NCBI GenBank assembly: GCA_026129485.1
Contig: JAHCHY010000014.1
Coordinates: 15,445 to 79,444, forward strand
Length of the DNA: 64,000 bases
Reading direction: 5' to 3'
DNA from: Cyclobacteriaceae bacterium
Lineage (GTDB): Bacteria; Bacteroidota; Bacteroidia; Cytophagales; Cyclobacteriaceae
In this document: positions 1-64,000 of the stretch, one piece after another
Numbering within the stretch: position 1 is the stretch's first letter
Layout of the letters: every line of letters starts with the position of its first letter
Translations under genes and position numbers: made by a program
Notes under the pieces: model-generated
Told to the model about the DNA's origin: nothing
Seen by the model: the letters and a program-made list of their open reading frames with translations, nothing else
Databases searched by the model: none

Positions 1-48
1 AAAAGGGCATTCCATAACTTATGATGCCCAACTTCCAGCTTCTAACCT

Positions 49-483
49 CTAACTCGTGTGATCATACACAATCACCCACTCATTGTTTTTCTTTTTGAAG
101 ATCAGTGTAAAAGGCCCGCTGGGCTGGTCGCTTTCGCGGAACAGGGTGTACTTTCCGGTTAGTAAATAAGCATCAGACGCAAGCGGCACGATCTGCCAGA
201 TATCGAATTGCAGGCGGCCCATCAGTTCGCGCGTAGCATAATTTTTTTTGTAGTTATCCAAAGTCTGCTGCCAGCCATACCGGATGGACGAGCCGATAAA
301 TTGAAGGGAATCGGATTTCCAGTAGCCTTCCATAAAAAGATCGAGATCACCTGCATTCCAGGCATCCTGCTGCCGGGCCAATACTTCACGGATTTTGGCT
401 TCAGCAGCCGGGTCTGCACTTTGTTTTGCTGGCGTACAGGAAGCGAGCAAAGCCAGCATGGCAAATGGTATCAGGTATTTCAT
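49..483 (-). CDS. NTF2/SnoaL-like (DUF4440/YybH-type) lipoprotein
   Basis: Start moved to the ATG at 483 (MKYLIPFAMLALLASC, a lipobox). The AWNAGDLDLFMEGYW and WVIVYDHTS motifs are typical of this family. Confidence 0.8.
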   Translation of the reverse strand: MKYLIPFAMLALLASCTPAKQSADPAAEAKIREVLARQQDAWNAGDLDLFMEGYWKSDSLQFIGSSIRYGWQQTLDNYKKNYATRELMGRLQFDIWQIVPLASDAYLLTGKYTLFRESDQPSGPFTLIFKKKNNEWVIVYDHTS

Positions 484-585
484 CTCTAAAAATTTTCGTA
501 AAGGTTGAGAACCTTTTAAAGCTTCGCAAGTAAAGGTTGTCAACCTTGCCAAATCCTTCCTATTTTGCACCTCAAACCATTCCGA

Positions 586-3036
586 ATGCGACCAATTAAT
601 TTCTCCCGGCACGTATTGCCACATGTAATTGCCGTGTGTGTGTTTCTGCTGGTAACTATACTTTTCTTCAGGCCGGTATTTTTTGAAAACAAGTCCATTC
701 AGCAAGGCGATATTCAGCAATGGAGCGGTTCATCCAAAGAACTGCGCGATTATCGCGAGAAGACCGGTGAAGAAGGCCTGTGGGCGGGTACCATGTTTTC
801 AGGCATGCCGGCATACCTCGTGAATATTAAATGGAGTGATGGCGTGGTGCTGGGTATGAAGAAAGCGCTTTCGTTTTTCCTGCCGCACCCGGTATCGCAC
901 ATCTTTCTCGCTTTTATATGCTATTACATTATGCTGCTTTCGTTTCGCGTGCGGCCGTGGCTGGCCATTGCCGGTGCGCTTGCATTCGGGTTATCTACTT
1001 ACGTGATTATCGGGTTATCGGCCGGGCATAACGCACGCATCGGGGCTATTGCGTACATGCCGTTGGTGCTTGCCGGTGTTCATCTTGCATTTTCAGGCAA
1101 TCGTATTTTAGGTTTTGGTGTAACGGCTGCCGGTATGGCGCTGCACCTGCGCGAAAATCATTTGCAGATTACCTATTACTTGGTGCTGATAGTAGCCGGT
1201 TACGGGTTGATGCAATTGGTATTGGCCATCAGGTCCAAACAGTTGGGTGAATTTTTCAAAAACATCGTCATCTTAATACCGGCAGTGGTAATTGCTGCCG
1301 GAACTTTCTTTGGCCAGTTCTGGGCTATTAGTGAATATACACGGTATTCTTTTCGCGGGCCGTCTGAAATTGCTGTAAAATCAACCGAAGATGCTTCCGG
1401 TCTGCCCAAATGGTATGCGTTTCAATACAAGTATGGCGTTTGGGAACCCATGACCTTGTTCCTGCCTAATTTCTATGGCGGAAGCAGCCGCCAGTTTTTT
1501 GTGCAAGATCAGAACAGCGCCTCGTACAAAGCGCTGGTACAATCGGGCGATAATGAATTGGCCAACCAGTTGGCGAATTATACTTCTGCTTACTGGGGCC
1601 CCCAGGATTTTACCATCGGGCCTTATTATGCCGGAGTGCTGGTTTGTTTTCTGTTTATTCTCGGGATTGTATTTGCCGAACGTAAATATATAGGGTGGCT
1701 GGTGCCGCTTAGTGCGTTGAGCTTAATGCTTAGCTGGGGCGATAGCTTTTCAACATTCAATTATTTTATGTTCGATTACTTCCCGGGCTACAATAAGTTT
1801 CGTTCAGTAAATTTTGCGTTGGTGATCATTTTATTCTCCATGCCTTTGCTGGGACTGATCGGCTTGGAGAAGCTGTTGAGTTTAGAGTGGAATAAAACAG
1901 TTCGGAAGAAAGCAATTTTGCCGGCAGTGATTACCATGGCGCTCATCGCAATCTTCCTTGTCATAAGCGGCTTTAATCTCGGCTCTTTCTTAAAGCCGGA
2001 AGAGCTAAGCCTGCCTGCCTGGTTTAAAATAGCCTTGAATAAAGATCGTCATAATTTGCTGTGGGACGAGGCCTGGCGTGCATGGTGGTTGGTAGGTGGA
2101 TTTTCAATATGTCTTTTTGTCTACTTAGAGAAGTTCCTTAAGCCTGTAATCACGTATGTAGCCCTTATTGTATTGATCTGGGCCGATTTGGCCCTGGTCA
2201 ACAGCCGTTACTTCAGCAAAGACAACTATGTGCGCAAACGCGATAATTCAGTGCTAACGGCTACGGCCGCAGATGAAGCCATCCTGCAGGATAAGGGTTA
2301 TTATCGTGTATATAACCTTCAGGGTGCGATGGCCGAAGCGCGAACTTCGTACTTTCATCATTCGTTGGGAGGATACCATGGCGCCAAGCTTAGGCGCTAC
2401 CAGGATTTATATGATTCGGCCATTACCAAAACCACGCAAAAGCTTTTTCAGGATTTTCAGGACGCTACTCCGAAGTTTGCACAATATCATGTGTTGAATA
2501 TGCTTAACGCGAAGTATTTTGTGTATGGGCCCGATCGCGATAATGTAATTCTCAACCCGGCAGCAAACGGACCTGCCTGGTTTGTAAAGGAAGTGCTGCA
2601 TGCCAATTCGCCTGCAGAAGAGCTTCACCTTACCGGCCTTATCAATACCAAAGAGGTTGCCGTGTTTGATTCAAAGCTTAAGGTAGAATATTATCAATCG
2701 TCTATCGATACCATAGCCAACATCAGGTTATTAGAATACACACCGCCTTATCTGAAATATGAATCGGAGGCGGCCGCCAATGGATTGGCTGTGTTTTCTG
2801 AGGTCTACTACCCCAAAGGCTGGCATGCGTTTGTTGATGGCAAGGAGGTGCCGATACTTCGTGCCAACTATGTGTTGCGTGCGCTGGAAGTACCGGCCGG
2901 TAAGCATACCATCGAGTTTAAGTTTGAGCCTAAGCCGTATGCGGTGGGCGATAAGATCACGTTGGCTTCAAGCTGGTTGCTGTTGTTGACAGTGCTGGGC
3001 AGCCTGGGTTGGAGCTTGAAAAAGAGTGAAGATTAA
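586..3036 (+). CDS. YfhO-family multi-pass membrane protein (glycosyltransferase-like)
   Basis: About 816 aa with many TM segments. Motifs include W..tMFSGMPAY and a C-terminal FSEVYYPKGW..ANYVLRALEVPAGKH. ATG at 586 preferred over TTG at 565. Confidence 0.8.
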   Translation: MRPINFSRHVLPHVIAVCVFLLVTILFFRPVFFENKSIQQGDIQQWSGSSKELRDYREKTGEEGLWAGTMFSGMPAYLVNIKWSDGVVLGMKKALSFFLPHPVSHIFLAFICYYIMLLSFRVRPWLAIAGALAFGLSTYVIIGLSAGHNARIGAIAYMPLVLAGVHLAFSGNRILGFGVTAAGMALHLRENHLQITYYLVLIVAGYGLMQLVLAIRSKQLGEFFKNIVILIPAVVIAAGTFFGQFWAISEYTRYSFRGPSEIAVKSTEDASGLPKWYAFQYKYGVWEPMTLFLPNFYGGSSRQFFVQDQNSASYKALVQSGDNELANQLANYTSAYWGPQDFTIGPYYAGVLVCFLFILGIVFAERKYIGWLVPLSALSLMLSWGDSFSTFNYFMFDYFPGYNKFRSVNFALVIILFSMPLLGLIGLEKLLSLEWNKTVRKKAILPAVITMALIAIFLVISGFNLGSFLKPEELSLPAWFKIALNKDRHNLLWDEAWRAWWLVGGFSICLFVYLEKFLKPVITYVALIVLIWADLALVNSRYFSKDNYVRKRDNSVLTATAADEAILQDKGYYRVYNLQGAMAEARTSYFHHSLGGYHGAKLRRYQDLYDSAITKTTQKLFQDFQDATPKFAQYHVLNMLNAKYFVYGPDRDNVILNPAANGPAWFVKEVLHANSPAEELHLTGLINTKEVAVFDSKLKVEYYQSSIDTIANIRLLEYTPPYLKYESEAAANGLAVFSEVYYPKGWHAFVDGKEVPILRANYVLRALEVPAGKHTIEFKFEPKPYAVGDKITLASSWLLLLTVLGSLGWSLKKSED

Positions 3037-3310
3037 TTGGAAATCATCTCCGCAAAACTGTGAGCGCCACAGGTTACGAACAAGCATTAGGAATTTGCTC
3101 CATTTAACTCAAAACGTACCGGTACACCGGTGTCAGGAACGCACTGGTTTATAACCGGGGCATCGCCACTTGAAAAATAATCGGTACTCGCGGGGGCAGG
3201 AGTGTTGCTACTTTCAAAAAAGAACCTGATTTTTAATTCGAAAACCATTGCGGAAAATGCAGGTTAAGAATCAGATCATTCACTACTAAACTTAAACCTA
3301 TACTACTTCC

Positions 3311-4975
3311 ATGAAACTTCAAGACTACATTGTATTTGTTATTTACTTCATTATCGTGGCCGTGTATGGGTACTGGATTTATCATAGAAAAAAGAAAGCT
3401 ACGGCTGATTCCAAGGATTTCTTTTTAGCGGAAGGTTCGCTTACCTGGTGGGCGATCGGGGCTTCGCTGATCGCGTCCAACATCTCGGCCGAGCAGTTTA
3501 TCGGCATGTCGGGCGATGGCTTTAGCATGGGGCTTGCCATTGCCACATACGAGTGGATGGCTGCCGCAACACTTATTGTAGTGGCCGTGTTTTTCCTGCC
3601 GATCTACCTCAAGAATAAAATTTACACCATGCCCCAGTTTCTGCGGCAGCGTTATAATCCCCAGGTAGCTAATATCATGGCTATCTTCTGGCTATCACTC
3701 TACATTATTGTAAACCTTACCTCCATCTTGTTTCTGGGAGCGCTTGCCATCAGCACGGTTTCCGGCATCAGCTTTACTTTCTGCATGTTGTTTTTGGCCG
3801 TGTTTGCCATTCTGATCACACTGGGCGGAATGAAAGTGATTGGTTATACCGATGTGATCCAGGTGTTCTTCCTGATACTGGGCGGGTTGGCAACCACGTA
3901 TCTGGCGCTTAACCTCGTATCGGAACAGTTTGGCACCAGCGGTGTGTGGAACGGGCTTTCCTTGCTTAACAAAATGGCACCCGATCACTTCGACATGGTG
4001 TTCACACAGGACAATCCGCACTTCATCAGCTTGCCGGGGCTCACCATTATGTTAGGCGGTATGTGGATCGTTAACCTCAACTATTGGGGCTGTAATCAAT
4101 ACATTACACAACGTGCGCTGGGTGCAGATTTGAACACCGCCCGCAGCGGTATTTTGTTTGCTGCGTATCTGAAAATGCTGATGCCGATTATCGTTGTATT
4201 GCCCGGTATAGCGGCATACGTGTTATGGAAAAACGGTTTGTTCCAGACCGAGATGTTAAAAGATGGCGAGGTACTGAAAGATAATGCTTACCCGGTATTG
4301 CTTAACCTGTTGCCGGCCGGCTTGAAAGGTTTGTCGTTCGCAGCATTGACAGCCGCGGTAGTAGCCTCGCTGGCGGGTAAAGCCAATAGTATTTCTACCA
4401 TATTCACGCTGGATATCTATAAAAACGCCATCAACAAAACGGCATCTGAGAAAAACCTGGTTTGGGTAGGCCGGATTGCCGTGGTGGTATCGATGGTACT
4501 GGCGCTTATTATCGCTCCATTCCTGGGAATCGACAAGAAAGGCGGTTTTGAATTTATACAGGAATACACGGGCTTCGTTTCGCCCGGTATTTTTGCCATG
4601 TTCATTTTCGGCTTCTTCTGGAAACGGACTACTTCCGGTGCCGCCATGTTTGCCATTATCGGTGGATTTGCCAGCTCGGTGATCTTTAAGTTCCTGCCGG
4701 GCTGGGTCGATCTTTCATTCCTGCAGCCTTTTGGCTTTGCCGTGGTAAGCCCGTCCAGCGGGTTGGTTGAGATCCCGTTCCTCGATCGCATGGGCTTTGT
4801 ATTTATCATTTGTGTAATCGGTATGGTGCTGATCAGCTTAATGGCGCCTCCGCATAAGCGGCCGGCCAACACGCTCGAGGTTGATTATAAAATGTTCCGG
4901 ACATCGCCAGGGTTTACCGTAGGAGCTCTTATAGTTATAATCATGTTGATTATCCTGTATTACACCTTCTGGTAG
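3311..4975 (+). CDS. Sodium:solute (sugar) symporter, SSS family
   Basis: 554 aa, about 14 TM. Motifs SLIASNISAEQFIGMSG and YWGCNQYITQRAL as in vSGLT-like transporters. Confidence 0.9.
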   Translation: MKLQDYIVFVIYFIIVAVYGYWIYHRKKKATADSKDFFLAEGSLTWWAIGASLIASNISAEQFIGMSGDGFSMGLAIATYEWMAAATLIVVAVFFLPIYLKNKIYTMPQFLRQRYNPQVANIMAIFWLSLYIIVNLTSILFLGALAISTVSGISFTFCMLFLAVFAILITLGGMKVIGYTDVIQVFFLILGGLATTYLALNLVSEQFGTSGVWNGLSLLNKMAPDHFDMVFTQDNPHFISLPGLTIMLGGMWIVNLNYWGCNQYITQRALGADLNTARSGILFAAYLKMLMPIIVVLPGIAAYVLWKNGLFQTEMLKDGEVLKDNAYPVLLNLLPAGLKGLSFAALTAAVVASLAGKANSISTIFTLDIYKNAINKTASEKNLVWVGRIAVVVSMVLALIIAPFLGIDKKGGFEFIQEYTGFVSPGIFAMFIFGFFWKRTTSGAAMFAIIGGFASSVIFKFLPGWVDLSFLQPFGFAVVSPSSGLVEIPFLDRMGFVFIICVIGMVLISLMAPPHKRPANTLEVDYKMFRTSPGFTVGALIVIIMLIILYYTFW

Positions 4976-5019
4976 AGTAAGCATGAACTTAAAATAGGTA
5001 GGTTTATAGATTTGGGTTT

Positions 5020-5982
5020 ATGAATCGAATTGACAGACTTACCGCCATACTCATTCAACTGCAGACCAAGCGGGTGGTGAAGGCAGAAGAAATTGCCGAC
5101 CGGTTTGGCATGAGCCTGCGCACCGTGTATCGAGATGTAAAAGCCCTGATGGAAGCCGGTGTACCCATCGGATCGGAAGCCGGCAAGGGGTATTTTATTG
5201 TCGATGGTTTTCATTTGCCCCCGGTAATGTTTACGCAAGACGAAGCTAACTCCATGATACTGGCGGGTAAGCTGGTAGAGAAGATAGCTGATAAATCTGT
5301 GCGCGAAGCGTTTAATTCCGCGCTATATAAAATCAAGTCAGTATTGAGCGATGATGACAAGGACGGGGTTGAAACGCTTGATTCAAACATCCGGGTTTAT
5401 TTCCGCGGTCGTGCCAATAATACCGATCATTCATTTCCCGATCACTTTATGACGGAGATTCAGCGTGCGGTTGCGCGGAAGCAGGTATTGAAGCTCAACT
5501 ATGTAAACCAGGCAGGGGAGGTATCGCAGCGATTGGTAGAGCCGGCCGGTATTTTCTTTTACAGCCTGGCCTGGCACCTGATCGGCTGGTGCCGCCTGCG
5601 CAATGGCTATCGCGATTTCCGGTCAGACCGGATAAAGAACCTGGCCAATACAGGCGAAGAATTCAGTGAACGCAGCAACATATCGCTTAAGGAATATTTC
5701 AAGGCCATGTATGCAGCCAACGAAAACCTTACACCTGCTGTGGTGATTTTCGATAAAAAAGTATTGAATGGCAGATCACTCAGCTCCACCACTACACAAA
5801 CTGACCTGGGCGATCGTATTCGTGCCGAATTTGTCATGGACAGCATTGATTTTATCGCCCGGTGGTTGCTCATGTATGGTAAGGGGGTTGAAATCGAATC
5901 GCCAGATCGCCTGCGCGAACGGGTAGCTGAGCTAACAGAAGAGCTTCATGTACACCATGTGCGGAACAAGGTTAACATCTGA
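5020..5982 (+). CDS. YafY-family HTH-WYL transcriptional regulator
   Basis: N-terminal MNRIDRL..SLRTVYRD..L wHTH, then a WYL domain (WHLIGWCRLRNGYRDFRSDRI) and a C-terminal WCX-like region. Confidence 0.92.
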   Translation: MNRIDRLTAILIQLQTKRVVKAEEIADRFGMSLRTVYRDVKALMEAGVPIGSEAGKGYFIVDGFHLPPVMFTQDEANSMILAGKLVEKIADKSVREAFNSALYKIKSVLSDDDKDGVETLDSNIRVYFRGRANNTDHSFPDHFMTEIQRAVARKQVLKLNYVNQAGEVSQRLVEPAGIFFYSLAWHLIGWCRLRNGYRDFRSDRIKNLANTGEEFSERSNISLKEYFKAMYAANENLTPAVVIFDKKVLNGRSLSSTTTQTDLGDRIRAEFVMDSIDFIARWLLMYGKGVEIESPDRLRERVAELTEELHVHHVRNKVNI

Positions 5983-6007
5983 TCCCTGACTTCCAGCTTT
6001 ACAGCTC

Positions 6008-6079
6008 CTGACATACCATTGTCAGTTGGTTTCAAAAAATTGTGAAAAAAGATTTTTTCTAATGACATAGGGCTGTCAG
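6008..6079. promoter_or_regulatory. Tandem palindromic operators TGACA-N6-TGTCA, likely bound by the adjacent WYL regulator
   Basis: CTGACAtaccatTGTCAG at 6008-6025 and TGACAtagggcTGTCA at 6063-6078, 54 bp apart, between the WYL gene and the GyrI-like gene. Confidence 0.65.
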
Positions 6080-6115
6080 TAGCATGGGGTTGATTCGCAT
6101 AAAAACACAATCGCC

Positions 6116-6580
6116 ATGCAAACATCAACACCTGTTATTAAAACAGTAAAGCCAATCAATTTTTTGTTTTTTCGTACCGAAACTACAGTAGACAAGCTTA
6201 ACACCTTGTTTTGGGTTGCGCCCGAACTATTCCGCGAAGCGGTTTTGCATCGCCTTATGATAACCGGCCCCGTTCACTGGCATTATTTCGGGTTCACCGA
6301 TCCGTCAAAGCCTTTTACGTTAGAGATTTCTTTGCCGGTAAGCGAAGTAATACCGGACTATGATGGCAGGTTTCACTTTAAGCGAACGGATGAATTTAAA
6401 TGTATGTCAGTAATCCATGAAGGTAACTGGCTTGAGATGTCAGGCAGCTATCAAAAGGTAATGCAGCTTGTTGGGGAGCAAAAACTACAGCCGCTGGGTA
6501 TTAACCGCGAGCTGTATGTGAACGTGGACTTCAATTTCCCGGAAGCGAACACCACTGAAATACAATTGGGTATTGTATGA
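6116..6580 (+). CDS. GyrI-like small-molecule-binding domain protein
   Basis: 154 aa. GPVHWHYFG..FTLEISLPV, HEGNW.EMSGSYQK and RELY..TEIQ match the GyrI-like/AraC effector-binding fold. Confidence 0.75.
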   Translation: MQTSTPVIKTVKPINFLFFRTETTVDKLNTLFWVAPELFREAVLHRLMITGPVHWHYFGFTDPSKPFTLEISLPVSEVIPDYDGRFHFKRTDEFKCMSVIHEGNWLEMSGSYQKVMQLVGEQKLQPLGINRELYVNVDFNFPEANTTEIQLGIV

Positions 6581-6675
6581 ACCGCAGTCGCTTGCTCATA
6601 TTATTAGCAGGGTTGGTTACGGCAGCATTAACGTTTTACGTTATCATGTTCGGATATGGAAGTGCTGGTATTTAA
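6577..6675 (+). CDS. Putative 32-aa hydrophobic small protein (not in the ORF track)
   Basis: MNRSRLLILLAGLVTAALTFYVIMFGYGSAGI*. ATGA overlap with the upstream stop, and it overlaps the next start. Confidence 0.4.
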   Translation: MNRSRLLILLAGLVTAALTFYVIMFGYGSAGI

Positions 6676-6868
6676 AACATCGGTGCAGTCGGCAGAAAGT
6701 GTGAGCCGGCTTGCGCCTGTATTGAATAGCCTTGCAGGTTCCAATCAATGGAATTTTGCGCTGGATGATTGCGACCGCATTCTGCGAATTGTTTCACCTT
6801 CGGTAATGCCGGATGAGGCTATTCAACTGTTGGCTGCGCATGGATTTGATTGTGAAGAATTAGAATAA
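6656..6868 (+). CDS. Small conserved hypothetical protein (HMA/ferredoxin-like fold suspected)
   Basis: 70 aa. The M..LVFKT..WNF.LDDCDRILRI..GF.CEEL pattern resembles a common Bacteroidota small protein. Confidence 0.65.
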   Translation: MEVLVFKTSVQSAESVSRLAPVLNSLAGSNQWNFALDDCDRILRIVSPSVMPDEAIQLLAAHGFDCEELE

Positions 6869-6887
6869 CACTTAACTTGAAAGCTAT

Positions 6888-7406
6888 ATGCGAAAGGTGA
6901 TACTTGGCCTTGCCATAAGCCTGGATGGCTTTATTGAAGGCCCGAATGGCGAATACGACTGGTGCTTTACCGACCAGGATTATGGGCTTACGGAATTTTC
7001 AAAAAGTATAGATGCATTGCTGATGGGTCGCAAAACATACGATCTGATGAAGCAATACGATGGCCCCAGCCCGTGGAGCGAAGCCAAAACATACGTGTTT
7101 TCTAGGACCATGAAGGAAGCGGCAAACTCAGAAATTCTGCAGGGCGACCTGGTTCAGGTTATACATGCATTGAAGCAGCAACCCGGCAAAGATCTGTGGC
7201 TTTTCGGAGGAGCAGATCTTACCACGCAGTTTATCAATCACAACCTGATTGATGAATACTGGCTTTCGGTGCACCCAATCTTATTAGGTGCTGGTAAACC
7301 TTTGTTTCATGATATTAAAGAACGGAAGAAGCTGAAGCTTACAGAGAGTAAGGTTTATGATACCGGCCTGGTATCTTTGCGGTATCAGCCGGATTCAGAT
7401 GCCTGA
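6888..7406 (+). CDS. Dihydrofolate reductase-like / RibD C-terminal domain protein
   Basis: Motifs ISLDGFIEG, LLMGRKTY, LWLFGGA, LIDEYWL.VHPILLGAGKPLF. Confidence 0.88.
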   Translation: MRKVILGLAISLDGFIEGPNGEYDWCFTDQDYGLTEFSKSIDALLMGRKTYDLMKQYDGPSPWSEAKTYVFSRTMKEAANSEILQGDLVQVIHALKQQPGKDLWLFGGADLTTQFINHNLIDEYWLSVHPILLGAGKPLFHDIKERKKLKLTESKVYDTGLVSLRYQPDSDA

Positions 7407-7441
7407 CTTTGTTTTAACTTTATAAATAACAGGATTGCACC

Positions 7442-7900
7442 ATGAAGGCAAAAACATCCACACCTAAAAAAGCCGCGAAGAAAACAACAGCCAGAAAATC
7501 GTGGGCCGATAAAATGGAGCAGGATCATTCGGTTGTAAAGAAGCTGGATAAGGACTTTGCCGATATGAAGGCCGGCAGCATGATGTATATCTCCAACCCG
7601 AAAACCGTTGATGCCTACATCCGGAATATTCCGAAAGGCAGGGCGGTCGCGCTTAAAACCATGCGACAGGATCTTGCTCTTGAGCACCGGGCCGATGTCA
7701 CCTGTCCCGTAACCACCGGAATTTTTTTGCGTATCGTGGCAGAAGCGGCACATGAGCAGCTCCGGCAGGGAAAAGCGGTTAGCAAGATCACACCATTCTG
7801 GCGGGTGATGGATGCAAAAATGCCGTTGGCAAAAAAGCTGACTTTTGGAAAAAAGCTGATCCGCGAGCAGCGCAAAAAGGAAAAGCTCGACCTCGCTTGA
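7442..7900 (+). CDS. Basic protein with an MGMT/alkyltransferase-like DNA-binding domain
   Basis: IPKG..T...R..LA helix-turn-helix region, then TPFWRV where MGMT has PCHRV and ATL has PWHRV. Lys-rich N-terminus. Confidence 0.55.
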   Translation: MKAKTSTPKKAAKKTTARKSWADKMEQDHSVVKKLDKDFADMKAGSMMYISNPKTVDAYIRNIPKGRAVALKTMRQDLALEHRADVTCPVTTGIFLRIVAEAAHEQLRQGKAVSKITPFWRVMDAKMPLAKKLTFGKKLIREQRKKEKLDLA

Positions 7901-7905
7901 CCGGG

Positions 7906-8679
7906 TTAATAGGGCAGACGGCTGGTTAGTGTAATGCGGAAGTCCATCATCTTTACCAGGCTGTTATATACATAACCTACATGATGCTTGTGCACCACCT
8001 GCGTTTGGGTGTTTATAAAGTCGGCCGTAAAATCACCGGCACGATTAGCCGGGGCAGGCGCGTGATGATCGGGCGCATCGGTATTCATGTAGTTTACCAT
8101 TCCGCCCTGTGTGTAAAACGCGCTCAGGTTTAAGCCCAGCAAACCTTCCGGCATGCGTTTGAAAATATGACTGAGATCGTATTGCAATCCGCCACCGGCA
8201 GCATATACCAATGTGCCGTCTTTGTGCAGCAGTGCTGTTTCCACCGGTGCGCAATTATCAAGATCATCAGGGTCGTAAATGTTCAGGTTTGTCCTGAACC
8301 ATGAGTACCCGGCTTTAAAGCCTACAAAAGGCACCACTTTCTTTCCGGCAGTAAGGTTATACCGAACCGATGCCATCAGGTTAGTGAACGTGTTGTTCAC
8401 GTTAATATCCATATCGGCCGTAGCTCCATCATCAAATGTGTATTGCTGGCGCGATTTGTCGCGACCATAGATGGTATAGTTCATATCCAACCCCAGCGAC
8501 AATCGCTTTTCTGCCACTATACGATGGGCGCCAATGGTTACGCCATGCCCTTGCCGGATGTTCTGCTGCATTTTGCCGGAAGGCGAGGCAAAAGTATACC
8601 CGGCAGCCCATTCAATTCTGCTTTGACTAAAGCTGTAAGCTGTCAGCAGCGTAAAGATTAGCGTAAATAATGTTTTCAT
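7906..8679 (-). CDS. Outer-membrane beta-barrel protein
   Basis: Start at ATG 8679 (MKTLFTLIFTLLTAYSFSQ signal peptide). Alternating amphipathic strands, PFVGFKAGYSW and YAAGGGLQY. Confidence 0.7.
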   Translation of the reverse strand: MKTLFTLIFTLLTAYSFSQSRIEWAAGYTFASPSGKMQQNIRQGHGVTIGAHRIVAEKRLSLGLDMNYTIYGRDKSRQQYTFDDGATADMDINVNNTFTNLMASVRYNLTAGKKVVPFVGFKAGYSWFRTNLNIYDPDDLDNCAPVETALLHKDGTLVYAAGGGLQYDLSHIFKRMPEGLLGLNLSAFYTQGGMVNYMNTDAPDHHAPAPANRAGDFTADFINTQTQVVHKHHVGYVYNSLVKMMDFRITLTSRLPY

Positions 8680-8771
8680 GGCGTGGAGTTTTAGCTTAGT
8701 GAAAATAGCAAAAAAAATTGTTTTGGGATAGGTGATAAAACCGGGGGCTGGCATTTGATTATTTTTGAGGC

Positions 8772-9341
8772 ATGACATTGGAAGAAAAGGTTAATGCGGT
8801 AAACGAAGTGTTTGAAAAGCTGGATGCCCGTATTGAAGCCTTTCAGGCCAATACGGCTCTGCATTGTAAGCCTGGGTGCGGTAAGTGCTGCTACAAGCCC
8901 GATATTGAGGCAAGCGTACTGGAGTTTCTGCCGTTCGCCCTGCATTTATACAAGCACCATCTTGCGGAGCAATGGCTTGAAAAGCTGGAAAGCAAGAACG
9001 ATCCATTGTGTTTGATTCTCAATCCGACTCAGGCTGGTGCGGGTTTGTGTTCGGAGTACACGCATCGCGGGTTGATTTGCCGCCTGTTTGGCTACTCGGC
9101 CAGAACCAACAAGTACGGAAAGAAGGAGCTGGTTACCTGCCAGGTCATAAAAACAGAACAGGCTGAATCGTATCGGGAGGCTAATGAAAAAATTGAGTCG
9201 GGTCTTGATATACCTGTCATGAACCAGGTTTACATGCAGCTTCATGCTATTGATTTTGAGCTTGCCCAAAAATCTTACCCGATTAACCGGGCTATCCGGC
9301 ATGCTATTGAAACGGTTTTACATTATTACGCGTACCGGTAA
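8772..9341 (+). CDS. YkgJ-family cysteine-cluster protein
   Basis: Motifs CKPGCGKCC, CLIL, CSEY..RGLICRLFG. Confidence 0.85.
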   Translation: MTLEEKVNAVNEVFEKLDARIEAFQANTALHCKPGCGKCCYKPDIEASVLEFLPFALHLYKHHLAEQWLEKLESKNDPLCLILNPTQAGAGLCSEYTHRGLICRLFGYSARTNKYGKKELVTCQVIKTEQAESYREANEKIESGLDIPVMNQVYMQLHAIDFELAQKSYPINRAIRHAIETVLHYYAYR

Positions 9342-9344
9342 TTT

Positions 9345-9617
9345 TTACCAGGTATTAGCAACGATCTTTCCTATTTTTTGAAGAAGCGTACCCTGTGATA
9401 ATTTGAATTGAGGGACCAGTGAACCGGAATCAGCCAGCGCTGAAATATCAACCAGCCAGGAGGCCAGTATAATAACTAAGGCCACGAGTATCCCGGTTAT
9501 TAACAAAATGTCTTTATGCGTGATCTTTGATTGCACGGCCTTTCGGTTTCCAAAACCAATGCCACCCTTGGAAAAGGTGAAATTTTGAGTTTTTTCGAAG
9601 TTTTGGATTGGGTTCAT
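9345..9617 (-). CDS. Hypothetical single-TM protein
   Basis: About 90 aa with one hydrophobic segment (ILLITGILVALVIILASWLV). ATG at 9617 preferred. Confidence 0.5.
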   Translation of the reverse strand: MNPIQNFEKTQNFTFSKGGIGFGNRKAVQSKITHKDILLITGILVALVIILASWLVDISALADSGSLVPQFKLSQGTLLQKIGKIVANTW

Positions 9618-9749
9618 GTTCGGTTTCGTACAATTGAGCTGACCTGATTCGTACATCCGGTTACAGCGGCCCGGTGTTTGTTAATTAAACCAGCGGAACT
9701 TGTTTTCTTTTTACATTTGTTACAAGACTTGACTCAGAATTACAGTTTT

Positions 9750-10340
9750 ATGAAAAAATATTTGTCGGTTTTGCTGGTGGTAATGTGCGGGCAGGTATGG
9801 GCTCAGGATAAGCAGGGAACAGCCGAAGCAACTGTAAAGTGGATGACGTTTGAGGAGGCTGTTGAAAAATCAAAAACGGAAAAGCGCAAGATATTTATCG
9901 ATGTGTACACCGATTGGTGTGGCTGGTGCAAAGTGATGGACAAAAACACCTTTACCGATCCGAAAATAGCTGCGCTGCTTAACGAAAAGTTTTACGCGGT
10001 AAAGTTTGATGCTGAACAAACAGCCGATGTGGTATTCCGGGGTACTACGTTCAAGTTTGTGCCTTACGGGAATAAAGGTTCTCACCAGCTGGCCATGGCA
10101 TTGCTCAATAACCAGATGAGCTATCCCAATTTTGTGTTTTTGGATGAGGAGTTCCGCATTATCCCGGTCATTCAGGGCTACCAGTCGCTGCCGGGCTACC
10201 GCAAGCCGGAAGACTTCCACATTTTTGTGGCCTACGTAAGTGGTGATTTTTATAAAACGAAGCTGATCCAGGATTATCAGAAAGAGTATAAATCGCCTTA
10301 CAGCCCTGTTGCTAATTCAGCAACGGGTAGCGGAAAGTAA
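9750..10340 (+). CDS. Exported thioredoxin-family protein (DUF255-like)
   Basis: Signal peptide MKKYLSVLLVVMCGQVWAQ from ATG 9750. DVYTDWCGWCKVMD CxxC motif. Confidence 0.88.
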   Translation: MKKYLSVLLVVMCGQVWAQDKQGTAEATVKWMTFEEAVEKSKTEKRKIFIDVYTDWCGWCKVMDKNTFTDPKIAALLNEKFYAVKFDAEQTADVVFRGTTFKFVPYGNKGSHQLAMALLNNQMSYPNFVFLDEEFRIIPVIQGYQSLPGYRKPEDFHIFVAYVSGDFYKTKLIQDYQKEYKSPYSPVANSATGSGK

Positions 10341-10365
10341 ATCCTGTATGTTCGGACGGGGCAAA

Positions 10366-10400
10366 AAATAAAGCCTCCTGTTTTGCAGAAGGCTTTATTT
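10366..10400. terminator. Bidirectional intrinsic terminator
   Basis: AAATAAAGCCT..AGGCTTTATTT inverted repeat between convergent genes. Confidence 0.75.
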
Positions 10401-10418
10401 ATGGTTTAAGTTCAGGTA

Positions 10419-10553
10419 TTAGTGCTTGTCTTCGCCCGGTTTTTTTGAGTTTTTCGTAAAATCCAGGTAGCCAATAGCGGCTACAAAACCGATAATAACC
10501 GCTACTATTGTTACAAACAGGTTGGCCCCGTCCCCTACATTTTGCTCAAACAT
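10419..10553 (-). CDS. Putative 44-aa single-TM small protein (not in the ORF track)
   Basis: MFEQNVGDGANLFVTIVAVIIGFVAAIGYLDFTKTQKKPGEDKH*. Clean TM followed by a basic tail; fills the gap before the terminator. Confidence 0.6.
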   Translation of the reverse strand: MFEQNVGDGANLFVTIVAVIIGFVAAIGYLDFTKNSKKPGEDKH

Positions 10554-10632
10554 AATATGTGGTGTTTTAATTCTGCTTCAAATGTAAGGGTTATAGGTAA
10601 AAATTCAATGCCTGCCAGGCACCCATGTTGCA

Positions 10633-11175
10633 TTAAATTCCTAATTCGTGCCGGTTGGCTTTAAGCACCTCAATAATAAATGCAATGTGTTCAGTAAGAT
10701 TTACATCTAACAGCTCCACGCCTTTATAAACTTCATCCCGCTCTACTTTGGCTGCAAAGCCTTTGTCTTTCAGTTTTTTGATTACCGATTTGGGTTCCAG
10801 CGTAACGATGCCTTCCGGTCGTACCTGCGCACAGGCAACAATAAAGCCGGTAAGCTCATCGCAGGCCAGCAGGGCTTTATCCAGCCGGGTGTTATACGAT
10901 ACATTCCATTTGGTGTAGTGTGCGGATATGGCATGTGCAATAGCATCTTCCCCCATCGCGTAAAGCTTTTCAACAATCACCTGCGGGTGCTTTTCAGGAT
11001 AGGCTTCATAATCCGCATCATGCAGCAGGCCGGCTATTGCCCAGGCCTCCTTGTCTTCGCCAAATTTTTCAGCGTACGCTTCCATTATCAATTCAAGGGT
11101 ACGCATGTGGCGGAGTAAACTCTGGCTTTGGGTAAGGTTAGCCAGCATTTCGCGGGCTTGCGTGCGGGTAATCAT
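10633..11175 (-). CDS. HD-domain (HDIG-type) phosphohydrolase
   Basis: Motifs RHM, AGLLHDADYE, AISAHY, LLACDELTG. Confidence 0.88.
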   Translation of the reverse strand: MITRTQAREMLANLTQSQSLLRHMRTLELIMEAYAEKFGEDKEAWAIAGLLHDADYEAYPEKHPQVIVEKLYAMGEDAIAHAISAHYTKWNVSYNTRLDKALLACDELTGFIVACAQVRPEGIVTLEPKSVIKKLKDKGFAAKVERDEVYKGVELLDVNLTEHIAFIIEVLKANRHELGI

Positions 11176-12329
11176 TTGCGCTTAACAGCCGTAATGGATT
11201 TTCTTTTCGAATAGAACAGGTTAAATCCGCCCAGCACAAGGCCCAGGCCAAGAATTACAATGGTTATGACCATGCGTGTTTTCTGGAGCTCCAGCGAATT
11301 GATTTCGGCCTGGGTCTTTAGCGCTTCCATTTCACGTTCTTTCTCCTGCAGATCAAGCGCAATTTCCATTTGGGCAATTTTACGACTGCTTTCTTCGCCA
11401 TATATTTTTTCCTTCACCACATCATACCGCAACATGGTTTCATAGGCTTCTTTCATCTTGCCCTGTTTGGAGTAATTCAGCGCCATACTCTTCAGAATGT
11501 TCGGCTCAAGTAAAAAAGCCTGCATCTCTCCGCTCAGTGTCATGGCGCTGTCTAAGTAAGCCTGTGCATTTTTAAACTGGCCGGCACGCGCATATACTTC
11601 ACCCATGCTGCTAAGCGCATTTAGCACCACCAGGTTGTCGTTTGCCTTGCGCGCAATACGCAATGCTCTTCCGTAATACTCGGCAGCGCGCTGGTAGTTG
11701 TGTTGTTTAAAATAAATGTTCCCGATATTATTGAGCGGGTCGGCAAACAGCTGTCCCTTTTGTTCTGCCAGTTGGTATGCTTCGGTATAGTATTTAAGCG
11801 CCTGTTCTGAATCCTGCAGATTGCTATACAGGTTTCCGAGGTTATTCATCGATTTGATAAGATTGTCCGGATCACCGATCTCCATAAATTTCTCGTGCGC
11901 ATCTTCATAATATTTCATGGCCTGGGTATGATCTTTCTTGATGGAATAAATATTCCCGATGTTACTCTTGGTGGAGGCAATTCCTTCTTTATTATCCAGC
12001 TTGGTGTAAATCTGCAGGCTTATCAGGAAGTATTCCAATGCTTTATCCAATGCCCCCTGGTTGCGATAGGCCACCCCTAAATTATTGTACGAAGCAGCCA
12101 TTCCTTTCCGGTCGTCAATTTCAGTAGCCAGCGAAAGCGCCTGACGGGTGTACTCAATGGCTTTTACAGGATCGGAATTAAGGTAGGCTCTGAAAAATTC
12201 ATTCAGGGTTTTTACTTTCAGATCGCCCTTAGAGGTTTCAAGGGCTTTTTCCAGGCTGTCCACTTTGCTTTGCGCAAAAGCAGCTACCGATATACCCCAA
12301 ACCACCATTGCCATACAGATGCGGTTCAT
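11172..12329 (-). CDS. Tetratricopeptide-repeat membrane-anchored protein
   Basis: Signal peptide, multiple TPRs (ASYNNLGVAYRNQG..KALEYF), a coiled coil and a C-terminal TM. No cytoplasmic output domain. Confidence 0.85.
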   Translation of the reverse strand: MNRICMAMVVWGISVAAFAQSKVDSLEKALETSKGDLKVKTLNEFFRAYLNSDPVKAIEYTRQALSLATEIDDRKGMAASYNNLGVAYRNQGALDKALEYFLISLQIYTKLDNKEGIASTKSNIGNIYSIKKDHTQAMKYYEDAHEKFMEIGDPDNLIKSMNNLGNLYSNLQDSEQALKYYTEAYQLAEQKGQLFADPLNNIGNIYFKQHNYQRAAEYYGRALRIARKANDNLVVLNALSSMGEVYARAGQFKNAQAYLDSAMTLSGEMQAFLLEPNILKSMALNYSKQGKMKEAYETMLRYDVVKEKIYGEESSRKIAQMEIALDLQEKEREMEALKTQAEINSLELQKTRMVITIVILGLGLVLGGFNLFYSKRKSITAVKRK

Positions 12330-12455
12330 AAAGTTGGTTTAATCTGCTAAAATTAAGAATTATCCGCTAACCCGTATTCAAATTCAAGCCGCCCATATAG
12401 AACCTGTATTGATCTTTCGTTTTTTTAAGCGTATTTCAAGTTCAAACTTCAGGCT

Positions 12456-12947
12456 ATGCGTATCGCGATCTTTTTTATTTGTGGATTACTGGGAGTTGCA
12501 TCGGCAAATGCACAAACCAAAGCCGATGAACATGCTGTTATGGAACCCATTGTAAGGTTATTTACCGGGATGAATAAAGGCGATAGCGCGTTGGTGCACA
12601 GCGCTTTTGCCAAAGAAATCACCATGGCAACCGTAACGATAGATAAAGCCGGTAATGTGGTGGTAAGGCGCGAAAATTCCCTTACCGGGTTTCTGAAGGC
12701 AATTGCCACCCCGCGCCCTGAACCGTTCAGTGAACCGATCTGGAACACGCGGATAGAAATAGATGGAAGCTTTGCCCAGGTGTGGACCGAGTATGCGTTT
12801 TACATCGGCAAAAAATTTAGCCATTGCGGAGTGGATGCCTTCCAGTTGGTGAACCAGGGTTCCGGCTGGAAGATTTTTCACCTGGCCGATACCAGGCGCA
12901 CGGCTGATTGCCATGTACCGGCAGCCGTTTCCGATCAGTTTAAATAA
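12456..12947 (+). CDS. Exported NTF2-family protein
   Basis: Signal peptide. AQVWTEYAFYIGKKFSHCGVDAFQL..GWKI motif. Confidence 0.8.
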   Translation: MRIAIFFICGLLGVASANAQTKADEHAVMEPIVRLFTGMNKGDSALVHSAFAKEITMATVTIDKAGNVVVRRENSLTGFLKAIATPRPEPFSEPIWNTRIEIDGSFAQVWTEYAFYIGKKFSHCGVDAFQLVNQGSGWKIFHLADTRRTADCHVPAAVSDQFK

Positions 12948-12955
12948 CACAAGCC

Positions 12956-13450
12956 ATGAAGTATGTTCTTATAGGTTTTTTATTGCTGCAAAGTTATAGC
13001 TGGACACAAGCCCAGCCGGTAACCACGGTTATATTGGTTCGTCATGCTGAAAAAGGAACAGATGATCCTAAAGACCCTGAATTATCAGAGGCCGGTAAAC
13101 AGCGTGCACAACGGTTTGCGCAGGTATTGAAAGATACAAAAGTGGATGCGATATGCTCAACACCCTACAAGCGCACACGCAGTACGGTAGCTCCATTGGC
13201 AGAAGCTAAAGGGCTTTCCGTTCATCATTACAATCCATCCAAAAAGGAAGAGATTGATCAGATCTTACAAAAGTTTGCAGGAGGGACTATCGTGGTGGCA
13301 GGTCATTCCAATACCGTACCGGGCTTTGCCAATTATCTTACCGGCAAATCTGAGTTTCAGGATTTTGATGACAGCGATTACGACAACCTGCTGGTGGTAA
13401 CCGTGGTTGAGAAAGGAAAATCGGCCACGGTTGTCTGGCTTACGTATTAA
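12956..13450 (+). CDS. Exported histidine phosphatase / phosphoglycerate mutase family protein
   Basis: Motifs LVRHAEK, LS..GKQRA, STPYKRT, VAGHSNT. Confidence 0.88.
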   Translation: MKYVLIGFLLLQSYSWTQAQPVTTVILVRHAEKGTDDPKDPELSEAGKQRAQRFAQVLKDTKVDAICSTPYKRTRSTVAPLAEAKGLSVHHYNPSKKEEIDQILQKFAGGTIVVAGHSNTVPGFANYLTGKSEFQDFDDSDYDNLLVVTVVEKGKSATVVWLTY

Positions 13451-13479
13451 ATAGTTCTTAGATAGGATATCAAACAACG

Positions 13480-13896
13480 TTAACCATCAATCAGGTTCTT
13501 TTTATACTTCACCAGGGTAGCCTTTATCATTTGCCCTTTGGTGTATTTGGTTTTGGAACCGAAGATTCCCAGGAATCCGCGTCTTCTTCCGGCACCTGTT
13601 GCCGCACCCCCCGTTGTACTGCCGGTATTGGTAAGTGAAATTTCATCGAACAGAATGGCATCGGCACCTTTTTCTTTTACACGGTTAACAATTTTTGCCT
13701 GTACTTTATCCGAGCTGCGTTTAGCGGTTACCTCGTACGTTACCTTACCCATTATTTCGTTTGGTTCGGTTATATCGCTTTCGCGGAAAAAGATGGCTAC
13801 ATGTTGAGTAGGCGGGTAGGTGCGCCCATAATAGATGATTTTGTTTGAGCAGGATGCTGTCGTGATCAGAACCAGCAAGAAAAGTATCCGTTTCAT
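13480..13896 (-). CDS. Hypothetical lipoprotein
   Basis: Lipobox TASC. The EKGADAILF segment resembles the YbjQ-like/heavy-metal-binding fold. Confidence 0.65.
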   Translation of the reverse strand: MKRILFLLVLITTASCSNKIIYYGRTYPPTQHVAIFFRESDITEPNEIMGKVTYEVTAKRSSDKVQAKIVNRVKEKGADAILFDEISLTNTGSTTGGAATGAGRRRGFLGIFGSKTKYTKGQMIKATLVKYKKNLIDG

Positions 13897-13981
13897 GTGT
13901 TAATTTTTATTTCAGGGTACAGTTTTTAAAATGCAAAGGTAAGGGCTTTCTTTTTTCTCTTCACCGGGTTAAATTCGATTC

Positions 13982-14398
13982 ATGAAAGCCTATTGGTTGC
14001 TTCTTGCTTTTGGTTTGTGCATGTGCCTGCAAGTTGGTGCGCAGGTGCAGGAAGAACTTCGCAAAAGCATTTACTTTAACGGTGGCAGCTACGATATAGA
14101 CGAATTTCAGGCCAGCATGTTATCCGACTGGCTGGATTCGATTCCCAACCTGCTCGATAAATACCAGGTTCAGCTTATCAGCCATACCGATCCGATAGGC
14201 GGAAAAGAATACAACCAATGGCTGTCGCAAATGCGAAGCCAGGCCGTGTTTCAGCTGCTCACCGAAAAAGATATCCCCGAAAAATACATCTCGATAAAAG
14301 ACTGGGGCCTGGAAAACCCGGTGTATAACAATCAAACTTACCGGGGCATGCGCCTTAACCGCAGGGTAGATGTAATCCTGCACCCGCTGGTCTTTTAG
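13982..14398 (+). CDS. OmpA-family C-terminal (peptidoglycan-binding) domain protein
   Basis: Motifs IYF..GSY.I, SHTD.IG..EYNQWLSQMR, NRRVDV. Confidence 0.88.
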   Translation: MKAYWLLLAFGLCMCLQVGAQVQEELRKSIYFNGGSYDIDEFQASMLSDWLDSIPNLLDKYQVQLISHTDPIGGKEYNQWLSQMRSQAVFQLLTEKDIPEKYISIKDWGLENPVYNNQTYRGMRLNRRVDVILHPLVF

Positions 14399-14417
14399 CC
14401 GACATTTAATATTTGGG

Positions 14418-14454
14418 AGGTCCCGGAAAGCGGTCGCTTTCGGACACCTTTTTT
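14418..14454 (+). terminator. Intrinsic terminator
   Basis: The GC stem AGGTCCCGGAAAGCG/CGCTTTCGGACACCT is followed by a T run. Confidence 0.6.
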
Positions 14455-14582
14455 CAGTTACGGACGTAATTTTGTGCAACTAATCGCGTATTTGCGCGTC
14501 TAAACCGATATTACAGTCTTGGCATGTTATTGGCCAATAGGGGTCAGGCTGGCAAGACTTCACAAACAAAAGCCAAAAATTC

Positions 14583-15260
14583 ATGATTGTTTTAAACAAC
14601 ATCGACAAGTACATCGACTCGCGTTTTCAACGCACATTTATTCTCAAGGGCATAGACCTCGAAGTAAAGCAAGGCGAATTCGTAACCATAATGGGGCCCA
14701 GCGGTTCGGGCAAATCCACCCTGATGAACATTATCGGTATGCTGGATGAGGCCTCGGCCGGAGAGTATTATTTCTTTGATGAGCCGGTGCATAAAATGCG
14801 CGAGAAGCAAAAGAGCGATATGCACAAGAACTACATCGGCTTCATTTTCCAGGCTTACCACCTGATTGATGAGCTTACGGTTTACGAGAACATCGAAACC
14901 CCTTTATTATACAAGGGGGTAAACGGGAGCCAGCGCAAAAGCATGGTGGCCGAAATGCTGGATCGCTTTAACATGGTGGCTAAAAAAGACCTGTTTCCCG
15001 AGCAGCTCTCGGGCGGGCAGCAACAACTGGTTGGCATTGCAAGAGCCATTGTAGGGCAGCCCAAACTGTTGTTGGCCGATGAGCCTACCGGAAACCTGCA
15101 CTCGGAGCAGGGCAAGCAAGTCATGGATATTTTTCAAAAGCTGAATGAAGAGGGCATAACCATCATTCAGGTAACACACTCGGAAGAAAATGCCAGGCGT
15201 GGCAAGCGCATTGTGCAGATTGCCGATGGCGCCATTGTATCAGACGAAAAGGTTAGCTAA
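14583..15260 (+). CDS. ABC transporter ATP-binding protein (LolD/MacB-like)
   Basis: Walker A GPSGSGKST, signature LSGGQQQ, Walker B LLADEPTGNL. Confidence 0.93.
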   Translation: MIVLNNIDKYIDSRFQRTFILKGIDLEVKQGEFVTIMGPSGSGKSTLMNIIGMLDEASAGEYYFFDEPVHKMREKQKSDMHKNYIGFIFQAYHLIDELTVYENIETPLLYKGVNGSQRKSMVAEMLDRFNMVAKKDLFPEQLSGGQQQLVGIARAIVGQPKLLLADEPTGNLHSEQGKQVMDIFQKLNEEGITIIQVTHSEENARRGKRIVQIADGAIVSDEKVS

Positions 15261-15267
15261 AAAAGAT

Positions 15268-16605
15268 ATGAAGTTTAGGGTTACGATTTTATTCCTGGTA
15301 GTAAACGTTGGGTTGCTCCAGGCGCAGCAGGTACTTACATTCCAGAATGCTATTAAGTTAGGCCTGGAGAACAACCTGCTTTTGAATCAGCAAAAAAACC
15401 TGTTGATTTCAACTAAGGTAAATCGTACATCGGCCATGTTGCAGATGGGCCCCAGCGTATCGGCAGGCGGTAGTGCAGGCCGGTTTGACGGGAATTCTTT
15501 TAACCAGCAGCGTGGCGAAGTAGTAAACGGCCAGGTTGATTTTGTCAACGGGGGGCTGTCTGCCAGTGTGCCGATATTCAACGGGCTGAACCAGTTGAAC
15601 ACGTACCGCCAGGCCGAAAGCCAGAACGAAGCGCAGTTGAATTTCGTAATGCGCACCAAGCAGGATGTGATCCGAAATGTGGCCTTTCAGTATTTAACTT
15701 GCCTGTTGGATCAGCAACTGCTGAAGATTGATCAGCAAAACCTGGAAACACAGAAGACACAGCATGACCAGATCAAACAGCAGGTCGAGCTGGGTAGCCG
15801 TGCCGAAGCAGATTTGTATAACCAGGATTTCCAGGTGCGCAATGCCGAATTGCTGGTTGTGCGTTCGGCCAACCGCCTGAAAAATGACAAGGCGCTTTTG
15901 GCGCAAACCCTTATGATCGATCCGATTATTTCATTCGATCTTGAAGATGTGAGCTGGAGCCAGGAAAATTACCAGGTTAATGAATTGGGGCTGGAAGACC
16001 TGAACGCACAGGCCCTGCAACACCGGGCTGACTTAAAGCAGGCATCAAACACCGAGCGGGCCGCACAGTTGGGCTACTTTGCCTGGCGCGGACGTTACCT
16101 GCCCAGCATATCGGCATTTGCAGATCTTAACTCCCGCTATAATTACATACATGGCGCTACCGACAACCGTACCTTCGAGCAGCAGTTTCGCTCGGATAAC
16201 CGGCAGATGAGCTATGGCATGTCTTTACGGGTTCCGATTTTTAACGGGTTTGCGAATCGCGCACAGATAACCCAGCAACGGGTAATGTTTGAGAACGCCA
16301 GGCTGACCACCAAAAACATGGAAGTGCGGGTAAAGTCAGATGTGTTAATCGCCTACCAGAATTTCCTGGATGCAAAAGCCAGCTTCAGTTCGGCAGAAGC
16401 GCAATTAAAATCCGGAGAGCTTTCGTACAAAATGGAGAAAGAACGCTTCGACCTGGGAATATCCAACATCGTTCAGCTAACAACAGCCCAGCAGGCATTT
16501 GTAAGGGCCCAGTCTGATTTTGCCAGCGCCCGGTTCACGCTCATGTTCCAGAAATTACTAATCAACTATGCCGCAGGCACGCTGCAGGAGGAAGACATTC
16601 CTTAG
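15268..16605 (+). CDS. TolC-family outer-membrane efflux protein
   Basis: Start at ATG 15268 with a signal peptide. Two OEP-like repeats (SVPIFNGL and RVPIFNGF) and a C-terminal A...F..A.F.L.FQ. Confidence 0.88.
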   Translation: MKFRVTILFLVVNVGLLQAQQVLTFQNAIKLGLENNLLLNQQKNLLISTKVNRTSAMLQMGPSVSAGGSAGRFDGNSFNQQRGEVVNGQVDFVNGGLSASVPIFNGLNQLNTYRQAESQNEAQLNFVMRTKQDVIRNVAFQYLTCLLDQQLLKIDQQNLETQKTQHDQIKQQVELGSRAEADLYNQDFQVRNAELLVVRSANRLKNDKALLAQTLMIDPIISFDLEDVSWSQENYQVNELGLEDLNAQALQHRADLKQASNTERAAQLGYFAWRGRYLPSISAFADLNSRYNYIHGATDNRTFEQQFRSDNRQMSYGMSLRVPIFNGFANRAQITQQRVMFENARLTTKNMEVRVKSDVLIAYQNFLDAKASFSSAEAQLKSGELSYKMEKERFDLGISNIVQLTTAQQAFVRAQSDFASARFTLMFQKLLINYAAGTLQEEDIP

Positions 16606-16639
16606 GTATTAAACATGGCCTGATTTTCAGATATTTTCC

Positions 16640-16647
16640 TACATTTG
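16640..16647 (+). promoter_or_regulatory. Bacteroidota -7 promoter element upstream of rpsA
   Basis: TACATTTG followed by CAGCC. A second near-match, CAAATTTGCAGCC, begins at 16702. Confidence 0.5.
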
Positions 16648-16752
16648 CAGCCCCATCATTTGGTGGGGCTTGTTTTTATGGTAAAAACAGGTATTACAAA
16701 CCAAATTTGCAGCCACCGGCCCGCTGGCTGCATGTAAAAAGGGGCAGGAATT

Positions 16753-18768
16753 ATGGCGAAAGTCCAGAAAGAAAAATCAGAAGAGTCAAAAGCAAAGGCA
16801 TCCAAGCCGTCCGTTGACGATGCTCCTGTAAAGAAGGCAGTTAAGGGCGCAGCGGCAGAAGAACTCTTCGAAAAAGATGAGCTTACCGAATTCAAGCAGG
16901 CTAAAAAAGCGGAAGAAGAAGAAGGTATAAGCCGCATGATCAAAGACGTAACAGCGCGCAAGGCTGCTACGGAATCCAGCATTTCAACGGAGAACTTTGA
17001 CTGGGATGCTTACGATCGCAAAGGTTTTGGCGAAGGTTATTCCGCAAAAGACCGCGAAGCATTGCTTAAAAAATATGAAGGAACCGTTACCACCATCAAC
17101 GAAAGTGAATTGGTAGTGGGTATTGTGGTGGGCATTAACGACCGCGATGTTATCCTGAACATCGGTTTCAAGTCGGACGGCCTTGTACCGCTGGCAGAAT
17201 TTAAAGACCTGCCTAACCTGAAAATAGGCGATTCGGTTGACCTGTTTATTGAAGAGCGTGAAAACGTAATGGGTCAGCTGGTGCTTAGCCGCAGAAAGGC
17301 CAAGCTGCTGAAAGGCTGGGAAAATGTGCAGAAAGCGCTGGATAACGATTCAGTTATTGAAGGCTTTGTGAAGCGCAGAACCAAAGGTGGCTTGATTGTA
17401 GATGTGTTTGGCATTGAAGCATTCTTGCCGGGTTCGCAAATCGATGTGAAGCCTATTCGCGATTTCGATATCTATGTGAATAAGAATATCGAGGTGAAAG
17501 TGGTGAAAATCAACTACACCAACGATAACGTGGTAGTATCGCACAAAGTGCTGATCGAGAAAGATCTGGAACAGCAAAAAGCGGTAATCCTTACCAACCT
17601 GGAAAAAGGCCAGGTACTGGAAGGTGTGATCAAGAACATGACCAACTTTGGCGTATTTATCGACCTGGGCGGTGTAGATGGCTTGCTGCACATTACCGAT
17701 ATTTCATGGGGCCGTATCAGCCACCCGGAAGAGCTGCTTAAGCTTGACCAGGTAGTGAAGGTGGTTGTGCTTGACTTCGATGAAGACAAGAAGCGGATTT
17801 CGCTGGGTATGAAGCAGCTTACGCCTCATCCGTGGGAATCGCTGCCTGCAGATGTTACCATAGGCTCAAAAGTAAAAGGCAGGATTGTAAACGTGGCTGA
17901 TTACGGAGCATTCCTTGAGCTGCAGCCTGGCGTAGAGGGTCTGATCCACGTAAGTGAAATGAGCTGGAGCCAGCACCTGCGCAATCCGCAGGACTTTATT
18001 AAAGTAGGTGATGAACTGGAGGCCGTAGTGCTGACCATCGATCGCGAAGAGCGTAAGATGTCGCTGGGCATCAAGCAGCTTACGGAAGATCCATGGACGC
18101 GCCAGGATGTGCTGAGCAAATATGCAGTAGGTACACGCCACAAAGGCGTGGTTCGTAACCTGACCAACTTTGGCCTGTTCATTGAGCTGGAAGAAGGAAT
18201 TGACGGATTGGTGCACGTATCTGACTTAAGCTGGACACGCAAGATCAAGCATCCTTCCGAGTTCACTAAAGTAGGCGAAACGCTGGAAGTACAGGTACTG
18301 GAGCTGGATGCCACCAACCGCAGACTGGCATTAAGCCATAAGCACCTGGAAGAAAATCCGTGGGATACTTTCGAAACCATCTTTACTACAGGTTCCGTAC
18401 ACAAGTGTACGATCATCAGCAAGAACGATAAGGGCGCAGTACTGGAGCTGCCTTACGGAATAGAAGGCTTCTGTTCGGCCAAGAACTTAGTTAAGCAAGA
18501 CGAAAGCAAAGCTGAAGTAGGCGAGGCTTACGACTTTAAAGTACTGGAGTTCTCGAAAGAAGAGCGCAGAATTGTATTGAGCCTGAAAGCAACCTGGTCT
18601 ACAGAAGTTGAAAAGGCCGAACAACCTGCTGCCAAGAAGAAGACTGCTCCTAAAGGTAAGAGCATCGATAAGATCAACCAGGAGGCAGAGAAATCGACAC
18701 TGGGTGATATTGAAGCGTTGAGCGCACTGAAAGAAAAGATGAGCGCAGCCAAGAAGCCAAGCGAATAA
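16753..18768 (+). CDS. rpsA: 30S ribosomal protein S1
   Basis: Six S1 repeats (GLIVDVFGIEAFLPGSQID, FGVFIDLGGVDGLLHITD and others) and the Bacteroidota C-terminal STLGD..AL..LK. Confidence 0.97.
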   Translation: MAKVQKEKSEESKAKASKPSVDDAPVKKAVKGAAAEELFEKDELTEFKQAKKAEEEEGISRMIKDVTARKAATESSISTENFDWDAYDRKGFGEGYSAKDREALLKKYEGTVTTINESELVVGIVVGINDRDVILNIGFKSDGLVPLAEFKDLPNLKIGDSVDLFIEERENVMGQLVLSRRKAKLLKGWENVQKALDNDSVIEGFVKRRTKGGLIVDVFGIEAFLPGSQIDVKPIRDFDIYVNKNIEVKVVKINYTNDNVVVSHKVLIEKDLEQQKAVILTNLEKGQVLEGVIKNMTNFGVFIDLGGVDGLLHITDISWGRISHPEELLKLDQVVKVVVLDFDEDKKRISLGMKQLTPHPWESLPADVTIGSKVKGRIVNVADYGAFLELQPGVEGLIHVSEMSWSQHLRNPQDFIKVGDELEAVVLTIDREERKMSLGIKQLTEDPWTRQDVLSKYAVGTRHKGVVRNLTNFGLFIELEEGIDGLVHVSDLSWTRKIKHPSEFTKVGETLEVQVLELDATNRRLALSHKHLEENPWDTFETIFTTGSVHKCTIISKNDKGAVLELPYGIEGFCSAKNLVKQDESKAEVGEAYDFKVLEFSKEERRIVLSLKATWSTEVEKAEQPAAKKKTAPKGKSIDKINQEAEKSTLGDIEALSALKEKMSAAKKPSE

Positions 18769-18799
18769 CCTTAACCGGTTATAGCTGGCATAACAACAG

Positions 18800-18833
18800 G
18801 AAGGTGGCTGCTTAAATAGCCACCTTCTTTTTT
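18800..18833 (+). terminator. Intrinsic terminator of rpsA
   Basis: GAAGGTGGCT/AGCCACCTTC stem followed by TTTTTT. Confidence 0.85.
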
Positions 18834-18879
18834 AAGCGGGTTGTAATACGAAGCGTTTTTTATAGTTTTGTGCTTTACC

Positions 18880-18950
18880 GGTTCCGTGGCCGAGTGGCTA
18901 GGCTGAGCTCTGCAAAAGCTCCTACAGCGGTTCGAATCCGCTCGGAACCT
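18880..18950 (+). tRNA. tRNA-Cys (GCA)
   Basis: Acceptor stem GGTTCCG/CGGAACC, anticodon arm GAGCT-CTGCAAA-AGCTC, T-loop GGTTCGAATCC, U discriminator. CCA is not encoded. Confidence 0.96.
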
Positions 18951-18951
18951 C

Positions 18952-18982
18952 AAACCCTTTCGGTTTCCCGAAAGGGTTTTTT
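18952..18982 (+). terminator. Intrinsic terminator after tRNA-Cys
   Basis: Perfect 12-bp stem AAACCCTTTCGG/CCGAAAGGGTTT plus a T run. Confidence 0.85.
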
Positions 18983-19018
18983 ATTGTGATAGAACTCGGA
19001 TGATATTGGATATAAATC

Positions 19019-19051
19019 TAAAAAAGAAGTCAGGATTGAGAAACCTGACTT
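19019..19051 (-). terminator. Intrinsic terminator for the minus-strand islet genes
   Basis: AAGTCAGG/CCTGACTT stem followed on the minus strand by CTTTTTT. Confidence 0.6.
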
Positions 19052-19140
19052 TAATGATAATCTCAAAATCAGTCGTTTTTTCCGTAACGCATTTCCAATA
19101 ATTTGTCAAACGTCTTTACGTTTTCATTGTCCTTGATTTT

Positions 19141-19602
19141 TTACTCTTTCGCTCTTGTATATATATACCTTGTAGGTGTTGTTATTATAGGCAGAAATTG
19201 TCCTGTTTCTTCATCATACGGAATTTCCCAAGCATCATAATAATAAACTAATTGGTCATTTGAAGTCAGGTTAATCCCCTCATTTGAGTCAATAATATTT
19301 CCGTCTTTAAGAATATATTCTCCATTATATTGACTCCATTTTTCATGACTCACTACGGATTTACAAATCATTTTAGTAGAATCAAAATAATAAGTAGTGC
19401 GAATAAGTTTACCGAAATCGGACATAGTCGCGGTAATGATAATTTCTGACTGACTTGTACAAGCGTTAAGTTGTGCAGATAGGCCATTTACCTTTATCTC
19501 TGTCAATATCCAATGTCCCTCTATTGGGTTATGTTCTTCATTATTAATACAAGATGCTATTATTAACAAAGGCAGTAGAAATATTATAAATTTCTTTTTC
19601 AT
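19141..19602 (-). CDS. Lipocalin-like lipoprotein, AT-rich
   Basis: Lipobox IASC and an IEGHWILTE motif typical of bacterial lipocalin-like domains. Confidence 0.7.
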   Translation of the reverse strand: MKKKFIIFLLPLLIIASCINNEEHNPIEGHWILTEIKVNGLSAQLNACTSQSEIIITATMSDFGKLIRTTYYFDSTKMICKSVVSHEKWSQYNGEYILKDGNIIDSNEGINLTSNDQLVYYYDAWEIPYDEETGQFLPIITTPTRYIYTRAKE

Positions 19603-19614
19603 AATTACTCAATG

Positions 19615-19690
19615 TTTCACTTCCACGCAGGGTCTGCGGAGCGACCCTGCGTTAGTTCGCATGCATTGTATGCAAGACCCTGCTGTGAAA
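19615..19690. repeat. 76-bp REP/MITE-like palindromic element (partial second copy at 21038-21075)
   Basis: TTTCAC..GTGAAA termini, GCAGGGTCT/AGACCCTGC arms and an inner perfect stem ACGCAGGGTC/GACCCTGCGT. The first 39 nt recur at 21038 with 36 matches. Confidence 0.75.
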
Positions 19691-19701
19691 GAGTCTACTC
19701 G

Positions 19702-20909
19702 ATTGTGGCCCGTACTTTTAGTCCCTACTTTTCTCATTACGACTTAATAACTGAACTGTAATTTGTCCACTGTCCATGTGAATTGATAACATGAAGTGAT
19801 TCACAACATTTTTGTTGTTTCTTAAGGCCGGTGTCCAATTGGGCAATTTTTTAATAGCCTTCAATGACTGGTCATGAAAAATTTGATTGTCTGGGAAACT
19901 TGTAAGAGAAGGTCCACTTGGGTCCTCTGTGATTTTAAACTTTCCTGTTTCATCAATCATTATTATAAACATACTTGACCTTAGTTTTTGAGAAGCAATG
20001 TAAGCCTTTGATAATTTGATGTTTTTACGAATCGTACTTGTTAAAGAATCAATTCCACCTGGAAATTCTGCAAGCTTGTCAAGTGGGAATACAGATGAGT
20101 CAACTTTGGGGAGAAATTTAAGATAAGGGTACGCTTCTATTGAGGCGTATTTAGATGCTGACCATTTCTCAAGCTTTTCAAATTTTTTTGTCTCCGGAAG
20201 TATATTCATTGTCGGCCGGCCAATATCTTGAATGCTACCACCACCCCAATAGTATTTACCTCTTATGAATTTGCCATTGTCGTATTCCTCAACACACTCG
20301 AGCTTTTGTTCATGAGTAATACCCGGAATTAAACTTTTTCTATAAGACTTCCATGTCCCATGTCGTAATGTGTCCTTGTACTGCCCGGTTACATTAATTA
20401 TCTCTCTTACTAAATCATTGTAGTATTCAGTTTTCCATTCACCTGTTCCGTTAGTCATTTTTGGGCTTCCGTCTTCTTCATAGTACTCAAGAGCACAAAT
20501 GAAATCTCCATTAAATAATATTTTGTCTTTAATACTCCCATTATCATAATAATTAGTCCATATGCCATGCCTGATATTATTTTCGTATAATCCCTTTGTC
20601 ATTAGGGTTCCATTTGGATAATAGAAATAAAAGGTGTCTACTTTTATATTGGCATTGAACTCACCTTTCATTTGGAGTTTCCCATTCATATAATAGTCTT
20701 TCACTTCTCCATAGTACTGATATTTGTCCGTGGTAATGATTCCTGTTCGATAATATTGTGCGAAATTCTTAGTCGTCAATAGCCACGTGCTGTCGTGATA
20801 TGTAATGGCAATTTTTTGTGAGTAAGTCGTCCCCAAAGTAGTCAAAAGAAGTGCTGTAAGTATAACTTTAGTCATTAGTCAAATTTTCATTAAAAGTATG
20901 CGCCACAAC
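19702..20909 (-). mobile_element. Integron-cassette-like unit (attC-like complementary ends) carrying the MORN/TonB_C gene
   Basis: On the minus strand, the 5' end GTTGTGGCGCATACTTTT (20909-20892) is complementary at 15/18 positions to AAAAGTACGGGCCACAAT (19719-19702), which starts within the stop codon. Confidence 0.5.
19718..20875 (-). CDS. Exported MORN-variant/YwqK-like repeat protein with a TonB C-terminal domain, AT-rich
   Basis: Signal peptide, YY.NG.L..KG.Y repeats, and a C-terminal AEFPGG..IDETG..W.PA..N TonB_C-like domain. Confidence 0.72.
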   Translation of the reverse strand: MTKVILTALLLTTLGTTYSQKIAITYHDSTWLLTTKNFAQYYRTGIITTDKYQYYGEVKDYYMNGKLQMKGEFNANIKVDTFYFYYPNGTLMTKGLYENNIRHGIWTNYYDNGSIKDKILFNGDFICALEYYEEDGSPKMTNGTGEWKTEYYNDLVREIINVTGQYKDTLRHGTWKSYRKSLIPGITHEQKLECVEEYDNGKFIRGKYYWGGGSIQDIGRPTMNILPETKKFEKLEKWSASKYASIEAYPYLKFLPKVDSSVFPLDKLAEFPGGIDSLTSTIRKNIKLSKAYIASQKLRSSMFIIMIDETGKFKITEDPSGPSLTSFPDNQIFHDQSLKAIKKLPNWTPALRNNKNVVNHFMLSIHMDSGQITVQLLSRNEKSRD

Positions 20910-21037
20910 GTCTGGCTATATCCACCTTGTGGCACGTATTTTACCATTGCCTGCTGAGGCAGGTGCATATAGCTGTCTTTAAAGGTAAGTATTATGCACC
21001 TGATCTCAAATTTCTAAAAAATCAAGTGGACTCGAAA

Positions 21038-21075
21038 TTCACTTCCACGCAAGGTCTGCGGAGCGGCCTGCGTTA
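21038..21075. repeat. Second, partial copy of the REP-like hairpin
   Basis: TTCACTTCCACGCAAGGTCTGCGGAGCGGCCTGCGTTA, a direct repeat of 19616-19654. Confidence 0.75.
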
Positions 21076-21126
21076 TCCTCAACTCTCCCGGTTTTTTCAA
21101 AAGAGTTTTTTATTACCTTTAAAAGA

Positions 21127-22242
21127 ATGAAATCGCTATACCTATTATTCATGGGCCTGCTTCTGGCGGCCTGCTCAACAAAAGAAAACAAAACGGATAT
21201 GAGCGCCTCTTCCGGTTGGAGCATTTACCCTCCATTGCATACCCTGGTAGATACGTTAACAAATCAGAACGGCCTGAAAGTAACCATAATGCCTTATGGA
21301 GGTAAGGCGGTCAGCCTTTGGGTTCCGGATCGAAATGGAAATATGGCTGATATTGTGCTTGGTTATGACTCGGCCACTCAATATATAACAGGCAATCCGT
21401 ATTTCGGAGCGCTGATTGGCCGGTATGGAAATCGGATTGGAAAAGGTCAGTTCTCTTTGGATGGTAAAACATATCAACTGGCCACTAACAACGGAGCTAA
21501 TGCGCTGCACGGTGGCCCGGGTGGATTTCATAATGTCATGTGGAGTGTTGAGCGCGCGACCTCTAACAGTATCGTGCTAACCTATACCAGCTCGGACGGT
21601 GAAGAAGGCTATCCCGGTACACTCCAGGTTAAAGTTGTTTACACGCTAACGGATAATAACGAGCTTACAATCGATTATGAGGCCACCACGGATAAAGCCA
21701 CTGTTGTAAACCTTACCCATCACTCCTTCTTTAACCTGGCCGGTGAAGGTGCAGGCGATATCCTGGATCATGAATTACAGATTAATGCCGACCGGTTTAC
21801 CCCGGTAGATGAAGGTCTTATTCCTACTGGCGAACTGAAGCCGGTTGCCGGCACGCCATTCGATTTCAGCAAGCCGACAGCTATTGGTATGCGGATTAAT
21901 GACGATGATGTGCAACTGCAATACGGAAAAGGATATGATCACAACTGGGTGCTCAATCGTAAAGGAGATGGATTAGAGCTGGCAGCCGTTGTTACAGAGC
22001 CTGCATCGGGTCGCGTAATGGAAGTATGGACAACCGAACCCGGTCTCCAGTTTTACTCCGGTAATTTCCTGGATGGAAGCGATGAAGGAAAAGACAGGAA
22101 GAAGTACCCGTTACGTTCTGCGTTTTGCTTAGAGGCACAGCACTTCCCCGATTCCCCCAACAAACCGGAATTTCCATCTACAACATTGAAACCCGGTGAA
22201 GTATATAAACAGAAAACAGTGTACAAGTTTCTGACGCGGTAA
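21127..22242 (+). CDS. galM: Aldose 1-epimerase (galactose mutarotase), lipoprotein
   Basis: Motifs GALIGRYGNRI, LHGG, NLTHHSFFNL, YDHNW, FCLEAQHFPDSPN. Lipobox LAAC. Confidence 0.95.
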   Translation: MKSLYLLFMGLLLAACSTKENKTDMSASSGWSIYPPLHTLVDTLTNQNGLKVTIMPYGGKAVSLWVPDRNGNMADIVLGYDSATQYITGNPYFGALIGRYGNRIGKGQFSLDGKTYQLATNNGANALHGGPGGFHNVMWSVERATSNSIVLTYTSSDGEEGYPGTLQVKVVYTLTDNNELTIDYEATTDKATVVNLTHHSFFNLAGEGAGDILDHELQINADRFTPVDEGLIPTGELKPVAGTPFDFSKPTAIGMRINDDDVQLQYGKGYDHNWVLNRKGDGLELAAVVTEPASGRVMEVWTTEPGLQFYSGNFLDGSDEGKDRKKYPLRSAFCLEAQHFPDSPNKPEFPSTTLKPGEVYKQKTVYKFLTR

Positions 22243-22261
22243 TTCTTTATAATAACTGGAA

Positions 22262-22371
22262 TACGCAAAAACACTAAGCTGTCAGTTTGAGCCTGTCGAA
22301 AACTATTTAATTCAGAACCAAAAAAGACTTCGACAAGCTCTGTCTGACATTCGAGGTCGTGTTTTTGCGTA
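22262..22371. repeat. REPIN-like element: two inverted REP copies inside a perfect 13-bp outer inverted repeat
   Basis: TACGCAAAAACAC..GTGTTTTTGCGTA encloses TGTCAGTTTGAGCCTGTCGAA and TTCGACAAGCTCTGTCTGACA. Confidence 0.75.
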
Positions 22372-22408
22372 ACTCCAGATGATGTAACCTGATCCTGGTT
22401 AACAACAG

Positions 22409-22450
22409 TTGAAGTGAAACGCAAGCCTTGCGTTCACTTCAATTTTTTTT
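22409..22450 (+). terminator. Intrinsic terminator between galM and the nos promoter
   Basis: TTGAAGTGAA(A)CGCAA/TTGCGTTCACTTCAA stem followed by a run of T. Confidence 0.7.
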
Positions 22451-22474
22451 CTGCCATTCAAACGATTTTTCTGC

Positions 22475-22496
22475 GTTTATGATCAGGATCATAAAC
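22475..22496. promoter_or_regulatory. Crp/Fnr-type binding site
   Basis: Perfect palindrome GTTTATGATC-AG-GATCATAAAC containing TGAT-N4-ATCA, upstream of the Crp/Fnr gene and nos operon. Confidence 0.8.
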
Positions 22497-22693
22497 GAAA
22501 AATAAGACAGTCATAATATTTGGTGGTCAATGCTATGAAAAAGAATAGCGTACCATCAAGCCTCACGGAATACAATTCCATCTGGAATCCTTTTTTAGGG
22601 GCATTCTTAAGGGAAGTCATGTTTCCTGCTGATGAAAATCATTTTTTGCCGCTCCCCTCAAGGGTAGGTTTGATTAAGAAAATCTACCCGCTC

Positions 22694-23311
22694 ATGATTG
22701 ATCCATTAGTTTTACAGCGTTACGGTGCAAAGGAAATCAACCTTCAGAAAGACGAAGTGCTTTTCCGCGAAGGCGAAGAAGCATTGAACTATTTCCAGGT
22801 GCGCTGTGGCGCCATTAAAATGATCACGAGTAGCCCGGATGGCCAGGAGCTTATCCAGGGAGTATTCAAAAGCAATGACAGTTTTGGCGAGCCGCCTTTA
22901 CTTTGCTCGTTCCCTTATCCGAGCCATGCCATCGCATTAGAGCCAACGGTTGTAATCAAGCTGTCGAAAGAAAAGTTTCTTACGCTGCTGCGCGAAAACT
23001 TTGAGATACACCTTCAACTGGATAAGGTGTTGTGTCAGCGCCTTCGCTACAAATCCATGATACTCTCTGAAATATCATTTTATGATCCGGAGCACCGCAT
23101 CATGAGCTTGCTGCAATACTTAAAAGAGGATGCAGCCAAAAACAGGAAGGAAGCAGGAGCGATTCAGCAGGAGCATACATACGAGGTGCCCTTTACCCGC
23201 CAGCAGTTAGCAGACATGAGCGGCTTAAGGGTAGAAACGGTAATCCGCACGGTGAAGAGAATGGAAGAAGAAAGGAAAGTAAAGCTGGTTGGAAGAAAAA
23301 TCACACTCTAA
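22694..23311 (+). CDS. Crp/Fnr-family transcriptional regulator
   Basis: cNMP-binding-like domain (LFREGE..G.IK..SFGE) and the HTH TRQQLADMSGLRVETVIR. Likely start MIDP at 22694; the frame is open from 22520/22535. Confidence 0.92.
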   Translation: MIDPLVLQRYGAKEINLQKDEVLFREGEEALNYFQVRCGAIKMITSSPDGQELIQGVFKSNDSFGEPPLLCSFPYPSHAIALEPTVVIKLSKEKFLTLLRENFEIHLQLDKVLCQRLRYKSMILSEISFYDPEHRIMSLLQYLKEDAAKNRKEAGAIQQEHTYEVPFTRQQLADMSGLRVETVIRTVKRMEEERKVKLVGRKITL

Positions 23312-23326
23312 ATAAAATTACCTACT

Positions 23327-23797
23327 ATGACTACAGCGAAATACCTGATTGGAGCAAGCGTGGCAGCGCTCATGCTTGCCTGCGCACCAGACAAGCCTGC
23401 AAGCATTACAGAAAAGCCCGACCTGAATAAAAGTGCCGTGGAGGCTATTACCGATCCTACAAAAGGAATAGGGGCTGTGAAAAAAGTAACCCTTAATACT
23501 CCCCTCGAACAGGATCGCATCAAGCGGGGGCTGGCTATTTATGAAATGAAATGTTTGTCCTGCCACAAGCTGGATGAAACGCGGATTGTAGGCCCGGGCT
23601 GGAAAAATATTACCAAGAACCGGAAGCCGGAGTGGATCATGAACATGATCACCAATGTGGATGTGATGCTGGATCAGGATCCGGAAGCGCAGAAGCTGCT
23701 TGAGCTTTGCCTGATGCGGATGCCGAATCAGAACGTGTCGATCGGAGATGCCCGCGATATACTTGAATTCATGCGCCAGAACGATGGCGAGAAATAG
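23327..23797 (+). CDS. Monoheme cytochrome c lipoprotein (nos-associated)
   Basis: Lipobox MLAC, heme motif CLSCH, distal Met in MRMPNQ. Confidence 0.9.
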   Translation: MTTAKYLIGASVAALMLACAPDKPASITEKPDLNKSAVEAITDPTKGIGAVKKVTLNTPLEQDRIKRGLAIYEMKCLSCHKLDETRIVGPGWKNITKNRKPEWIMNMITNVDVMLDQDPEAQKLLELCLMRMPNQNVSIGDARDILEFMRQNDGEK

Positions 23798-23818
23798 ACA
23801 GACTTAAACTATGCAGCT

Positions 23819-24364
23819 ATGAAAAAATATATTTTAATTCTTGCCGTGTTTGCCTTCGCCTGCGGCCAGCAAACAGCCACTACCGAAACAGCATCTGTTG
23901 CCGAGGCCCCGGCAGGCGGGCAATCCAATGTAAAAGATGATGACTCACAACAGGATGTTGTAAAGATTGCTGTCAGCTCGCCCGATCATACCACATTGGT
24001 TGCTGCCCTTAAAGCGGCTGAATATGTGGATGCGCTTTCCAATGCAGGCCCGTTTACGGTATTCGCGCCAACCAATGCTGCCTTTGATAAGCTCCCTGCC
24101 GGTACAGTAGAAACACTAACCAAACCAGCGAACAAAGAACAGTTGCGCACCATCCTCGAATATCATGTTTATGTAGGTGTGCTTACTGAAAATATGATCC
24201 GGGATGGTATGACGCTTAACCAGGTAAGCTTGGATAATGTAACCCTCAGCAAGAAAGACGGGAAGATCACCATTAACGGGGCCAATGTGCTGGGCTCAGC
24301 CCGTGGCTCGAATGGGATTGTCTATATAATCGACACCGTATTGCTGCCTCCCGACAAGAAATAA
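23819..24364 (+). CDS. Fasciclin (FAS1) domain lipoprotein
   Basis: Lipobox AFAC. Motifs GPFTVFAPTNAAF, ILEYHV, NGIVYIID.VLLP. Confidence 0.92.
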   Translation: MKKYILILAVFAFACGQQTATTETASVAEAPAGGQSNVKDDDSQQDVVKIAVSSPDHTTLVAALKAAEYVDALSNAGPFTVFAPTNAAFDKLPAGTVETLTKPANKEQLRTILEYHVYVGVLTENMIRDGMTLNQVSLDNVTLSKKDGKITINGANVLGSARGSNGIVYIIDTVLLPPDKK

Positions 24365-24388
24365 TCTCAACACTTTAATATTAACACT

Positions 24389-26383
24389 ATGAAAACTAAA
24401 ATAATATATCGCACGCTTACGGCATTGGTTGTACTGGCCACTGTGGTAGTGTGGCAAGGTTGCAAGCCAAAGGCCCCGGCCAGTATTTCAATGGGCGATG
24501 CCGCATCAAAGGCTTATGTGCCTCCCGGAAAATATGACGAGTTCTACAATGTAGTATCAGGCGGGTTCAACGGCCAGATGAGCATTTACGGGCTTCCGTC
24601 CGGAAGACTGTTCCGCATCATCCCGGTTTTCTCGCAGTTCCCGGAAAGCGGTTGGGGCTATAGCGAAGAAACCATACCCATGCTCAATACCTCGCATGGA
24701 TTTGTACCCTGGGACGATCTGCACCACATTGCATTATCCACTACCAAAGGCGAGCACGATGGCCGGTGGGCATTCGGCAATGCCAACAACACACCACGTG
24801 TGGCACGGGTGGATATGAAGACCTTTAAAACAGTAGAAATACTGGAGCTGCCCAATAGCGGTGGCAATCACTCATCACCCTTTATTACCGAAAATACAGA
24901 GTATGTAGTAGCGGGTACACGCTTTAGCGTGCCGGTAGGCGATAAAACCGATGTTCCGATCAGCTCGTTCAAGGAAAACTTCAAAGGTTACATTAGCTTT
25001 ATTTCGGTTGATCCTGCTGATGGCAAAATGAAGATTGCATTTCAGTTGAAAACTCCGGGTGTAAGCTTTGACCTTGCCCGCGCGGGTAAAGGAAAATCGC
25101 ACGGCTGGTTCTTTTTCTCTACCTACAATACCGAACAGGCCTATACACTTTTGGAAGTAAACGCTTCGCAAAAGGATAAAGACTTTATTATGGCGGTAAA
25201 CTGGAAAAAAGCGGAAGAATACATCAGGGCAGGAAAAGGCCAGATCACAAAAGCCAAATACGCCCACAATGTTTGGGATGAACATACACACACCGGTGTA
25301 TCTAATATTATGAATGAAGTGTTGCAGTTAGATCCTGCCGAGCTGAAAGACATTATTTATTTTATCCCTTGTCCTAAATCACCGCATGGCTGCGATACCG
25401 ACCCGACAGGCGAATACATTGTGGGTAGTGGTAAGCTGGCTGCCCTGATTCCTGTTTTCTCGTTCACAAAAATACAACAGGCTATTGCCAATAAAGATTT
25501 TGAGGGAGAGTTTGCCGGTATTCCGGTTATCAAATACGAAGCCGCTTTACATGGCGAAGTGAAGAAGCCCGGCCTGGGCCCGTTGCATACCGAGTTTGAT
25601 GCGAATGGCAATGCCTATACTTCTTTCTTCGTATCCTCCGAAATTGTGAAGTGGAATGTGCAATCGCTGGAAGTGCTGGATCGTGTGCCTACCTATTACT
25701 CAATCGGGCACCTGTCGGTACCGGGAGGCCCCACTACAAAACCGTACGGTAAATATGTAGTAGCGTACAACAAGATTACCAAAGACCGCTACCTGCCTAC
25801 AGGCCCTGAGCTGACACAATCCGCGCAGTTGTATGATATATCAGGCGACAAGATGAAGCTGATTCTTGACTTCCCGACAACCGGGGAGCCGCACTATGCC
25901 GAATCGATACCGGCTGAATTAGTGATGCCAAACTCAACCAAGATTTACAAGCTGGAGGAAAACAAACATCCTTATGCTGCATTGGGTGAAGGCCAGGCGC
26001 GGGTTGAGCGTAAAGGAAACCAGGTGCATGTGTATATGACGGCCATCCGCTCGCACCTTACTCCAGACAATATTGAAGGTGTAAAGTTAGGCGATGAAGT
26101 ATATTTCCACGTTACCAACCTCGAACAGGATTGGGATGTGCCGCATGGCTTTGCTGTAAAAGGAGCAAACAATGCGGAGATTTTGGTTATGCCGGGTGAA
26201 ACCACTACCCTTAAATGGAAGCCGCTTTCCATAGGTGTATTCCCTTTCTATTGCACAGACTTTTGCTCGGCATTGCACCAGGAAATGCAAGGGTATATCC
26301 GCGTATCGCCTGCGGGCAGCAATGTTCCTTTAAAATTTTCAACCGGTAAAATCGAAGATCAGGCCAGTGGGGCTGGTCTGTAG
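24389..26383 (+). CDS. nosZ: Sec-dependent (clade II) nitrous-oxide reductase
   Basis: All seven CuZ His motifs are present (DLHH, GNH, PHG, LHT, IGH, EPH), as is the CuA site H..C-TDF-C-SAL-H-QE-M. No twin-Arg motif. Confidence 0.97.
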   Translation: MKTKIIYRTLTALVVLATVVVWQGCKPKAPASISMGDAASKAYVPPGKYDEFYNVVSGGFNGQMSIYGLPSGRLFRIIPVFSQFPESGWGYSEETIPMLNTSHGFVPWDDLHHIALSTTKGEHDGRWAFGNANNTPRVARVDMKTFKTVEILELPNSGGNHSSPFITENTEYVVAGTRFSVPVGDKTDVPISSFKENFKGYISFISVDPADGKMKIAFQLKTPGVSFDLARAGKGKSHGWFFFSTYNTEQAYTLLEVNASQKDKDFIMAVNWKKAEEYIRAGKGQITKAKYAHNVWDEHTHTGVSNIMNEVLQLDPAELKDIIYFIPCPKSPHGCDTDPTGEYIVGSGKLAALIPVFSFTKIQQAIANKDFEGEFAGIPVIKYEAALHGEVKKPGLGPLHTEFDANGNAYTSFFVSSEIVKWNVQSLEVLDRVPTYYSIGHLSVPGGPTTKPYGKYVVAYNKITKDRYLPTGPELTQSAQLYDISGDKMKLILDFPTTGEPHYAESIPAELVMPNSTKIYKLEENKHPYAALGEGQARVERKGNQVHVYMTAIRSHLTPDNIEGVKLGDEVYFHVTNLEQDWDVPHGFAVKGANNAEILVMPGETTTLKWKPLSIGVFPFYCTDFCSALHQEMQGYIRVSPAGSNVPLKFSTGKIEDQASGAGL

Positions 26384-26430
26384 ATCTCATCTGTATAGGT
26401 GAGTTTGTATTCATAGTTTCCGGGTTGAAA

Positions 26431-26461
26431 AACCCCGCTCCGCGTAAGCGGATGCGGGGTT
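26431..26461 (+). promoter_or_regulatory. GC-rich intercistronic stem-loop after nosZ
   Basis: AACCCCGC-TCCGC-GTAA-GCGGA-T-GCGGGGTT with only a weak T tail. Confidence 0.6.
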
Positions 26462-26479
26462 CTCTAAAAAAGATTTGAA

Positions 26480-27061
26480 ATGAAAACGCTTAGACCAGTA
26501 TCCCGTTTGCTCGTAGCCCTCGCTGCCTTAATGATGATAAGCGCTTATTATGTACCGCTATGGCAAATTTTGATGTGGGCGCCACAATACCCCGAAGGGT
26601 TGGCGATGAAGATATGGATCAATACCATTACCGGTGATGTGAAGGTGATCAGCGCGCTTAACCATTACATTGGCATGAAGCACATTGATGTAGAAATGTT
26701 CCCCGAGTTCGGATACATGATCTACATTGTAGGCTTTCTGATCGGGTTTGGATTAATAACAGCAGCGCTCAATCGCAGGTTTTTGTTGTGGATGTACAGT
26801 GTTCTACTGATTGCAACGGCAACGGCAGCATTGGTTGACTTCTGGTTATGGGGTTATGATTACGGCCACAACCTCGATCCTACGGCTGCCATTAATATTC
26901 CTGGTATGTCGTACCAGCCACCCCTTATCGGAACCAAGCAGTTATTAAACTTCACGGCTTTCTCGGGGCCGGATGTGGGCGGATGGATTTTTATTATATC
27001 GGGCATCCTGGTTTTGGGAACACTGGGCTTTGAATTATACACCTCTAAGAAAAGAGTATGA
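26480..27061 (+). CDS. nosB: NosB-like membrane protein of clade II nos clusters
   Basis: About 4 TM directly after nosZ. Motifs PLW.I...APQYPEGL, IN.LNHYIGM, YDYGHNLDP. Confidence 0.75.
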   Translation: MKTLRPVSRLLVALAALMMISAYYVPLWQILMWAPQYPEGLAMKIWINTITGDVKVISALNHYIGMKHIDVEMFPEFGYMIYIVGFLIGFGLITAALNRRFLLWMYSVLLIATATAALVDFWLWGYDYGHNLDPTAAINIPGMSYQPPLIGTKQLLNFTAFSGPDVGGWIFIISGILVLGTLGFELYTSKKRV

Positions 27062-27495
27062 GATTGAGATTATTCCTATTGAGCATATTGATTGGTGGAA
27101 TGATCGGGTGCACGGCCAAACCCGAACCATTGGTATTTGGCCGTGATGCCTGCTATACCTGCAAGATGACCTTAATGGACAGAAAGTTTGGTGCGGAGCT
27201 GGTAACGCAAAAAGGCAAGGTCTACAAGTTTGACGACCTGAACTGCATGCTGAGCTTTTACAATTCCGGGTATGAAGATGTTTCTGATTTTAAGTTTATA
27301 CAGGTGGTGGATTTTGCCAATCCTGAAATGCTGATTGATGCGCACCATGCATGGTACCTGAAGTCGGATAACATTCGCACACCTATGGCCAGCGAGGTGG
27401 CTGCTTTTGAGCAGGAAGAAGCCACCCGGCAGTATAAAAAAGAGTGGAGCGGCATATTAATGAGCTGGGGAGAAGTGCAAACCCAATTCAAATAA
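27058..27495 (+). CDS. nosL: NosL copper-chaperone lipoprotein
   Basis: Lipobox MIGC. Motifs C..CKMT, KFDDLNCM, TPM. Confidence 0.88.
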   Translation: MRLRLFLLSILIGGMIGCTAKPEPLVFGRDACYTCKMTLMDRKFGAELVTQKGKVYKFDDLNCMLSFYNSGYEDVSDFKFIQVVDFANPEMLIDAHHAWYLKSDNIRTPMASEVAAFEQEEATRQYKKEWSGILMSWGEVQTQFK

Positions 27496-27514
27496 TGCTT
27501 GTGCTTTTTTGAAG

Positions 27515-28750
27515 ATGAGAACAGGGTTTGTCATAGCAATTATAATCTCTTGCCTTTCGGCTAAGGCTGCTGTTATTCCGGTGGGCTTGCAGGAGCGGGT
27601 TACCCGTATTAAAGATGCGGTTGCATTGGCAAAACCGGGCGATACATTATTAATCCGTCCGGGTGTGTACCGTGAAGGGAACATCATTCTGCAAAAGTCG
27701 CTGGTAATTTTGGGCGAAAGCTATCCCGTGCTGGATGGCGAAAATCAATATGAAATTTTCACCATTCATGCAGACGGGGTTGTTATTCAGGGTTTGAAGT
27801 TTATCAATACAGGTGTTGCCAGCATAAACGATCTGGCCGCTATCAAGCTGCTGGAGTCGAGCCGGGTTCGTATTCTGCAGAATAAGTTTGATAATACTTT
27901 TTTTGGAATCTACCTCGCTAATTCAAATCATGTGTGGATTGAAGAAAATCAATTACAGGCCGAAGCGGAAGCTGAGCACCAGATCGGTAACGGTATTCAC
28001 CTCTGGAAATGCGATCATATTACCATCCACAACAACCGCGTGGAGGGCCACCGCGATGGAATTTATTTTGAGTTTGTTACCAGCTCGTTAATTACCCATA
28101 ATCACAGCGAGGGCAATATGCGTTATGGATTGCATTTCATGTTCTCGCATAAAAATGAATACCGCAACAATACATTTAAGGATAACGGGGCAGGCGTGGC
28201 CGTTATGTACACCCGAGAAGTTACGATGGTGAACAATTCGTTCATTCATAACTGGGGACCATCCGCGTATGGCTTGTTGCTGAAAGATATACGCGACAGC
28301 TTTATTACAGGCAATTCCTTTGCAGAAAACTCTGTTGGAATATTCATGGAAGGGAGCAGCCGGAATAAAATTCAGCACAACCGGTTTAATCAGAACGGCT
28401 ATGCGCTGAAGTTACAGGCCAGTTGCGATGACAACGAAATCATTCAAAATAACTTTCAGCAAAACACGTTCGACCTCGTAACCAATGGCAGTCTCGTATT
28501 GAATAAGATCGAAGCCAATTACTGGGATCGGTATGAGGGCTATGATCTCAATAAAGATAAGACCGGAGATGTACCGTACCGGCCCATCAGCATGTATGGT
28601 ACTATTGTAGAGCGAATGCCCCAGGCTATTTTACTCTGGCGCAGCTTCCTCGTGCTTTTGTTAGACCGGGCCGAGAAAGCCATTCCGGTGCTTACACCCG
28701 AAAACTTAATAGACCCGTTACCCGCTATGCGACCGTATGATTTTAATTGA
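27515..28750 (+). CDS. nosD: Nitrous oxide reductase maturation protein NosD
   Basis: Parallel beta-helix repeats, RDGIYFEF, RYGLHFMFS, NYWD.Y.GYDL..D..GD.PY. ATG at 27515. Confidence 0.93.
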   Translation: MRTGFVIAIIISCLSAKAAVIPVGLQERVTRIKDAVALAKPGDTLLIRPGVYREGNIILQKSLVILGESYPVLDGENQYEIFTIHADGVVIQGLKFINTGVASINDLAAIKLLESSRVRILQNKFDNTFFGIYLANSNHVWIEENQLQAEAEAEHQIGNGIHLWKCDHITIHNNRVEGHRDGIYFEFVTSSLITHNHSEGNMRYGLHFMFSHKNEYRNNTFKDNGAGVAVMYTREVTMVNNSFIHNWGPSAYGLLLKDIRDSFITGNSFAENSVGIFMEGSSRNKIQHNRFNQNGYALKLQASCDDNEIIQNNFQQNTFDLVTNGSLVLNKIEANYWDRYEGYDLNKDKTGDVPYRPISMYGTIVERMPQAILLWRSFLVLLLDRAEKAIPVLTPENLIDPLPAMRPYDFN

Positions 28751-29474
28751 TAAAATATCCAAGAATTTCGGATCGCTTTCTGCGCTCAACGAGGTTTCGC
28801 TGGAATTAAAAGGCGGAAAAAGCTATGCGCTTATCGGCCCCAACGGATCGGGCAAGACTACTTTAATTAAAAGTATCCTCGGGCTTGTAGTGCCCACTTC
28901 AGGCAATATTCAATTTGAAGGCAAGAGTATTTTTAATGACTGGAAATACCGCGAGAAGATCGGCTACATGCCGCAGATCGGGCGCTACCCGGAGAATATG
29001 CGTGTGGGTCAGCTTTTCGAGATGATGAAGCACATCCGCAAGGATAAGATCAAAACTGATGAAGAGCTGATGGATGCCTTTAAGCTGTACAAGATATTCG
29101 ACAAGCGGATGCATGCGCTATCGGGCGGCACCCGGCAAAAGGTAAGCGCCTCGCTGGCTTTCCTGTTTCATGCGCCTGTGCTGATCCTCGATGAACCGAC
29201 TGCCGGGCTCGACCCTGTTTCAGTAGAAATCCTGAAAGAAAAAATCATTCGCGAAAAGCGTATGGGAAAGCTGTTGATCATCACCTCCCACATTCTGAAC
29301 GACCTGGATGAAATTGCAACCGAAGCCGTGTATTTGTTTGAAGGGCGGGTTCAATACGATAAGTCTATCGCGGCATTGAAGGGAGAAACCGGTGAATCTA
29401 AATTAAACAGGGCGATCGCTACGCTGATACGGCAACGCGAGCTGCTGGAATCAGTAACCGATGTAGAGCCATGA
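28737..29474 (+). CDS. nosF: ABC ATPase NosF
   Basis: Motifs GPNGSGKTT, LSGG, ILDEPTAGLD; lies between nosD and nosY. Confidence 0.88.
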   Translation: MILIDKISKNFGSLSALNEVSLELKGGKSYALIGPNGSGKTTLIKSILGLVVPTSGNIQFEGKSIFNDWKYREKIGYMPQIGRYPENMRVGQLFEMMKHIRKDKIKTDEELMDAFKLYKIFDKRMHALSGGTRQKVSASLAFLFHAPVLILDEPTAGLDPVSVEILKEKIIREKRMGKLLIITSHILNDLDEIATEAVYLFEGRVQYDKSIAALKGETGESKLNRAIATLIRQRELLESVTDVEP

Positions 29475-30238
29475 CCCGCATCATTAAATATGTGTTCTAC
29501 GATATACTGCGCACGCGGTTTATCATTTTTTATACGGCTTTCCTGCTGGTGTGCACGTTTGCGTTCTTCCAGCTGGACGGTGATTTTGGAAAAGTGGTGC
29601 TAAGCCTGATGAATGTAGTGCTGATGGCTGTGCCTTTGGTATGTGTGGTTTTCTCCACCATACATTTTTTTAACTCGTATGAATTTATTGAGCTGATGCT
29701 GGCGCAACCCGTTAACCGCAGGGTAATATTCTTAAGCGAGTACATAGCCGTAGCATCCTCGCTTTGCCTGGCCTACGTGGTGGGAGTGGGCTTTCCTTTT
29801 ATAATCTATGGCGCTTGGCAACCTGTTTCCACATTATTGATAACCGGCATTTTTCTTACGCTGGTGTTTGTATCGCTTGCATTCTTCTCTTCCGTTCTGA
29901 CACGCGATAAAGCCAAAGCCATTGGTATTGCCTTGTTGTTCTGGTTTTACTTTTCACTGATCTATGATGGCATCCTGCTGTGGGTGATCTATACCTTCAG
30001 CGATTACCCCTTGGAAAAGCTGACCGTAACCTTGATCGCCTTTAACCCGGTTGACCTGGCCCGTATTATTATGCTGCTTCAGTTGGATATTGCTGCGCTG
30101 ATGGGCTACACCGGTGCTTTTTATAAAGACTTTTTTGGAAGCAGCCTCGGGATCGTGTTTTCCATTTCGTTGCTGATGTTGTGGGTGCTGTGGCCGGTCA
30201 TATTCTCGATGCGCATTTTTTCAAAAAAGGATTTATGA
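29471..30238 (+). CDS. nosY: ABC permease NosY
   Basis: About 6 TM with L.AQP..R and NPVDLAR motifs; ATGA-coupled to nosF. Confidence 0.85.
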   Translation: MTRIIKYVFYDILRTRFIIFYTAFLLVCTFAFFQLDGDFGKVVLSLMNVVLMAVPLVCVVFSTIHFFNSYEFIELMLAQPVNRRVIFLSEYIAVASSLCLAYVVGVGFPFIIYGAWQPVSTLLITGIFLTLVFVSLAFFSSVLTRDKAKAIGIALLFWFYFSLIYDGILLWVIYTFSDYPLEKLTVTLIAFNPVDLARIIMLLQLDIAALMGYTGAFYKDFFGSSLGIVFSISLLMLWVLWPVIFSMRIFSKKDL

Positions 30239-30669
30239 AGTGGCTGATCTTGCTGCACGTATTAGGTGCATCGGTTTGGGTAGGAGGCCACCTGGTGCTT
30301 TCGCTTGGTTTTTTGCCGCGCGCCTTACAAACAAAAGATGTGAACGTGATCACTTCGTTCGAAAAAGGTTTTGAACGAATAGGTATACCGGCTTTGCTGG
30401 TGCAGGTTATAACCGGGCTATGGATGGCGGGTAAGTATATTCCGCCCGCGCAATGGTTTAGCCTCGCCTCGGTGCATCATCAATACCTCTGGATAAAGCT
30501 TGGCCTGCTGACGGGCACAATAATGCTGGCCATACATGCACGATTCTTCATTATTCCAAAATTGTCTGAAGAGAATCTTCCGGCTATGGCATTTCATATT
30601 GTATTGGTAACCGTGCTGGCCGTGGGGTTGGTGCTTACCGGGTTAAGCTTTAGGTACATCTATTTTTAG
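30235..30669 (+). CDS. CopD-family copper-handling membrane protein
   Basis: Start at ATG 30235, overlapping the nosY stop. LHVLGASVWVGG motif, 4 TM, conserved His residues. Confidence 0.7.
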   Translation: MKWLILLHVLGASVWVGGHLVLSLGFLPRALQTKDVNVITSFEKGFERIGIPALLVQVITGLWMAGKYIPPAQWFSLASVHHQYLWIKLGLLTGTIMLAIHARFFIIPKLSEENLPAMAFHIVLVTVLAVGLVLTGLSFRYIYF

Positions 30670-31030
30670 CCACGTATCCGGGCACAAAGTATAGCTATAA
30701 TCTTATACGTATTGGTTACACTTTATGAACCATGCGCTGTAAATACAGCGTTGTAATTAGCCAGTTTTTTGAGCTGCATAAGGCCATGCCAGTTACAGTT
30801 TGGGTTATTCCCGATCTTAAAATCATGTAAATGAGAATACTAACCAATGCGAATGGCGGTATTTCTAACCGGGCTGTTGTTTAAATTAATTCTAAATAAG
30901 ATTTAGCTTGATTTTCACAGGCAGACCTAAGTCAAAAGCTGATTCAAAGATGCTGTGCGCTACCTGAAAACAAGGGTGTGATACGTGTTCTATCTCACTT
31001 CAAAATTATTGTGCCACTCACTAAAATTAA

Positions 31031-31061
31031 TTTGAAATGAGGCATTTGGCATGTAGATTTG
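31031..31061 (+). promoter_or_regulatory. Bacteroidota primary-sigma promoter of the act-cox operon
   Basis: TTTG (31031-31034), a 19-nt spacer, then TAGATTTG (31054-31061): an exact -33/-7 consensus. Confidence 0.8.
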
Positions 31062-31102
31062 TGCGATTCCGTAAAAAAGCGGATATCTCTAAACGTGCCA
31101 CG

Positions 31103-32356
31103 ATGAAGAAAAGATTATCTCGTCCCGTTACGATCCTCACTTTCGCGCTCATTTTATTATTCAATCTTTCATCTTTTGCTCAAACTATCCCAACCGAACC
31201 TGAGGCCATCAGTGCAGGCGAGGCGTTGTTCAATGGCAATTGCAAATCCTGCCACCGTGTAAAGCAGAAGCTGGTAGGTCCTGCGCTGGCAGGGGTTGAA
31301 GATCGCGCTCCTTCCGTAAAATGGATTATTGATTGGGTACGAAACCCGGCCAAGGTTATTGCCAGTGGCGATGATTACGCGGTAAAGATTTATGAAGAGT
31401 ATAATAAAAGCCAGATGACGGCTTTTACCAGCTACACCGATGAGCAAATCCTGAGCATACTGGCGTATGTAAAAGCCGATGCGGCTAAAGTTGATCAACC
31501 TAAGGGAGATAATGGGGGTGAGAAACCTGAAACACCAGGTGTTCCTACCGGTTACCTGAATGCTATCCTCATCGGGCTGGTGGTAATATTAGTATTGCTG
31601 CTGATCATCCTCGGCCTTATCATCAACGCGCTTAAAAAATATCTTGATCAAAGGGATTTAAGTGAAGAAGACAAGGAGGTCGTTCACTCTAAATATACAA
31701 TCAACTCATTTGTTAAGAGCTCCGGCTTTATATTTATCGTCATATTCCTGGTGGCATCCGTTACATTTAAGAACGTAATCGATGGTCTTTACACCATTGG
31801 TATTCAGCAAAACTATCAGCCCCGGCAGCCGATTGCCTTCTCGCATAAAATTCATGCAGGCGAGTATGAGATTGAATGCCGCTATTGCCATACCGGTGCA
31901 TTAAAAGGTAAGCAAGCCAACATTCCTTCAGCCAATATCTGTATGAACTGCCACTCGCAGATTCGCGAGGGTACCAACACCGGCACAACTGAGATCAGCA
32001 AGATATACGCAGCCATCGGGTATGATCCCGCCACAGGATCTTATACCGGAAAGCAGAAGCCGATTGAATGGGTGCGTATCCACAACCTGCCTGATCTGGC
32101 TTACTTCAATCATGCCCAGCATAATAATGTGGGCGGCATCCAGTGCCAGACCTGCCACGGCCCGATTGAAGAAATGGATGTAGTGAAGCAATATTCATTG
32201 TTAACGATGGGCTGGTGCATTGACTGCCATCGCAAAACAGATGTGAACACGAAAGGCAATGAGTATTACGACAAGCTGCTGGAGCTGCACAACAGCAAGA
32301 AGTCTTTGAAAGTGGAAGATATTGGTGGTTTGGAATGTGCCAAGTGCCATTATTAA
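31103..32356 (+). CDS. actA: Alternative complex III subunit ActA (six-heme cytochrome c)
   Basis: Six CxxCH motifs (CKSCH, CRYCH, CMNCH, CQTCH, CIDCH, CAKCH). Start moved to 31103, downstream of the promoter. Confidence 0.9.
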   Translation: MKKRLSRPVTILTFALILLFNLSSFAQTIPTEPEAISAGEALFNGNCKSCHRVKQKLVGPALAGVEDRAPSVKWIIDWVRNPAKVIASGDDYAVKIYEEYNKSQMTAFTSYTDEQILSILAYVKADAAKVDQPKGDNGGEKPETPGVPTGYLNAILIGLVVILVLLLIILGLIINALKKYLDQRDLSEEDKEVVHSKYTINSFVKSSGFIFIVIFLVASVTFKNVIDGLYTIGIQQNYQPRQPIAFSHKIHAGEYEIECRYCHTGALKGKQANIPSANICMNCHSQIREGTNTGTTEISKIYAAIGYDPATGSYTGKQKPIEWVRIHNLPDLAYFNHAQHNNVGGIQCQTCHGPIEEMDVVKQYSLLTMGWCIDCHRKTDVNTKGNEYYDKLLELHNSKKSLKVEDIGGLECAKCHY

Positions 32357-32394
32357 AATATAAATAATCGAACTCGACCGGATTTTTTGAATAT

Positions 32395-35300
32395 ATGACT
32401 ACAAAAACATACTGGAAAGGATTAGCCCAACTGAAAAACGACCCCAAGTTTGTAAAGCATGCAGACAAGGAGTTTGTTGATCTTGCCGTAGAGGAAGATG
32501 CGGGGCATTCGCGCAGGGATTTTCTTAAGATGATGGGCTTTAGTGTAGCGGCCGCTTCATTGGCGGCTTGCGAGGCTCCTATCCGTAAAGCAATTCCTTA
32601 TGTGGCCAAGCCTGTTGATGCTGATCCCGGAATATCCAACTATTACGCCAGCACCTATATTAATGGTGGCGATTATTGCAGCATTGTAGTTAAGGTAAGG
32701 GATGGCCGCCCGATTAAAATAGATGGTAACAGCCTTTCAAAAGTTACCCTGGGCGGAACAAGCGCACAAGTTGAAGCTTCGGTGCTTTCGCTATACGATA
32801 ACTACAGGCTTCGCGGCCCGCGTGCAGGAGAGAAGAGCGCTGATTGGGAAACCATCGATAATGAAGTAATTGCCAAACTGGGTGAAATCTCGGCTAAAGG
32901 TGGTCAGATCAGGATTGTAAGCAATACCATTCTGAGCCCAAGCACCAAGGCAGCTATTGACAAGTTTGTGGCCAAATATCCAACCACTAAAGTGGTGCAA
33001 TATGACCCGGTTTCTTATTACGGAATTGTAAAAGCAAACCAGGAATCATTGGGTGCAGCCATTATTCCGTCTTACGATTTCAGTAAAGCCAAAGTAATTG
33101 TAAGCATCGGTGCCGATTTCCTCGGCTCGTGGTTATCGCCAATTGAGTTTACCAAGCAGTTTGCTGCCAATCGCGAGATCACTCCCGATAAAAAGGAAAT
33201 GTCGCGCTTATATACATTTGAATCAAACCTGTCGTTAACGGGTGCAAATTCAGATTATCGTACAGCCATCAAACCTTCGCAGGAAGGATTGGTGGTAGCA
33301 CAGCTTTATAAGCTGATTTCAGGTAGCGGCTCAACCGGCATAGAAGGTATTCAGTACCTCGAAAAAGTTGCTGCCGAGCTAAAAGCCAATGCGGGCAAAG
33401 CGCTGGTGGTTAGCGGATCGAACGACAAATCCGTCCAGGTTGTAGTAAATGCGATCAATAATTTATTAGGTAGCTATGGTGCTACCATCAATACCGCTGC
33501 CCCGGTTAAGTTCCGCCAGGGTAATGATGAGGAGATGGCCGCTTTTGTAAGCGAGGTAACATCCGGTAAAATTGATGGCGTAATCTTCTACAACTGTAAC
33601 CCGGTTTATGATTATGCCAAAGGTGAAGAGCTGGAAAAAGCATTGAAAGGTTTAACGCTTTCGGTTTCCACGTCAGCCACGCCAGACGAAACAGCTTCTT
33701 CAACAGCATATATCGCTCCCGATCATCATTACCTGGAATCCTGGAACGATGCAGAGCCGAAGCTGAATTCATTCAGTCTTTCTCAACCGGCCATTACACC
33801 TATTTTCAAGACCCGCCAGGTGCAGGAAAGCTTGCTGGTGTGGGCGGGTGAAGCCGATACGGACTATTTTTCATTTGTGCAGCAGTACTGGAAAAATCGT
33901 TTCTTTTCCGGTACCGACTTCCAGGGCTTCTGGGATAAGTGCTTGTACGATGGCGTATTCGAAATTCCAGGTAGCGGAACAGCCTATTCATTCAATGGAA
34001 ATGTAGAAGCCGCGTTGTCTGCCATTGCTTCAACCTATAAAGCTTCCAATTCAGGTTTTGAATTGGTGATCCAGGAAAGCTACGGAGTAGGGAATGGCTC
34101 GCAGGCTAACAACCCGTTGTTGCAGGAACTGCCTGATCCGATCACAAAAGCTACGTGGGATCATTATGTAACGCTTTCGTTGAAAGATGCCGAGGCGCTT
34201 GGTATTGAAAATGATGCCGAGGGCAGAACGCAAAAAGTAAAGCTTACAGCCAATGGTAAAACGGTAACAGTAGCAGCTTTGGTTCAACCCGGCCAGGCAC
34301 AAGGCACCTTGGGCATTGCCTTGGGGTATGGTCGTACTAAAGTCGGATTGGTAGGAAAAGATATTGGTGCAAATGTATACCCGCTGCTTGCCCTTGGTGA
34401 AACAGTAGGGTACAGCATTACATCGGACGTAAAAATTGAGAAAACCGATGAGGATTTCCAGATTGCACAAACCCAGATTCACCAGACGTACATGGGCCGT
34501 GCAAACGTAGTGCAGGAATCCTTGTTAACGGACTACTTAGCCAATCCGCAGGAGTGGAATAACAAAGCGCCTAAGGTTACCTCGTGGGATAAGAAAGTGC
34601 CGCCCGGTTCCCTGAGCTTGTGGAAGGGTCATGATTATAAGAATCACCATTGGGGTATGGCCATCGACCTGAATACCTGTACGGGTTGCGGCTCCTGTGT
34701 GGTAGCCTGTAATGTAGAAAACAATGTGGCGCTGGTAGGTAAGCAGGAAGTGATCAACCGCAGGGAAATGCATTGGCTGCGTATCGATCGCTACTATACT
34801 TCTGATGCCGAGATTGATGATTATCGTGGAATGGAAAAAGCTGCCGAAAACCCGGAGGTAGTATTTCAGCCGATGATGTGCCAGCATTGTAACAACGCAC
34901 CCTGCGAAACAGTGTGCCCGGTGGCTGCCACCACGCACAGCACGGAAGGCCTTAACCAGATGACGTATAACCGTTGTATCGGTACACGGTATTGTGCCAA
35001 CAACTGTCCTTATAAAGTAAGACGCTTCAACTGGTTCAAATACCACGATAACCAGAAGTTTTTGCAGGCTAACCCTGCCATGAACACAGACCTGGGCCGC
35101 ATGGTGTTGAATCCCGATGTTACGGTACGTTCACGCGGTGTAATGGAAAAATGTTCTTTCTGCGTGCAGCGCATTCAATCCGGTAAGCTTAATGCCAAGA
35201 AAGAGAGAAGGCCATTGAAGGATGGTGAAGTGGTAACGGCTTGCCAGGCGGCCTGCTCTACCGGGGCCATCCTGTTTGGCGATATGAACGACCCTGAAAG

Positions 35301-35505
35301 CAAAATCAGCAAGCTGCTGGGCATCGAAACCCAATACAAAGAGGTTGAGATTGATGGTAAGAAACAGCAGGTAGTGGATTACGGGTTCGATAAGAAAGTA
35401 ACGAATCCGCGTGCTTACAGAATGCTGGAAGAAATAGGGGTGAAGCCGAATATTTTCTACCTCACCAAAATCCGCAATAAGGATAAGGAATCTAAGAACG
35501 CATAA
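32395..35505 (+). CDS. actB: Alternative complex III subunit ActB (molybdopterin-oxidoreductase-like plus Fe-S domain)
   Basis: TAT-like SRRDFLK. Fe-S motifs CTGCGSCVVAC, CQHCNNAPC..VC, CIGTRYCANNC, CSFC. Confidence 0.93.
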   Translation: MTTKTYWKGLAQLKNDPKFVKHADKEFVDLAVEEDAGHSRRDFLKMMGFSVAAASLAACEAPIRKAIPYVAKPVDADPGISNYYASTYINGGDYCSIVVKVRDGRPIKIDGNSLSKVTLGGTSAQVEASVLSLYDNYRLRGPRAGEKSADWETIDNEVIAKLGEISAKGGQIRIVSNTILSPSTKAAIDKFVAKYPTTKVVQYDPVSYYGIVKANQESLGAAIIPSYDFSKAKVIVSIGADFLGSWLSPIEFTKQFAANREITPDKKEMSRLYTFESNLSLTGANSDYRTAIKPSQEGLVVAQLYKLISGSGSTGIEGIQYLEKVAAELKANAGKALVVSGSNDKSVQVVVNAINNLLGSYGATINTAAPVKFRQGNDEEMAAFVSEVTSGKIDGVIFYNCNPVYDYAKGEELEKALKGLTLSVSTSATPDETASSTAYIAPDHHYLESWNDAEPKLNSFSLSQPAITPIFKTRQVQESLLVWAGEADTDYFSFVQQYWKNRFFSGTDFQGFWDKCLYDGVFEIPGSGTAYSFNGNVEAALSAIASTYKASNSGFELVIQESYGVGNGSQANNPLLQELPDPITKATWDHYVTLSLKDAEALGIENDAEGRTQKVKLTANGKTVTVAALVQPGQAQGTLGIALGYGRTKVGLVGKDIGANVYPLLALGETVGYSITSDVKIEKTDEDFQIAQTQIHQTYMGRANVVQESLLTDYLANPQEWNNKAPKVTSWDKKVPPGSLSLWKGHDYKNHHWGMAIDLNTCTGCGSCVVACNVENNVALVGKQEVINRREMHWLRIDRYYTSDAEIDDYRGMEKAAENPEVVFQPMMCQHCNNAPCETVCPVAATTHSTEGLNQMTYNRCIGTRYCANNCPYKVRRFNWFKYHDNQKFLQANPAMNTDLGRMVLNPDVTVRSRGVMEKCSFCVQRIQSGKLNAKKERRPLKDGEVVTACQAACSTGAILFGDMNDPESKISKLLGIETQYKEVEIDGKKQQVVDYGFDKKVTNPRAYRMLEEIGVKPNIFYLTKIRNKDKESKNA

Positions 35506-35538
35506 ACTATTTGAACAGGAACTGATACGAACTAAAGT

Positions 35539-36912
35539 ATGCAAGCAACTTCATCAGTACGTGAATCATTAATTACGGGCGGTAAAACGGTCCGCGATGT
35601 ATCGGAAGATATCAGCAGGCACGTGGAGAACAAGCCAACCACCTTATGGTGGATAGCTATGGGCATATCGCTTATTCTTTTTGCGTTTGGCTTTTACTGC
35701 CTGGCTGCCTTGCTGTGGGAAGGCATAGGCGTGTGGGGATTGAACAAAACAGTAGGCTGGGCCTGGGATATCACCAACTTCGTATGGTGGGTGGGTATCG
35801 GTCACGCAGGTACGCTTATTTCGGCCATCTTGTTGCTGTTCCGTCAGAAGTGGAGAATGTCCATTAACCGCGCAGCGGAAGCGATGACCATCTTTGCCGT
35901 TATCTGTGCGGCAACTTTCCCGCTGGCGCACATGGGCCGTTTGTGGTTAGGCTTCTATTGGGCGCTTCCGTTGCCCAATACCTGGGGTTCGCTTTGGGCA
36001 AACTTTAACTCACCGTTGCTGTGGGATGTGTTTGCGATCTCGACTTACTTTACCGTTTCATTAGTATTCTGGTACATCGGGCTGATCCCGGATTTTGCCG
36101 TGATCCGCGACCGCGCCACTCGCATGGGTAACAAGACCCGCGCGGCTATCTACAATGCGCTTAGCTTTGGATGGGATGGCGCAGCCAAAACCTGGATGCG
36201 TTACGAATCGGTAGCGCTTATTCTGGCGGGCCTGTCAACCCCGCTGGTGCTTTCTGTACACACCATCGTATCGTTCGACTTTGCAACTTCCGTAGTACCC
36301 GGATGGCATACCACCATCTTCCCGCCATACTTCGTGGCTGGCGCGATCTTCTCCGGTTTTGCAATGGTGCTTACCCTGTTGATTGTAACCCGCAAAGTGT
36401 TCAAGCTGGAAGACTACATTACGATTTACCACATCGAGCTGATGAACATTGTGATCATCATTACCGGTTCAATTGTGGGTATTGCCTACATCACTGAATT
36501 CTTTGTGGCCTGGTATGGTATGGTTCCGGCAGAATTCTATGCTTTCTACAACCGGGCAACAGGGCCGTACTGGTGGGCGTACTGGTCTATGATGACGTGT
36601 AACGTAATTTCTCCGCAGCTCTTCTGGTTCAAGAAGATCAGGACCAATATTGCAGCAACGTTTGTGCTGTCCATCATTGTAAATATCGGTATGTGGTTCG
36701 AGCGCTTCGTGATCATTGTTACCTCTATCCACCGCGATTATGTTCCGTCAAGCTGGTCGATGTTCTATCCAACCATGTACGATCTGGGTGAATACATCTT
36801 TACGTTCGGCTTGTTCTTTACAGCCTTCTTCCTGTTTGCCAAATTCTTCCCGGTTATCAATATGGCAGAGGTAAAAAGTATTATTAAATCATCTTCCGAA
36901 AAGAAGCATTAA
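35539..36912 (+). CDS. actC: Alternative complex III subunit ActC (NrfD/PsrC family)
   Basis: Motifs WDITNFVWWVGIGHAGT, SVHTIVSFDF, WHTTIFPPYF. Confidence 0.93.
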   Translation: MQATSSVRESLITGGKTVRDVSEDISRHVENKPTTLWWIAMGISLILFAFGFYCLAALLWEGIGVWGLNKTVGWAWDITNFVWWVGIGHAGTLISAILLLFRQKWRMSINRAAEAMTIFAVICAATFPLAHMGRLWLGFYWALPLPNTWGSLWANFNSPLLWDVFAISTYFTVSLVFWYIGLIPDFAVIRDRATRMGNKTRAAIYNALSFGWDGAAKTWMRYESVALILAGLSTPLVLSVHTIVSFDFATSVVPGWHTTIFPPYFVAGAIFSGFAMVLTLLIVTRKVFKLEDYITIYHIELMNIVIIITGSIVGIAYITEFFVAWYGMVPAEFYAFYNRATGPYWWAYWSMMTCNVISPQLFWFKKIRTNIAATFVLSIIVNIGMWFERFVIIVTSIHRDYVPSSWSMFYPTMYDLGEYIFTFGLFFTAFFLFAKFFPVINMAEVKSIIKSSSEKKH

Positions 36913-36913
36913 T

Positions 36914-37441
36914 ATGAGCAGCACTGGCGAAAAATTTCTGGTAGGTATTTTTGACGATGAAGATATATTGCTTCATGGCGTTGAAGGCATTCGTGGAAAA
37001 GGCGTAAAGATTCACGAGGTGTACACGCCTTTCCCGGTTCACGGGTTAGATGAAGCGCTGGGCTATAAGCGTTCGCGTTTGCCCATTGCCGCTTTCCTGT
37101 TCGGCCTAACCGGTACCATACTGGCTCTGGTTATGCAGATATGGATGCTGGGCTTCGATTGGCCCATGATCATTGGTGGTAAGAACTTCGTTTCATTGCC
37201 TCCCTTTATCCCGGTAACATTCGAGCTTACGGTATTGCTTTCCGCCCTCGGTATGGTTGCTACCTTTTTTATTGTAAGCGATATGAAGCCCTATAAAACA
37301 CCGCGCTCGTATGACATTCGCAGTACAGACGATAAGCATGTAATGGCTATTGATTTGACTGCCAACAAAATGAGCAAGGAAGAAATTGGCCAGATTCTGA
37401 AAGCCAATGGAGCATCGGAAGTAAACGAAAAGAATTTTTAA
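36914..37441 (+). CDS. actD: Alternative complex III subunit ActD (DUF3341)
   Basis: YTPFPVHGLD motif, 2 TM, operon position. Confidence 0.9.
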   Translation: MSSTGEKFLVGIFDDEDILLHGVEGIRGKGVKIHEVYTPFPVHGLDEALGYKRSRLPIAAFLFGLTGTILALVMQIWMLGFDWPMIIGGKNFVSLPPFIPVTFELTVLLSALGMVATFFIVSDMKPYKTPRSYDIRSTDDKHVMAIDLTANKMSKEEIGQILKANGASEVNEKNF

Positions 37442-37443
37442 TT

Positions 37444-38073
37444 ATGCCGAATATGCGTATAAAGTCAGGAATATGGGGTGTGGCTGCGGCCTTGTTGTTA
37501 GCCGGGTGTAAAGCCGGGGGCGACTACCAGGGAATGGAGTATGCGCCCAACATGTACCACTCTGTAGCCTACGAACCGCTTACCCAGATTACGGATGAGA
37601 ATTATGGAGTTTGGGTTAATTCGCTGGACAACGGACGCGGGGAATATTATAACACCAACAAGTTCAATCCTTTTGGCATGAACATGAGGCTGCCTGCCCC
37701 TAACACTGTGCGCAGAACAGATAATGGATGGTTACCCTATCGCGGTGCGAATGATACTACCGGCTTACGGTTGGCAAACAGGCTGGTGAACCCGTTGCAG
37801 GAAACCCCGGCTTTGCTGGAGCAGGGTAAATTACTGTACGATATTAACTGTAAGCATTGCCACGGTGCCAAAGGCGCTGGCGATGGAAAGGTAGCCGATA
37901 AATACCCGGGAGTGGCCAACCTTACCGGTGATGCAATTAAGGGTGTTACCGAAGGTCATATATTCCATGTGATTACGTATGGAAAAGGTTTGATGGGTGC
38001 GCACGGATCGCAGGTAAGCGAAGAAGATCGTTGGAAAATTGCCCGTTACGTAAAACAACTTCAAAAGAATTAA
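37444..38073 (+). CDS. actE: Alternative complex III subunit ActE (monoheme cytochrome c lipoprotein)
   Basis: Lipobox LAGC, Y.PNMY, CKHCH. Confidence 0.9.
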   Translation: MPNMRIKSGIWGVAAALLLAGCKAGGDYQGMEYAPNMYHSVAYEPLTQITDENYGVWVNSLDNGRGEYYNTNKFNPFGMNMRLPAPNTVRRTDNGWLPYRGANDTTGLRLANRLVNPLQETPALLEQGKLLYDINCKHCHGAKGAGDGKVADKYPGVANLTGDAIKGVTEGHIFHVITYGKGLMGAHGSQVSEEDRWKIARYVKQLQKN

Positions 38074-38096
38074 TCTCTACTTAGATCATACAATCA

Positions 38097-39434
38097 ATGG
38101 CAGCAGACGAACAGTATATTTTTAAACCGGAAGCAAAGAGAAACATTCTTATCCTGTTGGGTGTAGGCGTGGTGCTTTTTGTGCTGGGCATATTCTTAGC
38201 TAAATCCGGTGGACACCACGAAGGTGCTGATCATGGAACAATTGAGGTAACCAAGTCTTTGGTGGCCAGCACCGAACATGAGGCTGCTGCTGAAGCCGGT
38301 GGGCATCATGGAAGCGATCCCTGGTTGAAGAGAATTTACACCTCACTTTGGCATAACAACATTTTCTTTGCCGGTATCGGTATTATCGGGTTGTTCTTTG
38401 TAGCCATTCAGTATGCCGCGCAGGCAGGATGGTCCGCCCCGATCAAACGCATACCGCTGGCGATGGGGCAGTGGATTCCGATTGCCGGTGTCCTGATGTT
38501 AATTATCTGGTTTGTGGCAAAGGGAGATATTTTCCATTGGACACATCATGATCTGTACGATCCGCATTCAGCCGACTATGATACCATATTAGATCAAAAG
38601 AGTGTTTACTTTTTCTGGTTAGGCACAAAGGGCGGTTTCCCTACCTTCTATATTTTAAGGATGGTGTTGTTCTTTGGATTGTGGTACTGGTTCTACACCC
38701 TGATCAGGAAGCAGATGCTTGCGGAAGACATTAACGGTGGAACACAGCACTGGTATTCGGCCAGGAAATTATCGGCAGTATTCCTCGTCATCTTTGCCGT
38801 TAGCTCATCCGTAGCTGCCTGGGACTGGGTAATGAGCATTGACCCGCATTGGTTCAGCACCATGTTTGGCTGGTATGTGTTTGCGAGCTGGTGGGTAACG
38901 GGTTTAGCGGTAATTACACTTATTGTCGTGTACCTGAAAGATGCCGGCTATCTGAAAATGGTAAATGCCAATCACCTGCATGACCTGGGCAAATTTGTTT
39001 TCGCGTTCAGCGTATTCTGGACGTACATCTGGTTCAGCCAGTTCCTGTTGATTTATTATGCCAACATTCCCGAAGAAACGGTGTACTTCGTTGAACGGAT
39101 GAAGCATTCACCGTATTCCTGGATATTTTACCTGAACCTGGTGCTGAACTTCGTGCTGCCATTCTTATTATTGATGACGCGGGATGCAAAACGGCACATG
39201 TCTATGCTGAAAGTGATTTGTCCGATTGTAATTGTTGGACATTGGTTTGACTTCTATAACATGATTACACCCGGAGTGATGCAATACAACGGTGGTGTTG
39301 GCCTGCTCGAAATCGGTTTGGCCTTTATCTTCTTTGCTTTGTTCCTGTGGGTGGCATTAAACGCGCTATCCAAAATGCCATTGGTGGCGAAGAATCACCC
39401 CATGATGGAGGAAAGCTTGCATCATCACATTTAA
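38097..39434 (+). CDS. actF: Alternative complex III subunit ActF
   Basis: About 10 TM. Motifs DWVMSIDPHWFST and LHDLGK; operon position. Confidence 0.9.
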   Translation: MAADEQYIFKPEAKRNILILLGVGVVLFVLGIFLAKSGGHHEGADHGTIEVTKSLVASTEHEAAAEAGGHHGSDPWLKRIYTSLWHNNIFFAGIGIIGLFFVAIQYAAQAGWSAPIKRIPLAMGQWIPIAGVLMLIIWFVAKGDIFHWTHHDLYDPHSADYDTILDQKSVYFFWLGTKGGFPTFYILRMVLFFGLWYWFYTLIRKQMLAEDINGGTQHWYSARKLSAVFLVIFAVSSSVAAWDWVMSIDPHWFSTMFGWYVFASWWVTGLAVITLIVVYLKDAGYLKMVNANHLHDLGKFVFAFSVFWTYIWFSQFLLIYYANIPEETVYFVERMKHSPYSWIFYLNLVLNFVLPFLLLMTRDAKRHMSMLKVICPIVIVGHWFDFYNMITPGVMQYNGGVGLLEIGLAFIFFALFLWVALNALSKMPLVAKNHPMMEESLHHHI

Positions 39435-39459
39435 TTGAAACGCTGAACAAATAACTTAT

Positions 39460-40539
39460 ATGCTTACGTTTATAATCGTATTAGGGATCGTACTGGTGCT
39501 GGCCATCCTGTATTTCATATTCAGGATCGGGAACCTGGTGGAGCTGGTAAAAGAAAAGGATGAAGATATCTCGTCTTCCAATTCCGTTCATGCCTATTTG
39601 TTCATGCTCTTTATGATTGCAGGGTTGGTCGGATTTTTCTGGTATTCCTATGCTCATTTTGATTCGTACAATTTGCCCGTTGCTTCCGAGCACGGAGAAG
39701 TAACCGATTATTTGTTCTGGGTAACCATGGCCGTAACAGTAGTGGCTTTTGTGCTGATTTTTATTGTGATGTTCTGGTTTACCTTCAAATACCGTTATGA
39801 GAAGGGAAGAAAGGCAGCGTTTTTTGCCGATGATCATAAGCTTGAAATTGCCTGGACAGTTATCCCCGCTATTGTGCTGGCATTACTGATCTTCAGCGGT
39901 CTTCGCGCCTGGAATGATATTACCGGTGAAGCCTCCAAAGATGCTGCAGTGATTGAAGTAATTGGTCAGCAGTTTTTTTGGACGGCCCGTTATCCGGGCA
40001 AGGATAACTTGCTGGGTAAGCATAACTACAAGATGATTGATGCATCCAATGAGTTTGGTTTAGACCTTTCAGAAGAGAACACCTGGGATGATTTCAAGTC
40101 AATGGAGCTACACCTTCCAAAGGGAAAAGAAGTAAAGCTGGTGATTCGTGCAAAAGATGTTTTACACATCGTGTTCCTGCCACATTTCCGCGTAAAGATG
40201 GATGCCGTGCCCGGTATGCACACTACATTCAAGTTCACGGTTACCAAGTCAACAGCTGATATGCGTTCAGAAACCGGTAACCCGAATTTTAATTACGAGA
40301 TGGCCTGTACTGAAATTTGCGGACGCAATCACTTCGCTATGCGCTTTCCGGTGTTTGTGCACGATACTGTGGAAGATTACGAAAACTGGCTGAAGTCGCA
40401 GGAAGCATGGCTAAAGCAAAACCCCGACTACCTGAAGTATGTGCCCGCAGAAAAGCGTGAAGCGGCAATAGTAAAGGCAGGAATTCCGGCCGACAGCCAG
40501 GAGGCGATTCAGGCAGCGGTAACGGTAACTTTAAATTAA
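39460..40539 (+). CDS. coxB: Cytochrome c oxidase subunit II
   Basis: LEIAWT.IP and CuA ligands H..CTEICGRNHFAM. Confidence 0.93.
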   Translation: MLTFIIVLGIVLVLAILYFIFRIGNLVELVKEKDEDISSSNSVHAYLFMLFMIAGLVGFFWYSYAHFDSYNLPVASEHGEVTDYLFWVTMAVTVVAFVLIFIVMFWFTFKYRYEKGRKAAFFADDHKLEIAWTVIPAIVLALLIFSGLRAWNDITGEASKDAAVIEVIGQQFFWTARYPGKDNLLGKHNYKMIDASNEFGLDLSEENTWDDFKSMELHLPKGKEVKLVIRAKDVLHIVFLPHFRVKMDAVPGMHTTFKFTVTKSTADMRSETGNPNFNYEMACTEICGRNHFAMRFPVFVHDTVEDYENWLKSQEAWLKQNPDYLKYVPAEKREAAIVKAGIPADSQEAIQAAVTVTLN

Positions 40540-40554
40540 AGATATTAGTAAGTC

Positions 40555-42453
40555 ATGGCAACTATCGATATACATTCTCAAACAGCAACACCTCACCACG
40601 ATGACCATGCACACGAGCATGACCATCATCATGGTAACTTCTGGACTAATTATATCTTCTCAGAAGATCATAAAGTAATTGCAAAACAGTTCCTGATTAC
40701 AGGTATGGCCTGGGCCTTGATCGGAGGCACGCTTTCCGTACTGTTCCGTCTTCAATTAGGTTTCCCGGATGCTGACTTATCATGGCTTAAGCCTGTTTTA
40801 GGCGGCTGGTTAACTCCCGAAGGTAAGATTGACCCGGAATTCTTCCTGGCTTTGGTAACCATGCACGGAACCATCATGGTGTTTTTCGTGCTTACGGCAG
40901 GCTTGAGCGGTACGTTCAGTAACTTCCTTATTCCGTTGCAGATTGGCGCGCGCGACATGGCCAGCGGATTTATGAACATGTTGTCCTACTGGTTCTTCTT
41001 CCTTTCGAGCGTGATCATGTTTATCTCTTTATTTATCTCTACCGGCCCTGCATCCGGTGGGTGGGTAATTTATCCGCCTTTAAGTGCATTGCCGCAGGCT
41101 ATGCAAGGTTCAGGATTGGGGATGACGTTGTGGCTGGTGGCCATGGCGATCTTCATTGCGAGCTCGTTGCTGGGAAGCATTAACTACATTAGTACCGTAA
41201 TCAACATGCGTACACAAGGCATGTCGTTTACCAAACTCCCGCTTACAATATGGGCATTCTTCTTCACCGCTATCATTGGTATATTATCATTCCCGGTATT
41301 GTTTGCAGCAGCTCTGTTGTTAATCTTTGACAGAAGCTTCGGTACGAGCTTCTACCTGTCGGATATTTATATTGGAGGTGAAGCATTACCCAATCAAGGC
41401 GGAAGTCCGATATTGTTCCAGCACCTGTTCTGGTTCCTGGGGCACCCCGAAGTGTACATTGTGTTGCTGCCTGCATTGGGTATAACATCAGAAATTATTG
41501 CCACCAATTCGCGTAAGCCGATCTTTGGCTATAAGGCGATGGTGGGCTCCATGCTGTTCATTGCCATTCTGTCGTTCGTGGTGTGGGCGCACCACATGTT
41601 TGTAACGGGTATGAACCCCTTCCTTGGATCTATCTTTACCTTGTTAACGCTGATTATTGCAGTACCTTCTGCTGTTAAGATTTTCAATTATGTAACTACC
41701 CTTTGGAAAGGGAACATCCGGTTTACATCGGCTATGCTGTTCTCCATCGGTCTGGTATCATTCTTCTTAACGGGTGGTATTACCGGTATTTTCCTCGGTA
41801 ACTCTGCTATCGATATTCAGCTGCACGACACATACTTTGTGGTAGCGCACTTTCACTTAGTAATGGGCAGCGCATCATTCTTCGGCATGGTGGCGGGTGT
41901 GTATCACTGGTTCCCGAAAATGTTCGGGCGAATGATGGATGAGCGCCTGGGTTATATTCACTTCTGGCTGACTTTTGTAGGTGTGTACATGGTATTCTTC
42001 CCTATGCACTACATCGGTATTGCAGGTTTCCCTCGTAGATATTACAGTTGGACAGACTTTCAGGTATTTGAAGGTTTTGCTGACCTGAATATGTTGGTGA
42101 GCACGGCTGCTATTTTTACACTCTGTGCGCAGTTTATTTTCCTGTTTAATTTTATCTACAGTGTTTTCAGAGGCAAAGTTGCTCCGGCAAACCCCTGGGG
42201 CTCCACTACGCTGGAATGGACTACACCGCGTAATCCCGGCCACGGTAACTGGCCCGGTGAAATACCAGCGGTTTATCGCTGGCCGTACGATTACAGCAAG
42301 CCGGGCGCGAAAGAGGATTTTATACCGCAGCATATACCTTATTCCGAAACACCTGAGTCAAATCTTCCGCATGAGAACGAGCTCATTAAGCTGGAGCTGA
42401 ACAACGGATCCATCAACATAGAAGGTAAAGAAGGTAAGGACGACAAACATTAA
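40555..42453 (+). CDS. coxA: Cytochrome c oxidase subunit I (A1-type heme-copper oxidase)
   Basis: Motifs MHGT, WFLGHPEVY, WAHH, HDTYFVVAHFH. Confidence 0.96.
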   Translation: MATIDIHSQTATPHHDDHAHEHDHHHGNFWTNYIFSEDHKVIAKQFLITGMAWALIGGTLSVLFRLQLGFPDADLSWLKPVLGGWLTPEGKIDPEFFLALVTMHGTIMVFFVLTAGLSGTFSNFLIPLQIGARDMASGFMNMLSYWFFFLSSVIMFISLFISTGPASGGWVIYPPLSALPQAMQGSGLGMTLWLVAMAIFIASSLLGSINYISTVINMRTQGMSFTKLPLTIWAFFFTAIIGILSFPVLFAAALLLIFDRSFGTSFYLSDIYIGGEALPNQGGSPILFQHLFWFLGHPEVYIVLLPALGITSEIIATNSRKPIFGYKAMVGSMLFIAILSFVVWAHHMFVTGMNPFLGSIFTLLTLIIAVPSAVKIFNYVTTLWKGNIRFTSAMLFSIGLVSFFLTGGITGIFLGNSAIDIQLHDTYFVVAHFHLVMGSASFFGMVAGVYHWFPKMFGRMMDERLGYIHFWLTFVGVYMVFFPMHYIGIAGFPRRYYSWTDFQVFEGFADLNMLVSTAAIFTLCAQFIFLFNFIYSVFRGKVAPANPWGSTTLEWTTPRNPGHGNWPGEIPAVYRWPYDYSKPGAKEDFIPQHIPYSETPESNLPHENELIKLELNNGSINIEGKEGKDDKH

Positions 42454-42465
42454 TCGCTCCCGGCA

Positions 42466-43476
42466 TTGATCAGTACAGCGACCAGTCGTTTTCACAGGCT
42501 TTGCCTGGTAACACTGGTGGCTGTTTATTTTTTGATCCTGGTAGGGGGCATTGTAAGGAGTACCGGTTCCGGAATGGGGTGCCCCGATTGGCCAAGGTGC
42601 TTTGGCTCGTGGGTGCCGCCCACATCAGCCGATCAGCTGCCTGCTGATTACAAAGAAAAATTTGCAGCATTTCGCGACAAGAAGAACCAGAAGTTTGCGT
42701 GGTACCTGCAGGTTTTTGGATTTGAATCTACAGCCAACGCAATTCTGAATGACAAATCCATACTGGTTGAAGCCGATTTTAATGTAGCCAAAACCTGGAT
42801 TGAGTATGTAAACCGTATTGTAGGGGTAACAATCGGCCTGTTGATTATAGCCGTTTTTATACAGAGCTTCATGCTCCGTAAAACAAACAAATCCTGGTTC
42901 TGGATTGCATTCGCAACCCTGGTTACGGTAATTATACAAGGATGGTTTGGCTCTATTGTAGTATCCACCAACCTTACCTCGTGGACCATAACACTGCACA
43001 TGCTGCTGGCTTTTGTGCTGGTAGGGCTGTTAATCTGGTTGTTTGTGCGCAGCGGTGAAACGATTGAGCTGGCCACCGGGAAGTACACTCGCCTGATGCT
43101 GCTTTTTTGCATGCTGCTCCTGATCATACAGGTATTGCTGGGTACCGAAGTTCGTGCGGCCATCGATCGTGCTGCTAATTTACTTTTACCCCGAACAAGC
43201 TGGATTTCGGAAACCGGTGAGGCTTTTTTAATACACCGTTCGTTTTCATGGGTATTGGTATTTTTTCACGCCATCCTGGCTTACAGATTATTCAAAACAA
43301 CACCCTTCAATTCTTTAACAGTTGCCCTTGTTCTGCTAATTTTGCTCACCCTGATTACAGGTGCGGGCATGGCGTATTTTGCTGTTCCGGCCTTTCTTCA
43401 GCCCATACATTTGCTGGTGGCCACAGTAACCTTCGGTATCCAGTTTTTGTTGTTTTTAAGACTAAAAACGATTTGA
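42466..43476 (+). CDS. ctaA: Heme A synthase (COX15/CtaA)
   Basis: GMGCPDWPRC, EY.NR, and His-containing helices (TLHM, IHRS, PIHL). TTG start. Confidence 0.88.
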   Translation: MISTATSRFHRLCLVTLVAVYFLILVGGIVRSTGSGMGCPDWPRCFGSWVPPTSADQLPADYKEKFAAFRDKKNQKFAWYLQVFGFESTANAILNDKSILVEADFNVAKTWIEYVNRIVGVTIGLLIIAVFIQSFMLRKTNKSWFWIAFATLVTVIIQGWFGSIVVSTNLTSWTITLHMLLAFVLVGLLIWLFVRSGETIELATGKYTRLMLLFCMLLLIIQVLLGTEVRAAIDRAANLLLPRTSWISETGEAFLIHRSFSWVLVFFHAILAYRLFKTTPFNSLTVALVLLILLTLITGAGMAYFAVPAFLQPIHLLVATVTFGIQFLLFLRLKTI

Positions 43477-44367
43477 ATGGCACAACCTGTTAATACAGCT
43501 GCAACGCACACCGGATCGAAAATCCGGGCCTGTATGGAATTGCTGAAAGTGAGGCTGTCTTTATTGGTAGCGTTTTCCTGTGCCTTCGGGTATGGCCTTG
43601 CCACACGCGGAAATATGGACTGGCAGGTGCTGCTTATGTTAACATTAGGCGGGTTTTTGCTTTCAGGGGCATCTGCAGGCATTAACCAGATACTTGAAAA
43701 AGATCTGGATGCCCTGATGACCCGCACGCGCAACAGACCTTTGCCAACAGCACGACTCAGCGTAAGCGAAGCAACCGTTTTCACGTTAATCTGTATGGCT
43801 GTAAGCCTGGTTATCCTGTGGATTTACACAAACCCGCTTACGGTAGCGCTTTCCATTGTTTCCATGCTGTTATACAGCTTCGTTTACACGCCTTTAAAGC
43901 AGGTAGGGCCGGTTGCCGTTTTTGTGGGCGCCATTCCGGGGGCCTTTCCTCCGCTGCTGGGCTGGATTGCGGCAACGGGTTCAGTTACCTATGAAGCCAT
44001 TATCATATTCGGGATTCAGTTTGTGTGGCAGTTTCCGCATTTCTGGGCTATTGCCTGGGTGGCTGATGATGACTATAAAAAGGCCGGGTTTAAGCTTTTG
44101 CCTTCCGGAGGCGGAAAGGATTTGAATACAGCCATCCAGATTATGGTGTACACGCTGTTCCTGATTCCGTTGGGCCTGTTGCCCGCTACGTTTGGCATTA
44201 CCGGAATTTATTCTGCCGTGGTGGCCACACTCTGCGGAGCAGCTTTTTTCGGGCAAACTTTTTCGCTGATGAAAACAGGCAGCAGGCAGTCTGCCTTGCG
44301 TATCATGTTTGGGTCATTTATTTATTTGCCGGTAGTGCAGATCGCATATTTGTTAGATAAAATTTAG
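43477..44367 (+). CDS. ctaB: Heme O synthase (protoheme IX farnesyltransferase)
   Basis: Motifs NQILEKDLDALM.RT.NRPL, YTPLK, WQFPHFWAIAW..DDY. Confidence 0.93.
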   Translation: MAQPVNTAATHTGSKIRACMELLKVRLSLLVAFSCAFGYGLATRGNMDWQVLLMLTLGGFLLSGASAGINQILEKDLDALMTRTRNRPLPTARLSVSEATVFTLICMAVSLVILWIYTNPLTVALSIVSMLLYSFVYTPLKQVGPVAVFVGAIPGAFPPLLGWIAATGSVTYEAIIIFGIQFVWQFPHFWAIAWVADDDYKKAGFKLLPSGGGKDLNTAIQIMVYTLFLIPLGLLPATFGITGIYSAVVATLCGAAFFGQTFSLMKTGSRQSALRIMFGSFIYLPVVQIAYLLDKI

Positions 44368-44967
44368 ATGAGGATGGAGAAGACTACAACCGGGGAATTC
44401 AGGATAGTAGAAGAGCCCGGAAAGCCGTTGGCTATGGAGCCCAGGAAATTTTCCATGTGGCTCTTTATCGGCAGCGTGTTCATGCTGTTTGCAGCGTTAA
44501 CCTCTGCTTACATAGTGCGGGAAGCAGAAGGCAACTGGGTGTATTTTGAAATGCCCGGTGTGTTCACGATTTCAACGGTAATAATTTTGGTTAGTAGTAT
44601 TACCATGCAATGGGCATATTGGTCAGCCAAGAAAGATAATCTTGAAAATATAAAAATCCTGGTAGCTGTAACGGCTGTGCTGGGCTTTGCTTTTTTGATT
44701 TTGCAATGGCAGGGTTGGGTAGAATTGGTAGCGAGTAAGATTTATTTTGTGGGAAACCCTTCGGGGTCTTTCCTGTATGTACTTACAGGAGTTCATGCCA
44801 TTCATATCATCAGCGCCATAGTTTTTCTGCTGATTGTCCTGGTGGCTGCTTACCGTTATAAAGTCCACTCCAAAAACATGGTAAGCATGGAAATGTGCAC
44901 CACTTATTGGCATTTTTTGGGCGGACTTTGGCTATATTTGTTCGTATTTCTATTATTGTACCGATAA
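44368..44967 (+). CDS. Cytochrome c oxidase subunit III-like (first of the split pair)
   Basis: Motifs F.ALTSAY, G.HAIH, YWHFL..LW. Confidence 0.85.
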   Translation: MRMEKTTTGEFRIVEEPGKPLAMEPRKFSMWLFIGSVFMLFAALTSAYIVREAEGNWVYFEMPGVFTISTVIILVSSITMQWAYWSAKKDNLENIKILVAVTAVLGFAFLILQWQGWVELVASKIYFVGNPSGSFLYVLTGVHAIHIISAIVFLLIVLVAAYRYKVHSKNMVSMEMCTTYWHFLGGLWLYLFVFLLLYR

Positions 44968-44983
44968 ACCCTAATACCTGATT

Positions 44984-45751
44984 ATGGCACATAGTACAGC
45001 CACTGCAGTATCCGGAAAGAGCGTTTGGGATGGCGGGGATTCGCCCATGAACGCCAGCTACGGCAAGCTCATGATGTGGTTCTTCCTGCTTTCGGATGCA
45101 TTTACGTTCTCCGGGTTGCTGATTACCTACGGATTGGTTCGTTCATCCCACCAGGCGTATGAGGGCTTAGTTAAAGATTTTACGTTCTCTACTGAATATT
45201 GGCCGATACCGGAAAAAGTATTTGAAGCGGTTCCGTTCCTGCATGGCTACGAGCTGCCGCTTGTGTTTGTAGGTATTATGACCTTCATCCTTATCATGAG
45301 CTCGGTAACCATGGTGCTGGCTGTTGAGGCGGGGCACAGGATGGATCGCAAAGCCGTAGAAAAATGGATGTTGTGGACTATTGTCGGTGGGCTTACCTTT
45401 TTGGGTTGCCAGGCTTGGGAGTGGACTCACTTTATTGTGGGTACCGATACACCAACGATCGTTAAGGATTTTGTAAATGGCCAGTGGATCACGAAAGAAG
45501 TAACCGGGGCGAATCTGCATATCAACCAGTATGGCCCACAGCCGTTCGCAGACTTCTTCTTCTTTATTACAGGCTTCCACGGCTTCCACGTGTTTAGCGG
45601 GGTGCTGTTGAACTTCCTTATTTATTACAATACGGTAACAGGCGTGTATGAGCGCAGAGGCCATTATGAGATGGTTGAGAAAGTTGGCTTGTACTGGCAC
45701 TTTGTAGACCTGGTTTGGGTATTTGTATTTACTTTCTTCTATTTAGTTTAA
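44984..45751 (+). CDS. Cytochrome c oxidase subunit III-like (second of the split pair)
   Basis: Motifs MWFFLLSDAFTF, TGFHGFHV, YWHFVDLVW. Confidence 0.88.
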   Translation: MAHSTATAVSGKSVWDGGDSPMNASYGKLMMWFFLLSDAFTFSGLLITYGLVRSSHQAYEGLVKDFTFSTEYWPIPEKVFEAVPFLHGYELPLVFVGIMTFILIMSSVTMVLAVEAGHRMDRKAVEKWMLWTIVGGLTFLGCQAWEWTHFIVGTDTPTIVKDFVNGQWITKEVTGANLHINQYGPQPFADFFFFITGFHGFHVFSGVLLNFLIYYNTVTGVYERRGHYEMVEKVGLYWHFVDLVWVFVFTFFYLV

Positions 45752-45764
45752 ACATCTTTCGAAT

Positions 45765-46088
45765 ATGGCACATCATGCGCATGAACCAGAAGTAACGGTA
45801 CTTCCCCCGGATAAGGAGAAAATTAAAAAGCTGTGGACGGTAGCAGGTATTTTAGGTATCGTAACTGCGATTGAGTTCATATTCGCATTTACGATGGCTG
45901 CAGGAACATTAAGAACCTCGATTTTCGTGGCCCTGACTATTGTTAAAGCTGCCTACATAGTAGGGGAGTTTATGCACCTTCGTTATGAAACCAAAGTTTT
46001 GTTCTGGTCAATTCTTATCCCGGTAATTTTTATTGTCTGGATGCTGGTGGCCTTCGTATACGAAGGTATCAACATGCCGGTGTTTTAA
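45765..46088 (+). CDS. Cytochrome c oxidase subunit IV family protein
   Basis: 3 TM with KA.YI..EFMHL..E. Confidence 0.85.
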   Translation: MAHHAHEPEVTVLPPDKEKIKKLWTVAGILGIVTAIEFIFAFTMAAGTLRTSIFVALTIVKAAYIVGEFMHLRYETKVLFWSILIPVIFIVWMLVAFVYEGINMPVF

Positions 46089-46113
46089 TAATTGTAGCTG
46101 TTAAATGAAATTG

Positions 46114-46149
46114 AGAAGGCTAAAGTGTCGAACTTTAGCCTTCTTTTTA
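46114..46149 (+). terminator. Intrinsic terminator after the cox genes
   Basis: AGAAGGCTAAAGT/ACTTTAGCCTTCT 13-bp stem plus a T run. Confidence 0.85.
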
Positions 46150-46162
46150 TGTTATCCGATTG

Positions 46163-46636
46163 ATGTCGAAAAAGTTTACCTATCTCTTTTTAGCATTGCT
46201 TCTGCCCGGGCTTATTTTCGCGTTTCTGCGTAAGTTCGGTAAAAACGAATTCAATATACCGGTGTATTATGAAACAGGAGTGGATGATGTCCCCGGTAGT
46301 TGCGGCAGCTATCCGATCCCTTACCTTGTGCCGGACTCTGTGATGCAGATTATGAATACCGAGAATAAGCCTGTTTTGTTTGTTACGGATTCGTCACTTG
46401 TGGTGAAAAAGAATTTGGATAGGTTGAAATCCGAATTAAAGGAATCATTTACAGTTGTATGGGCCGATCCTGACAGGCATGAACGCTGGCCTGATTGCGT
46501 TTTCTTGCTGCAGAAGCCGTGGACTGCCGCATTGGTCGACACGCAAGGACAGATCAGGGGATATTATACCCCGGTAACGCGGGAGGAAGCGGATAGGTTA
46601 ACGGTCGAGTTACGTATTTTATTAAAGCAATATTAA
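46163..46636 (+). CDS. SCO-like membrane-anchored protein lacking the CxxxC motif
   Basis: The N-terminal TM and FGKNEF.IPVY plus the C-terminal ALVD..G.IRG.Y..E..RL..E..IL resemble Bacteroidota SCO proteins. No CxxxC is present. Confidence 0.5.
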   Translation: MSKKFTYLFLALLLPGLIFAFLRKFGKNEFNIPVYYETGVDDVPGSCGSYPIPYLVPDSVMQIMNTENKPVLFVTDSSLVVKKNLDRLKSELKESFTVVWADPDRHERWPDCVFLLQKPWTAALVDTQGQIRGYYTPVTREEADRLTVELRILLKQY

Positions 46637-46638
46637 AT

Positions 46639-47160
46639 ATGACTGAAGCTGCAAAGTCTCCGTATCATAAGTTAATCGTTACACTTTCAATCGTGTTGCC
46701 TGTTGCCGTAGCGGCATTGTTCAGAATCAGGATACCGGGATATGATTTTAGCTTCCTGCCACCGATTTATGCTACAACCAATGGAATTACAGCCGTGCTG
46801 CTGGTAGCAGCCGTAATTGCCATTAAAAAACGAAAGCGAAAGCTGCATGAAGCGCTTATAAAAATCTGTATGAGCTTATCCGCAGCTTTCCTGGTCATGT
46901 ATGTCTTGTATCACATGACCAGCGATTCTACGGCTTACGGTGGGGAAGGCGGCTGGAAGATATTTTATTATGTGATCCTGATCAGTCATATCATTTTATC
47001 GGTTGTGGTGGTTCCGTTTGTTTTGTTCACCTTCTCAAGGGCGTTATCCGGTAATTTTGAAAGACATAAGGCGTTAGCTAAATTTACTTTTCCATTGTGG
47101 TTGTATGTAGCCATAACCGGGGTTATCGTTTACATCATGATTAGTCCGTATTACACGTAG
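46639..47160 (+). CDS. DUF420 membrane protein
   Basis: H..LI, FLVMYVLYH, HK.LAK.T.P.WLYVAITG; usual cox-cluster neighbour. Confidence 0.88.
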   Translation: MTEAAKSPYHKLIVTLSIVLPVAVAALFRIRIPGYDFSFLPPIYATTNGITAVLLVAAVIAIKKRKRKLHEALIKICMSLSAAFLVMYVLYHMTSDSTAYGGEGGWKIFYYVILISHIILSVVVVPFVLFTFSRALSGNFERHKALAKFTFPLWLYVAITGVIVYIMISPYYT

Positions 47161-47165
47161 GCATT

Positions 47166-47414
47166 ATGAACAGGATTGTGAGATTGGTGGTAATAACATT
47201 GTTCTTTGTGCTGGTTCAGCTACCAGCCCGGGCACAGTGCGCCATGTGCAGGACCACCCTGGAAAACAACGTAAGTAACGGAGATATCGGAATAGCGGCA
47301 GGAATCAACTTTGGAATTTTATACCTGTTTGCGGCCCCTTACCTGATCATTTCCCTGATTGCCTTCTTTTGGTACCGAACCAGTAAAAATGCCAGGCGAA
47401 ACGAATACGCTTAG
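47166..47414 (+). CDS. Small exported/membrane protein with an AQCAMC motif
   Basis: Signal peptide, then QCAMCR..LE, G.N.GILYL and a TM. Confidence 0.7.
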   Translation: MNRIVRLVVITLFFVLVQLPARAQCAMCRTTLENNVSNGDIGIAAGINFGILYLFAAPYLIISLIAFFWYRTSKNARRNEYA

Positions 47415-47757
47415 CAGCATCTGGCATGCCAGGTGCCCGCGTTGCCGCAAGGGCAATATTTTTAAGCATCGGCTGGTGCAGTTTACGCGATTTGCTGCCA
47501 TGAATTCCGAATGCCCGGTTTGCAAGGCATCATTTAATCCCGAGCCGGGCTTTTATTTCGGAGCCATGTTTGTAAGCTATGCGTTTACAGTTGCGATAAT
47601 GGTGGCCGTGTGGCTGGCGCTTTATGTATTGGCCGATCCTGCCGATTGGATTTACGGCATCGGATTGGTAGTAGGTGCAGTCGTGTTTTCTCCGCTTAGC
47701 TTCCGGCTTTCGCGCGTGCTGTGGCTTTACTGGTTTGGTGGCCATAAAGCTGCGTAA
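47389..47757 (+). CDS. DUF983 family protein (zinc ribbon plus 2 TM)
   Basis: Motifs CPRC..G, CPVC, EPGFYFGAM.VSY. Confidence 0.82.
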   Translation: MPGETNTLSSIWHARCPRCRKGNIFKHRLVQFTRFAAMNSECPVCKASFNPEPGFYFGAMFVSYAFTVAIMVAVWLALYVLADPADWIYGIGLVVGAVVFSPLSFRLSRVLWLYWFGGHKAA

Positions 47758-47796
47758 TTCTTAACCGGATTTCTTACTTTTAAGAAACAGTTATGC

Positions 47797-50700
47797 ATGT
47801 TTAAGCGGCAAACATGGTTGTTTATTCTCTTCATCGCATGTCTTGCCGGTATGCTATTGAGCGAAAGGTACTATAGCAGCAAGGGTACCAATTTTAAGGA
47901 AGATATTGCCCGAAACCTTGAGTCTGAATTTGTAAAGCTTCGACAGGAAGCAAAACAAATCGGTATTCAATTGCCTGCTGCATGGTCGGCTTTGAATGGC
48001 GCCCACTACCTGGTGGATGAAAGTGGCGAGATAAAGGCCTGGAGCAGAACTGATTTTGCCCCTGACGCCCGCATGGTTTCGGATACAGGTACTTTACAGT
48101 ACAGGCAAACCACACTTGGCGATTTTATCGTTATCAAACAAGCGCATGGTACCGGTGAAATTATCTCCATGCTGCCCTTAGTCAGGCGCTATCCCATTGC
48201 CAACCGCTATTTGCAGACACAATTGAACGAGGCTGTGTTTAATCATTACCAGGTTCGCGTGTTTTCGATAGATTTTCCGGCAGGCGAGTTAATTACAGTT
48301 AACAATCAACCGGCATTCAGGCTTGCCTTGCAGGTTAGCGCATCAGGGCCGCAGTATATTACCTTGTTTTTGGGAACATGCGTTCTTGTTTTTGCGGTGC
48401 TTATATTGATTGGATTGATCCGAAAGCTTCATAAGCAGCATAAGTATGCGTATGCTTTTTTATGGATGTCAGTTGCTTACGTGGTTGTGCGTATTGCTAT
48501 GGTAGAATTTAACTTTCCATCGCGCTGGTGGCAATCGGATATTTTTAGTCCGCAGGAGTTTGCTTCGTCCACGTACAATGCTTCGGTAGGAGACCTGGTG
48601 CTTAATTCGCTGGGTATAGTATTGATTTGCGGGTATGTTTTTTTTACGTATGCCAGGTGGCCGGTGGTGCGGAAGCTGATCCGAACGGGAAACAGTAGCT
48701 TAAAGATTTTAACCGGTTCGGTCGTTCTGCTCGCAGCACTGTTTTCGTTTTTATATCCGTTCCTGTTCATTGAAACCATCTTTCATAATTCAGAAATATC
48801 GCTGGATATTACACGAACCTTATCCATTAACACCCTGCGTGGACTTGCTTTCTTCGCATTACTGACCGGTACAATCAGCGGGTTTTTCTTTACGCATGTA
48901 TTTGTCCGGTTGTCCAAGGCAGTCAGCAAAAGTTCTGCCGGGTTTGGGATTACTTTTGCTGTAGCGCTGGCTTTATTTATTGCCTATTTTACCTGGGAAG
49001 GGCGAAACTATTGGATAACAATTGCAATTGCAGTGCCTTACTTTACGGTGCTGCATCTTACGAGGCTGAATCTTGTTCGCAAAAGCACCTTTAAATCTTT
49101 TTTGTATTTCTTTCTTGCGCTGGTGGTATTTGGTATTCAGAGTGCATGGAGCGTGATGCGATTTTCAGAAGAAGAAAAAACCGAATCGCAATTCAGGTTT
49201 GCGGCAAGTTACCTGATTGACCGGGATGTAATGGCCGAATACCTGTTGAATGAAAGCCGGAAGCGAATAGCTGCAGATGCTTTTATTCAATCGCGGTTAA
49301 CGAGTCCTTTCCTTAGCCGTTCGGCAGCCCGCCAGAAGATCAAACAAGTGTTTCTCAGCTCATACTTTGACCGGTACGATTTACAGGTTCATTTGTTTTC
49401 CCCGGTGAAGGAACCCCTTGATGAATTGTCAGTAGATCATTGGACGGAGTGGAATCAGCAAACCGGGAATTCGCAATATGCTACCGAGTACGAAGGTATT
49501 TATTTTATACGCTCGGCTTCGGTTGAAACCGGTAAACGTTACCTCGTGATGATCCCGGTTTCACGATCTGCCCAGTTGATCGGGTACGTGGTGCTGGATT
49601 TGTCTTTAAAGCGAACCATACCACAAAGTGTGTACCCTGAATTGCTGGTTGACAGCCGCTTTGCGGAATACTTTGAAAACCGGGATAAGAGCTTTGCCTT
49701 TATTGCGGATAGACGTATTCAAAGCAGCTTCGGAAACTTTAACTATGAACGTGATTTTGACTTGAGTCTGCTTGAAAACACGAAGCTGTTTGGTAAAGGC
49801 ATTCGGACGAATGGGTTTATTCATACTGCTGTTGAGGATGATAGCGGGCAGGTGGCAGTGGTTACGTCACATACGTACCCATACTTTTTTGTGTTCACTA
49901 ACTTTTCCTTCTTTTTCGTTTTGTGCGTGAGCTTGTTAGCTGTGGCATTGGCGGTTTATGGAATCCGGAACTGGATTGCCGGCAAACAAATAAATTACGC
50001 AACCCGTATTCAGCTTTATATTTATCTGGCTTTTGCGGTGCCCTTAGTAGTAGTGGCCGTTACTACCTTGAACAGGGTTTCACGTTCGGAGGAAACACAG
50101 CTCACCCAGGACTACTTGAACAAGGCTCGGGTATTGGGTGAAAACCTTTTACCTGCATTGGTAAGCTATGTGCAGGACCCGGAAGAACATCGTACTGAGC
50201 TGGAAGATGGGTTGGGATCTGCAGCCCGGTTTGCAGATGCAGATATTTCTGTGTTTAGCAGGCAGGGCACGATGATAGCCTCAAGCCAGCCGGCCATAGC
50301 AGAAGGATTACTTTCATCCGGTTTGCTAAACCGTACTGCCTGGGAGCGGGTTTATGACCGGGGTGATATCGCTTTTGTGCTGAATGATAAAATCGGTTCG
50401 CTCAATTTTAACAACGCCTTTTTTGCATTACGATCCCCGGAAACTTCTGATGTGCTGGGTGTGATCAGCTTACCTTTTTTTGAATCAGCTCAATCATTGG
50501 ATGCTACGCAAATAACCGTATTGGCCAACATTCTTACCGTGTTTACGCTGATCTTTATGGCGTTTTCGATGCTATCGTTTTACGTGGTTGAATCGCTTAC
50601 GTTCCCATTGCGGTTTATTACCCGCACCTTGAGCAGCACTACACTTACCGGTAATAAGCCATTGGAGTGGAAGTCGAATGATGAGATCGGGCTGATGGTG

Positions 50701-51417
50701 AATGAGTATAACAAAATGGTGGAGAACCTTGAGCAAAGCAAGATTGAGCTATCGCGAAGCCAGAAGGAGAGCGCCTGGCGGGAAATTGCACGGCAGGTAG
50801 CGCACGAAATCAAAAATCCGCTTACGCCTATGAAGCTGACCTTGCAGCAAATGCAGCTTTGGCTTGCGAAAGATACATGGGAAAAAGACCGGGCTAAACA
50901 ATCCGTAAATACCCTGCTCAACCAGGTTGATATTTTAAATGAAATAGCATCTTCTTTTAGCGCCTTTGCGCGTATGCCGGCTCCCATCCTGCAAAGAATG
51001 GATCTGGTGGCCTTGCTCACCAAAACCATAAACCTGTACAGCACCTATGAAGGGGGCAAAGTTTTGTTCAACTACAAAGGTTCGCCTGTATTTGTAAATG
51101 GCGATCCGCAGTTGCTCGACCGTATTTTTTCAAACCTGGTATTAAACGGTCTGCAGGCAGGAAGCGCGGCACCGCATGTAATCATAGATTTAAAGCAGGA
51201 GGGAGGCAACGTAGTGGTTATGGTTCAGGATAATGGTTTCGGTATCCCGGCAGCGCTTCACGATAAAATTTTCATTCCTTACTTTACAACAAAAAAATCA
51301 GGCTCAGGACTTGGATTGGCAATTGCCCGGCAAGGCATTGAGCTAAGTGGCGGCAAAATCTGGTTTGATTCGAAACCGGGGCAAACTATTTTTTACGTGG
51401 AGCTTCCGCAACAATAG
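47797..51417 (+). CDS. Large multi-TM HAMP-domain sensor histidine kinase
   Basis: H-box AHEIKNPLTP, N-box NLVLNGLQA, G boxes DNG.GI and TTK.SGSGLGL. No adjacent response regulator. Confidence 0.92.
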   Translation: MFKRQTWLFILFIACLAGMLLSERYYSSKGTNFKEDIARNLESEFVKLRQEAKQIGIQLPAAWSALNGAHYLVDESGEIKAWSRTDFAPDARMVSDTGTLQYRQTTLGDFIVIKQAHGTGEIISMLPLVRRYPIANRYLQTQLNEAVFNHYQVRVFSIDFPAGELITVNNQPAFRLALQVSASGPQYITLFLGTCVLVFAVLILIGLIRKLHKQHKYAYAFLWMSVAYVVVRIAMVEFNFPSRWWQSDIFSPQEFASSTYNASVGDLVLNSLGIVLICGYVFFTYARWPVVRKLIRTGNSSLKILTGSVVLLAALFSFLYPFLFIETIFHNSEISLDITRTLSINTLRGLAFFALLTGTISGFFFTHVFVRLSKAVSKSSAGFGITFAVALALFIAYFTWEGRNYWITIAIAVPYFTVLHLTRLNLVRKSTFKSFLYFFLALVVFGIQSAWSVMRFSEEEKTESQFRFAASYLIDRDVMAEYLLNESRKRIAADAFIQSRLTSPFLSRSAARQKIKQVFLSSYFDRYDLQVHLFSPVKEPLDELSVDHWTEWNQQTGNSQYATEYEGIYFIRSASVETGKRYLVMIPVSRSAQLIGYVVLDLSLKRTIPQSVYPELLVDSRFAEYFENRDKSFAFIADRRIQSSFGNFNYERDFDLSLLENTKLFGKGIRTNGFIHTAVEDDSGQVAVVTSHTYPYFFVFTNFSFFFVLCVSLLAVALAVYGIRNWIAGKQINYATRIQLYIYLAFAVPLVVVAVTTLNRVSRSEETQLTQDYLNKARVLGENLLPALVSYVQDPEEHRTELEDGLGSAARFADADISVFSRQGTMIASSQPAIAEGLLSSGLLNRTAWERVYDRGDIAFVLNDKIGSLNFNNAFFALRSPETSDVLGVISLPFFESAQSLDATQITVLANILTVFTLIFMAFSMLSFYVVESLTFPLRFITRTLSSTTLTGNKPLEWKSNDEIGLMVNEYNKMVENLEQSKIELSRSQKESAWREIARQVAHEIKNPLTPMKLTLQQMQLWLAKDTWEKDRAKQSVNTLLNQVDILNEIASSFSAFARMPAPILQRMDLVALLTKTINLYSTYEGGKVLFNYKGSPVFVNGDPQLLDRIFSNLVLNGLQAGSAAPHVIIDLKQEGGNVVVMVQDNGFGIPAALHDKIFIPYFTTKKSGSGLGLAIARQGIELSGGKIWFDSKPGQTIFYVELPQQ

Positions 51418-51442
51418 AGGCCATCTCAAAAATCAGTTTCCA

Positions 51443-51466
51443 TGTCAGCCTGAGCTTGTCGAAGGC
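51443..51466. repeat. Single REP-like copy between convergent genes
   Basis: TGTCAGCCTGAGCTTGTCGAAGGC, 19/21 identical to the right arm of the 22262-22371 element. Confidence 0.7.
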
Positions 51467-52215
51467 TAACTACCTTTCAGGCTGCGCATTACTTTGTTGG
51501 TGAATACAAAGTCATCCAGTTCTTTTACACCGGAGTGTGTCAGGTCATTGTTGGAACCTTCCCAGAGCTTACTTCCTTTATAGAGGAACATAATCTTTTC
51601 CCCGATTCCGAGTACCGAGTTCATATCGTGGGTTACCACCACCGTAGTGATGTCGAACTCGTGTGTAATCTCCATGATCAATTCATCAATCAGGATTGAA
51701 GTTTGCGGATCAAGGCCGGAGTTAGGCTCATCGCAGAAAAGGTAGTTGGGGTTGTTTACAATGGCGCGGGCAATACCCACGCGCTTTTTCATGCCTCCGC
51801 TTATTTCGGATGGCTTTTTTTTGTTCACACCTTCAAGCCCTACGCGCTTCAGACAAAAATTAACACGCTCAATTTTTTCTTCCGGGTTCATACGGGTAAG
51901 AATATCAAGCGGAAACATCACGTTTTCTTCTACATTCTTCGAGTCGAACAGCGCGCCTCCCTGGAACAGCATGCCGATTTCTCTCCTGATCTCAGACTTC
52001 ATTTCCTTATCGGCTTCGGTAAAATTCCGCAAGTCGAAAAACACGCTGCCGGTGTCCGGTTGAAACAAACCCACAATACATTTAAGCAATACACTCTTGC
52101 CGGTTCCGCTTGACCCGATGATCAGGTTGGTTTTTCCTTTTTCAAACTCTCCGCTAATGCCACTCAGAACGGTCTTGTCGCCAAAAGTCTTCGATATGTT
52201 TTTGATCTTAATCAT
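51466..52215 (-). CDS. mlaF: MlaF-type ABC ATPase
   Basis: GSSGTGKS, ISGGMKKRVGIARA, DEPNSGLDP; adjacent to mlaE. Confidence 0.85.
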   Translation of the reverse strand: MIKIKNISKTFGDKTVLSGISGEFEKGKTNLIIGSSGTGKSVLLKCIVGLFQPDTGSVFFDLRNFTEADKEMKSEIRREIGMLFQGGALFDSKNVEENVMFPLDILTRMNPEEKIERVNFCLKRVGLEGVNKKKPSEISGGMKKRVGIARAIVNNPNYLFCDEPNSGLDPQTSILIDELIMEITHEFDITTVVVTHDMNSVLGIGEKIMFLYKGSKLWEGSNNDLTHSGVKELDDFVFTNKVMRSLKGS

Positions 52216-52218
52216 TTC

Positions 52219-52947
52219 TTACAGCAGCAGGTAGGCAAGGAAGTAATCGGACAATAAAACGGCTATGATGCTGGTGGTTACCGCGTTCGTGCTGGCAATA
52301 CCTACTTCCAATGCTCCGCCATTGGTAAAATAACCTTTAAAGGAAGAGATAGAGCTGATCAGAAACGCAAACGTAAAAGATTTGGTAAGTGCAAACGTGA
52401 TGAAGTAAGGGTTGAATGTGTACCGGATGCCATAAATGTATTCGGTGGGGGTTAAGGCCCCGGTAAGGCTTCCTACAATATATCCGCCCAGAATAGCGCA
52501 CACGCCTGATACAATTACCAGTAATGGATACATAAGCAGCGCAGCGATTATTTTGGGAAGTACCAGGTAGGAGGAAGCATTTATTCCCATTACTTCCAGG
52601 GCATCAATCTGTTCAGTAATGCGCATAGTCCCCAGCCCACCGGCCATGCTTGATCCCACCTTACCCGCAAAGATTACCGCCATAATGGTAGGCGCCAGCT
52701 CCAGTACGGTCATTTCCCGTACTACCTGCGCAATTACAAACCGGGGCACAAACGGGCTAACCAGGTTGGCAGCCGTTTGAATGGTAGTTACCGCACCCAT
52801 AAATGTGGATACGAGCATGAAAAGCAGCACGGACTTCAGCCCGATCTGTATACATTCCTCCAGCGTAAGATTGTAGTACGTTTTGAACGATTCCCTGCGC
52901 ACAAACAACGAGCCCAAGAAGATAACGTACCGGCCAAAACCCTTCAT
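52219..52947 (-). CDS. mlaE: MlaE-family ABC permease
   Basis: ELAP, ELG-like GLGTMRITEQIDALEVMGI, VG.AST.AV. Start moved to ATG 52947. Confidence 0.88.
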   Translation of the reverse strand: MKGFGRYVIFLGSLFVRRESFKTYYNLTLEECIQIGLKSVLLFMLVSTFMGAVTTIQTAANLVSPFVPRFVIAQVVREMTVLELAPTIMAVIFAGKVGSSMAGGLGTMRITEQIDALEVMGINASSYLVLPKIIAALLMYPLLVIVSGVCAILGGYIVGSLTGALTPTEYIYGIRYTFNPYFITFALTKSFTFAFLISSISSFKGYFTNGGALEVGIASTNAVTTSIIAVLLSDYFLAYLLL

Positions 52948-52993
52948 GCAGTAAAGTTCAAATGCTATATTGCCCAAAGATAAAACAAATCCG

Positions 52994-53692
52994 ATGAACA
53001 AACTGATTGTAATAACCGGTGGAACGAAAGGCATCGGGCGGGCTATAGCACAGAAGTTTGCGCAGGCAGGATTTGATGTGGCCACATGCGGCAGAAGCAC
53101 GAGCGACCTGACCGTGTTTAAATCAGACCTGGAACAGGTGGGCGTAAAGGCTTTCGCTATTGCTGCCGATATGCGCGATCCGGCCCAGGTAAAAAGCTTT
53201 TGCGACCAGGTACTTGCCCTTAAAAGACCGGTGGACGTACTGGTAAACAATGCAGGATGCTTTGTGCCCGGTTCTGTGCTGGATGAACCTGCCGGAACGC
53301 TGGAAAGCATGATCGAAACCAATCTTTACAGCGCTTACTATACCACCCGCGGGATTATATCTGCCATGAAAGGGCAGAGTGGGCATATCTTTAATATGTG
53401 TTCCATAGCCAGCATTAAGGCTTATCCGAACGGGGGGTCCTATGCAATCTCCAAATTTGCCTTGCTGGGCTTTTCCAGGGTGTTGAGAGAGGAGCTAAAG
53501 CCTGCCGGGATCCGCGTTACCGCGATTCTGCCGGGGGCCACCAAAACGGCCAGCTGGGCAGGCACCGATTTGCCAGACAGCCGGTTTATGAAGCCGGAAG
53601 ATGTGGCAGAGGCTGTGTTCTCGGCCTGGTCGCTTTCGCCACATAGTGTGGTTGAAGAATTGCTTATCAGGCCCCAATTGGGCGACATTTAA
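52994..53692 (+). CDS. Short-chain dehydrogenase/reductase
   Basis: Motifs TGGTKGIG, NNAG, Y.ISK. Start at ATG 52994. Confidence 0.92.
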   Translation: MNKLIVITGGTKGIGRAIAQKFAQAGFDVATCGRSTSDLTVFKSDLEQVGVKAFAIAADMRDPAQVKSFCDQVLALKRPVDVLVNNAGCFVPGSVLDEPAGTLESMIETNLYSAYYTTRGIISAMKGQSGHIFNMCSIASIKAYPNGGSYAISKFALLGFSRVLREELKPAGIRVTAILPGATKTASWAGTDLPDSRFMKPEDVAEAVFSAWSLSPHSVVEELLIRPQLGDI

Positions 53693-53733
53693 GCCGCCAG
53701 CCGAAACAAACCGGCATCAAAAGGGTTAACTTT

Positions 53734-55704
53734 GTGGTTAAATCTCAGCTTGTGAATTCAGTACTTCAGGTAAAACAGTATTGCGATAGCCTGGTAAGCT
53801 ACAGGCGCAGAAAAACCCGCGAGGTAAAAATAGGGGGTATTCCCATGGGAGGCGATAATCCCATTCGGATCCAGTCCATGACCACGGTTGATACGATGGA
53901 CACCAAAGGCTCCGTTGAGCAGACCATTCGTATGGTGGAAGCTGGCTGTGAGTATGTGCGCATTACCGCGCCCAGCATAAAAGAAGCACAGAACTTAGCT
54001 GAGATAAAAAAAGCGTTACGCTTGCGCGGATATGATGTTCCGCTTATTGCCGATATACACTTTACACCCAATGCGGCCGAGCTGGCTGCCCGTATTGTTG
54101 AAAAAGTGCGCGTTAATCCCGGTAACTATGCCGATAAAAAACGGTTTGAAGAAATTGAATATACCGATGCCACCTATCGCGCAGAGCTGGAGCGTATCCG
54201 CGAAAAGTTTACGCCATTAGTCAAGATTTGTAAAGAGCACGGTACAGCCATGCGCATTGGCACCAATCATGGTTCGCTTTCCGATCGGATCATGAGTCGC
54301 TATGGCGATACACCGCTTGGTATGGTAGAATCTGCTCTTGAATTTTTGCGCATCTGCGAAGACCTGAGCTACTACGATATTGTGCTTTCCATGAAGGCCA
54401 GCAACCCGCAGGTAATGATACAGGCGTATCGCTTGCTGGTTCAGAAGCTGGACGAAGAGAATTTTCAACCTTACCCGCTTCATCTTGGTGTAACCGAGGC
54501 TGGTGATGGAGAAGATGGCCGCATCAAATCATCGGTGGGTATCGGAACGTTGCTGGAAGATGGCCTGGGCGATACCATCCGGGTTTCGCTAACGGAAGAA
54601 CCAGAAGCCGAAGTGCCTGTGGCGAAAATGCTGGCCGATCGCTACACCACGCGCAAAACTTCGAGCATTCCGGAGATTACCACCAATCCGATTAATCCTT
54701 ATGCTTACACCCGCAGAACCACACGCGAAGTTGGTAACATCGGGGGGCACCAGGTGCCACGTGTTATGGCCGACTTCTCGACCAAGGAAAAAATAACAGC
54801 AGCCTCGTTGTTTGCTTTGGGGTATCAATATTCTGTTCCGTTAGATAAATGGAACATTACCGATATGGCCTGCGATTATGTTTTCCTGGGCGACAGGGCC
54901 GTGGATTTTGAAATTCCCGGTATGCTCGGGCTTGTTTACAATCATGCTACCTGGCTGAAAGAAAAAGATAAGGCGCGTACGTACCCGTTTATTACTCCGA
55001 AAGATTACCTCGCAGGCGTGGAACGCTCTGCACAAATCAATTTCGTCTATACACAACTGAAAGATATTTCAGATGAGTTTATAAATGCGATCGCGAATGA
55101 TACCAAGGCCGTGCTGTTGATTGATACGTATAACGATCATGGTCTGGCGGAACAACGCAGGCTGTTTGTCGAGCTGATCAACCGGCAGTGTGATGTACCG
55201 GTAATTATTGGCCGGGCGTATGCAGATTTACAACCCGATCAATTACAATTGTATGCTGCTACCGATATGGGCGGGTTGCTGATTGATGGACTGGGTGATG
55301 GCGTATTCATTGCAGCCGAGCGATGCGGCTCTGACAAAATGATTAATGAAACGGCATTTGGTATTTTGCAGGCTACACGCACGCGCATTTCCAAAACAGA
55401 ATACATTTCCTGTCCTTCCTGTGGCCGTACGTTGTTCGATTTGCAGGAAACAACGGCAAAGATTCGCTCACGTACCAGCCATCTTAAAGGAATTAAGATC
55501 GGCATTATGGGTTGCATTGTAAATGGCCCCGGTGAAATGGCCGATGCCGATTACGGATATGTGGGGTCAGGCCCCGGAAGAATTACCTTGTATCGCGGTA
55601 AAGAAGTGGTGAAGCGTAACGTGCCCACACCGCAGGCAGTGGATGCGCTCATCGGGCTGATTCAGGAAGATAATAATTGGATTGAACCTCAACCGGTAAA
55701 CTAA
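53734..55704 (+). CDS. ispG: (E)-4-hydroxy-3-methylbut-2-enyl-diphosphate synthase (long form)
   Basis: Motifs IQSMT, ADIHF, R.NPGN, RIGTNHGSL, HLGVTEAG, CPSCGR, GCIVNGPGE. Confidence 0.96.
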   Translation: MVKSQLVNSVLQVKQYCDSLVSYRRRKTREVKIGGIPMGGDNPIRIQSMTTVDTMDTKGSVEQTIRMVEAGCEYVRITAPSIKEAQNLAEIKKALRLRGYDVPLIADIHFTPNAAELAARIVEKVRVNPGNYADKKRFEEIEYTDATYRAELERIREKFTPLVKICKEHGTAMRIGTNHGSLSDRIMSRYGDTPLGMVESALEFLRICEDLSYYDIVLSMKASNPQVMIQAYRLLVQKLDEENFQPYPLHLGVTEAGDGEDGRIKSSVGIGTLLEDGLGDTIRVSLTEEPEAEVPVAKMLADRYTTRKTSSIPEITTNPINPYAYTRRTTREVGNIGGHQVPRVMADFSTKEKITAASLFALGYQYSVPLDKWNITDMACDYVFLGDRAVDFEIPGMLGLVYNHATWLKEKDKARTYPFITPKDYLAGVERSAQINFVYTQLKDISDEFINAIANDTKAVLLIDTYNDHGLAEQRRLFVELINRQCDVPVIIGRAYADLQPDQLQLYAATDMGGLLIDGLGDGVFIAAERCGSDKMINETAFGILQATRTRISKTEYISCPSCGRTLFDLQETTAKIRSRTSHLKGIKIGIMGCIVNGPGEMADADYGYVGSGPGRITLYRGKEVVKRNVPTPQAVDALIGLIQEDNNWIEPQPVN

Positions 55705-55711
55705 TAACAGC

Positions 55712-55921
55712 ATGGAAAAGCAATCAACAACCGAAGAAAAGAAAAAGCTTTCGATACGGGAGTTTTTTACATTAGGCGAAGTAGGCGGGTATTTCTTCCG
55801 AAGAAAAGATGCTTCGCGTCCTTCCAATATCAACATCCGGATGATGCATGGCATTAACAAAATTTCAATTGTTGTTTTTTTGGCCGGTGTACTATACCTC
55901 ATCTTAAAACGTTTCATTTGA
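55712..55921 (+). CDS. Small conserved membrane protein
   Basis: 69 aa with RMMHGINKIS and a C-terminal TM; coupled to its neighbours. Confidence 0.7.
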   Translation: MEKQSTTEEKKKLSIREFFTLGEVGGYFFRRKDASRPSNINIRMMHGINKISIVVFLAGVLYLILKRFI

Positions 55922-56271
55922 ATATAGAACAGTTTCAGAGTTATTGCCTGGCCAAACCCGGTGTTACAGAAGAGTTTCCATTTGGTGAAGAAACGCTGGT
56001 GTATAAAGTGATGGGTAAAATGTTTGCCCTGGCTGATGTAACGCTTTTTGAAAGCATAAACCTGAAGTGCGACCCGGAGCAGGCGGTAGCGTTGCGCGAG
56101 CAGTACCCGGCAGTGCTTCCGGGTTATCACATGAATAAAAAGCACTGGAATACCGTGCAGATGGATGGCAGCCTGCCCGATAAGCTGGTAAAAAGCTGGA
56201 TTGACGATTCCTACAACCTGGTGGTGGCCAGCCTCCCGGTAAAGGTAAGGGCAGCGCTTAAGGCACTTTAA
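55918..56271 (+). CDS. MmcQ/YjbR-family DNA-binding protein
   Basis: Motifs PFG..TLVYKV.GKMFAL, NLKCDP, PGYHMNKKHWN. Confidence 0.92.
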   Translation: MNIEQFQSYCLAKPGVTEEFPFGEETLVYKVMGKMFALADVTLFESINLKCDPEQAVALREQYPAVLPGYHMNKKHWNTVQMDGSLPDKLVKSWIDDSYNLVVASLPVKVRAALKAL

Positions 56272-56370
56272 CTTGATTATCAGTAGATTGCAGGGTTTTA
56301 GAATCCGGGCATCCTGTAGATTACTTGGGTTAATTAATTAATTTTGTTGATTGCGAATGTCTGTATTGGA

Positions 56371-57210
56371 ATGATCCGGGCTTTACTTTTAAGTTTACTC
56401 GTTCTGTTGGTTATGGGTTCATGTACCCAGCGCCTGATTTGCCCTGCCTACCAGAGTTCGTTCATTTACGATAAGCCGGCTGCGAAAGAAAAGTTTGTTT
56501 ACTATAATGAAAGCACCACACAGCCCCGCGAGGTGCTGGCATCTGCAAACAGCAAAACCATAACGTTACCTCCCCGTGATTCAACATGGCGCAAGAGCGA
56601 TGCTTTACCCGGACCTGCCTTGCCGCATGTCAGAAGAGTGAAAAAGGATCGTTACCTCCTGTTGCCGGAAAAAACCTACAGGAAGGCTTTGAAAGCGTTG
56701 CGCACGGTAGAGATGAAGCCCGTATATCCAAAGAAGCAGGGTGACTCATTGGATATTGCAGCCGCATTGGATAGCGCAGCCCGCAGCATTTCCGATACCC
56801 TTACCGGCCAGGCTGCCAAACCCCGGCAGGCTGAAGACAGTGTGTATGCGATAACCAAAACCAAAGAGAAGTATAATATCGACCAGGATGCCTATATGTG
56901 GTATTTCCGCGATGTGCTGGTGTTGCCGGATGTACGTGCGGCCATGATGGAAGAAGGAGAAGTGCAGGCAGCGAAGAAAAAAGCAACGAAGAAATCCAAA
57001 GGAGGATTCTTTAAAAACCTGTTTAAGAAAAAAGATAAGAAGGCAGCAGACAGCTTGAGTATAACAACCGCGCAGCCGGACTCCATACAAGCCAAGCCTA
57101 AGAAAAAGCTGTTGAGTGGATTGTTCAAAAAGAAAGCGAAGGCAGATAAGACCAAACCGGATAACCAACCCGATGAAGCCAGGAAGGAAGATGAAGATGA
57201 TGGCTTCTGA
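56371..57210 (+). CDS. Hypothetical lipoprotein with a Lys-rich C-terminus
   Basis: Lipobox MGSC from ATG 56371, CPAYQS motif, low-complexity basic tail. Confidence 0.7.
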   Translation: MIRALLLSLLVLLVMGSCTQRLICPAYQSSFIYDKPAAKEKFVYYNESTTQPREVLASANSKTITLPPRDSTWRKSDALPGPALPHVRRVKKDRYLLLPEKTYRKALKALRTVEMKPVYPKKQGDSLDIAAALDSAARSISDTLTGQAAKPRQAEDSVYAITKTKEKYNIDQDAYMWYFRDVLVLPDVRAAMMEEGEVQAAKKKATKKSKGGFFKNLFKKKDKKAADSLSITTAQPDSIQAKPKKKLLSGLFKKKAKADKTKPDNQPDEARKEDEDDGF

Positions 57211-57213
57211 TTT

Positions 57214-57909
57214 CTAATCAAACAAGGTGAGGTTACCATGCTGGTCAGCAGCCGGAGCCGGTAAAATCAAGGAAGGTTTATCAAATTGAGGCGTAAATAC
57301 AGCAGGTGATACGGTGTGATGACTAAGATCATTTTCAGGATAGGGTGTTACGAGCGCAAGCAATTGTAATTCGGTCGCCCTTGGGTTTAGCCATACCGTT
57401 TCCTGTTCAGCGTTAAAAATTACGGGCATCCTGTCGGTAACAGATCCCACCGTTGCGTTGGCAGGCATGGTAAGCATGGAAAAAGTATGAAACGAATTTC
57501 CTTCTGCATCATCATACTCTTCCCAGGTTCCGGCAAACGAAACTAATTTTTGTTTGGGTGCAAAGAACCAGGGCACGGCAGATTTTTTGCCGATCTTTTT
57601 CCAGGCATAAAATCCATTGGCCGGGATTAGGCACCTGTATCGCATCAAAGCCTTGCGCAGCACAGGCTTATCCTGGATCCATTCTACCCGTGTATTGATG
57701 ATGCGTTCAGCCACTGCTTTGTTGCGCGTCCATTGCGGGGCAATGCCCCAATAGAAATAGGAAAAGCCTTGCGGACTTTGATGTGTAATTACCGGCAGCA
57801 ATTTGGCAGGGGCTGCATTGTATTGCGGCTCGTATGCAGGCGAATCTTCAATGCCAAATCGCGTAACGAGCTGTTGCATGGAGGCATGAATGGCGTATCG
57901 TTCTATCAT
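57214..57909 (-). CDS. SRAP/HMCES-family protein with catalytic residues substituted
   Basis: Motifs YNAAP, WG, INTRVE, RCLIPANGFY.W, DRMP. Start ATG 57909 overlaps the upstream TGA. Confidence 0.88.
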   Translation of the reverse strand: MIERYAIHASMQQLVTRFGIEDSPAYEPQYNAAPAKLLPVITHQSPQGFSYFYWGIAPQWTRNKAVAERIINTRVEWIQDKPVLRKALMRYRCLIPANGFYAWKKIGKKSAVPWFFAPKQKLVSFAGTWEEYDDAEGNSFHTFSMLTMPANATVGSVTDRMPVIFNAEQETVWLNPRATELQLLALVTPYPENDLSHHTVSPAVFTPQFDKPSLILPAPAADQHGNLTLFD

Positions 57910-58850
57910 GTACCTGTCTGAATGAACTGAAGTGCCCGCAGTTCGCTCCAATATACCCTATTTTTATTAAACTGCGCGAAGCCCACATGTCCTCCGCGCA
58001 CGGGATATTCTGCTTTGAGATAACGATGTTGTGCAAAGTTTTGAGGGTAGCATCCTGAACTCAGGAACGGATCGTTCGCTGCATTTACCAGCAAGGCAGG
58101 TCTTTTTATTTTATCTAAGAAGTATAACGAGCTGCAACGTTCGTAGTAATCAATTGCACCTTCAAAACCATGAAGGCGGGCGGTGTACGCATCATCAAAA
58201 TCCAAAAGGTTATGAATGCGGTGCAACGATTGTGTGTCAATGCCCGGCATAAGGGTGGCTTTTAGTGCAACTTTTTGCTTGAGTGTTTTTAAAAAACGCC
58301 TGGCATATATTCCGAACGCGCTCGAAGCAATCTTTTCGCTGCTGCTGTGTAAATGCAGTGGCACAGAAAAGACTACTGCACGTTTTACAGGGGCTGGCAG
58401 GTTGTCGCCCTGTTCGCCCAGGTATTTTAATGCCAGGTTTCCTCCCAGGCTAAAGCCGACCAGGTTAATTTCCGTATAACCTTTGGAGATGGCATGTTGT
58501 ATTACCGTATTCAGGTCATCGGTAGCGCCACTGTGATAAAAGCGGAGCTGCCGGTTCATTTCACCGCTGCACCCCCGGTAATTCCAGGCCAGCACATCGA
58601 AGCTATGTTTAAAGAATAGCCTGGCCATGCCTTTCATGTATGCACGATGACTATTTCCTTCCAGCCCATGTGAAAGGATAACTAATTTTTGCGAGTGGTT
58701 GTTAAGCCAGTCCAGATCCAGGAAGTCATTGTCGGGAGTGCTGATGCGTTCGCGTTGGTAGATTATTCCGTCAACCGTTCGTAACAGGGCCGGGTATATG
58801 GTTTCGATATGGCTGCTGAACAAAAGCGCGGGTGCACGATAGGCTTGCAT
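57906..58850 (-). CDS. YheT-family alpha/beta hydrolase
   Basis: Motifs HGLEG.S, RGCSG, GFSLGG, N.ANDPF, GGHVGF. Confidence 0.9.
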   Translation of the reverse strand: MQAYRAPALLFSSHIETIYPALLRTVDGIIYQRERISTPDNDFLDLDWLNNHSQKLVILSHGLEGNSHRAYMKGMARLFFKHSFDVLAWNYRGCSGEMNRQLRFYHSGATDDLNTVIQHAISKGYTEINLVGFSLGGNLALKYLGEQGDNLPAPVKRAVVFSVPLHLHSSSEKIASSAFGIYARRFLKTLKQKVALKATLMPGIDTQSLHRIHNLLDFDDAYTARLHGFEGAIDYYERCSSLYFLDKIKRPALLVNAANDPFLSSGCYPQNFAQHRYLKAEYPVRGGHVGFAQFNKNRVYWSELRALQFIQTGT

Positions 58851-58852
58851 AA

Positions 58853-59389
58853 CTACCAGTTCATCCGCTTGCGCAATTGAGTAATATGTGCAGTATGATG
58901 TGCGCCATGCCAGGCGTACAGGGCTATCATGTTATGGATTGCTACATGCTTTTGTGTTTCCGGGTGCAGAAACTCTTTTTGTAATTGATCAGCGCTTAGT
59001 TGTTCAAGCAGCAACGCAAATTTATGGTGAAGCGGCCGGATTAATGAAAGCGACACAACGGGCGAAAGCATGGTTTCCGGAGTTTCAGCCCATAGCTTTT
59101 CAAAGTAGGATTTAATAGTTGGTGTATCTTCCGTTATGGTCCACTTAATGCGGATGTAAGCATTCATGTGGCTATCGGCTACATGGTGTACTACCTGCCG
59201 AACGGTCCAGCCGCCTTCGCGATACGGTGTATCTAACTGGCTATCGCTTAACCCGGCAATGGCGGCCTCAAGCTTTGCCGGTAAGGCCCGTATCTGATCC
59301 AGACAGGTTGCGATTTCTGATGAAGTATGAGAAGCTTGTGGTGTGAATTTGCCTATCGGGTAACGCAGGTCTGTTTGGCCGGCACTCAT
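58853..59389 (-). CDS. YfiT/BstA-family DinB-like bacillithiol transferase
   Basis: Motifs DLRYPIG, TPYR.GGWTVRQVVHH.ADSH, YAWHG.HH.AHI. Confidence 0.88.
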   Translation of the reverse strand: MSAGQTDLRYPIGKFTPQASHTSSEIATCLDQIRALPAKLEAAIAGLSDSQLDTPYREGGWTVRQVVHHVADSHMNAYIRIKWTITEDTPTIKSYFEKLWAETPETMLSPVVSLSLIRPLHHKFALLLEQLSADQLQKEFLHPETQKHVAIHNMIALYAWHGAHHTAHITQLRKRMNW

Positions 59390-59390
59390 G

Positions 59391-60212
59391 TTATTTGTTC
59401 AATTCTTTTACGGCTTCTTCCAGCTCCTTGTCATCATATCCCTTGTTCAGCTTTACCGGGTTTGATTTTGCCTTTCGCTTCTTACGCACCCGTATGTTGG
59501 TAAACTCAATCAGTAATGAGAAAGCCACGGCAAAATAAATATATCCTTTCGGGATTTCCTGGTGTAAACCTTCCAGCAGCAAGGTAAACCCGATCAATAT
59601 CAGGAAGCCCAGCGCCAACACCTCCATGGAGGGATGGTTCTTGATGAACGTACTGATTGCACCGGAGAAAAACATCATCACGATAATTGAAACAATTACC
59701 GCGATGATCATAATTACTACCTGCTCAGGCGGCACTATACCGACTGCGGTAAGGATAGAATCGAACGAGAAGATGATATCCAGTAAAATAATCTGGATGA
59801 TAGTTCCGCCAAACGTAACAGCTCCTGATTTGCCACTACCTTGTTCTTCATCGTCATCGCCCTCCATTTCATGGTTGATCTCAAGCGTGCTTTTGGCGAT
59901 CAGGAACAAGCCGCCAAAACCCAGGATCAGGTCTTTACCGCTGAACGACATGTCATGCTTGATCAGGAAGTTAGCCGGAATAGTAAACAACGGCTCTACA
60001 AAGCCGATGATCCAGGTAATACACAAAAGCAGAACGATGCGAACAGCCATAGCAAGCGCAAGTCCTATGTTACGGGCACGCGGCCGTTGTTCTTCCGGAA
60101 GCTTATTGGAAACAATGGAAATGAAAATGATGTTGTCGATACCCAGCACAATTTCCAGAAAACAGAGGGTTAGCAGGGCCAGCCAGGTATCGGCTTTAAG
60201 GAACATTTCCAT
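59391..60212 (-). CDS. TerC-family membrane protein
   Basis: Motifs LEIVLGIDNI, DIIFSFDSI.TAVG, IPKGY.YFA. Confidence 0.92.
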   Translation of the reverse strand: MEMFLKADTWLALLTLCFLEIVLGIDNIIFISIVSNKLPEEQRPRARNIGLALAMAVRIVLLLCITWIIGFVEPLFTIPANFLIKHDMSFSGKDLILGFGGLFLIAKSTLEINHEMEGDDDEEQGSGKSGAVTFGGTIIQIILLDIIFSFDSILTAVGIVPPEQVVIMIIAVIVSIIVMMFFSGAISTFIKNHPSMEVLALGFLILIGFTLLLEGLHQEIPKGYIYFAVAFSLLIEFTNIRVRKKRKAKSNPVKLNKGYDDKELEEAVKELNK

Positions 60213-60351
60213 ACTAAAGTGCGAAGTTTGGTACTACTTTAAACGCTCAAATTAGGCAAAGGAACTTACATTTAAAACTCACCCGAGTAAAGAAAGAACC
60301 GCCTGAATTGAACTGATTTTGAAGGTTTTTGGGGATTATCCTACATGGTGA

Positions 60352-60427
60352 AAAAAGCTAAAAGGCTTAAAGCGGAAAGGCTTACAAGTTTAAAAACCGC
60401 TTTCCAGCTTTATAGCTTTCCGCTTTT
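60352..60427. repeat. Low-complexity inverted repeat built from about 7-nt AAAGC(G/T)-like units; probable terminator of the T9SS gene
   Basis: AAAAGCT-AAAAGGCT-TAAAGCG-GAAAGGCT facing CCGCTTT-CCAGCTT-TATAGCT-TTCCGCT-TTT. Confidence 0.5.
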
Positions 60428-63400
60428 AATGCACTACCATCACCTTCTTCCTCACCACACCGGTTTTGCCGGAGCCGATTTGTAAAACATAAATACCCTG
60501 CGCCAGGTGTTGAGTGTTTACCGTTTTGGCCTGCTCGCCTTTCTCAAAGTAGAGTTGCTGTGCCGGGCGGCCTACCGGATCAATCAGGTTAACGGTTAAA
60601 CGGTGTTCTGCTTTTACCGGCAACTCAATTTCAAAACTTTCATTGGCCGGGTTAGGGTAGATGCGGATGTATTCGGCTATGTCTTCGATGGCGGTAACTA
60701 ACGTAGGTTGATCGGGTAAGAAAACAGGGTTAAGGTCTATACCGGCCTGGTAAACCTCATAGGTGTTTACATCCTGTATGAATGCTACAATGGCCAGCTC
60801 CGAAACATTGATTTGCGGCTTTTCAATTCTTACACTATCAATAATGCTGATAACATCGGATTGACTCATGCCCACAGGAAGCGCATGACCGATTGCATTG
60901 GGTACCAGCTTGCGCAGCACAAACCGATTTTGATCCACCGTTTTCTCTACGACTGCCAGGTGAAGCACGGGACGTTTTGCATCGCCAATATCCGTATTGA
61001 CTGTTACAACAGCTTGTATTTTGAAATAGCTGTTATCTGACGCATCTAATGACTCCACGTCCACTTTGAAATCACTTGTCTTCAGGCTCTGCTTGCTAAA
61101 ACGGGTAGTTGCCCAATTAGCCAGGTTAGGGATGCCATTGTTTGTGGGGTCTAACGCACCATCGCTTATTCCATCGATATAGCTGCGGGGTATCTGCTGG
61201 TCGGTCATTGGAATACCGTAATAGGCGGCCCGTGCAAGCGGGTCAATAGTGTTCACTTCAAACTCAGAATCGCTGTTCGGAAAGCCTACATGGTACTGTA
61301 TTTTGGCCACCTCGGTGTTAGGGATTGCATTTGTAAATACGGTATTATTATCACCGTACCGTGATGAACCATTGTTGGTGAAGTTTTCAACCAGGGAAAT
61401 TCTATCTCTTGAGGTAATGTTGAAATTATTAAACGCAAATCCTTCGTATTCATCAAAAGCATCTGTTGCAAATGCAAATCGGAACCGGACATTACTGCGT
61501 TCTGCCAGGCTCAGGTTGGCCAGGTTATCCAAAGCTCTTCGGGCTTCCGTAAGCGTATCCCGGTTGATGTTATCCTCAAGAGTCCACGAGCCGCCCGACC
61601 AGCCTAACGGGCTGCTTCCGATATTACCGATACCAAATCCGCTGGTGTTAAACCAGTTGATTCCTGAATTTGTTCCACCCAAAGGAAACCAGGTTAAACC
61701 TCCGTCTTTGGAGAATTCCAGGGCTACGCCCTCCCGGTTTTGATCTGTATCCAATACCAAGTTCAGGGAAACAACGGGTCGGTCAACGCCTGTTATATTA
61801 AAACAAGGGCTGTTAAGAAAGGATTTTTCATTTGGATTATACTTCGTATTCAAGCCTGTTGCCCATGCCGGAGTTGTAAGCTCTGACATTTTGGGTTTGG
61901 CGGCACCAGGAATACCAAAGGCCCAGGTGGAATTTCCGTTTACATCTTCTATACGCCAATAGCCTTGTCCGCTTTCTTCATCTGTCATTAAATATGGATT
62001 GAATGTAGTACGCCTCAGTGTATCTAATATAGTAACCGGCTTGGTAATGGATGCGAAACAGCCAAGATTGGTATAGGAAGTAAGTGTAACGTTGTAAACC
62101 CCGGACGAACTTGTTGGATCACTTGAGATAAACTGGTGTATTGGTCTTTTATGAGTTCCTGCATTCGGAAACGGTACATTGGTTAATGAATCTCCTCGCA
62201 ATACATTGTCCCCTTCATCACCAAAATCCCATTCAAATTCCTGAACATTGTCGTTACTTGAAGCAATAAATCGGGTTCCGTCCCCTTCACAAATTAAACT
62301 ATAGGTAAAGTTTGGTTGGGGATTGATACCTACTGTTACGGGACGTGTGTCTTCATTCGTACAGCCTCTGTCATTCTCCACCTTCAGCCGGATGACAAAG
62401 AGTCCGTCAGACGCATAATTATGAGTAACAAATTGATTGTTACTAACTATAACCGGGTCAGTTTTATCGTTGAAGTCCCATGTATAAATATCATAGGGTT
62501 GTAAGGTGTTAGCATCGACTGGCCCTGTAATAGTAAAATCTTTAAGCTCACAAATAGTGGGTGGAGTAAAAGCAGCGCTTGGCGCTGGTTTAATTTCAAT
62601 ATTGACTGGTGTGGCATCGCCCCTACAGCCACGGTACTGCTGGCGAACCAAATATGTCCTGACAAGCGGAGCTAAACCTGTAACACCGGGTGCCGTAAAG
62701 GTCCAATTGCTTGAATCAAGCACAACGGTAGGTGCCAAGGCATCATACCAAAACGGCTTATCGTGAGGTCCGTTTCCTCTTCCGGTTACAGTAAAAGGCC
62801 TTGCCACACCATCTGTAACCTGGCAGTATTCTTCATCCTCGGTAATTGGAGTTAAGGGCTTATTTACCCAAACAAAATTTCTATTGACAGAATTGGGACA
62901 ATTATTTTGATCGCTGTAATTCATCCTAACGGTCAATAATCTTTCACTTACTCCGGGACCGGGGAGTGAATTATGACCAGGGTTAAACTGATTTCCACTT
63001 ATTGAACCGGAAAATGCAGGATTAATAGTAAAGTTACTAATAGCGTAGTTTGTGTTTGATGAGGATAGGGAAATAGCAGGTTTATCAAAGCAGATATTTT
63101 GTAACTCATTTATCCCAATTATTGCAGGTTCGGGCCCATTCTCAACAACCTGAAAGAATGCCCAGCTTTGCAGTACTTCATTACCAGAAGCATCCTTTCC
63201 AAATACATCCAGGTAGTAATACCCGTAACCCCAGCCATTTCTCACATGATCAAGATTCAGCGAGTAAAATCGGGGCAGGTTTATGGGCAACCCGGTTTGT
63301 ATATCGTTTACTGTGGAAGGTTCCCTGTCTATCAGGCTTAATGGATAGGTCGCCCCGGGAGGCATTCCACTGGCGAGTGGTGTACCGGTAGCTCCCGGAA

Positions 63401-64000
63401 GTAAAAAAGGCAGATCATAATAATAAGGAGAAGTATTACCATAAAAACGTATTCGGGTAAACTGGTACCCAGGTCTAATAGCGTTAGCTAAATTCACCCT
63501 AATGTCATTGTCAGTTATATCGCTTTGGCAATAAATTTCCTTGGCACCATTTACGGATAGTGCCTGGACAATAAAGTTTACCTGATCGGTATCGCTACAG
63601 CCATTTGCATTAGTGTAGGTGTAAATTATTGTCCAGGTGCCAAGGCCTGCATTTGCAGGATTAAAATAATAATTGCCATCACTTTTTTTGAAGGTACCCT
63701 GCCCTGAAAAATCTCCTCCGGCAGGAGAACCACTGAGCAGGTAATCGCGATTTTCCACCACGTAATTAACCCGTATTGCAGTTTCATCCGGGTTAGGGAT
63801 AATAGTTGCTACTGGTTTAGGATTTAAGGTTACGTTTACTAAATCCGTAACGATGTTATTTGCATTGTCCTTAACCTCTAATGTATATTCGGTATTTACT
63901 GTTGGGGTTACAGTGGGGCTTGAGCTTGATGAATTTAAAGTCGGATCTGGGGGTGAAGCAGTCCATCTAAATTGATAAAAACCAGTGCCGCCACTTGCTG
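60426..64000 (-). CDS. Large T9SS-secreted multidomain surface protein (PKD repeats, Omp28-like domain, type A CTD); 5'-truncated by the window edge
   Basis: The frame stays open to position 63998 (ASGGTGFYQFRW...). PKD motifs WDFND/WDFGD and the C-terminal IYPNPA..GIYVLQI CTD. Confidence 0.88.
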   Translation of the reverse strand, partial: ASGGTGFYQFRWTASPPDPTLNSSSSSPTVTPTVNTEYTLEVKDNANNIVTDLVNVTLNPKPVATIIPNPDETAIRVNYVVENRDYLLSGSPAGGDFSGQGTFKKSDGNYYFNPANAGLGTWTIIYTYTNANGCSDTDQVNFIVQALSVNGAKEIYCQSDITDNDIRVNLANAIRPGYQFTRIRFYGNTSPYYYDLPFLLPGATGTPLASGMPPGATYPLSLIDREPSTVNDIQTGLPINLPRFYSLNLDHVRNGWGYGYYYLDVFGKDASGNEVLQSWAFFQVVENGPEPAIIGINELQNICFDKPAISLSSSNTNYAISNFTINPAFSGSISGNQFNPGHNSLPGPGVSERLLTVRMNYSDQNNCPNSVNRNFVWVNKPLTPITEDEEYCQVTDGVARPFTVTGRGNGPHDKPFWYDALAPTVVLDSSNWTFTAPGVTGLAPLVRTYLVRQQYRGCRGDATPVNIEIKPAPSAAFTPPTICELKDFTITGPVDANTLQPYDIYTWDFNDKTDPVIVSNNQFVTHNYASDGLFVIRLKVENDRGCTNEDTRPVTVGINPQPNFTYSLICEGDGTRFIASSNDNVQEFEWDFGDEGDNVLRGDSLTNVPFPNAGTHKRPIHQFISSDPTSSSGVYNVTLTSYTNLGCFASITKPVTILDTLRRTTFNPYLMTDEESGQGYWRIEDVNGNSTWAFGIPGAAKPKMSELTTPAWATGLNTKYNPNEKSFLNSPCFNITGVDRPVVSLNLVLDTDQNREGVALEFSKDGGLTWFPLGGTNSGINWFNTSGFGIGNIGSSPLGWSGGSWTLEDNINRDTLTEARRALDNLANLSLAERSNVRFRFAFATDAFDEYEGFAFNNFNITSRDRISLVENFTNNGSSRYGDNNTVFTNAIPNTEVAKIQYHVGFPNSDSEFEVNTIDPLARAAYYGIPMTDQQIPRSYIDGISDGALDPTNNGIPNLANWATTRFSKQSLKTSDFKVDVESLDASDNSYFKIQAVVTVNTDIGDAKRPVLHLAVVEKTVDQNRFVLRKLVPNAIGHALPVGMSQSDVISIIDSVRIEKPQINVSELAIVAFIQDVNTYEVYQAGIDLNPVFLPDQPTLVTAIEDIAEYIRIYPNPANESFEIELPVKAEHRLTVNLIDPVGRPAQQLYFEKGEQAKTVNTQHLAQGIYVLQIGSGKTGVVRKKVMVVH

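Follow-up and report, generated by a model that had tools for sequence, protein, structure and literature searches.

A MORN-repeat gene between tRNA-Cys and galM in a Cyclobacteriaceae genome is probably an integron-type cassette lodged outside any array

In the genome of a Cyclobacteriaceae bacterium, an AT-rich gene encoding a MORN-repeat protein lies between a tRNA-Cys gene and galM, and its two ends are complementary to each other. This locus raises the question of whether the gene is a cassette that has left an integron and, if so, how much remains of the sites by which such cassettes move. The DNA analysed is a stretch of 64 kb, referred to here as the window.

The protein encoded by the gene carries a signal peptide and is predicted to be secreted. 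It contains MORN_2 (YwqK-like) repeats (Pfam, E 5.9e-9), and its C-terminal 131 amino acids show a weak TonB_C-like match (E 0.049). As a preliminary description of the locus, made from the letters alone, had stated, the gene is AT-rich: its GC content is 35.6% (window, 46.2%), and it lies where GC is lowest in the whole window. The dN/dS value was 0.19 relative to an array copy and 0.07 relative to an 84% homolog; the gene is therefore functional and maintained under purifying selection. The exact sequence of the protein has no database record. Homologs range without a gap from 96% down to 38% identity; all of them derive from metagenomes or from Cyclobacteriaceae assemblies built from metagenomes, and every genomic context is different.

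The 5' end of the unit, GTTGTGGCGCATACTTTT, consists of a box GTTGTGGC (R', 20909-20902) and a cassette-specific arm, GCATACTTTT, and lies 16 nt before the ATG (20875); the preliminary description had placed it correctly, except that it gave the distance as 17 nt. The crossover point G|TT would be at 20909/20908. The 3' end, AAAAGTACGGGCCACAAT, begins with the second base of the TAA stop codon and is composed of an arm, AAAAGTACGG, overlapping the stop codon, followed by a box GCCACAAT (R''). R' is intact in the window, and R'' reads AAT (19704-19702). The two ends are complementary at 15 of 18 positions, as had been noted along with the start inside the stop codon, and at 16 of 18 one base over. 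For each window ORF of at least 100 aa, the 45 nt preceding the start codon were compared with 45 nt at or beyond the stop codon, and the most complementary pair of 18-mers was recorded. The MORN gene reached 16/18 and the other 94 ORFs no more than 13/18, so the complementarity of its ends is far beyond chance. The end motif occurs a third time, as AAAATACGTGCCACAA (20942 to 20927, minus strand), which had been overlooked; this copy forms a hairpin with the upstream motif around a 12-nt loop.

Copies of the gene in cassette arrays, which the preliminary description had suggested looking for, were found in two JGI metagenome contigs (L021 and L022). Both contain an intact MORN ORF, 95-96% identical, amid rows of same-strand ORFs, each followed by an attC-like palindrome; the array in L021 comprises at least three units. 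In both contigs the MORN unit starts at G|TTGTGGCGCATACTTTTAAAGAAAATTTGACCAATG and ends with TAAAAGTACGCGCCACAAC, which are the two ends found in the window. Its start, GTTGTGGCGCATACTTTTAA, is identical to that in the window and directly follows an attC, and TAAAAGTACGCGCCACAAC is followed by a full attC. The upstream neighbour cassettes differ between L021 and L022. In three independent public metagenome runs (X1-X3), similarity to the window, at about 95% identity, was confined to 19703-20911, and beyond both ends each run had a different attC-like flank. The same cassette thus occurs in different arrays and beside different neighbours, as expected of a mobile unit. Homologs at 82-84% identity (L023 and L001) occur in other contexts again and still have both end motifs; the window, L001, L006 and L023 represent further distinct contexts of the gene. 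Distant homologs lie in long same-strand arrays of 11 genes (L028) and 21 genes (L031) with other attC types, that of L028 being about 85 nt long. A protein-guided scan of metagenome contigs yielded 11 mostly short loci, in which the distant homologs were without end motifs; a scan of representative genome contigs, among which the source species is not included, yielded one irrelevant locus, and plasmids gave no match for the attC or the MORN protein.

attC sites are imperfect palindromes, about 57-141 nt in length, in which an unpaired central spacer separates the R stem from the L stem and a variable loop lies at the tip; extrahelical bases in the L stem mark the recombining strand. The palindromes of the arrays (at least four homologous ones) are 133-137 nt long and bounded by ..CAAC and GTTG... 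From 5' to 3' they read ..GCCACAAC, AAAAAG, TTTCTGCAATGGTGCG, a conserved centre (GTTATCTTCGTTCCACGTTTGGTTTCGTGGGACAGGACG), CGCACCACTGCAGAAA, CTCAAAC and GTTGTGGC.., and the predicted fold has an 8-bp R stem, a 4/5-nt internal loop, an L stem of 10+7 bp and a three-way loop. Ten base pairs covary between array sites by compensatory changes. As predicted from these folds, the array sites have the architecture of integron attC sites: R'', unpaired spacer, L'', variable loop, L', spacer and R'. The R'' and R' boxes (GCCACAAC...GTTGTGGC) are complementary, and the similarity breakpoints fall at them; they fit the canonical RYYYAAC/GTTRRRY only at AAC/GTT. The minimum-free-energy folds show a 1x1 A/C mismatch and no clear extrahelical bases. 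A covariance model (R1) built from four distinct array sites recovered all array sites at 138-153 bits. With R1, no L021-type site was found in L001, L006 and L023, whose sites have decayed or belong to other types. When AAC...GTT box pairs complementary at 7/8 positions or more were sought, only site 1 of L021 and some ordinary palindromes came up; this search is too strict for arrays, in which R'' and R' come from different cassettes.

The long complementarity of the two ends is not peculiar to the MORN gene. All three complete cassettes in L021, which carry unrelated genes, show about 18 nt of complementarity between their start and their own end, in a pattern of 9-10 bp, 1-2 mismatches and 7-8 bp, with the outer part specific to the cassette. 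It is a feature of the array family, and the preliminary description was right in taking the ends as long. In a circularised cassette, the 18-nt complementarity would lengthen the stem at the base of attC. We know of no earlier description of such long end complementarity, which is given here as an observation.

Terminal inverted repeats of 15-18 nt that bound a conserved module exactly, with similarity to other contexts stopping at the repeats on both sides, might also belong to a non-autonomous transposon carrying a passenger gene, with 18-nt repeats GTTGTGGC.../...GCCACAAC and a transposase acting in trans. We consider this very unlikely. There is no target-site duplication beside the repeats (the flanks are CCAGAC|GTTGTGG and CCACAAT|CGAGTA), and no transposase was seen. 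In L021, L022 and X1-X3 the module always has structured palindromes of a single family on either side, and the cassette-specific arms vary from gene to gene; this combination fits site-specific recombination at a shared site rather than transposition into random targets.

Near-identical MORN cassettes carry different attC bodies in different metagenomes. This is not predicted by a model in which an ORF and its own attC travel as one, and requires either homogenisation of attC sites within arrays or exchange at both boxes. Group II intron 3' ends are also present at some of the homologous loci, complete in L006 and as remnants in L001 and L028. They are located at a cassette boundary, directly beside an attC-type hairpin, and end exactly at GTT| of R'. 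Group IIC-attC introns are inserted into the attC bottom strand and thus have the reverse orientation to the cassette genes (PMC3001079). The intron 3' ends in L006, L001 and L028 resemble them in adjoining an attC-type hairpin and differ in that the introns or remnants lie on the cassette strand and end at GTT|; the window contains no group II intron. The extended stem, a module (R'...gene...R'') independent of the attC body, and the cassette-strand introns at GTT| might together point to a variant integron, in which both R boxes take part in an exchange or joining, in place of the canonical single crossover at R'. We regard this as a rather doubtful possibility. The step at two boxes could then be replacement or homogenisation of attC, or intron-assisted joining of gene and attC.

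The cassette in the window has kept only parts of such sites. Within the window, the attC model matches best at 20900-20987, directly upstream of the MORN cassette, with 13.8 bits (E 0.012 over 2.3 kb). This match contains an L''-like sequence, GCTATATGCACC (20973-20962), a loop with the third copy of the end motif, L' (GGTGGATATAGC, 20926-20915) and a spacer CAGAC (20914-20910), followed by the R' of the cassette. Its L' and spacer, TGGATATAGCCAGAC, match TGGATAAAGCCAGAC of site 2 in L021, with a nearly identical spacer. No proper R'' box precedes L'' in this remnant. Elsewhere in the window, R1 detected no convincing site, and an Rfam scan of 18700-21300 returned only the tRNA, the attC-like sites being without an Rfam match.

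At the other end of the cassette, the similarity of the window to all array copies ends at GCCACAA|T. R'' ends directly in AAC in L021, L022, L023 and L001, and the matching of X1-X3 stops at that base; the change from AAC to AAT is confined to the window copy and the decayed L006 copy. The decay of this box had thus been recognised correctly. The claim that the downstream site is interrupted 11 bp later by a hairpin did not hold in this simple form, since no array-type L'', L' or R' survives on either side of the hairpin. The hairpin, described earlier as a 76-bp element, does exist (A, 87 nt as delimited here); a partial second copy (B), 94% identical over 31 nt, had been overlooked. Hairpin A stands where the attC body of the cassette belongs. 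Its fold has a free energy of -21 kcal/mol (z = -2.9), it contains no GTT, and no copies of it were found in related or array loci. The attC body of the cassette appears either to be missing or to have given way to a very different one. Hairpins A and B were also considered as degenerate copies of tRNA-Cys or relatives of the galM terminator (22409-22450), with which they share only short words; the pattern tying them to these elements had been devised post hoc, and we rejected it as evidence.

A replaced attC body could still be a working one. Hairpin A, with GCCACAAT and ATTGAGT, might be a divergent, host-specific attC and copy B a second site; the unit would then still be a complete cassette, the insert a small CALIN with two or three attC sites, and a distant integrase might recombine it. 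Hairpin A directly follows R'', where attC should be; the box-to-box size of about 105 nt and the nested hairpin fit an attC; attC types vary strongly between arrays; and both copies of the hairpin in the 64 kb, the only ones, are inside the insert. The model aligns A from end to end, and CAAT pairs with ATTG, so that AAC to AAT and GTT to ATT would be a compensated pair. However, this alignment reaches no more than 8.7 bits (E 0.19 over 2.3 kb), less than an intragenic chance match. Hairpin A lacks the near-universal AAC/GTT triplets, copy B has TTCGAGT in place of R', and the hairpin element occurs in no array locus. Moreover, the lipocalin-like ORF that starts 5 nt past hairpin A has no R''-like box at its 3' end, only a plain terminator. 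A complete cassette is, on balance, unlikely, and the reading of a cassette that has lost most of its own attC is preferred.

The cassette is part of a larger insert (Table 1). Among Cyclobacteriaceae assemblies built from metagenomes, the three nearest by GalM (L024, L025 and L026) have GalM proteins 77-81% identical to that of the window, and none exceeds 81%. They keep the gene order OmpA-ABC-OEP-rpsA-tRNA-Cys-galM-crp-cytochrome c-fasciclin-nosZ, with 336-866 nt between rpsA and galM compared with 2358 nt in the window, and the MORN gene and the lipocalin-like ORF are absent from the locus in all three. An empty site in relatives, one of the things that the preliminary description had proposed to look for, is thus present, and the conserved synteny of the gene that it had named as evidence against a cassette was not found. 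In L024, the sequence at the empty site is ..CCGAAAGGGTTTTTTATT|ACCTTTAAAGTCATG. Its left half is present in the window up to 18987 and its right half from 21115, which defines an insert of about 2.1 kb with 35.9% GC (46.2% for the window). In the relatives, the stretch directly 3' of tRNA-Cys is also variable.

Table 1. Features of the insert and its surroundings, in coordinates of the window.
Feature	Coordinates	Strand	Basis
tRNA-Cys (GCA), conserved neighbour	18880..18951	+	tRNA call, Rfam
Whole insert relative to closest relatives	18988..21114		empty site L024, repeat, GC, synteny
Orphan lipocalin-like lipoprotein ORF, 153 aa	19141..19602	-	Pfam Lipocalin_4, E 1.7e-4
Hairpin element A, 87 nt (ACTCTTTCAC...GTGAAACATTGAGT)	19608..19694	-	fold, attC model
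Cassette 3' end AAAAGTACGGGCCACAAT	19719 to 19702	-	motif located; L021/L022 and X1-X3 comparison
MORN-repeat cassette ORF, 385 aa	19718..20875	-	ORF call, Pfam
Cassette 5' end GTTGTGGCGCATACTTTT	20909 to 20892	-	motif located; L021/L022 and X1-X3 comparison
Remnant of preceding attC	20910..20973	-	attC covariance model, fold, L021 match
Hairpin copy B, partial (3' half of A), same orientation as A	21038..21072	-	repeat search

On the minus strand, the insert contains, in order, a terminator copy, hairpin B, about 95 nt of unassigned DNA, the attC remnant, the MORN cassette, R'' (AAT), hairpin A and the lipocalin-like ORF. The unit is accordingly not 'solitary', as it had been called: an orphan ORF, the remnant of the preceding attC and two hairpin copies accompany it. 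Nor is it immediately next to tRNA-Cys, which is present as described, at a distance of 770 nt with another ORF between. That ORF, lipocalin-like, has 31.6% GC and its own terminator, is part of the same insert as the MORN gene, and has no homolog except itself among 5.8 billion proteins. The insert is bordered by the terminator of tRNA-Cys (18952-18987) and by a diverged second copy of it (about 21081-21114), a duplication of about 34 nt, and its boundaries (18987/18988 and 21114/21115) are 0.7 and 0.2 kb from the cassette ends. At these junctions, a clean G|WT junction of the kind left by insertion of an attC into a genome was not found; the terminator is duplicated instead. Entry of the whole insert by a single attC x genome event was rejected because the junctions do not fit. 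Recombination at the terminator, integration of a multi-unit circle or later decay may account for the 2.1-kb piece.

The absence of the gene in the relatives also bears on the possibility that the MORN gene was inherited vertically and that its two motifs, complementary by accident, serve ordinary expression as a promoter region and a terminator-like element. The upstream arm does overlap a plausible promoter region, and purifying selection on the gene would suit this explanation. The Bacteroidota promoter consensus is TAnnTTTG/TTTG. A -7 box of this type lies 7 nt 5' of the ATG (TAAATTTG in the relative L023, AAAATTTG in the window), and GTTG of R' falls at about the -33 position; by the consensus, the two may be read as the promoter of the MORN gene, which would presumably be expressed from signals in its short leader. 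Accidental complementarity in an inherited gene is nevertheless scarcely conceivable: the gene is missing at the syntenic locus in the three relatives, its composition is foreign, its contexts are wholly different at 67-96% identity, and unrelated array genes share the same end architecture.

A complete integron has an intI tyrosine recombinase gene with attI and the promoter Pc beside the array. As the preliminary description had said, no integrase is in view: a scan of 20 window ORFs with lengths of 245-471 aa detected no Phage_integrase domain. Neither an integron integrase nor attI or Pc was found beside the arrays in the contigs examined, which are short or end inside arrays. That these arrays belong to integrons is suggested, by analogy, by the architecture of their sites and the behaviour of their cassettes. 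The arrays in L021 and L022 can be compared with sedentary chromosomal integron arrays that have homogeneous attC sites, such as the Vibrio cholerae repeats. They are similar in having sites of about 130 nt that are highly similar within an array and share a conserved centre, short same-strand ORFs mostly without known function, and the same cassette behind different neighbours. They differ in their type of host, which is Bacteroidota (Cyclobacteriaceae), in their R boxes (GCCACAAC/GTTGTGGC), in an R stem extended to about 18 bp by cassette-specific sequence, in the lack of evident extrahelical bases and of a linked integrase in the contigs, and in attC bodies that vary around near-identical cassettes.

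Integrons have been reported in Bacteroidota (PMC8618304), and integrase-less clusters and single cassettes or attC sites, CALIN and SALIN, are documented and common (PMC8618304 and Cury et al. 2016 cited therein; Loot et al., bioRxiv 10.1101/2022.09.11.507474). Cassettes can also be inserted by the integrase outside att sites, at genomic G|WT (Loot et al.). The unit in the window is SALIN/CALIN-like, with some unusual attC features. It resembles these remnants as a cassette-type ORF with recognisable boundaries in a core chromosomal region, without an integrase nearby, missing in relatives and foreign in composition. It differs from them in that its attC is not intact and is represented by R'' only (AAT), so that IntegronFinder might not call it; in that part of a preceding attC and an orphan ORF accompany it; and in that the junctions show a duplicated tRNA-Cys terminator, not a clean attC x attG (G|WT) junction. 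With attC debris as its upstream neighbour and an incomplete attC downstream, it is not the product expected of attC x attG insertion. It functions in the manner of an integron cassette, from which it probably originated, and is not a clean SALIN.

The MORN gene is therefore probably an integron-type cassette that is now outside any array and no longer mobile. Its capture, as the preliminary description had proposed, is supported by the same gene with the same ends in the attC-bounded units of L021 and L022, by the breakpoints of X1-X3 at the boxes and by the empty site. Its natural setting would be the cassette arrays of Cyclobacteriaceae-like bacteria, in which the unit, beginning at G|TTGTGGCGC... 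and ending in ...GCCACAAC, precedes an attC of about 115-130 nt; if integrons are taken as the model, an integron integrase would move the unit out and in by recombining folded attC sites at G|TT. The window copy came within a 2.1-kb AT-rich fragment that was inserted just past the tRNA-Cys terminator, before galM. This fragment retains the 5' boundary of the cassette with part of the preceding attC, an intact ORF and, of the cassette's own attC, only the first box, mutated from AAC to AAT; the rest is gone, with an unrelated hairpin in its place. Lacking a complete attC and a nearby integrase, the cassette is presumably fixed in place.

The locus provides a concrete, checkable case of a probable integron cassette leaving its array and becoming an ordinary chromosomal gene, in a phylum, Bacteroidota, for which descriptions of integron biology are scarce. 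Both ends of the cassette can still be read, and the empty site before insertion is preserved in relatives. The covariance model defines an attC family and is usable to find the cognate arrays and integrase. The long, cassette-specific complementarity of the ends and the varying attC bodies bear on how cassettes and attC sites are assembled.

The stretch downstream of tRNA-Cys is an insertion hotspot, and it is variable in relatives as well (L025 5697-6000, L026 5314-6000 and L027 1-585). In L025, two terminator copies in this interval enclose a degenerate tRNA-Cys-like duplicate; the ~690 nt in L026 and L027 are a long repeat with two copies. The lipocalin-like ORF (see table) came in together with the cassette, the 385-aa MORN-repeat gene of the window. 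Among 5.8 billion proteins, it had no homolog except itself.

Features in the window and at cassette boundaries of other loci
Feature	Location	Strand	Remarks
Lipocalin-like lipoprotein ORF, 153 aa	window 19141-19602	(-)	31.6% GC, GC3 24%
111-nt palindrome	window 22262-22372		directly past galM; perfect 13-bp terminal stem, TACGCAAAAACAC...GTGTTTTTGCGTA
Terminator	window 22409-22450		beyond the galM palindrome; TTGAAGTGAAACGCAAGCCTTGCGTTCACTTCAA + T8
Group II intron 3' end	L001 ~2060-2310	same as cassettes	remnant
Group II intron 3' end	L006 1399-1474, on to 1485	same as cassettes	complete domain V/VI match
Group II intron 3' end	L028 ~4230-4310	same as cassettes	remnant

The fold of the palindrome next to galM scored -25.9 kcal/mol (z = -5.7). 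Because it was not found in the corresponding intergenic region of the relatives L024, L026 and L027, it looks like a MITE-like insertion. The terminator beyond it has the words CTTGCGT and GAAGTGAA in common with hairpin elements A and B, repeat copies inside the insert of the window; this sharing is probably a coincidence.

A 67% homolog of the cassette gene (at 5001-6155; L002-L005 and L011) was observed in many samples in a housekeeping setting, kdsB-MORN-ABC transporter. Each end has nevertheless kept a CACAAC-like box (GGCTTGTGACACAACC upstream, CAGCCACGTACAAC downstream), and the homolog may be a further old, fixed cassette. At another homolog-containing locus, L030, positions 7516-7623 matched the attC covariance model built from sites of the L021/L022 type (21 bits, E 0.004). 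What may be another small cassette cluster follows downstream, a short run of same-strand genes: metallo-beta-lactamase fold protein, Mrr-like nuclease, 86-aa ORF and MORN homolog.

Three loci with cassette-gene homologs (L001, L006 and L028) each contain the 3' end of a group II intron, which terminates precisely at the R' box of attC. The junctions across these loci read ..GACTCGACT/GTGGCGC, /GCGCTC and /GGCAGCC, and an RT ORF adjoins the complete domain V/VI match of the L006 intron. IIC-attC introns have been described on the strand opposite to the cassettes (PMC3001079), whereas these three lie on the cassette strand.

The cassette copies in the metagenome runs X1-X3 and in the array contigs L021/L022 are each ~95% identical to the window, and most of their differences from it are common to them. 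From metagenome to metagenome, clearly different attC bodies flank these copies (in X1-X3, at the loose ends at window 19703 and 20911), whereas the L-box type is the same at upstream and downstream sites inside any one metagenome. This pattern suggests that attC bodies are homogenised or replaced array by array.

Follow-up and report, generated by a model that had tools for sequence, protein, structure and literature searches.

The window (the whole 64-kb stretch of DNA that was analysed) contains a run of co-oriented genes at 22520-47757 on the + strand, comprising a nos operon, a 433-bp gap, and an actABCDEF-coxBA-cta operon. The nos operon is positioned between galM and the ACIII-aa3 operon, and the gap extends from the stop of a CopD-like gene at 30669 to the probable ActA start at 31103. 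The original prediction had described co-oriented nos and act-cox genes about 430 bp apart, in a window devoid of nosR/nosX, nosG/nosH, Rieske/cytochrome b, nir, and nor genes. Our gene calls reproduce this layout and gene content, and none of the listed genes is found among those of the 64-kb window.

The nos operon begins with a gene for a Crp/Fnr-family regulator (22520-23311; cNMP_binding and HTH_Crp_2 domains, with weak matches to CRP/FNR/FixK NCBIfam models), preceded by a perfect 22-bp FNR/CRP-type palindrome, GTTTATGATCAGGATCATAAAC (22476-22497); no other site in the window matches without a mismatch. The regulator gene is followed by genes for a cytochrome c (23327-23797), a fasciclin-domain lipoprotein (23819-24364; PF02469, E 4e-32; shared by 61 of 80 nos loci, though not at a fixed position), and NosZ (24389-26383). 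NosZ is of the Sec-dependent, clade II type: it scores 928 bits against TIGR04246 (cut-off 625) and 341 bits, under the cut-off of 625, against the TAT-type model TIGR04244; its N-terminus, MKTKIIYRTLTALVVLATVVVWQGC, contains no RR motif; and it has a CuA motif, CTDFCSALHQEM, near its C-terminus. Solved clade I enzymes match the protein at E 1e-80. No CxxCH motif is present in the 664 residues of NosZ, indicating that it has no C-terminal monohaem cytochrome c domain. Downstream of nosZ are orfX (26480-27061); four genes of CuZ maturation, nosL (27058-27495; Pfam NosL), nosD (27509-28750; Pfam NosD/Beta_helix), nosF (28737-29474; Pfam ABC_tran), and nosY (29471-30238; Pfam ABC2_membrane_2); and the gene for the CopD-like membrane protein (30235-30669; longest ORF from 30181), which overlaps the end of nosY and matches PF05425 and NF033808, in both cases below the cut-off. 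The nos operon is an ordinary Bacteroidota-type clade II operon, and the locus itself brings no new component.

The cytochrome c encoded in the nos operon is a monohaem class I protein (Pfam Cytochrom_C; one CLSCH) and, given a lipobox-like LMLAC, probably a lipoprotein. It has no paralogue in the genome, and its gene is located upstream of nosZ in 71 of 72 loci. Its best solved relatives are 3CP5 and 6CUK (E 4e-15), the former of which is probably the R. marinus cytochrome c reduced by ACIII (Stelter 2008, as cited in PMC5928083). A second similarity is to the N-terminal domain of ActA in 6BTM_A (E 7e-5), and the protein is 31% identical to residues 52-120 of the window's own ActA. We propose this protein as the candidate direct electron donor to NosZ. 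A monohaem lipoprotein had been predicted to precede nosZ; its gene does lie upstream, but the immediate neighbour of nosZ is the fasciclin gene.

The act-cox operon encodes all six core subunits of ACIII, ActA-F, each with homology or family support. ActA (31037-32356, probable start 31103) is a hexahaem protein with six CxxCH motifs, composed of a monohaem mobile N-terminal domain, a transmembrane (TM) helix, and a pentahaem wire. Residues 27-439 align end to end with residues 10-444 of 6BTM chain A (E 1e-105). The N-terminal monohaem domain, which the original prediction regarded as extra, is therefore normal for a Flavobacterium-type ActA; this sixth-haem mobile domain has already been described in F. 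johnsoniae (PMC8552683). ActB (32395-35505) is a TAT-exported, molybdopterin-like and 4Fe-4S protein (Fer4 families and Molybdopterin; QrcB/QrcC-like; TAT-variant signal TIGR04519); ActC (35539-36912; PF03916) is the NrfD-family quinol-binding membrane subunit; ActD (36914-37441) matches PF11821 at E 7e-64; ActE (37444-38073; 6BTM_E, E 1.6e-25) is a monohaem lipoprotein with an LLLAGC lipobox and one CKHCH; and ActF (38097-39434) matches 6BTM_F at E 1e-85. The act genes are followed by coxB (39460-40539; COX2, COX2_TM, TIGR02866), encoding a CuA subunit II with no CxxCH and hence no haem c, and coxA (40555-42453; COX1), the two together specifying an aa3-type oxidase. The remainder (within 42466-47757) comprises ctaA, ctaB, cox3, a cox3-like gene, and cox4 (COX15-CtaA, UbiA, COX3 twice, and COX4_pro), together with small accessory ORFs (a 158-aa ORF, DUF420, an 82-aa ORF, and DUF983). 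The order act then coxBA, the haem c-less CoxB, and the sixth-haem domain of ActA are those of a Flavobacterium-type ACIII-aa3 locus. From its homologues in F. johnsoniae and R. marinus (PMC8552683, PMC5928083), we infer that ACIII here is a menaquinol:cytochrome c oxidoreductase.

The nos and act genes are predicted to be transcriptionally distinct units, since nos has the FNR-type box and act has a consensus promoter of its own and no such box. Specifically, a Bacteroidota-type promoter consensus, TTTG-N19-TAGATTTG (31031-31061, + strand), lies 42 nt ahead of the codon at which ActA probably starts, in line with the act-cox promoter that had been predicted at this position; TTTG-N18-21-TAnnTTTG is matched in full nowhere else in the window. 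No FNR-type box is present in the nos-act gap upstream of actA (30670-31036). No terminator-like site is present between 30669 and 31030, after the CopD-like gene, so transcription could continue from nos into act.

That possibility, the shared strand, and the 433-bp gap are what would be expected if nos and act-cox formed one selected respiratory island, co-transcribed or co-regulated, possibly with assembly of NosZ and ACIII. The layout is also retained in three relatives and, with a 4.5-kb insert, in a fourth; in four cases, from several independent lineages, nos and act are within ~22 kb of each other; and nos adjoins the cbb3 operon at three loci. The wider distribution, together with the separate act promoter, makes this reading very unlikely. 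In particular, of 54 nos loci from Bacteroidota, only five have act downstream, and four of these are near-identical relatives; NosZ and ActD are encoded <15 kb apart in 1 of 80 NosZ-positive genomes; and the adjacency is confined to the closest relatives and one unrelated MAG. It is missing from a locus whose NosZ is 92% identical and from two NosZ-carrying genomes of the same genus, in which nos and act are on separate contigs (33-338 kb); in one of the two, unrelated genes fill the 3.3 kb that separate actA from galM upstream of it. One of the four near-juxtapositions has molybdenum-cofactor genes in the nos-act interval, and the spread of nos-act distances over 17 closed genomes cannot be told apart from a uniform distribution (KS p=0.20). 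Respiratory operons may nonetheless have a loose tendency to cluster. The nos-act adjacency is thus a narrow-lineage trait without evidential weight for coupling; the original prediction had offered it as a sign of coupling while cautioning that adjacency alone does not prove it, and it is the caution that stands.

The evidence that bears on electron supply to NosZ comes from the rest of the genome, a 40-contig draft that is 98% complete; the missing ~2% could hide a gene, and profile searches would miss a novel quinol dehydrogenase. Across the whole genome, cytochrome b (PF00033), the mark of a bc1 or b6f complex, has no match even at E<=1, with controls matched in 8 genomes. The Fer4_5 profile (PF12801), which covers NapH/NosH/NosR-type proteins, matches only CcoG (TIGR02745, 426 bits), encoded beside ccoP/ccoNO on contig C12. 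The NrfD profile has a single genome-wide match, ActC; NapC/NirT/NrfH proteins have none; and no FeS protein is encoded in the nos cluster. A bc1 complex or NosGH elsewhere in the genome would have spoken against the predicted route, and neither is found. Since bc1/b6f, a NosGH/NapGH/NosR module, and NapC/NrfH are all absent, the genome has no recognisable quinol:cytochrome c oxidoreductase other than ACIII. We consider it probable that the locus represents an ordinary clade II nos operon beside a housekeeping ACIII-aa3 operon in one narrow lineage, with ACIII as the enzyme that most likely feeds NosZ.

The same searches address the denitrification genes. Genome-wide, NirS (PF02239) and NirK (TIGR02376) yield sub-threshold noise only, and the haem-copper profile (PF00115) recovers only the aa3 CoxA and the CcoNO fusion of a cbb3 oxidase encoded elsewhere in the genome, so there is no NorB. 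The presence of nosZ without nirS, nirK, or nor fits a non-denitrifying N2O consumer, as the original prediction had suggested in proposing an N2O sink.

A different source of electrons would be a quinol dehydrogenase of unrecognised type that bypasses ACIII, such as orfX paired with the cytochrome c of the nos operon, or some other membrane protein. orfX encodes a conserved 4-TM membrane protein with no Pfam or NCBIfam match, has >8000 homologues, and comes after nosZ in 77 of 80 loci; its periplasmic loops carry invariant residues (His, Met, and Tyr), H62 and H130 among them. It occupies the position of nosB and is characterised here by that position, its TM topology, and its conservation. 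NosB is needed for N2O respiration in Wolinella (Hein et al. 2017, as cited in PMC11539149), and some bacteria without any complex III reduce N2O (PMC10390337). The protein itself gives little sign of redox function: cysteines and haem c or FeS motifs are absent, its TM helices contain no pairs of histidines, and its AF2 model (pLDDT 86.6) has only weak fold matches, to claudin/TARP-like 4-TM proteins and to no redox protein. A complete, canonical ACIII is moreover encoded here and in 80 of 80 NosZ-positive genomes tested, a co-occurrence that says little because 94% of the genomes in the class encode ACIII. On balance, we regard a bypass of ACIII as unlikely.

Some clade II carriers, such as Gemmatimonas aurantiaca, reduce N2O without sustained anaerobic growth. 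NosZ here could likewise be inactive, or could detoxify N2O or take up surplus electrons with no benefit to growth, in which case no dedicated route would matter. Such a role is highly improbable for an intact operon that has the full set of maturation genes, its own dedicated cytochrome c, a Crp/Fnr regulator, and a perfect FNR-type box. Across 80 loci, moreover, NosZ identity stays at 74-96% and gene order is conserved, indicating purifying selection.

By elimination and homology, the best reading is most likely a respiratory chain from menaquinol through ACIII and the nos lipoprotein cytochrome c to NosZ, each step of which we infer from gene content. Menaquinol would be oxidised at ActC; electrons would pass through the FeS clusters of ActB and then the haem wire of ActA, and would exit at ActE, at ActA's mobile sixth haem, or at both; they would be transferred to the membrane-tethered monohaem cytochrome c encoded by nos; and this cytochrome would reduce CuA of periplasmic NosZ. 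Energy would be conserved at ACIII and at upstream dehydrogenases, not at NosZ. The same ACIII would also feed the aa3 oxidase encoded downstream and the cbb3 oxidase encoded elsewhere, so that the predicted picture of one ACIII serving two CuA enzymes is incomplete: cbb3 is a third cytochrome c-dependent terminal enzyme.

In F. johnsoniae, deletion of ActE leaves aa3 activity intact, and a second acceptor was proposed by the authors (PMC8552683). We tentatively suggest, by analogy, that ACIII might have two exits, with the ActA sixth haem delivering electrons to a docked aa3 and ActE delivering them to tethered cytochromes c, including the one encoded by nos. NosZ, together with cbb3, might then be the ActE partner proposed for F. 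johnsoniae, and the branch might set how electrons are divided between O2 and N2O in Bacteroidota N2O consumers without NosGH and bc1, which form a very large group.

Clade II NosZ-bearing Bacteroidota are discussed as N2O sinks. Among 401 high-quality genomes sampled across the phylum, 135 encode clade II NosZ, and only 22 of these have a clear cytochrome b. If ACIII were the obligatory link, both the energy that these organisms gain from N2O respiration and the competition for electrons between N2O and O2 (aa3 and cbb3) would depend on it. The value of the locus lies in providing a clean example for framing and testing the ACIII-to-NosZ hypothesis. A recent review (PMC13685413) still describes how clade II systems receive electrons by reference to NosGH; the genome here, by contrast, has neither NosGH nor bc1.

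Comparison with known systems places the locus as follows. The 80 related Bacteroidota clade II nos loci share its gene order (cytochrome c, nosZ, orfX, nosL, nosD, nosF, nosY) and often have a Crp/Fnr regulator nearby, as here, whereas the CopD-like gene is uncommon among them (7 of 80). ACIII of R. marinus has as soluble acceptors a HiPIP and a monohaem cytochrome c (probably 3CP5), alongside a caa3 oxidase. The nos cytochrome c belongs to the same family as that monohaem protein; unlike the system here, R. marinus has an ActA without the sixth-haem domain and an oxidase with its own haem c.

The F. johnsoniae ACIII-aa3 supercomplex (6BTM; Lorencik et al. 2021, PMC8552683) shares with the locus the order actABCDEF then coxBA, the hexahaem ActA with its mobile monohaem domain, the lipoprotein ActE, and the CoxB without haem c. 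The difference is the nos operon 433 bp upstream in the present case, where the supercomplex is a prediction from the genes.

The clade II system of Wolinella succinogenes comprises NosGH, NosC1/C2, NosB, cNosZ, and Rieske/cytochrome bc. Similarities include a Sec-type NosZ, a small membrane protein gene right after nosZ, and a monohaem cytochrome c in the cluster. Differences include the absence here of NosG and NosH, of the C-terminal haem c of NosZ, and of cytochrome bc, in place of which ACIII is the sole candidate. The clade I chain proceeds from bc1 through cytochrome c550 or pseudoazurin to NosZ, with NosR and TAT export. The locus differs in Sec export, in having no NosR/NosX, in having ACIII in place of bc1, and in a carrier that is probably lipid-anchored. 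The route proposed here would nevertheless resemble that of clade I in running from a complex III-type enzyme through a small periplasmic carrier to CuA of NosZ.

Assignment of the window's genes with Pfam and NCBIfam models reveals a nos unit followed by an act-cox unit, with every gene from 22520 to 47757 on the + strand. The nos unit comprises genes for a Crp/Fnr regulator (22520-23311), a monohaem cytochrome c (23327-23797), a fasciclin-domain protein (23819-24364), NosZ (24389-26383), an unannotated 193-aa membrane protein, orfX (26480-27061), NosL, NosD, NosF, and NosY (27058-30238), and a CopD-like protein (30235-30669). One source labels orfX "copper chaperone NosL"; the true NosL is the product of the next gene. 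NosZ scores 928 bits against TIGR04246, the model for Sec-dependent NosZ (cut-off 625), and 341 bits against the TAT-type model; a twin-arginine motif and a haem c domain are both absent from it, and its CuA motif is CTDFCSALHQEM. By these profile scores, the window NosZ is of the Sec-dependent (clade II) type. The cytochrome that the original prediction had placed before nosZ is encoded upstream, but the immediate upstream neighbour of nosZ is the fasciclin-domain gene. Of 80 related loci, 61 have a fasciclin-domain gene with nos, at a variable position and on either strand: it may come before or after nosZ, follow nosY, or lie downstream in reverse orientation.

The act-cox unit encodes ActA to ActF of alternative complex III (ACIII; 31037-39434, +), CoxB and CoxA (39460-42453, +), and CtaA, CtaB, two Cox3-like proteins, CoxIV, and four small ORFs (up to 47757, +). 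In the F. johnsoniae ACIII-aa3 structure 6BTM, chain A is matched by ActA (E 1e-105), chain E by ActE (E 1.6e-25), and chain F by ActF (E 1e-85). ActA contains six CxxCH motifs and ActE one; CoxB contains none, and the oxidase is therefore of the aa3 type, not the caa3 type. The N-terminal monohaem domain of ActA, taken as extra in the original prediction, is the mobile sixth-haem domain already described for the Flavobacterium enzyme (PMC8552683), as the match to 6BTM chain A indicates.

The longest ActA ORF starts at 31037, and its additional 22 residues (MRHLACRFVRFRKKADISKRAT; 31037-31102) overlap a consensus promoter. 6BTM chain A aligns from residue 27 onward, and Met23 is followed by a signal-like sequence; the probable ActA start is therefore 31103, which leaves a gap of 433 bp from the CopD-like stop codon (30669), in agreement with the roughly 430 bp reported before for the co-oriented units. 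The Bacteroidota promoter consensus TTTG-N18-21-TAnnTTTG has a single match in the 64-kb window, at 31031-31061, 42 nt 5′ of the probable ActA start. Since about 1.7 matches are expected by chance per whole window, a single match positioned exactly before actA is unlikely to be a chance event, in line with the proposal that act-cox has its own promoter. No terminator-like hairpin is present between 30669 and 31030, so read-through from nos into act is possible. A perfect FNR/CRP-type palindrome of 22 bp (22476-22497) lies before the nos unit. The nos-act gap contains neither this nos-type palindrome nor a box of the relaxed form TGAT-N4-ATCA, and a genome-wide search for the two found none upstream of actA and none directly upstream of ccoNO, the cbb3 oxidase fusion gene. 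Shared regulation of nos and act was rejected because the FNR-type box is absent upstream of actA; on sequence grounds, nos and act are two separately controlled transcription units. The sole other [AT]TGAT-N4-ATCA[AT] site in the window is an FNR-like box, TTTGATCTTAATCATT, at 52201-52216.

The assembly containing the window (4.08 Mb, 40 contigs, 98% complete) was searched for other routes from quinol to cytochrome c. Cytochrome b is absent from the genome even at E ≤ 1, in a search that matched 8 control genomes. The PF12801 (Fer4_5) profile, which covers the NapH/NosH/NosR type (NosH being NapH-like), detects genome-wide only CcoG, encoded beside ccoP and the ccoNO fusion on contig 12; the NrfD profile detects only ActC; and no NapC/NirT/NrfH protein is found in the genome. 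With bc1 and NosGH thus absent from the rest of the genome, two checks named in the original prediction, ACIII is the only recognisable quinol:cytochrome c oxidoreductase of this 98%-complete genome. CoxA of the window (aa3) and the CcoNO fusion (cbb3) are the genome's only haem-copper enzymes; NorB is therefore absent, and genome searches for NirS and NirK gave only sub-threshold noise. As predicted, the organism would, on gene content, be an N2O reducer unable to make N2O by denitrification. The earlier picture of two CuA terminal enzymes is correct for NosZ and aa3 but incomplete, as the cbb3 oxidase is a third enzyme drawing on the cytochrome c pool.

By elimination, a route from ACIII through the nos cytochrome c to NosZ is plausible. 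Specifically, menaquinol would be oxidised at ActC, and the electrons would travel along the FeS cluster of ActB and the haem wire of ActA to one or both of two exits, ActE and the mobile sixth haem of ActA; the lipoprotein cytochrome c encoded in nos would take them up and reduce CuA of NosZ. The genome has a single copy each of NosZ, ACIII, and the nos cytochrome c. The evidence that would make the nos cytochrome c the last carrier is indirect but consistent, comprising its conservation beside nosZ, the absence of a paralogue from the genome, and its homologies: among solved structures it is closest to 3CP5 and 6CUK (E 4e-15); the N-terminal domain of ActA is a further match (E 7e-5), and identity to residues 52-120 of the window's own ActA is 31%. 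We take 3CP5 to be the monohaem cytochrome c of R. marinus. Sousa et al. cite the R. marinus protein as a soluble ACIII acceptor (PMC5928083). In F. johnsoniae, aa3 receives electrons solely from ACIII, and deletion of ActE preserves aa3 activity but slows growth; Lorencik et al. propose a split of the electron path toward a "yet-unidentified" partner (PMC8552683). The nos cytochrome c and cbb3 would be obvious candidates for this partner. In a close relative of the window (locus L010, 1446-1910), an extra nos-type cytochrome c copy, 59–66% identical, lies between galM and the crp/fnr gene.

Electrons could instead reach NosZ independently of ACIII, for example through orfX, whose family has more than 8000 matches and is covered by no Pfam or NCBIfam model. 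The protein has four TM helices, a periplasmic beta-sheet, and the invariant motifs APQYPEGL, NHYIGM, YGHNL, and YQPPLIG, and its invariant periplasmic-loop residues include H62 and H130. The protein has, however, neither cysteine nor any haem or FeS motif, and a confident AF2 model (pLDDT 86.6) gives only weak claudin/TARP-like 4-TM matches in a PDB fold search, on which basis orfX was rejected as a redox protein. A role of orfX in maturation or copper handling, rather than in quinol oxidation, seems more likely.

Co-occurrence was surveyed in 401 high-quality genomes drawn evenly from the phylum, of which 135 (87 of 178 genera) encode a Sec-type NosZ. ActD is present in all 80 NosZ-positive genomes tested (80 of the 135, from 70 genera), and NosZ in 0 of 20 ActD-negative genomes of the class, which may be without a cytochrome c-based chain altogether. 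As evidence for coupling this co-occurrence was rejected as confounded, ActD being near-universal in the class (376/401 genomes). ACIII is the standard complex III of this class. Among the 135 NosZ-positive genomes, 22 have a clear cytochrome b (E ≤ 1e-40), against only 1 of 43 in the window's own class. The inference of an ACIII supply to NosZ thus extends to most NosZ-bearing members of the class and is not specific to the window.

Conservation of the locus was surveyed by mapping the window proteins onto 80 Bacteroidota nosZ loci with 10-kb flanks. The cytochrome c gene lies directly 5′ of nosZ in 71 of 72 loci, and orfX directly 3′ in 77 of 80; that NosZ is non-respiratory or inactive is unlikely, given that the operon is intact and conserved. 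The nos-act adjacency noted in the original prediction is not conserved: act genes lie downstream of nos in only 5 of the 54 loci whose sequence extends 3 kb or more past nosY, and just 1 of the 80 tested NosZ-positive genomes has NosZ and ActD no more than 15 kb apart. In particular, three of the five loci (L008, L009, and L012; NosZ 94–96% identical) have the layout of the window; L010 (NosZ 92% identical) has a similar layout but a 4.5-kb insert between nosY and actA; and L071, from an unrelated MAG, has two reversed genes between nos and act. L011, with NosZ 92% identical, yet has no act downstream. In the one genome below 15 kb (G064), the order is reversed relative to the window, act preceding nos with molybdenum-cofactor genes between; two further genomes (G032 and G079) have NosZ and ActD 13–16 kb apart. 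The G064 interval (L093, G064:C9, 7114-11535) holds moaA, moaC/mog, moeA, MOSC, and TauE genes, and this genome also has a cytochrome b.

In both same-genus NosZ genomes (G310 and G378), nos and act are on separate contigs of 33–338 kb. In the window, galM immediately precedes the nos unit. In G378 (L092, G378:C44, 3589-9220), it precedes actA by 3.3 kb, and the place of the nos operon is taken by genes for a cytochrome c peroxidase and an FAD oxidoreductase, plus one unknown ORF, on the opposite strand. The simplest reading is that, in one sublineage, a nos module of 8.2 kb settled between galM and act; in the window's own genome, the flanks of nos and act from the two relatives find their matches dispersed over different contigs, with synteny too eroded to separate insertion from relocation, and the position of galM in G378 is the single clue. 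NosZ-ActD distances in 17 closed genomes are indistinguishable from uniform (KS p = 0.20), and proximity statistics were rejected as linkage evidence, their p of about 0.03–0.05 coming from post-hoc thresholds, uncorrected, on genomes that are not phylogenetically independent. Selection for adjacency finds weak support in the scattered independent near-juxtapositions and in the missing terminator after the CopD-like gene, and is contradicted by the locus and genome surveys; nos and act have ended up side by side by accident, as a lineage-specific gene order.

In other Cytophagales-like MAGs, nos adjoins the ccoNO fusion gene instead: 1–3 kb downstream in L015 (11734-13860), L021 (8586-10718), and L024 (11177-13312), with NosZ about 80% identical, and about 8 kb upstream in L047 (72-2201). 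A very divergent haem-copper oxidase subunit I (CtaD model 88–97 bits, cut-off 670) lies 2–4 kb downstream of nos in three MAGs labelled Chitinophagales or Chitinophagaceae (L039, 17553-19445; L044, 19900-21594; L050, 18030-19709), and could be one of the atypical NO reductases.

The observation behind the original prediction is confirmed and its interpretation partly supported, the useful outcome being a sharpened, testable hypothesis and the survey numbers. In the open full-text literature, we found no paper explicitly stating or testing ACIII as the electron source of NosZ, and a 2026 review still has clade II electron supply via NosHG (PMC13685413). For a bacterium without bc1, ACIII feeding NosZ is what one would expect by default, and it would thus not surprise a specialist. 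The NosGH module, cNosZ haem domain, and bc complex of the Wolinella-type system were all looked for here and are absent, so the window is not of the Wolinella type. Its nos unit is a new example of the known Bacteroidota-type clade II nos cluster, and its act-cox unit a new example of the known Flavobacterium-type ACIII-aa3 operon.

Follow-up and report, generated by a model that had tools for sequence, protein, structure and literature searches.

SRAP proteins are known in bacteria, to our knowledge, for a single accepted function, suicide crosslinking to abasic sites, and the literature defines them by an N-terminal cysteine that is invariant; the catalytic triad is Cys2, Glu105 and His160 in the numbering of Escherichia coli YedK. 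In the founding description of the family, Cys2 was absolutely conserved (Aravind 2013, PMC3765255), and we found no description of inactive SRAPs in the literature searched. Binding of YedK to ssDNA is abolished by R77A, T149A and R162A and weakened by R4A, P40G, N75A and W106A, whereas H160A tightens it and both Glu105Ala and His160Ala bind at least as tightly as the wild type; Glu105 provides abasic-site discrimination via electrostatic repulsion (PMC6821365). C-terminal PIP motifs recruit HMCES to forks, and in class-switch recombination the protein has a role that requires ssDNA binding and not Cys2 (PMC9067407).

The SRAP-like gene, its fold and its active-site positions

The window, that is, the whole 64-kb stretch of DNA analysed, carries an SRAP-like gene in which the codons at the active-site positions were located as follows.

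57214–57909, minus strand: SRAP-like coding sequence, catalytic triad absent (231 aa, MIERYAIHAS...ADQHGNLTLFD)
57904–57906, minus strand: Ile2 codon ATA, replacing the nucleophile Cys2 (from the codon and the alignment of relatives)
57901–57903, minus strand: Glu3 codon, replacing the near-invariant Gly3; the triad-less clade has an acidic residue (E/D) here throughout
57604–57606, minus strand: Ala102 codon GCC, replacing YedK Glu105 (FYAW versus FxEW)
57436–57438, minus strand: Thr158 codon ACC, replacing YedK His160 (TDRMP, within VTDRMP, versus HDRxP)

The coding sequence starts with ATG at 57907–57909 and stops with TAG at 57214–57216, and its ATG shares bases with the stop codon TGA of the alpha/beta-hydrolase ORF lying upstream (57906–58850) in an ATGA overlap. 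An earlier reading of this DNA, made from the sequence only, had placed the MIERY N-terminus with its ATA codon, the GCC of FYAW and the ACC of TDRMP at these positions, had counted two to three base changes for each replacement, and had noted the ATGA overlap with the YheT-like gene, all of which was borne out by the codons themselves: TGY to ATA takes three base changes, GAR to GCC and CAY to ACC two each. Nearly all relatives, too, are called with a MIERY-type start. The longer ORF beginning at TTG 57951 was excluded as an alternative, because MIERY aligns residue for residue with the canonical MCGRY.

Residues 1–205 of the protein matched positions 1–212 of the 214 in the Pfam SRAP model PF02586 (E = 1.8e-51; 175 bits for a cutoff of 27.1), which places it in the SRAP family. 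Against NCBIfam NF007413 (PRK09951, the YedK subfamily) it scored 47.7 bits, below the cutoff of 349, and the canonical ortholog L017 likewise fell short of this cutoff with 85 bits. An AlphaFold2 model built from a 150-sequence alignment reached a pLDDT of 93 and a pTM of 0.90, and a Foldseek search with this model returned SRAP structures only (E = 2e-19 to 1e-11, TM 0.63–0.79; BT_1218, HMCES and YedK at TM 0.77–0.79), the next matches having E > 0.1, indicating that the modelled protein has the SRAP fold of the YedK, HMCES and BT_1218 crystal structures.

When aligned by phmmer and MAFFT to E. coli YedK (in a sequence whose residues 31–220 agree with PDB alignments), Ile2, Ala102 and Thr158 fell on Cys2, Glu105 and His160, so that none of the three residues of the crosslinking enzymes is present. 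The protein thus has in common with the SRAP domain of YedK and HMCES the fold and a full-length PF02586 match, and it keeps YedK Arg4, Pro40, Asn75, Arg77, Thr149, Trp106, Arg162 and the pocket residue Pro164. It differs from YedK in that Cys2, Gly3, Glu105 and His160 are Ile, Glu, Ala and Thr, in that a thiazolidine link is predicted to be impossible and Met1 is probably kept, and in a 13-residue invariant C-terminal tail, which YedK does not have.

Distribution and history of the triad loss

The triad losses define a large, conserved Cytophagales clade; whether they do so was a check proposed together with the sequence-only reading. In the best 120 clusters at 90% identity (52–100% identical to the query; Cyclobacteriaceae and Flammeovirgaceae MAGs), position 2 was Ile in 117 and position 3 was Glu in 109 and Asp in 10, while the Glu105 column held Ala in 95 and Glu in one, and the His160 column Thr in 93, Ser in 12, Cys in 7 and His in 2. 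In some relatives position 2 is Leu, Phe, Tyr or Met in place of Ile, again a bulky hydrophobic residue. HMMER, run exhaustively against 1.84 billion representatives, yielded 19,101 SRAP clusters, of which the best 150 at 50% identity were inspected; at least about 45 of these 150 were without the triad, and every triad-less sequence among them carried the tail, the triad-less sequences grouping together in NJ trees. A few members retain Cys2 and have still lost Gly3, Glu and His (MCTRY, MCRRY, MCDRY), indicating that the active site decayed as a unit. An origin by chance or sequencing error was excluded, since hundreds of independent assemblies share the MI[ED]RY N-terminus and the losses that go with it.

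Canonical and triad-less loci both occur in Cytophagales. Among the matches listed in a genome scan, triad-less loci came from Cyclobacteriaceae MAGs, Flammeovirgaceae UBA5585, Ohtaekwangia, Chryseolinea, Chryseosolibacter, Roseivirgaceae and Fulvivirga marina, and canonical loci from Cesiribacter, Cyclobacterium, Cognataquiflexum, Algoriphagus, Belliella, Lunatimonas and a Roseivirgaceae MAG. The canonical tail-bearing proteins are 232 aa long and 43–46% identical to the query, begin with MCGRY and keep Glu and His, and position 3 is Gly in 100% of them; those at L013, L016–L020, L022 and L023 end in DQFGNYTLFG, and at all of these loci except L016 the hydrolase lies directly upstream of the SRAP gene. 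When L016 was used as the seed of a search, 116 of the best 120 clusters began with MCGRY and nearly all 120 ended in the tail. Since the canonical proteins have the same length, the same tail and mostly the same hydrolase neighbour, the triad appears to have been lost inside one Cytophagales orthogroup. Canonical and triad-less members differ consistently in five columns only (residues 2, 3, 67, 70 and 84), and the change from one to the other is, as far as the alignment tells, confined to the active site. A new catalytic site was considered and rejected, because, the acidic residue 3 aside, the group-specific columns hold no new constellation of polar residues.

Set beside the window locus, the canonical tail-bearing SRAPs of Cyclobacteriaceae (Cyclobacterium, Algoriphagus, Belliella, Litoribacter and others) have the DQFGN(Y/L)TLF tail in common with it and, at most of the loci examined, are likewise preceded by the YheT-like hydrolase gene; on the other hand, they keep MCGRY, Glu and His, lack the TerC and YfiT genes upstream, and are separated from the hydrolase by +18 to +148 nt, never by the ATGA overlap seen in the window. 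With BLOSUM distances the NJ tree placed a divergent triad-less group at the base and Fulvivirga (L021) and L014 beside the canonical group, whereas with Kimura distances all triad-less sequences were monophyletic; bootstrap values were below 10% for every arrangement, and pairwise identities do not settle the number of triad losses either. The 64-kb window holds no canonical paralog, as judged by tblastn with four canonical SRAPs, which matched the SRAP-like gene only, and it contains no MCG[RK] ORF. A comparison by eye, restricted to the two tail-bearing forms, found no large contig common to the matches of the triad-less and L016-seeded searches, and coexistence of both forms in one genome is weakly disfavoured.

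Selection was evaluated by dN/dS between the window and four syntenic relatives (L081 and L084–L086; 71–86% amino-acid identity). The dN values were 0.08–0.22 for the SRAP-like gene, 0.14–0.25 for the hydrolase, 0.13–0.22 for the YfiT-like gene and 0.03–0.06 for TerC, and the omega of the SRAP-like gene was ~0.03–0.12, a rough value because dS was saturated (>1.3) in the window–relative pairs. The ORF is intact at 229–234 aa across the clade. The SRAP-like gene is thus clearly under purifying selection and is not the fastest-evolving gene of its operon. A pseudogene, or relaxed selection, was excluded by dN/dS together with the clade-wide intact ORFs. Homologs retaining Cys, Glu and His, named beforehand as one sign against a maintained pseudoenzyme, do exist, only at ~45% identity and in other genera, whereas the companion sign, relaxed selection on the window copy, was not found. 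The proposal of a maintained pseudoenzyme therefore stands on the clade-wide triple loss, the intact ORFs and a dN no higher than those of the hydrolase and YfiT-like genes: loss of catalytic residues, purifying selection and conservation across species coincide in this protein. By these comparisons, the window protein is a pseudoenzyme of the SRAP family that selection has maintained.

The DNA anchor and the C-terminal tail

Residues that contact DNA in YedK were located in the window protein.

57688–57696, minus strand: Asn72-Thr73-Arg74, corresponding to YedK Asn75 and Arg77 (AP-site contact and phosphate anchor), kept
57469–57471, minus strand: Thr147, corresponding to YedK Thr149 (phosphate anchor, pocket), kept
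57430–57432, minus strand: Arg160, corresponding to YedK Arg162 (phosphate anchor), kept

Arg4, Pro34 (YedK Pro40), Trp103 (Trp106) and Asp159 (Asp161) are kept as well. The query has the whole five-residue anchor R4-N75-R77-T149-R162 (YedK numbering), as do 102 of the 129 members of its subclade (79%), compared with 97/116 and 97/105 in two canonical sets (84–92%). Because the anchor residues are kept and the Glu105Ala and His160Ala mutants of YedK still bind, we infer that the window protein would bind ssDNA non-covalently, with less selectivity for abasic sites. The conserved acidic residue 3, which adjoins the phosphate-binding site, could disfavour DNA. The full anchor was present in 0/50 divergent triad-less members, which have lost Arg77 and Arg162 and kept the tail; this divergent group, which includes Reichenbachiella-like sequences, is more acidic (median pI 5.9). 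Since these members lack both arginines and retain the tail, DNA binding does not seem to be the common denominator of the triad-less clade, and it is apparently the tail, rather than canonical DNA binding, that unites the clade as a whole. Given such members, DNA binding may be dispensable for the conserved function, which counts against reading the window protein as an ssDNA binder.

57217–57261, minus strand: C-terminal tail PAPAADQHGNLTLFD (tail peptide PAADQHGNLTLFD), a candidate beta-clamp- or partner-binding peptide

The last ten residues, D-Q-[FHY]-G-N-[LY]-T-L-F-x, are the best conserved segment of the clade, with D222, Q223, G225, N226, L229 and F230 invariant across 49 diverse sequences that average 46% identity per column. 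Bacterial beta-clamp-binding peptides follow the consensus Q-L-[SD]-L-F (also QxxLxF), and the tail core NLTLF fits it at four of five positions, with Asn for Gln at position 1. Like the clamp-binding Pol II, Pol IV and UmuC (QL[SD]LF), the window protein ends in a short extreme C-terminal peptide closing on L-F; unlike them, its tail has Asn in place of Gln, an additional invariant DQxG, and predicted order. In the AlphaFold2 model, residues 221–230 had a pLDDT of ~81 with isolated bridges at 221 and 227, and the tail may form a structured turn or knob or be docked on its own domain. A Q..[LM]F motif near the C-terminus was found in 18 of 88 canonical SRAP representatives versus 5 of 672 background ORFs (p = 6e-14), canonical SRAPs of many phyla ending in QGSLF, QLGLF, QTSLF and similar peptides, and a Pol IV gene of Ohtaekwangia, lying 2 kb away from the SRAP-like gene there, encodes a protein with the C-terminus APDQLKLF. 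This suggests clamp recruitment, analogous to that through the HMCES PIP motifs, by the Q..LF-type tails of many bacterial SRAPs; the literature searched yielded no link of SRAP to a clamp-binding motif.

On balance, we put at about one half the probability that the window protein is a maintained, non-crosslinking derivative of the YedK/HMCES type which binds ssDNA non-covalently and is held by its tail to a partner, probably the sliding clamp. Lacking an N-terminal Cys, it would form no thiazolidine crosslink to abasic sites, and Ile2 would block removal of Met1 and leave the alpha-amine displaced. The kept anchor residues would allow non-covalent ssDNA binding with reduced abasic-site discrimination, while the invariant DQxGN(L/Y)TLF peptide would tether the protein to a partner, the best candidate, by analogy with the HMCES PIP motifs, being the beta sliding clamp. 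The protein, presumably made from the operon together with the YheT-like serine hydrolase, would then shield or sense ssDNA reversibly at replication forks or gaps, in place of suicide crosslinking. HMCES in class-switch recombination and alternative end joining offers a precedent for SRAP action via ssDNA binding without crosslinking and, through its C-terminal clamp (PCNA) motifs, for recruitment of an SRAP protein, a part that the window tail may play with a putative partner; the difference is that the triad is still present in HMCES and constitutively lost in the bacterial protein.

The hydrolase neighbour and alternative readings

The SRAP-like gene is the last of a four-gene cluster, whose other members, annotated by Pfam and NCBIfam, are the following.

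59391–60212, minus strand: TerC-family membrane protein, at the head of the cluster and separated from the YfiT-like gene by 1 nt
58853–59389, minus strand: DinB_2 / YfiT-family bacillithiol transferase, ending 2 nt before the hydrolase (NF009807, 239 bits for a cutoff of 160)
57906–58850, minus strand: YheT-like alpha/beta serine hydrolase (GFSLGG, NDP and GGH motifs)

The successive gaps from TerC to the SRAP-like gene are 1, 2 and −4 nt. Upstream of TerC lies a 213-nt leader with the terminator-like hairpin of the preceding gene, and a search for a riboswitch of the TerC-led operon gave no Rfam match in 56000–61000 at E up to 1; a look for transcript data yielded none. The same four-gene order is kept in the subclade of the query (L001–L010, L015, L081 and L084–L086), so that the operon with TerC, a bacillithiol transferase and a hydrolase, which the sequence-only reading had described, is both present and, by sequence comparison, kept in the closest relatives. 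The YheT model matched the hydrolase below its cutoff, and a PDB search with the hydrolase sequence gave weak esterase matches only and no close solved relative. The conserved hydrolase neighbour has no known connection to DNA, an observation that counts against the ssDNA-binder reading.

Among the matches listed, the hydrolase-then-SRAP pair was found in most loci of the orthogroup for which upstream sequence was available, canonical and Sporocytophaga loci included, and in two of the four divergent triad-less members examined, whereas the hydrolase was a neighbour in 0/55 other SRAP loci; the pair is specific to the tail-bearing orthogroup, and from its distribution it appears to predate the loss of the triad. 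On one alternative reading, the SRAP-like protein would be a non-catalytic subunit or adaptor that binds and regulates or targets the YheT-like hydrolase, perhaps via the tail; the canonical pair might process SRAP–DNA adducts, the scaffold role alone being left in triad-less lineages. The same-strand order persists across several Cytophagales families and Sporocytophaga while the flanking genes differ, and the genes are close together (28 paired loci: −8 to +222 nt, 40 nt or less in 22, several overlapping as ATGA). The tail, too, is limited to the orthogroup and is retained by anchor-less members. On the other hand, there is no precedent for a pair of this kind, the hydrolase resembles esterases only, three genes (L016, P0149 and P0165) bear the tail and lack the hydrolase neighbour, and the pairing could be inherited synteny, so that we regard an adaptor of the hydrolase as unlikely, though a serious contender.

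The conservation of the tail bears on another possibility, in which DNA binding is vestigial, the SRAP fold is an inert scaffold, and the tail alone is functional as a partner-binding module that, for example, occupies or regulates the beta clamp or some other hub protein. The tail is indeed the best conserved segment, and the divergent group, without Arg77 and Arg162 and with a lower pI, keeps both the tail and an intact ORF. However, the subclade of the query retains the anchor nearly as often as canonical proteins (79% versus 84–92%), which is not expected if contact with DNA is irrelevant, and such a module seems doubtful to us. It is rather improbable, too, that the tail-bearing SRAP and the hydrolase form a two-protein DNA system, in which the hydrolase would help to process or release the canonical adduct and the triad-less SRAP would be a non-covalent ssDNA adaptor tethered to the clamp or the hydrolase.

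A covalent reaction with abasic sites through the N-terminal amine (Schiff base or AP-lyase chemistry) would follow the example of YedK C2A, whose covalent Schiff-base complex with abasic DNA is PDB 8d2m, and Asn72 and the DNA anchor are kept in the window protein. Methionine aminopeptidase specificity is such that Ile2 (or Leu, Phe, Tyr or Met at this position) should prevent removal of Met1, and retention of Met1 would shift the amine by one residue; neither Glu105 nor His160 is left, and the bulky hydrophobic residue at position 2 suggests a buried, non-reactive N-terminus, all of which makes this chemistry very improbable. That the gene is a pseudogene in decay or a sequencing artefact, or has a wrongly called start, for which the catalytic loss itself and the possible longer TTG-initiated ORF could be cited, has next to no probability in view of hundreds of intact orthologs of 229–234 aa with the same substitutions, the low dN, the confident AlphaFold2 model and the alignment of MIERY with the canonical MCGRY start.

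Proteins of the clade are annotated in public databases as 'SOS response-associated peptidase / abasic site processing protein', which is probably wrong functionally for its triad-less members. The canonical and triad-less orthologs make a comparative pair by which DNA binding and recruitment can be separated from crosslinking. If the hydrolase and the SRAP protein did work as a two-protein system, the orthogroup would be a natural experiment in which the SRAP scaffold is selectable independently of crosslinking. More generally, a clade that is under selection and has lost the whole active site implies a second function of the SRAP scaffold, one that does not depend on crosslinking.

Genes surrounding the SRAP-like gene

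The SRAP-like gene (window 57214-57909, minus strand) and its counterparts in relatives are accompanied by the following features:

53734-56271, plus strand: IspG/GcpE, DUF6728 (69 aa) and YjbR block
56344-57210, plus strand: predicted lipoprotein, 288 aa, convergent with the SRAP-like gene
60426-63761, minus strand: large Big_5/PKD protein, upstream of TerC
L004 (Ohtaekwangia MAG locus) 8837-9943, minus strand: DNA polymerase IV (DinB-type)

In many relatives the IspG/GcpE-DUF6728-YjbR block, in which the DUF6728 and YjbR genes overlap by 4 nt, keeps synteny with the SRAP operon. The lipoprotein gene, whose stop codon lies just 3 nt from that of the SRAP-like gene, is kept at the same position in relatives (30-61% identity); its product is very Lys-rich and of low complexity in the C-terminal half, and a Pfam search with it gave no match.

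The Big_5/PKD protein bears a Por_Secre_tail (type IX secretion signal in relatives), and its gene is followed by a terminator-like hairpin at ~60330-60425. The ORF listed in the window has a GTG start and encodes 1111 aa, as against 1800-1930 aa for the counterparts in relatives; the copy in the window may be a shorter or interrupted one, or one that starts differently.

Only in L004 was the polymerase IV gene seen as a neighbour. It sits on the strand opposite to the SRAP-like gene, ~2 kb downstream, and encodes a product ending in APDQLKLF.

C-terminal peptides of canonical SRAPs

Approximately one fifth of the canonical bacterial SRAP representatives carry a Q..LF-type C-terminal peptide (QGSLF, QLGLF, QTSLF and similar; proteins P0141-P0270, from many phyla). 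Such an end resembles a beta-clamp-binding motif. In the literature searched, nothing linked SRAP with motifs of this kind.

Overlap with the hydrolase gene

SRAPs lacking Cys2, Glu and His (triad-less) are named 'SOS response-associated peptidase' or 'putative ... YedK' in NCBI, JGI and UniRef, identically to canonical ones, leaving the absent nucleophile unmarked. The SRAP-like gene meets the upstream YheT-like hydrolase gene as follows:

57906-57909: ATGA stop/start overlap, hydrolase/SRAP gene (also in relatives' loci L001, L007, L015, L081, L084-L086)

Comparison of gaps across loci restricted this overlap to triad-less loci, the gaps in canonical loci being +18 to +148 nt. Because the overlap requires codon 2 to start with A, a Cys codon (TGY) is impossible there; this incompatibility, together with the confinement to triad-less loci, places the origin of tight translational coupling of the two genes at the loss of Cys2 or after it.
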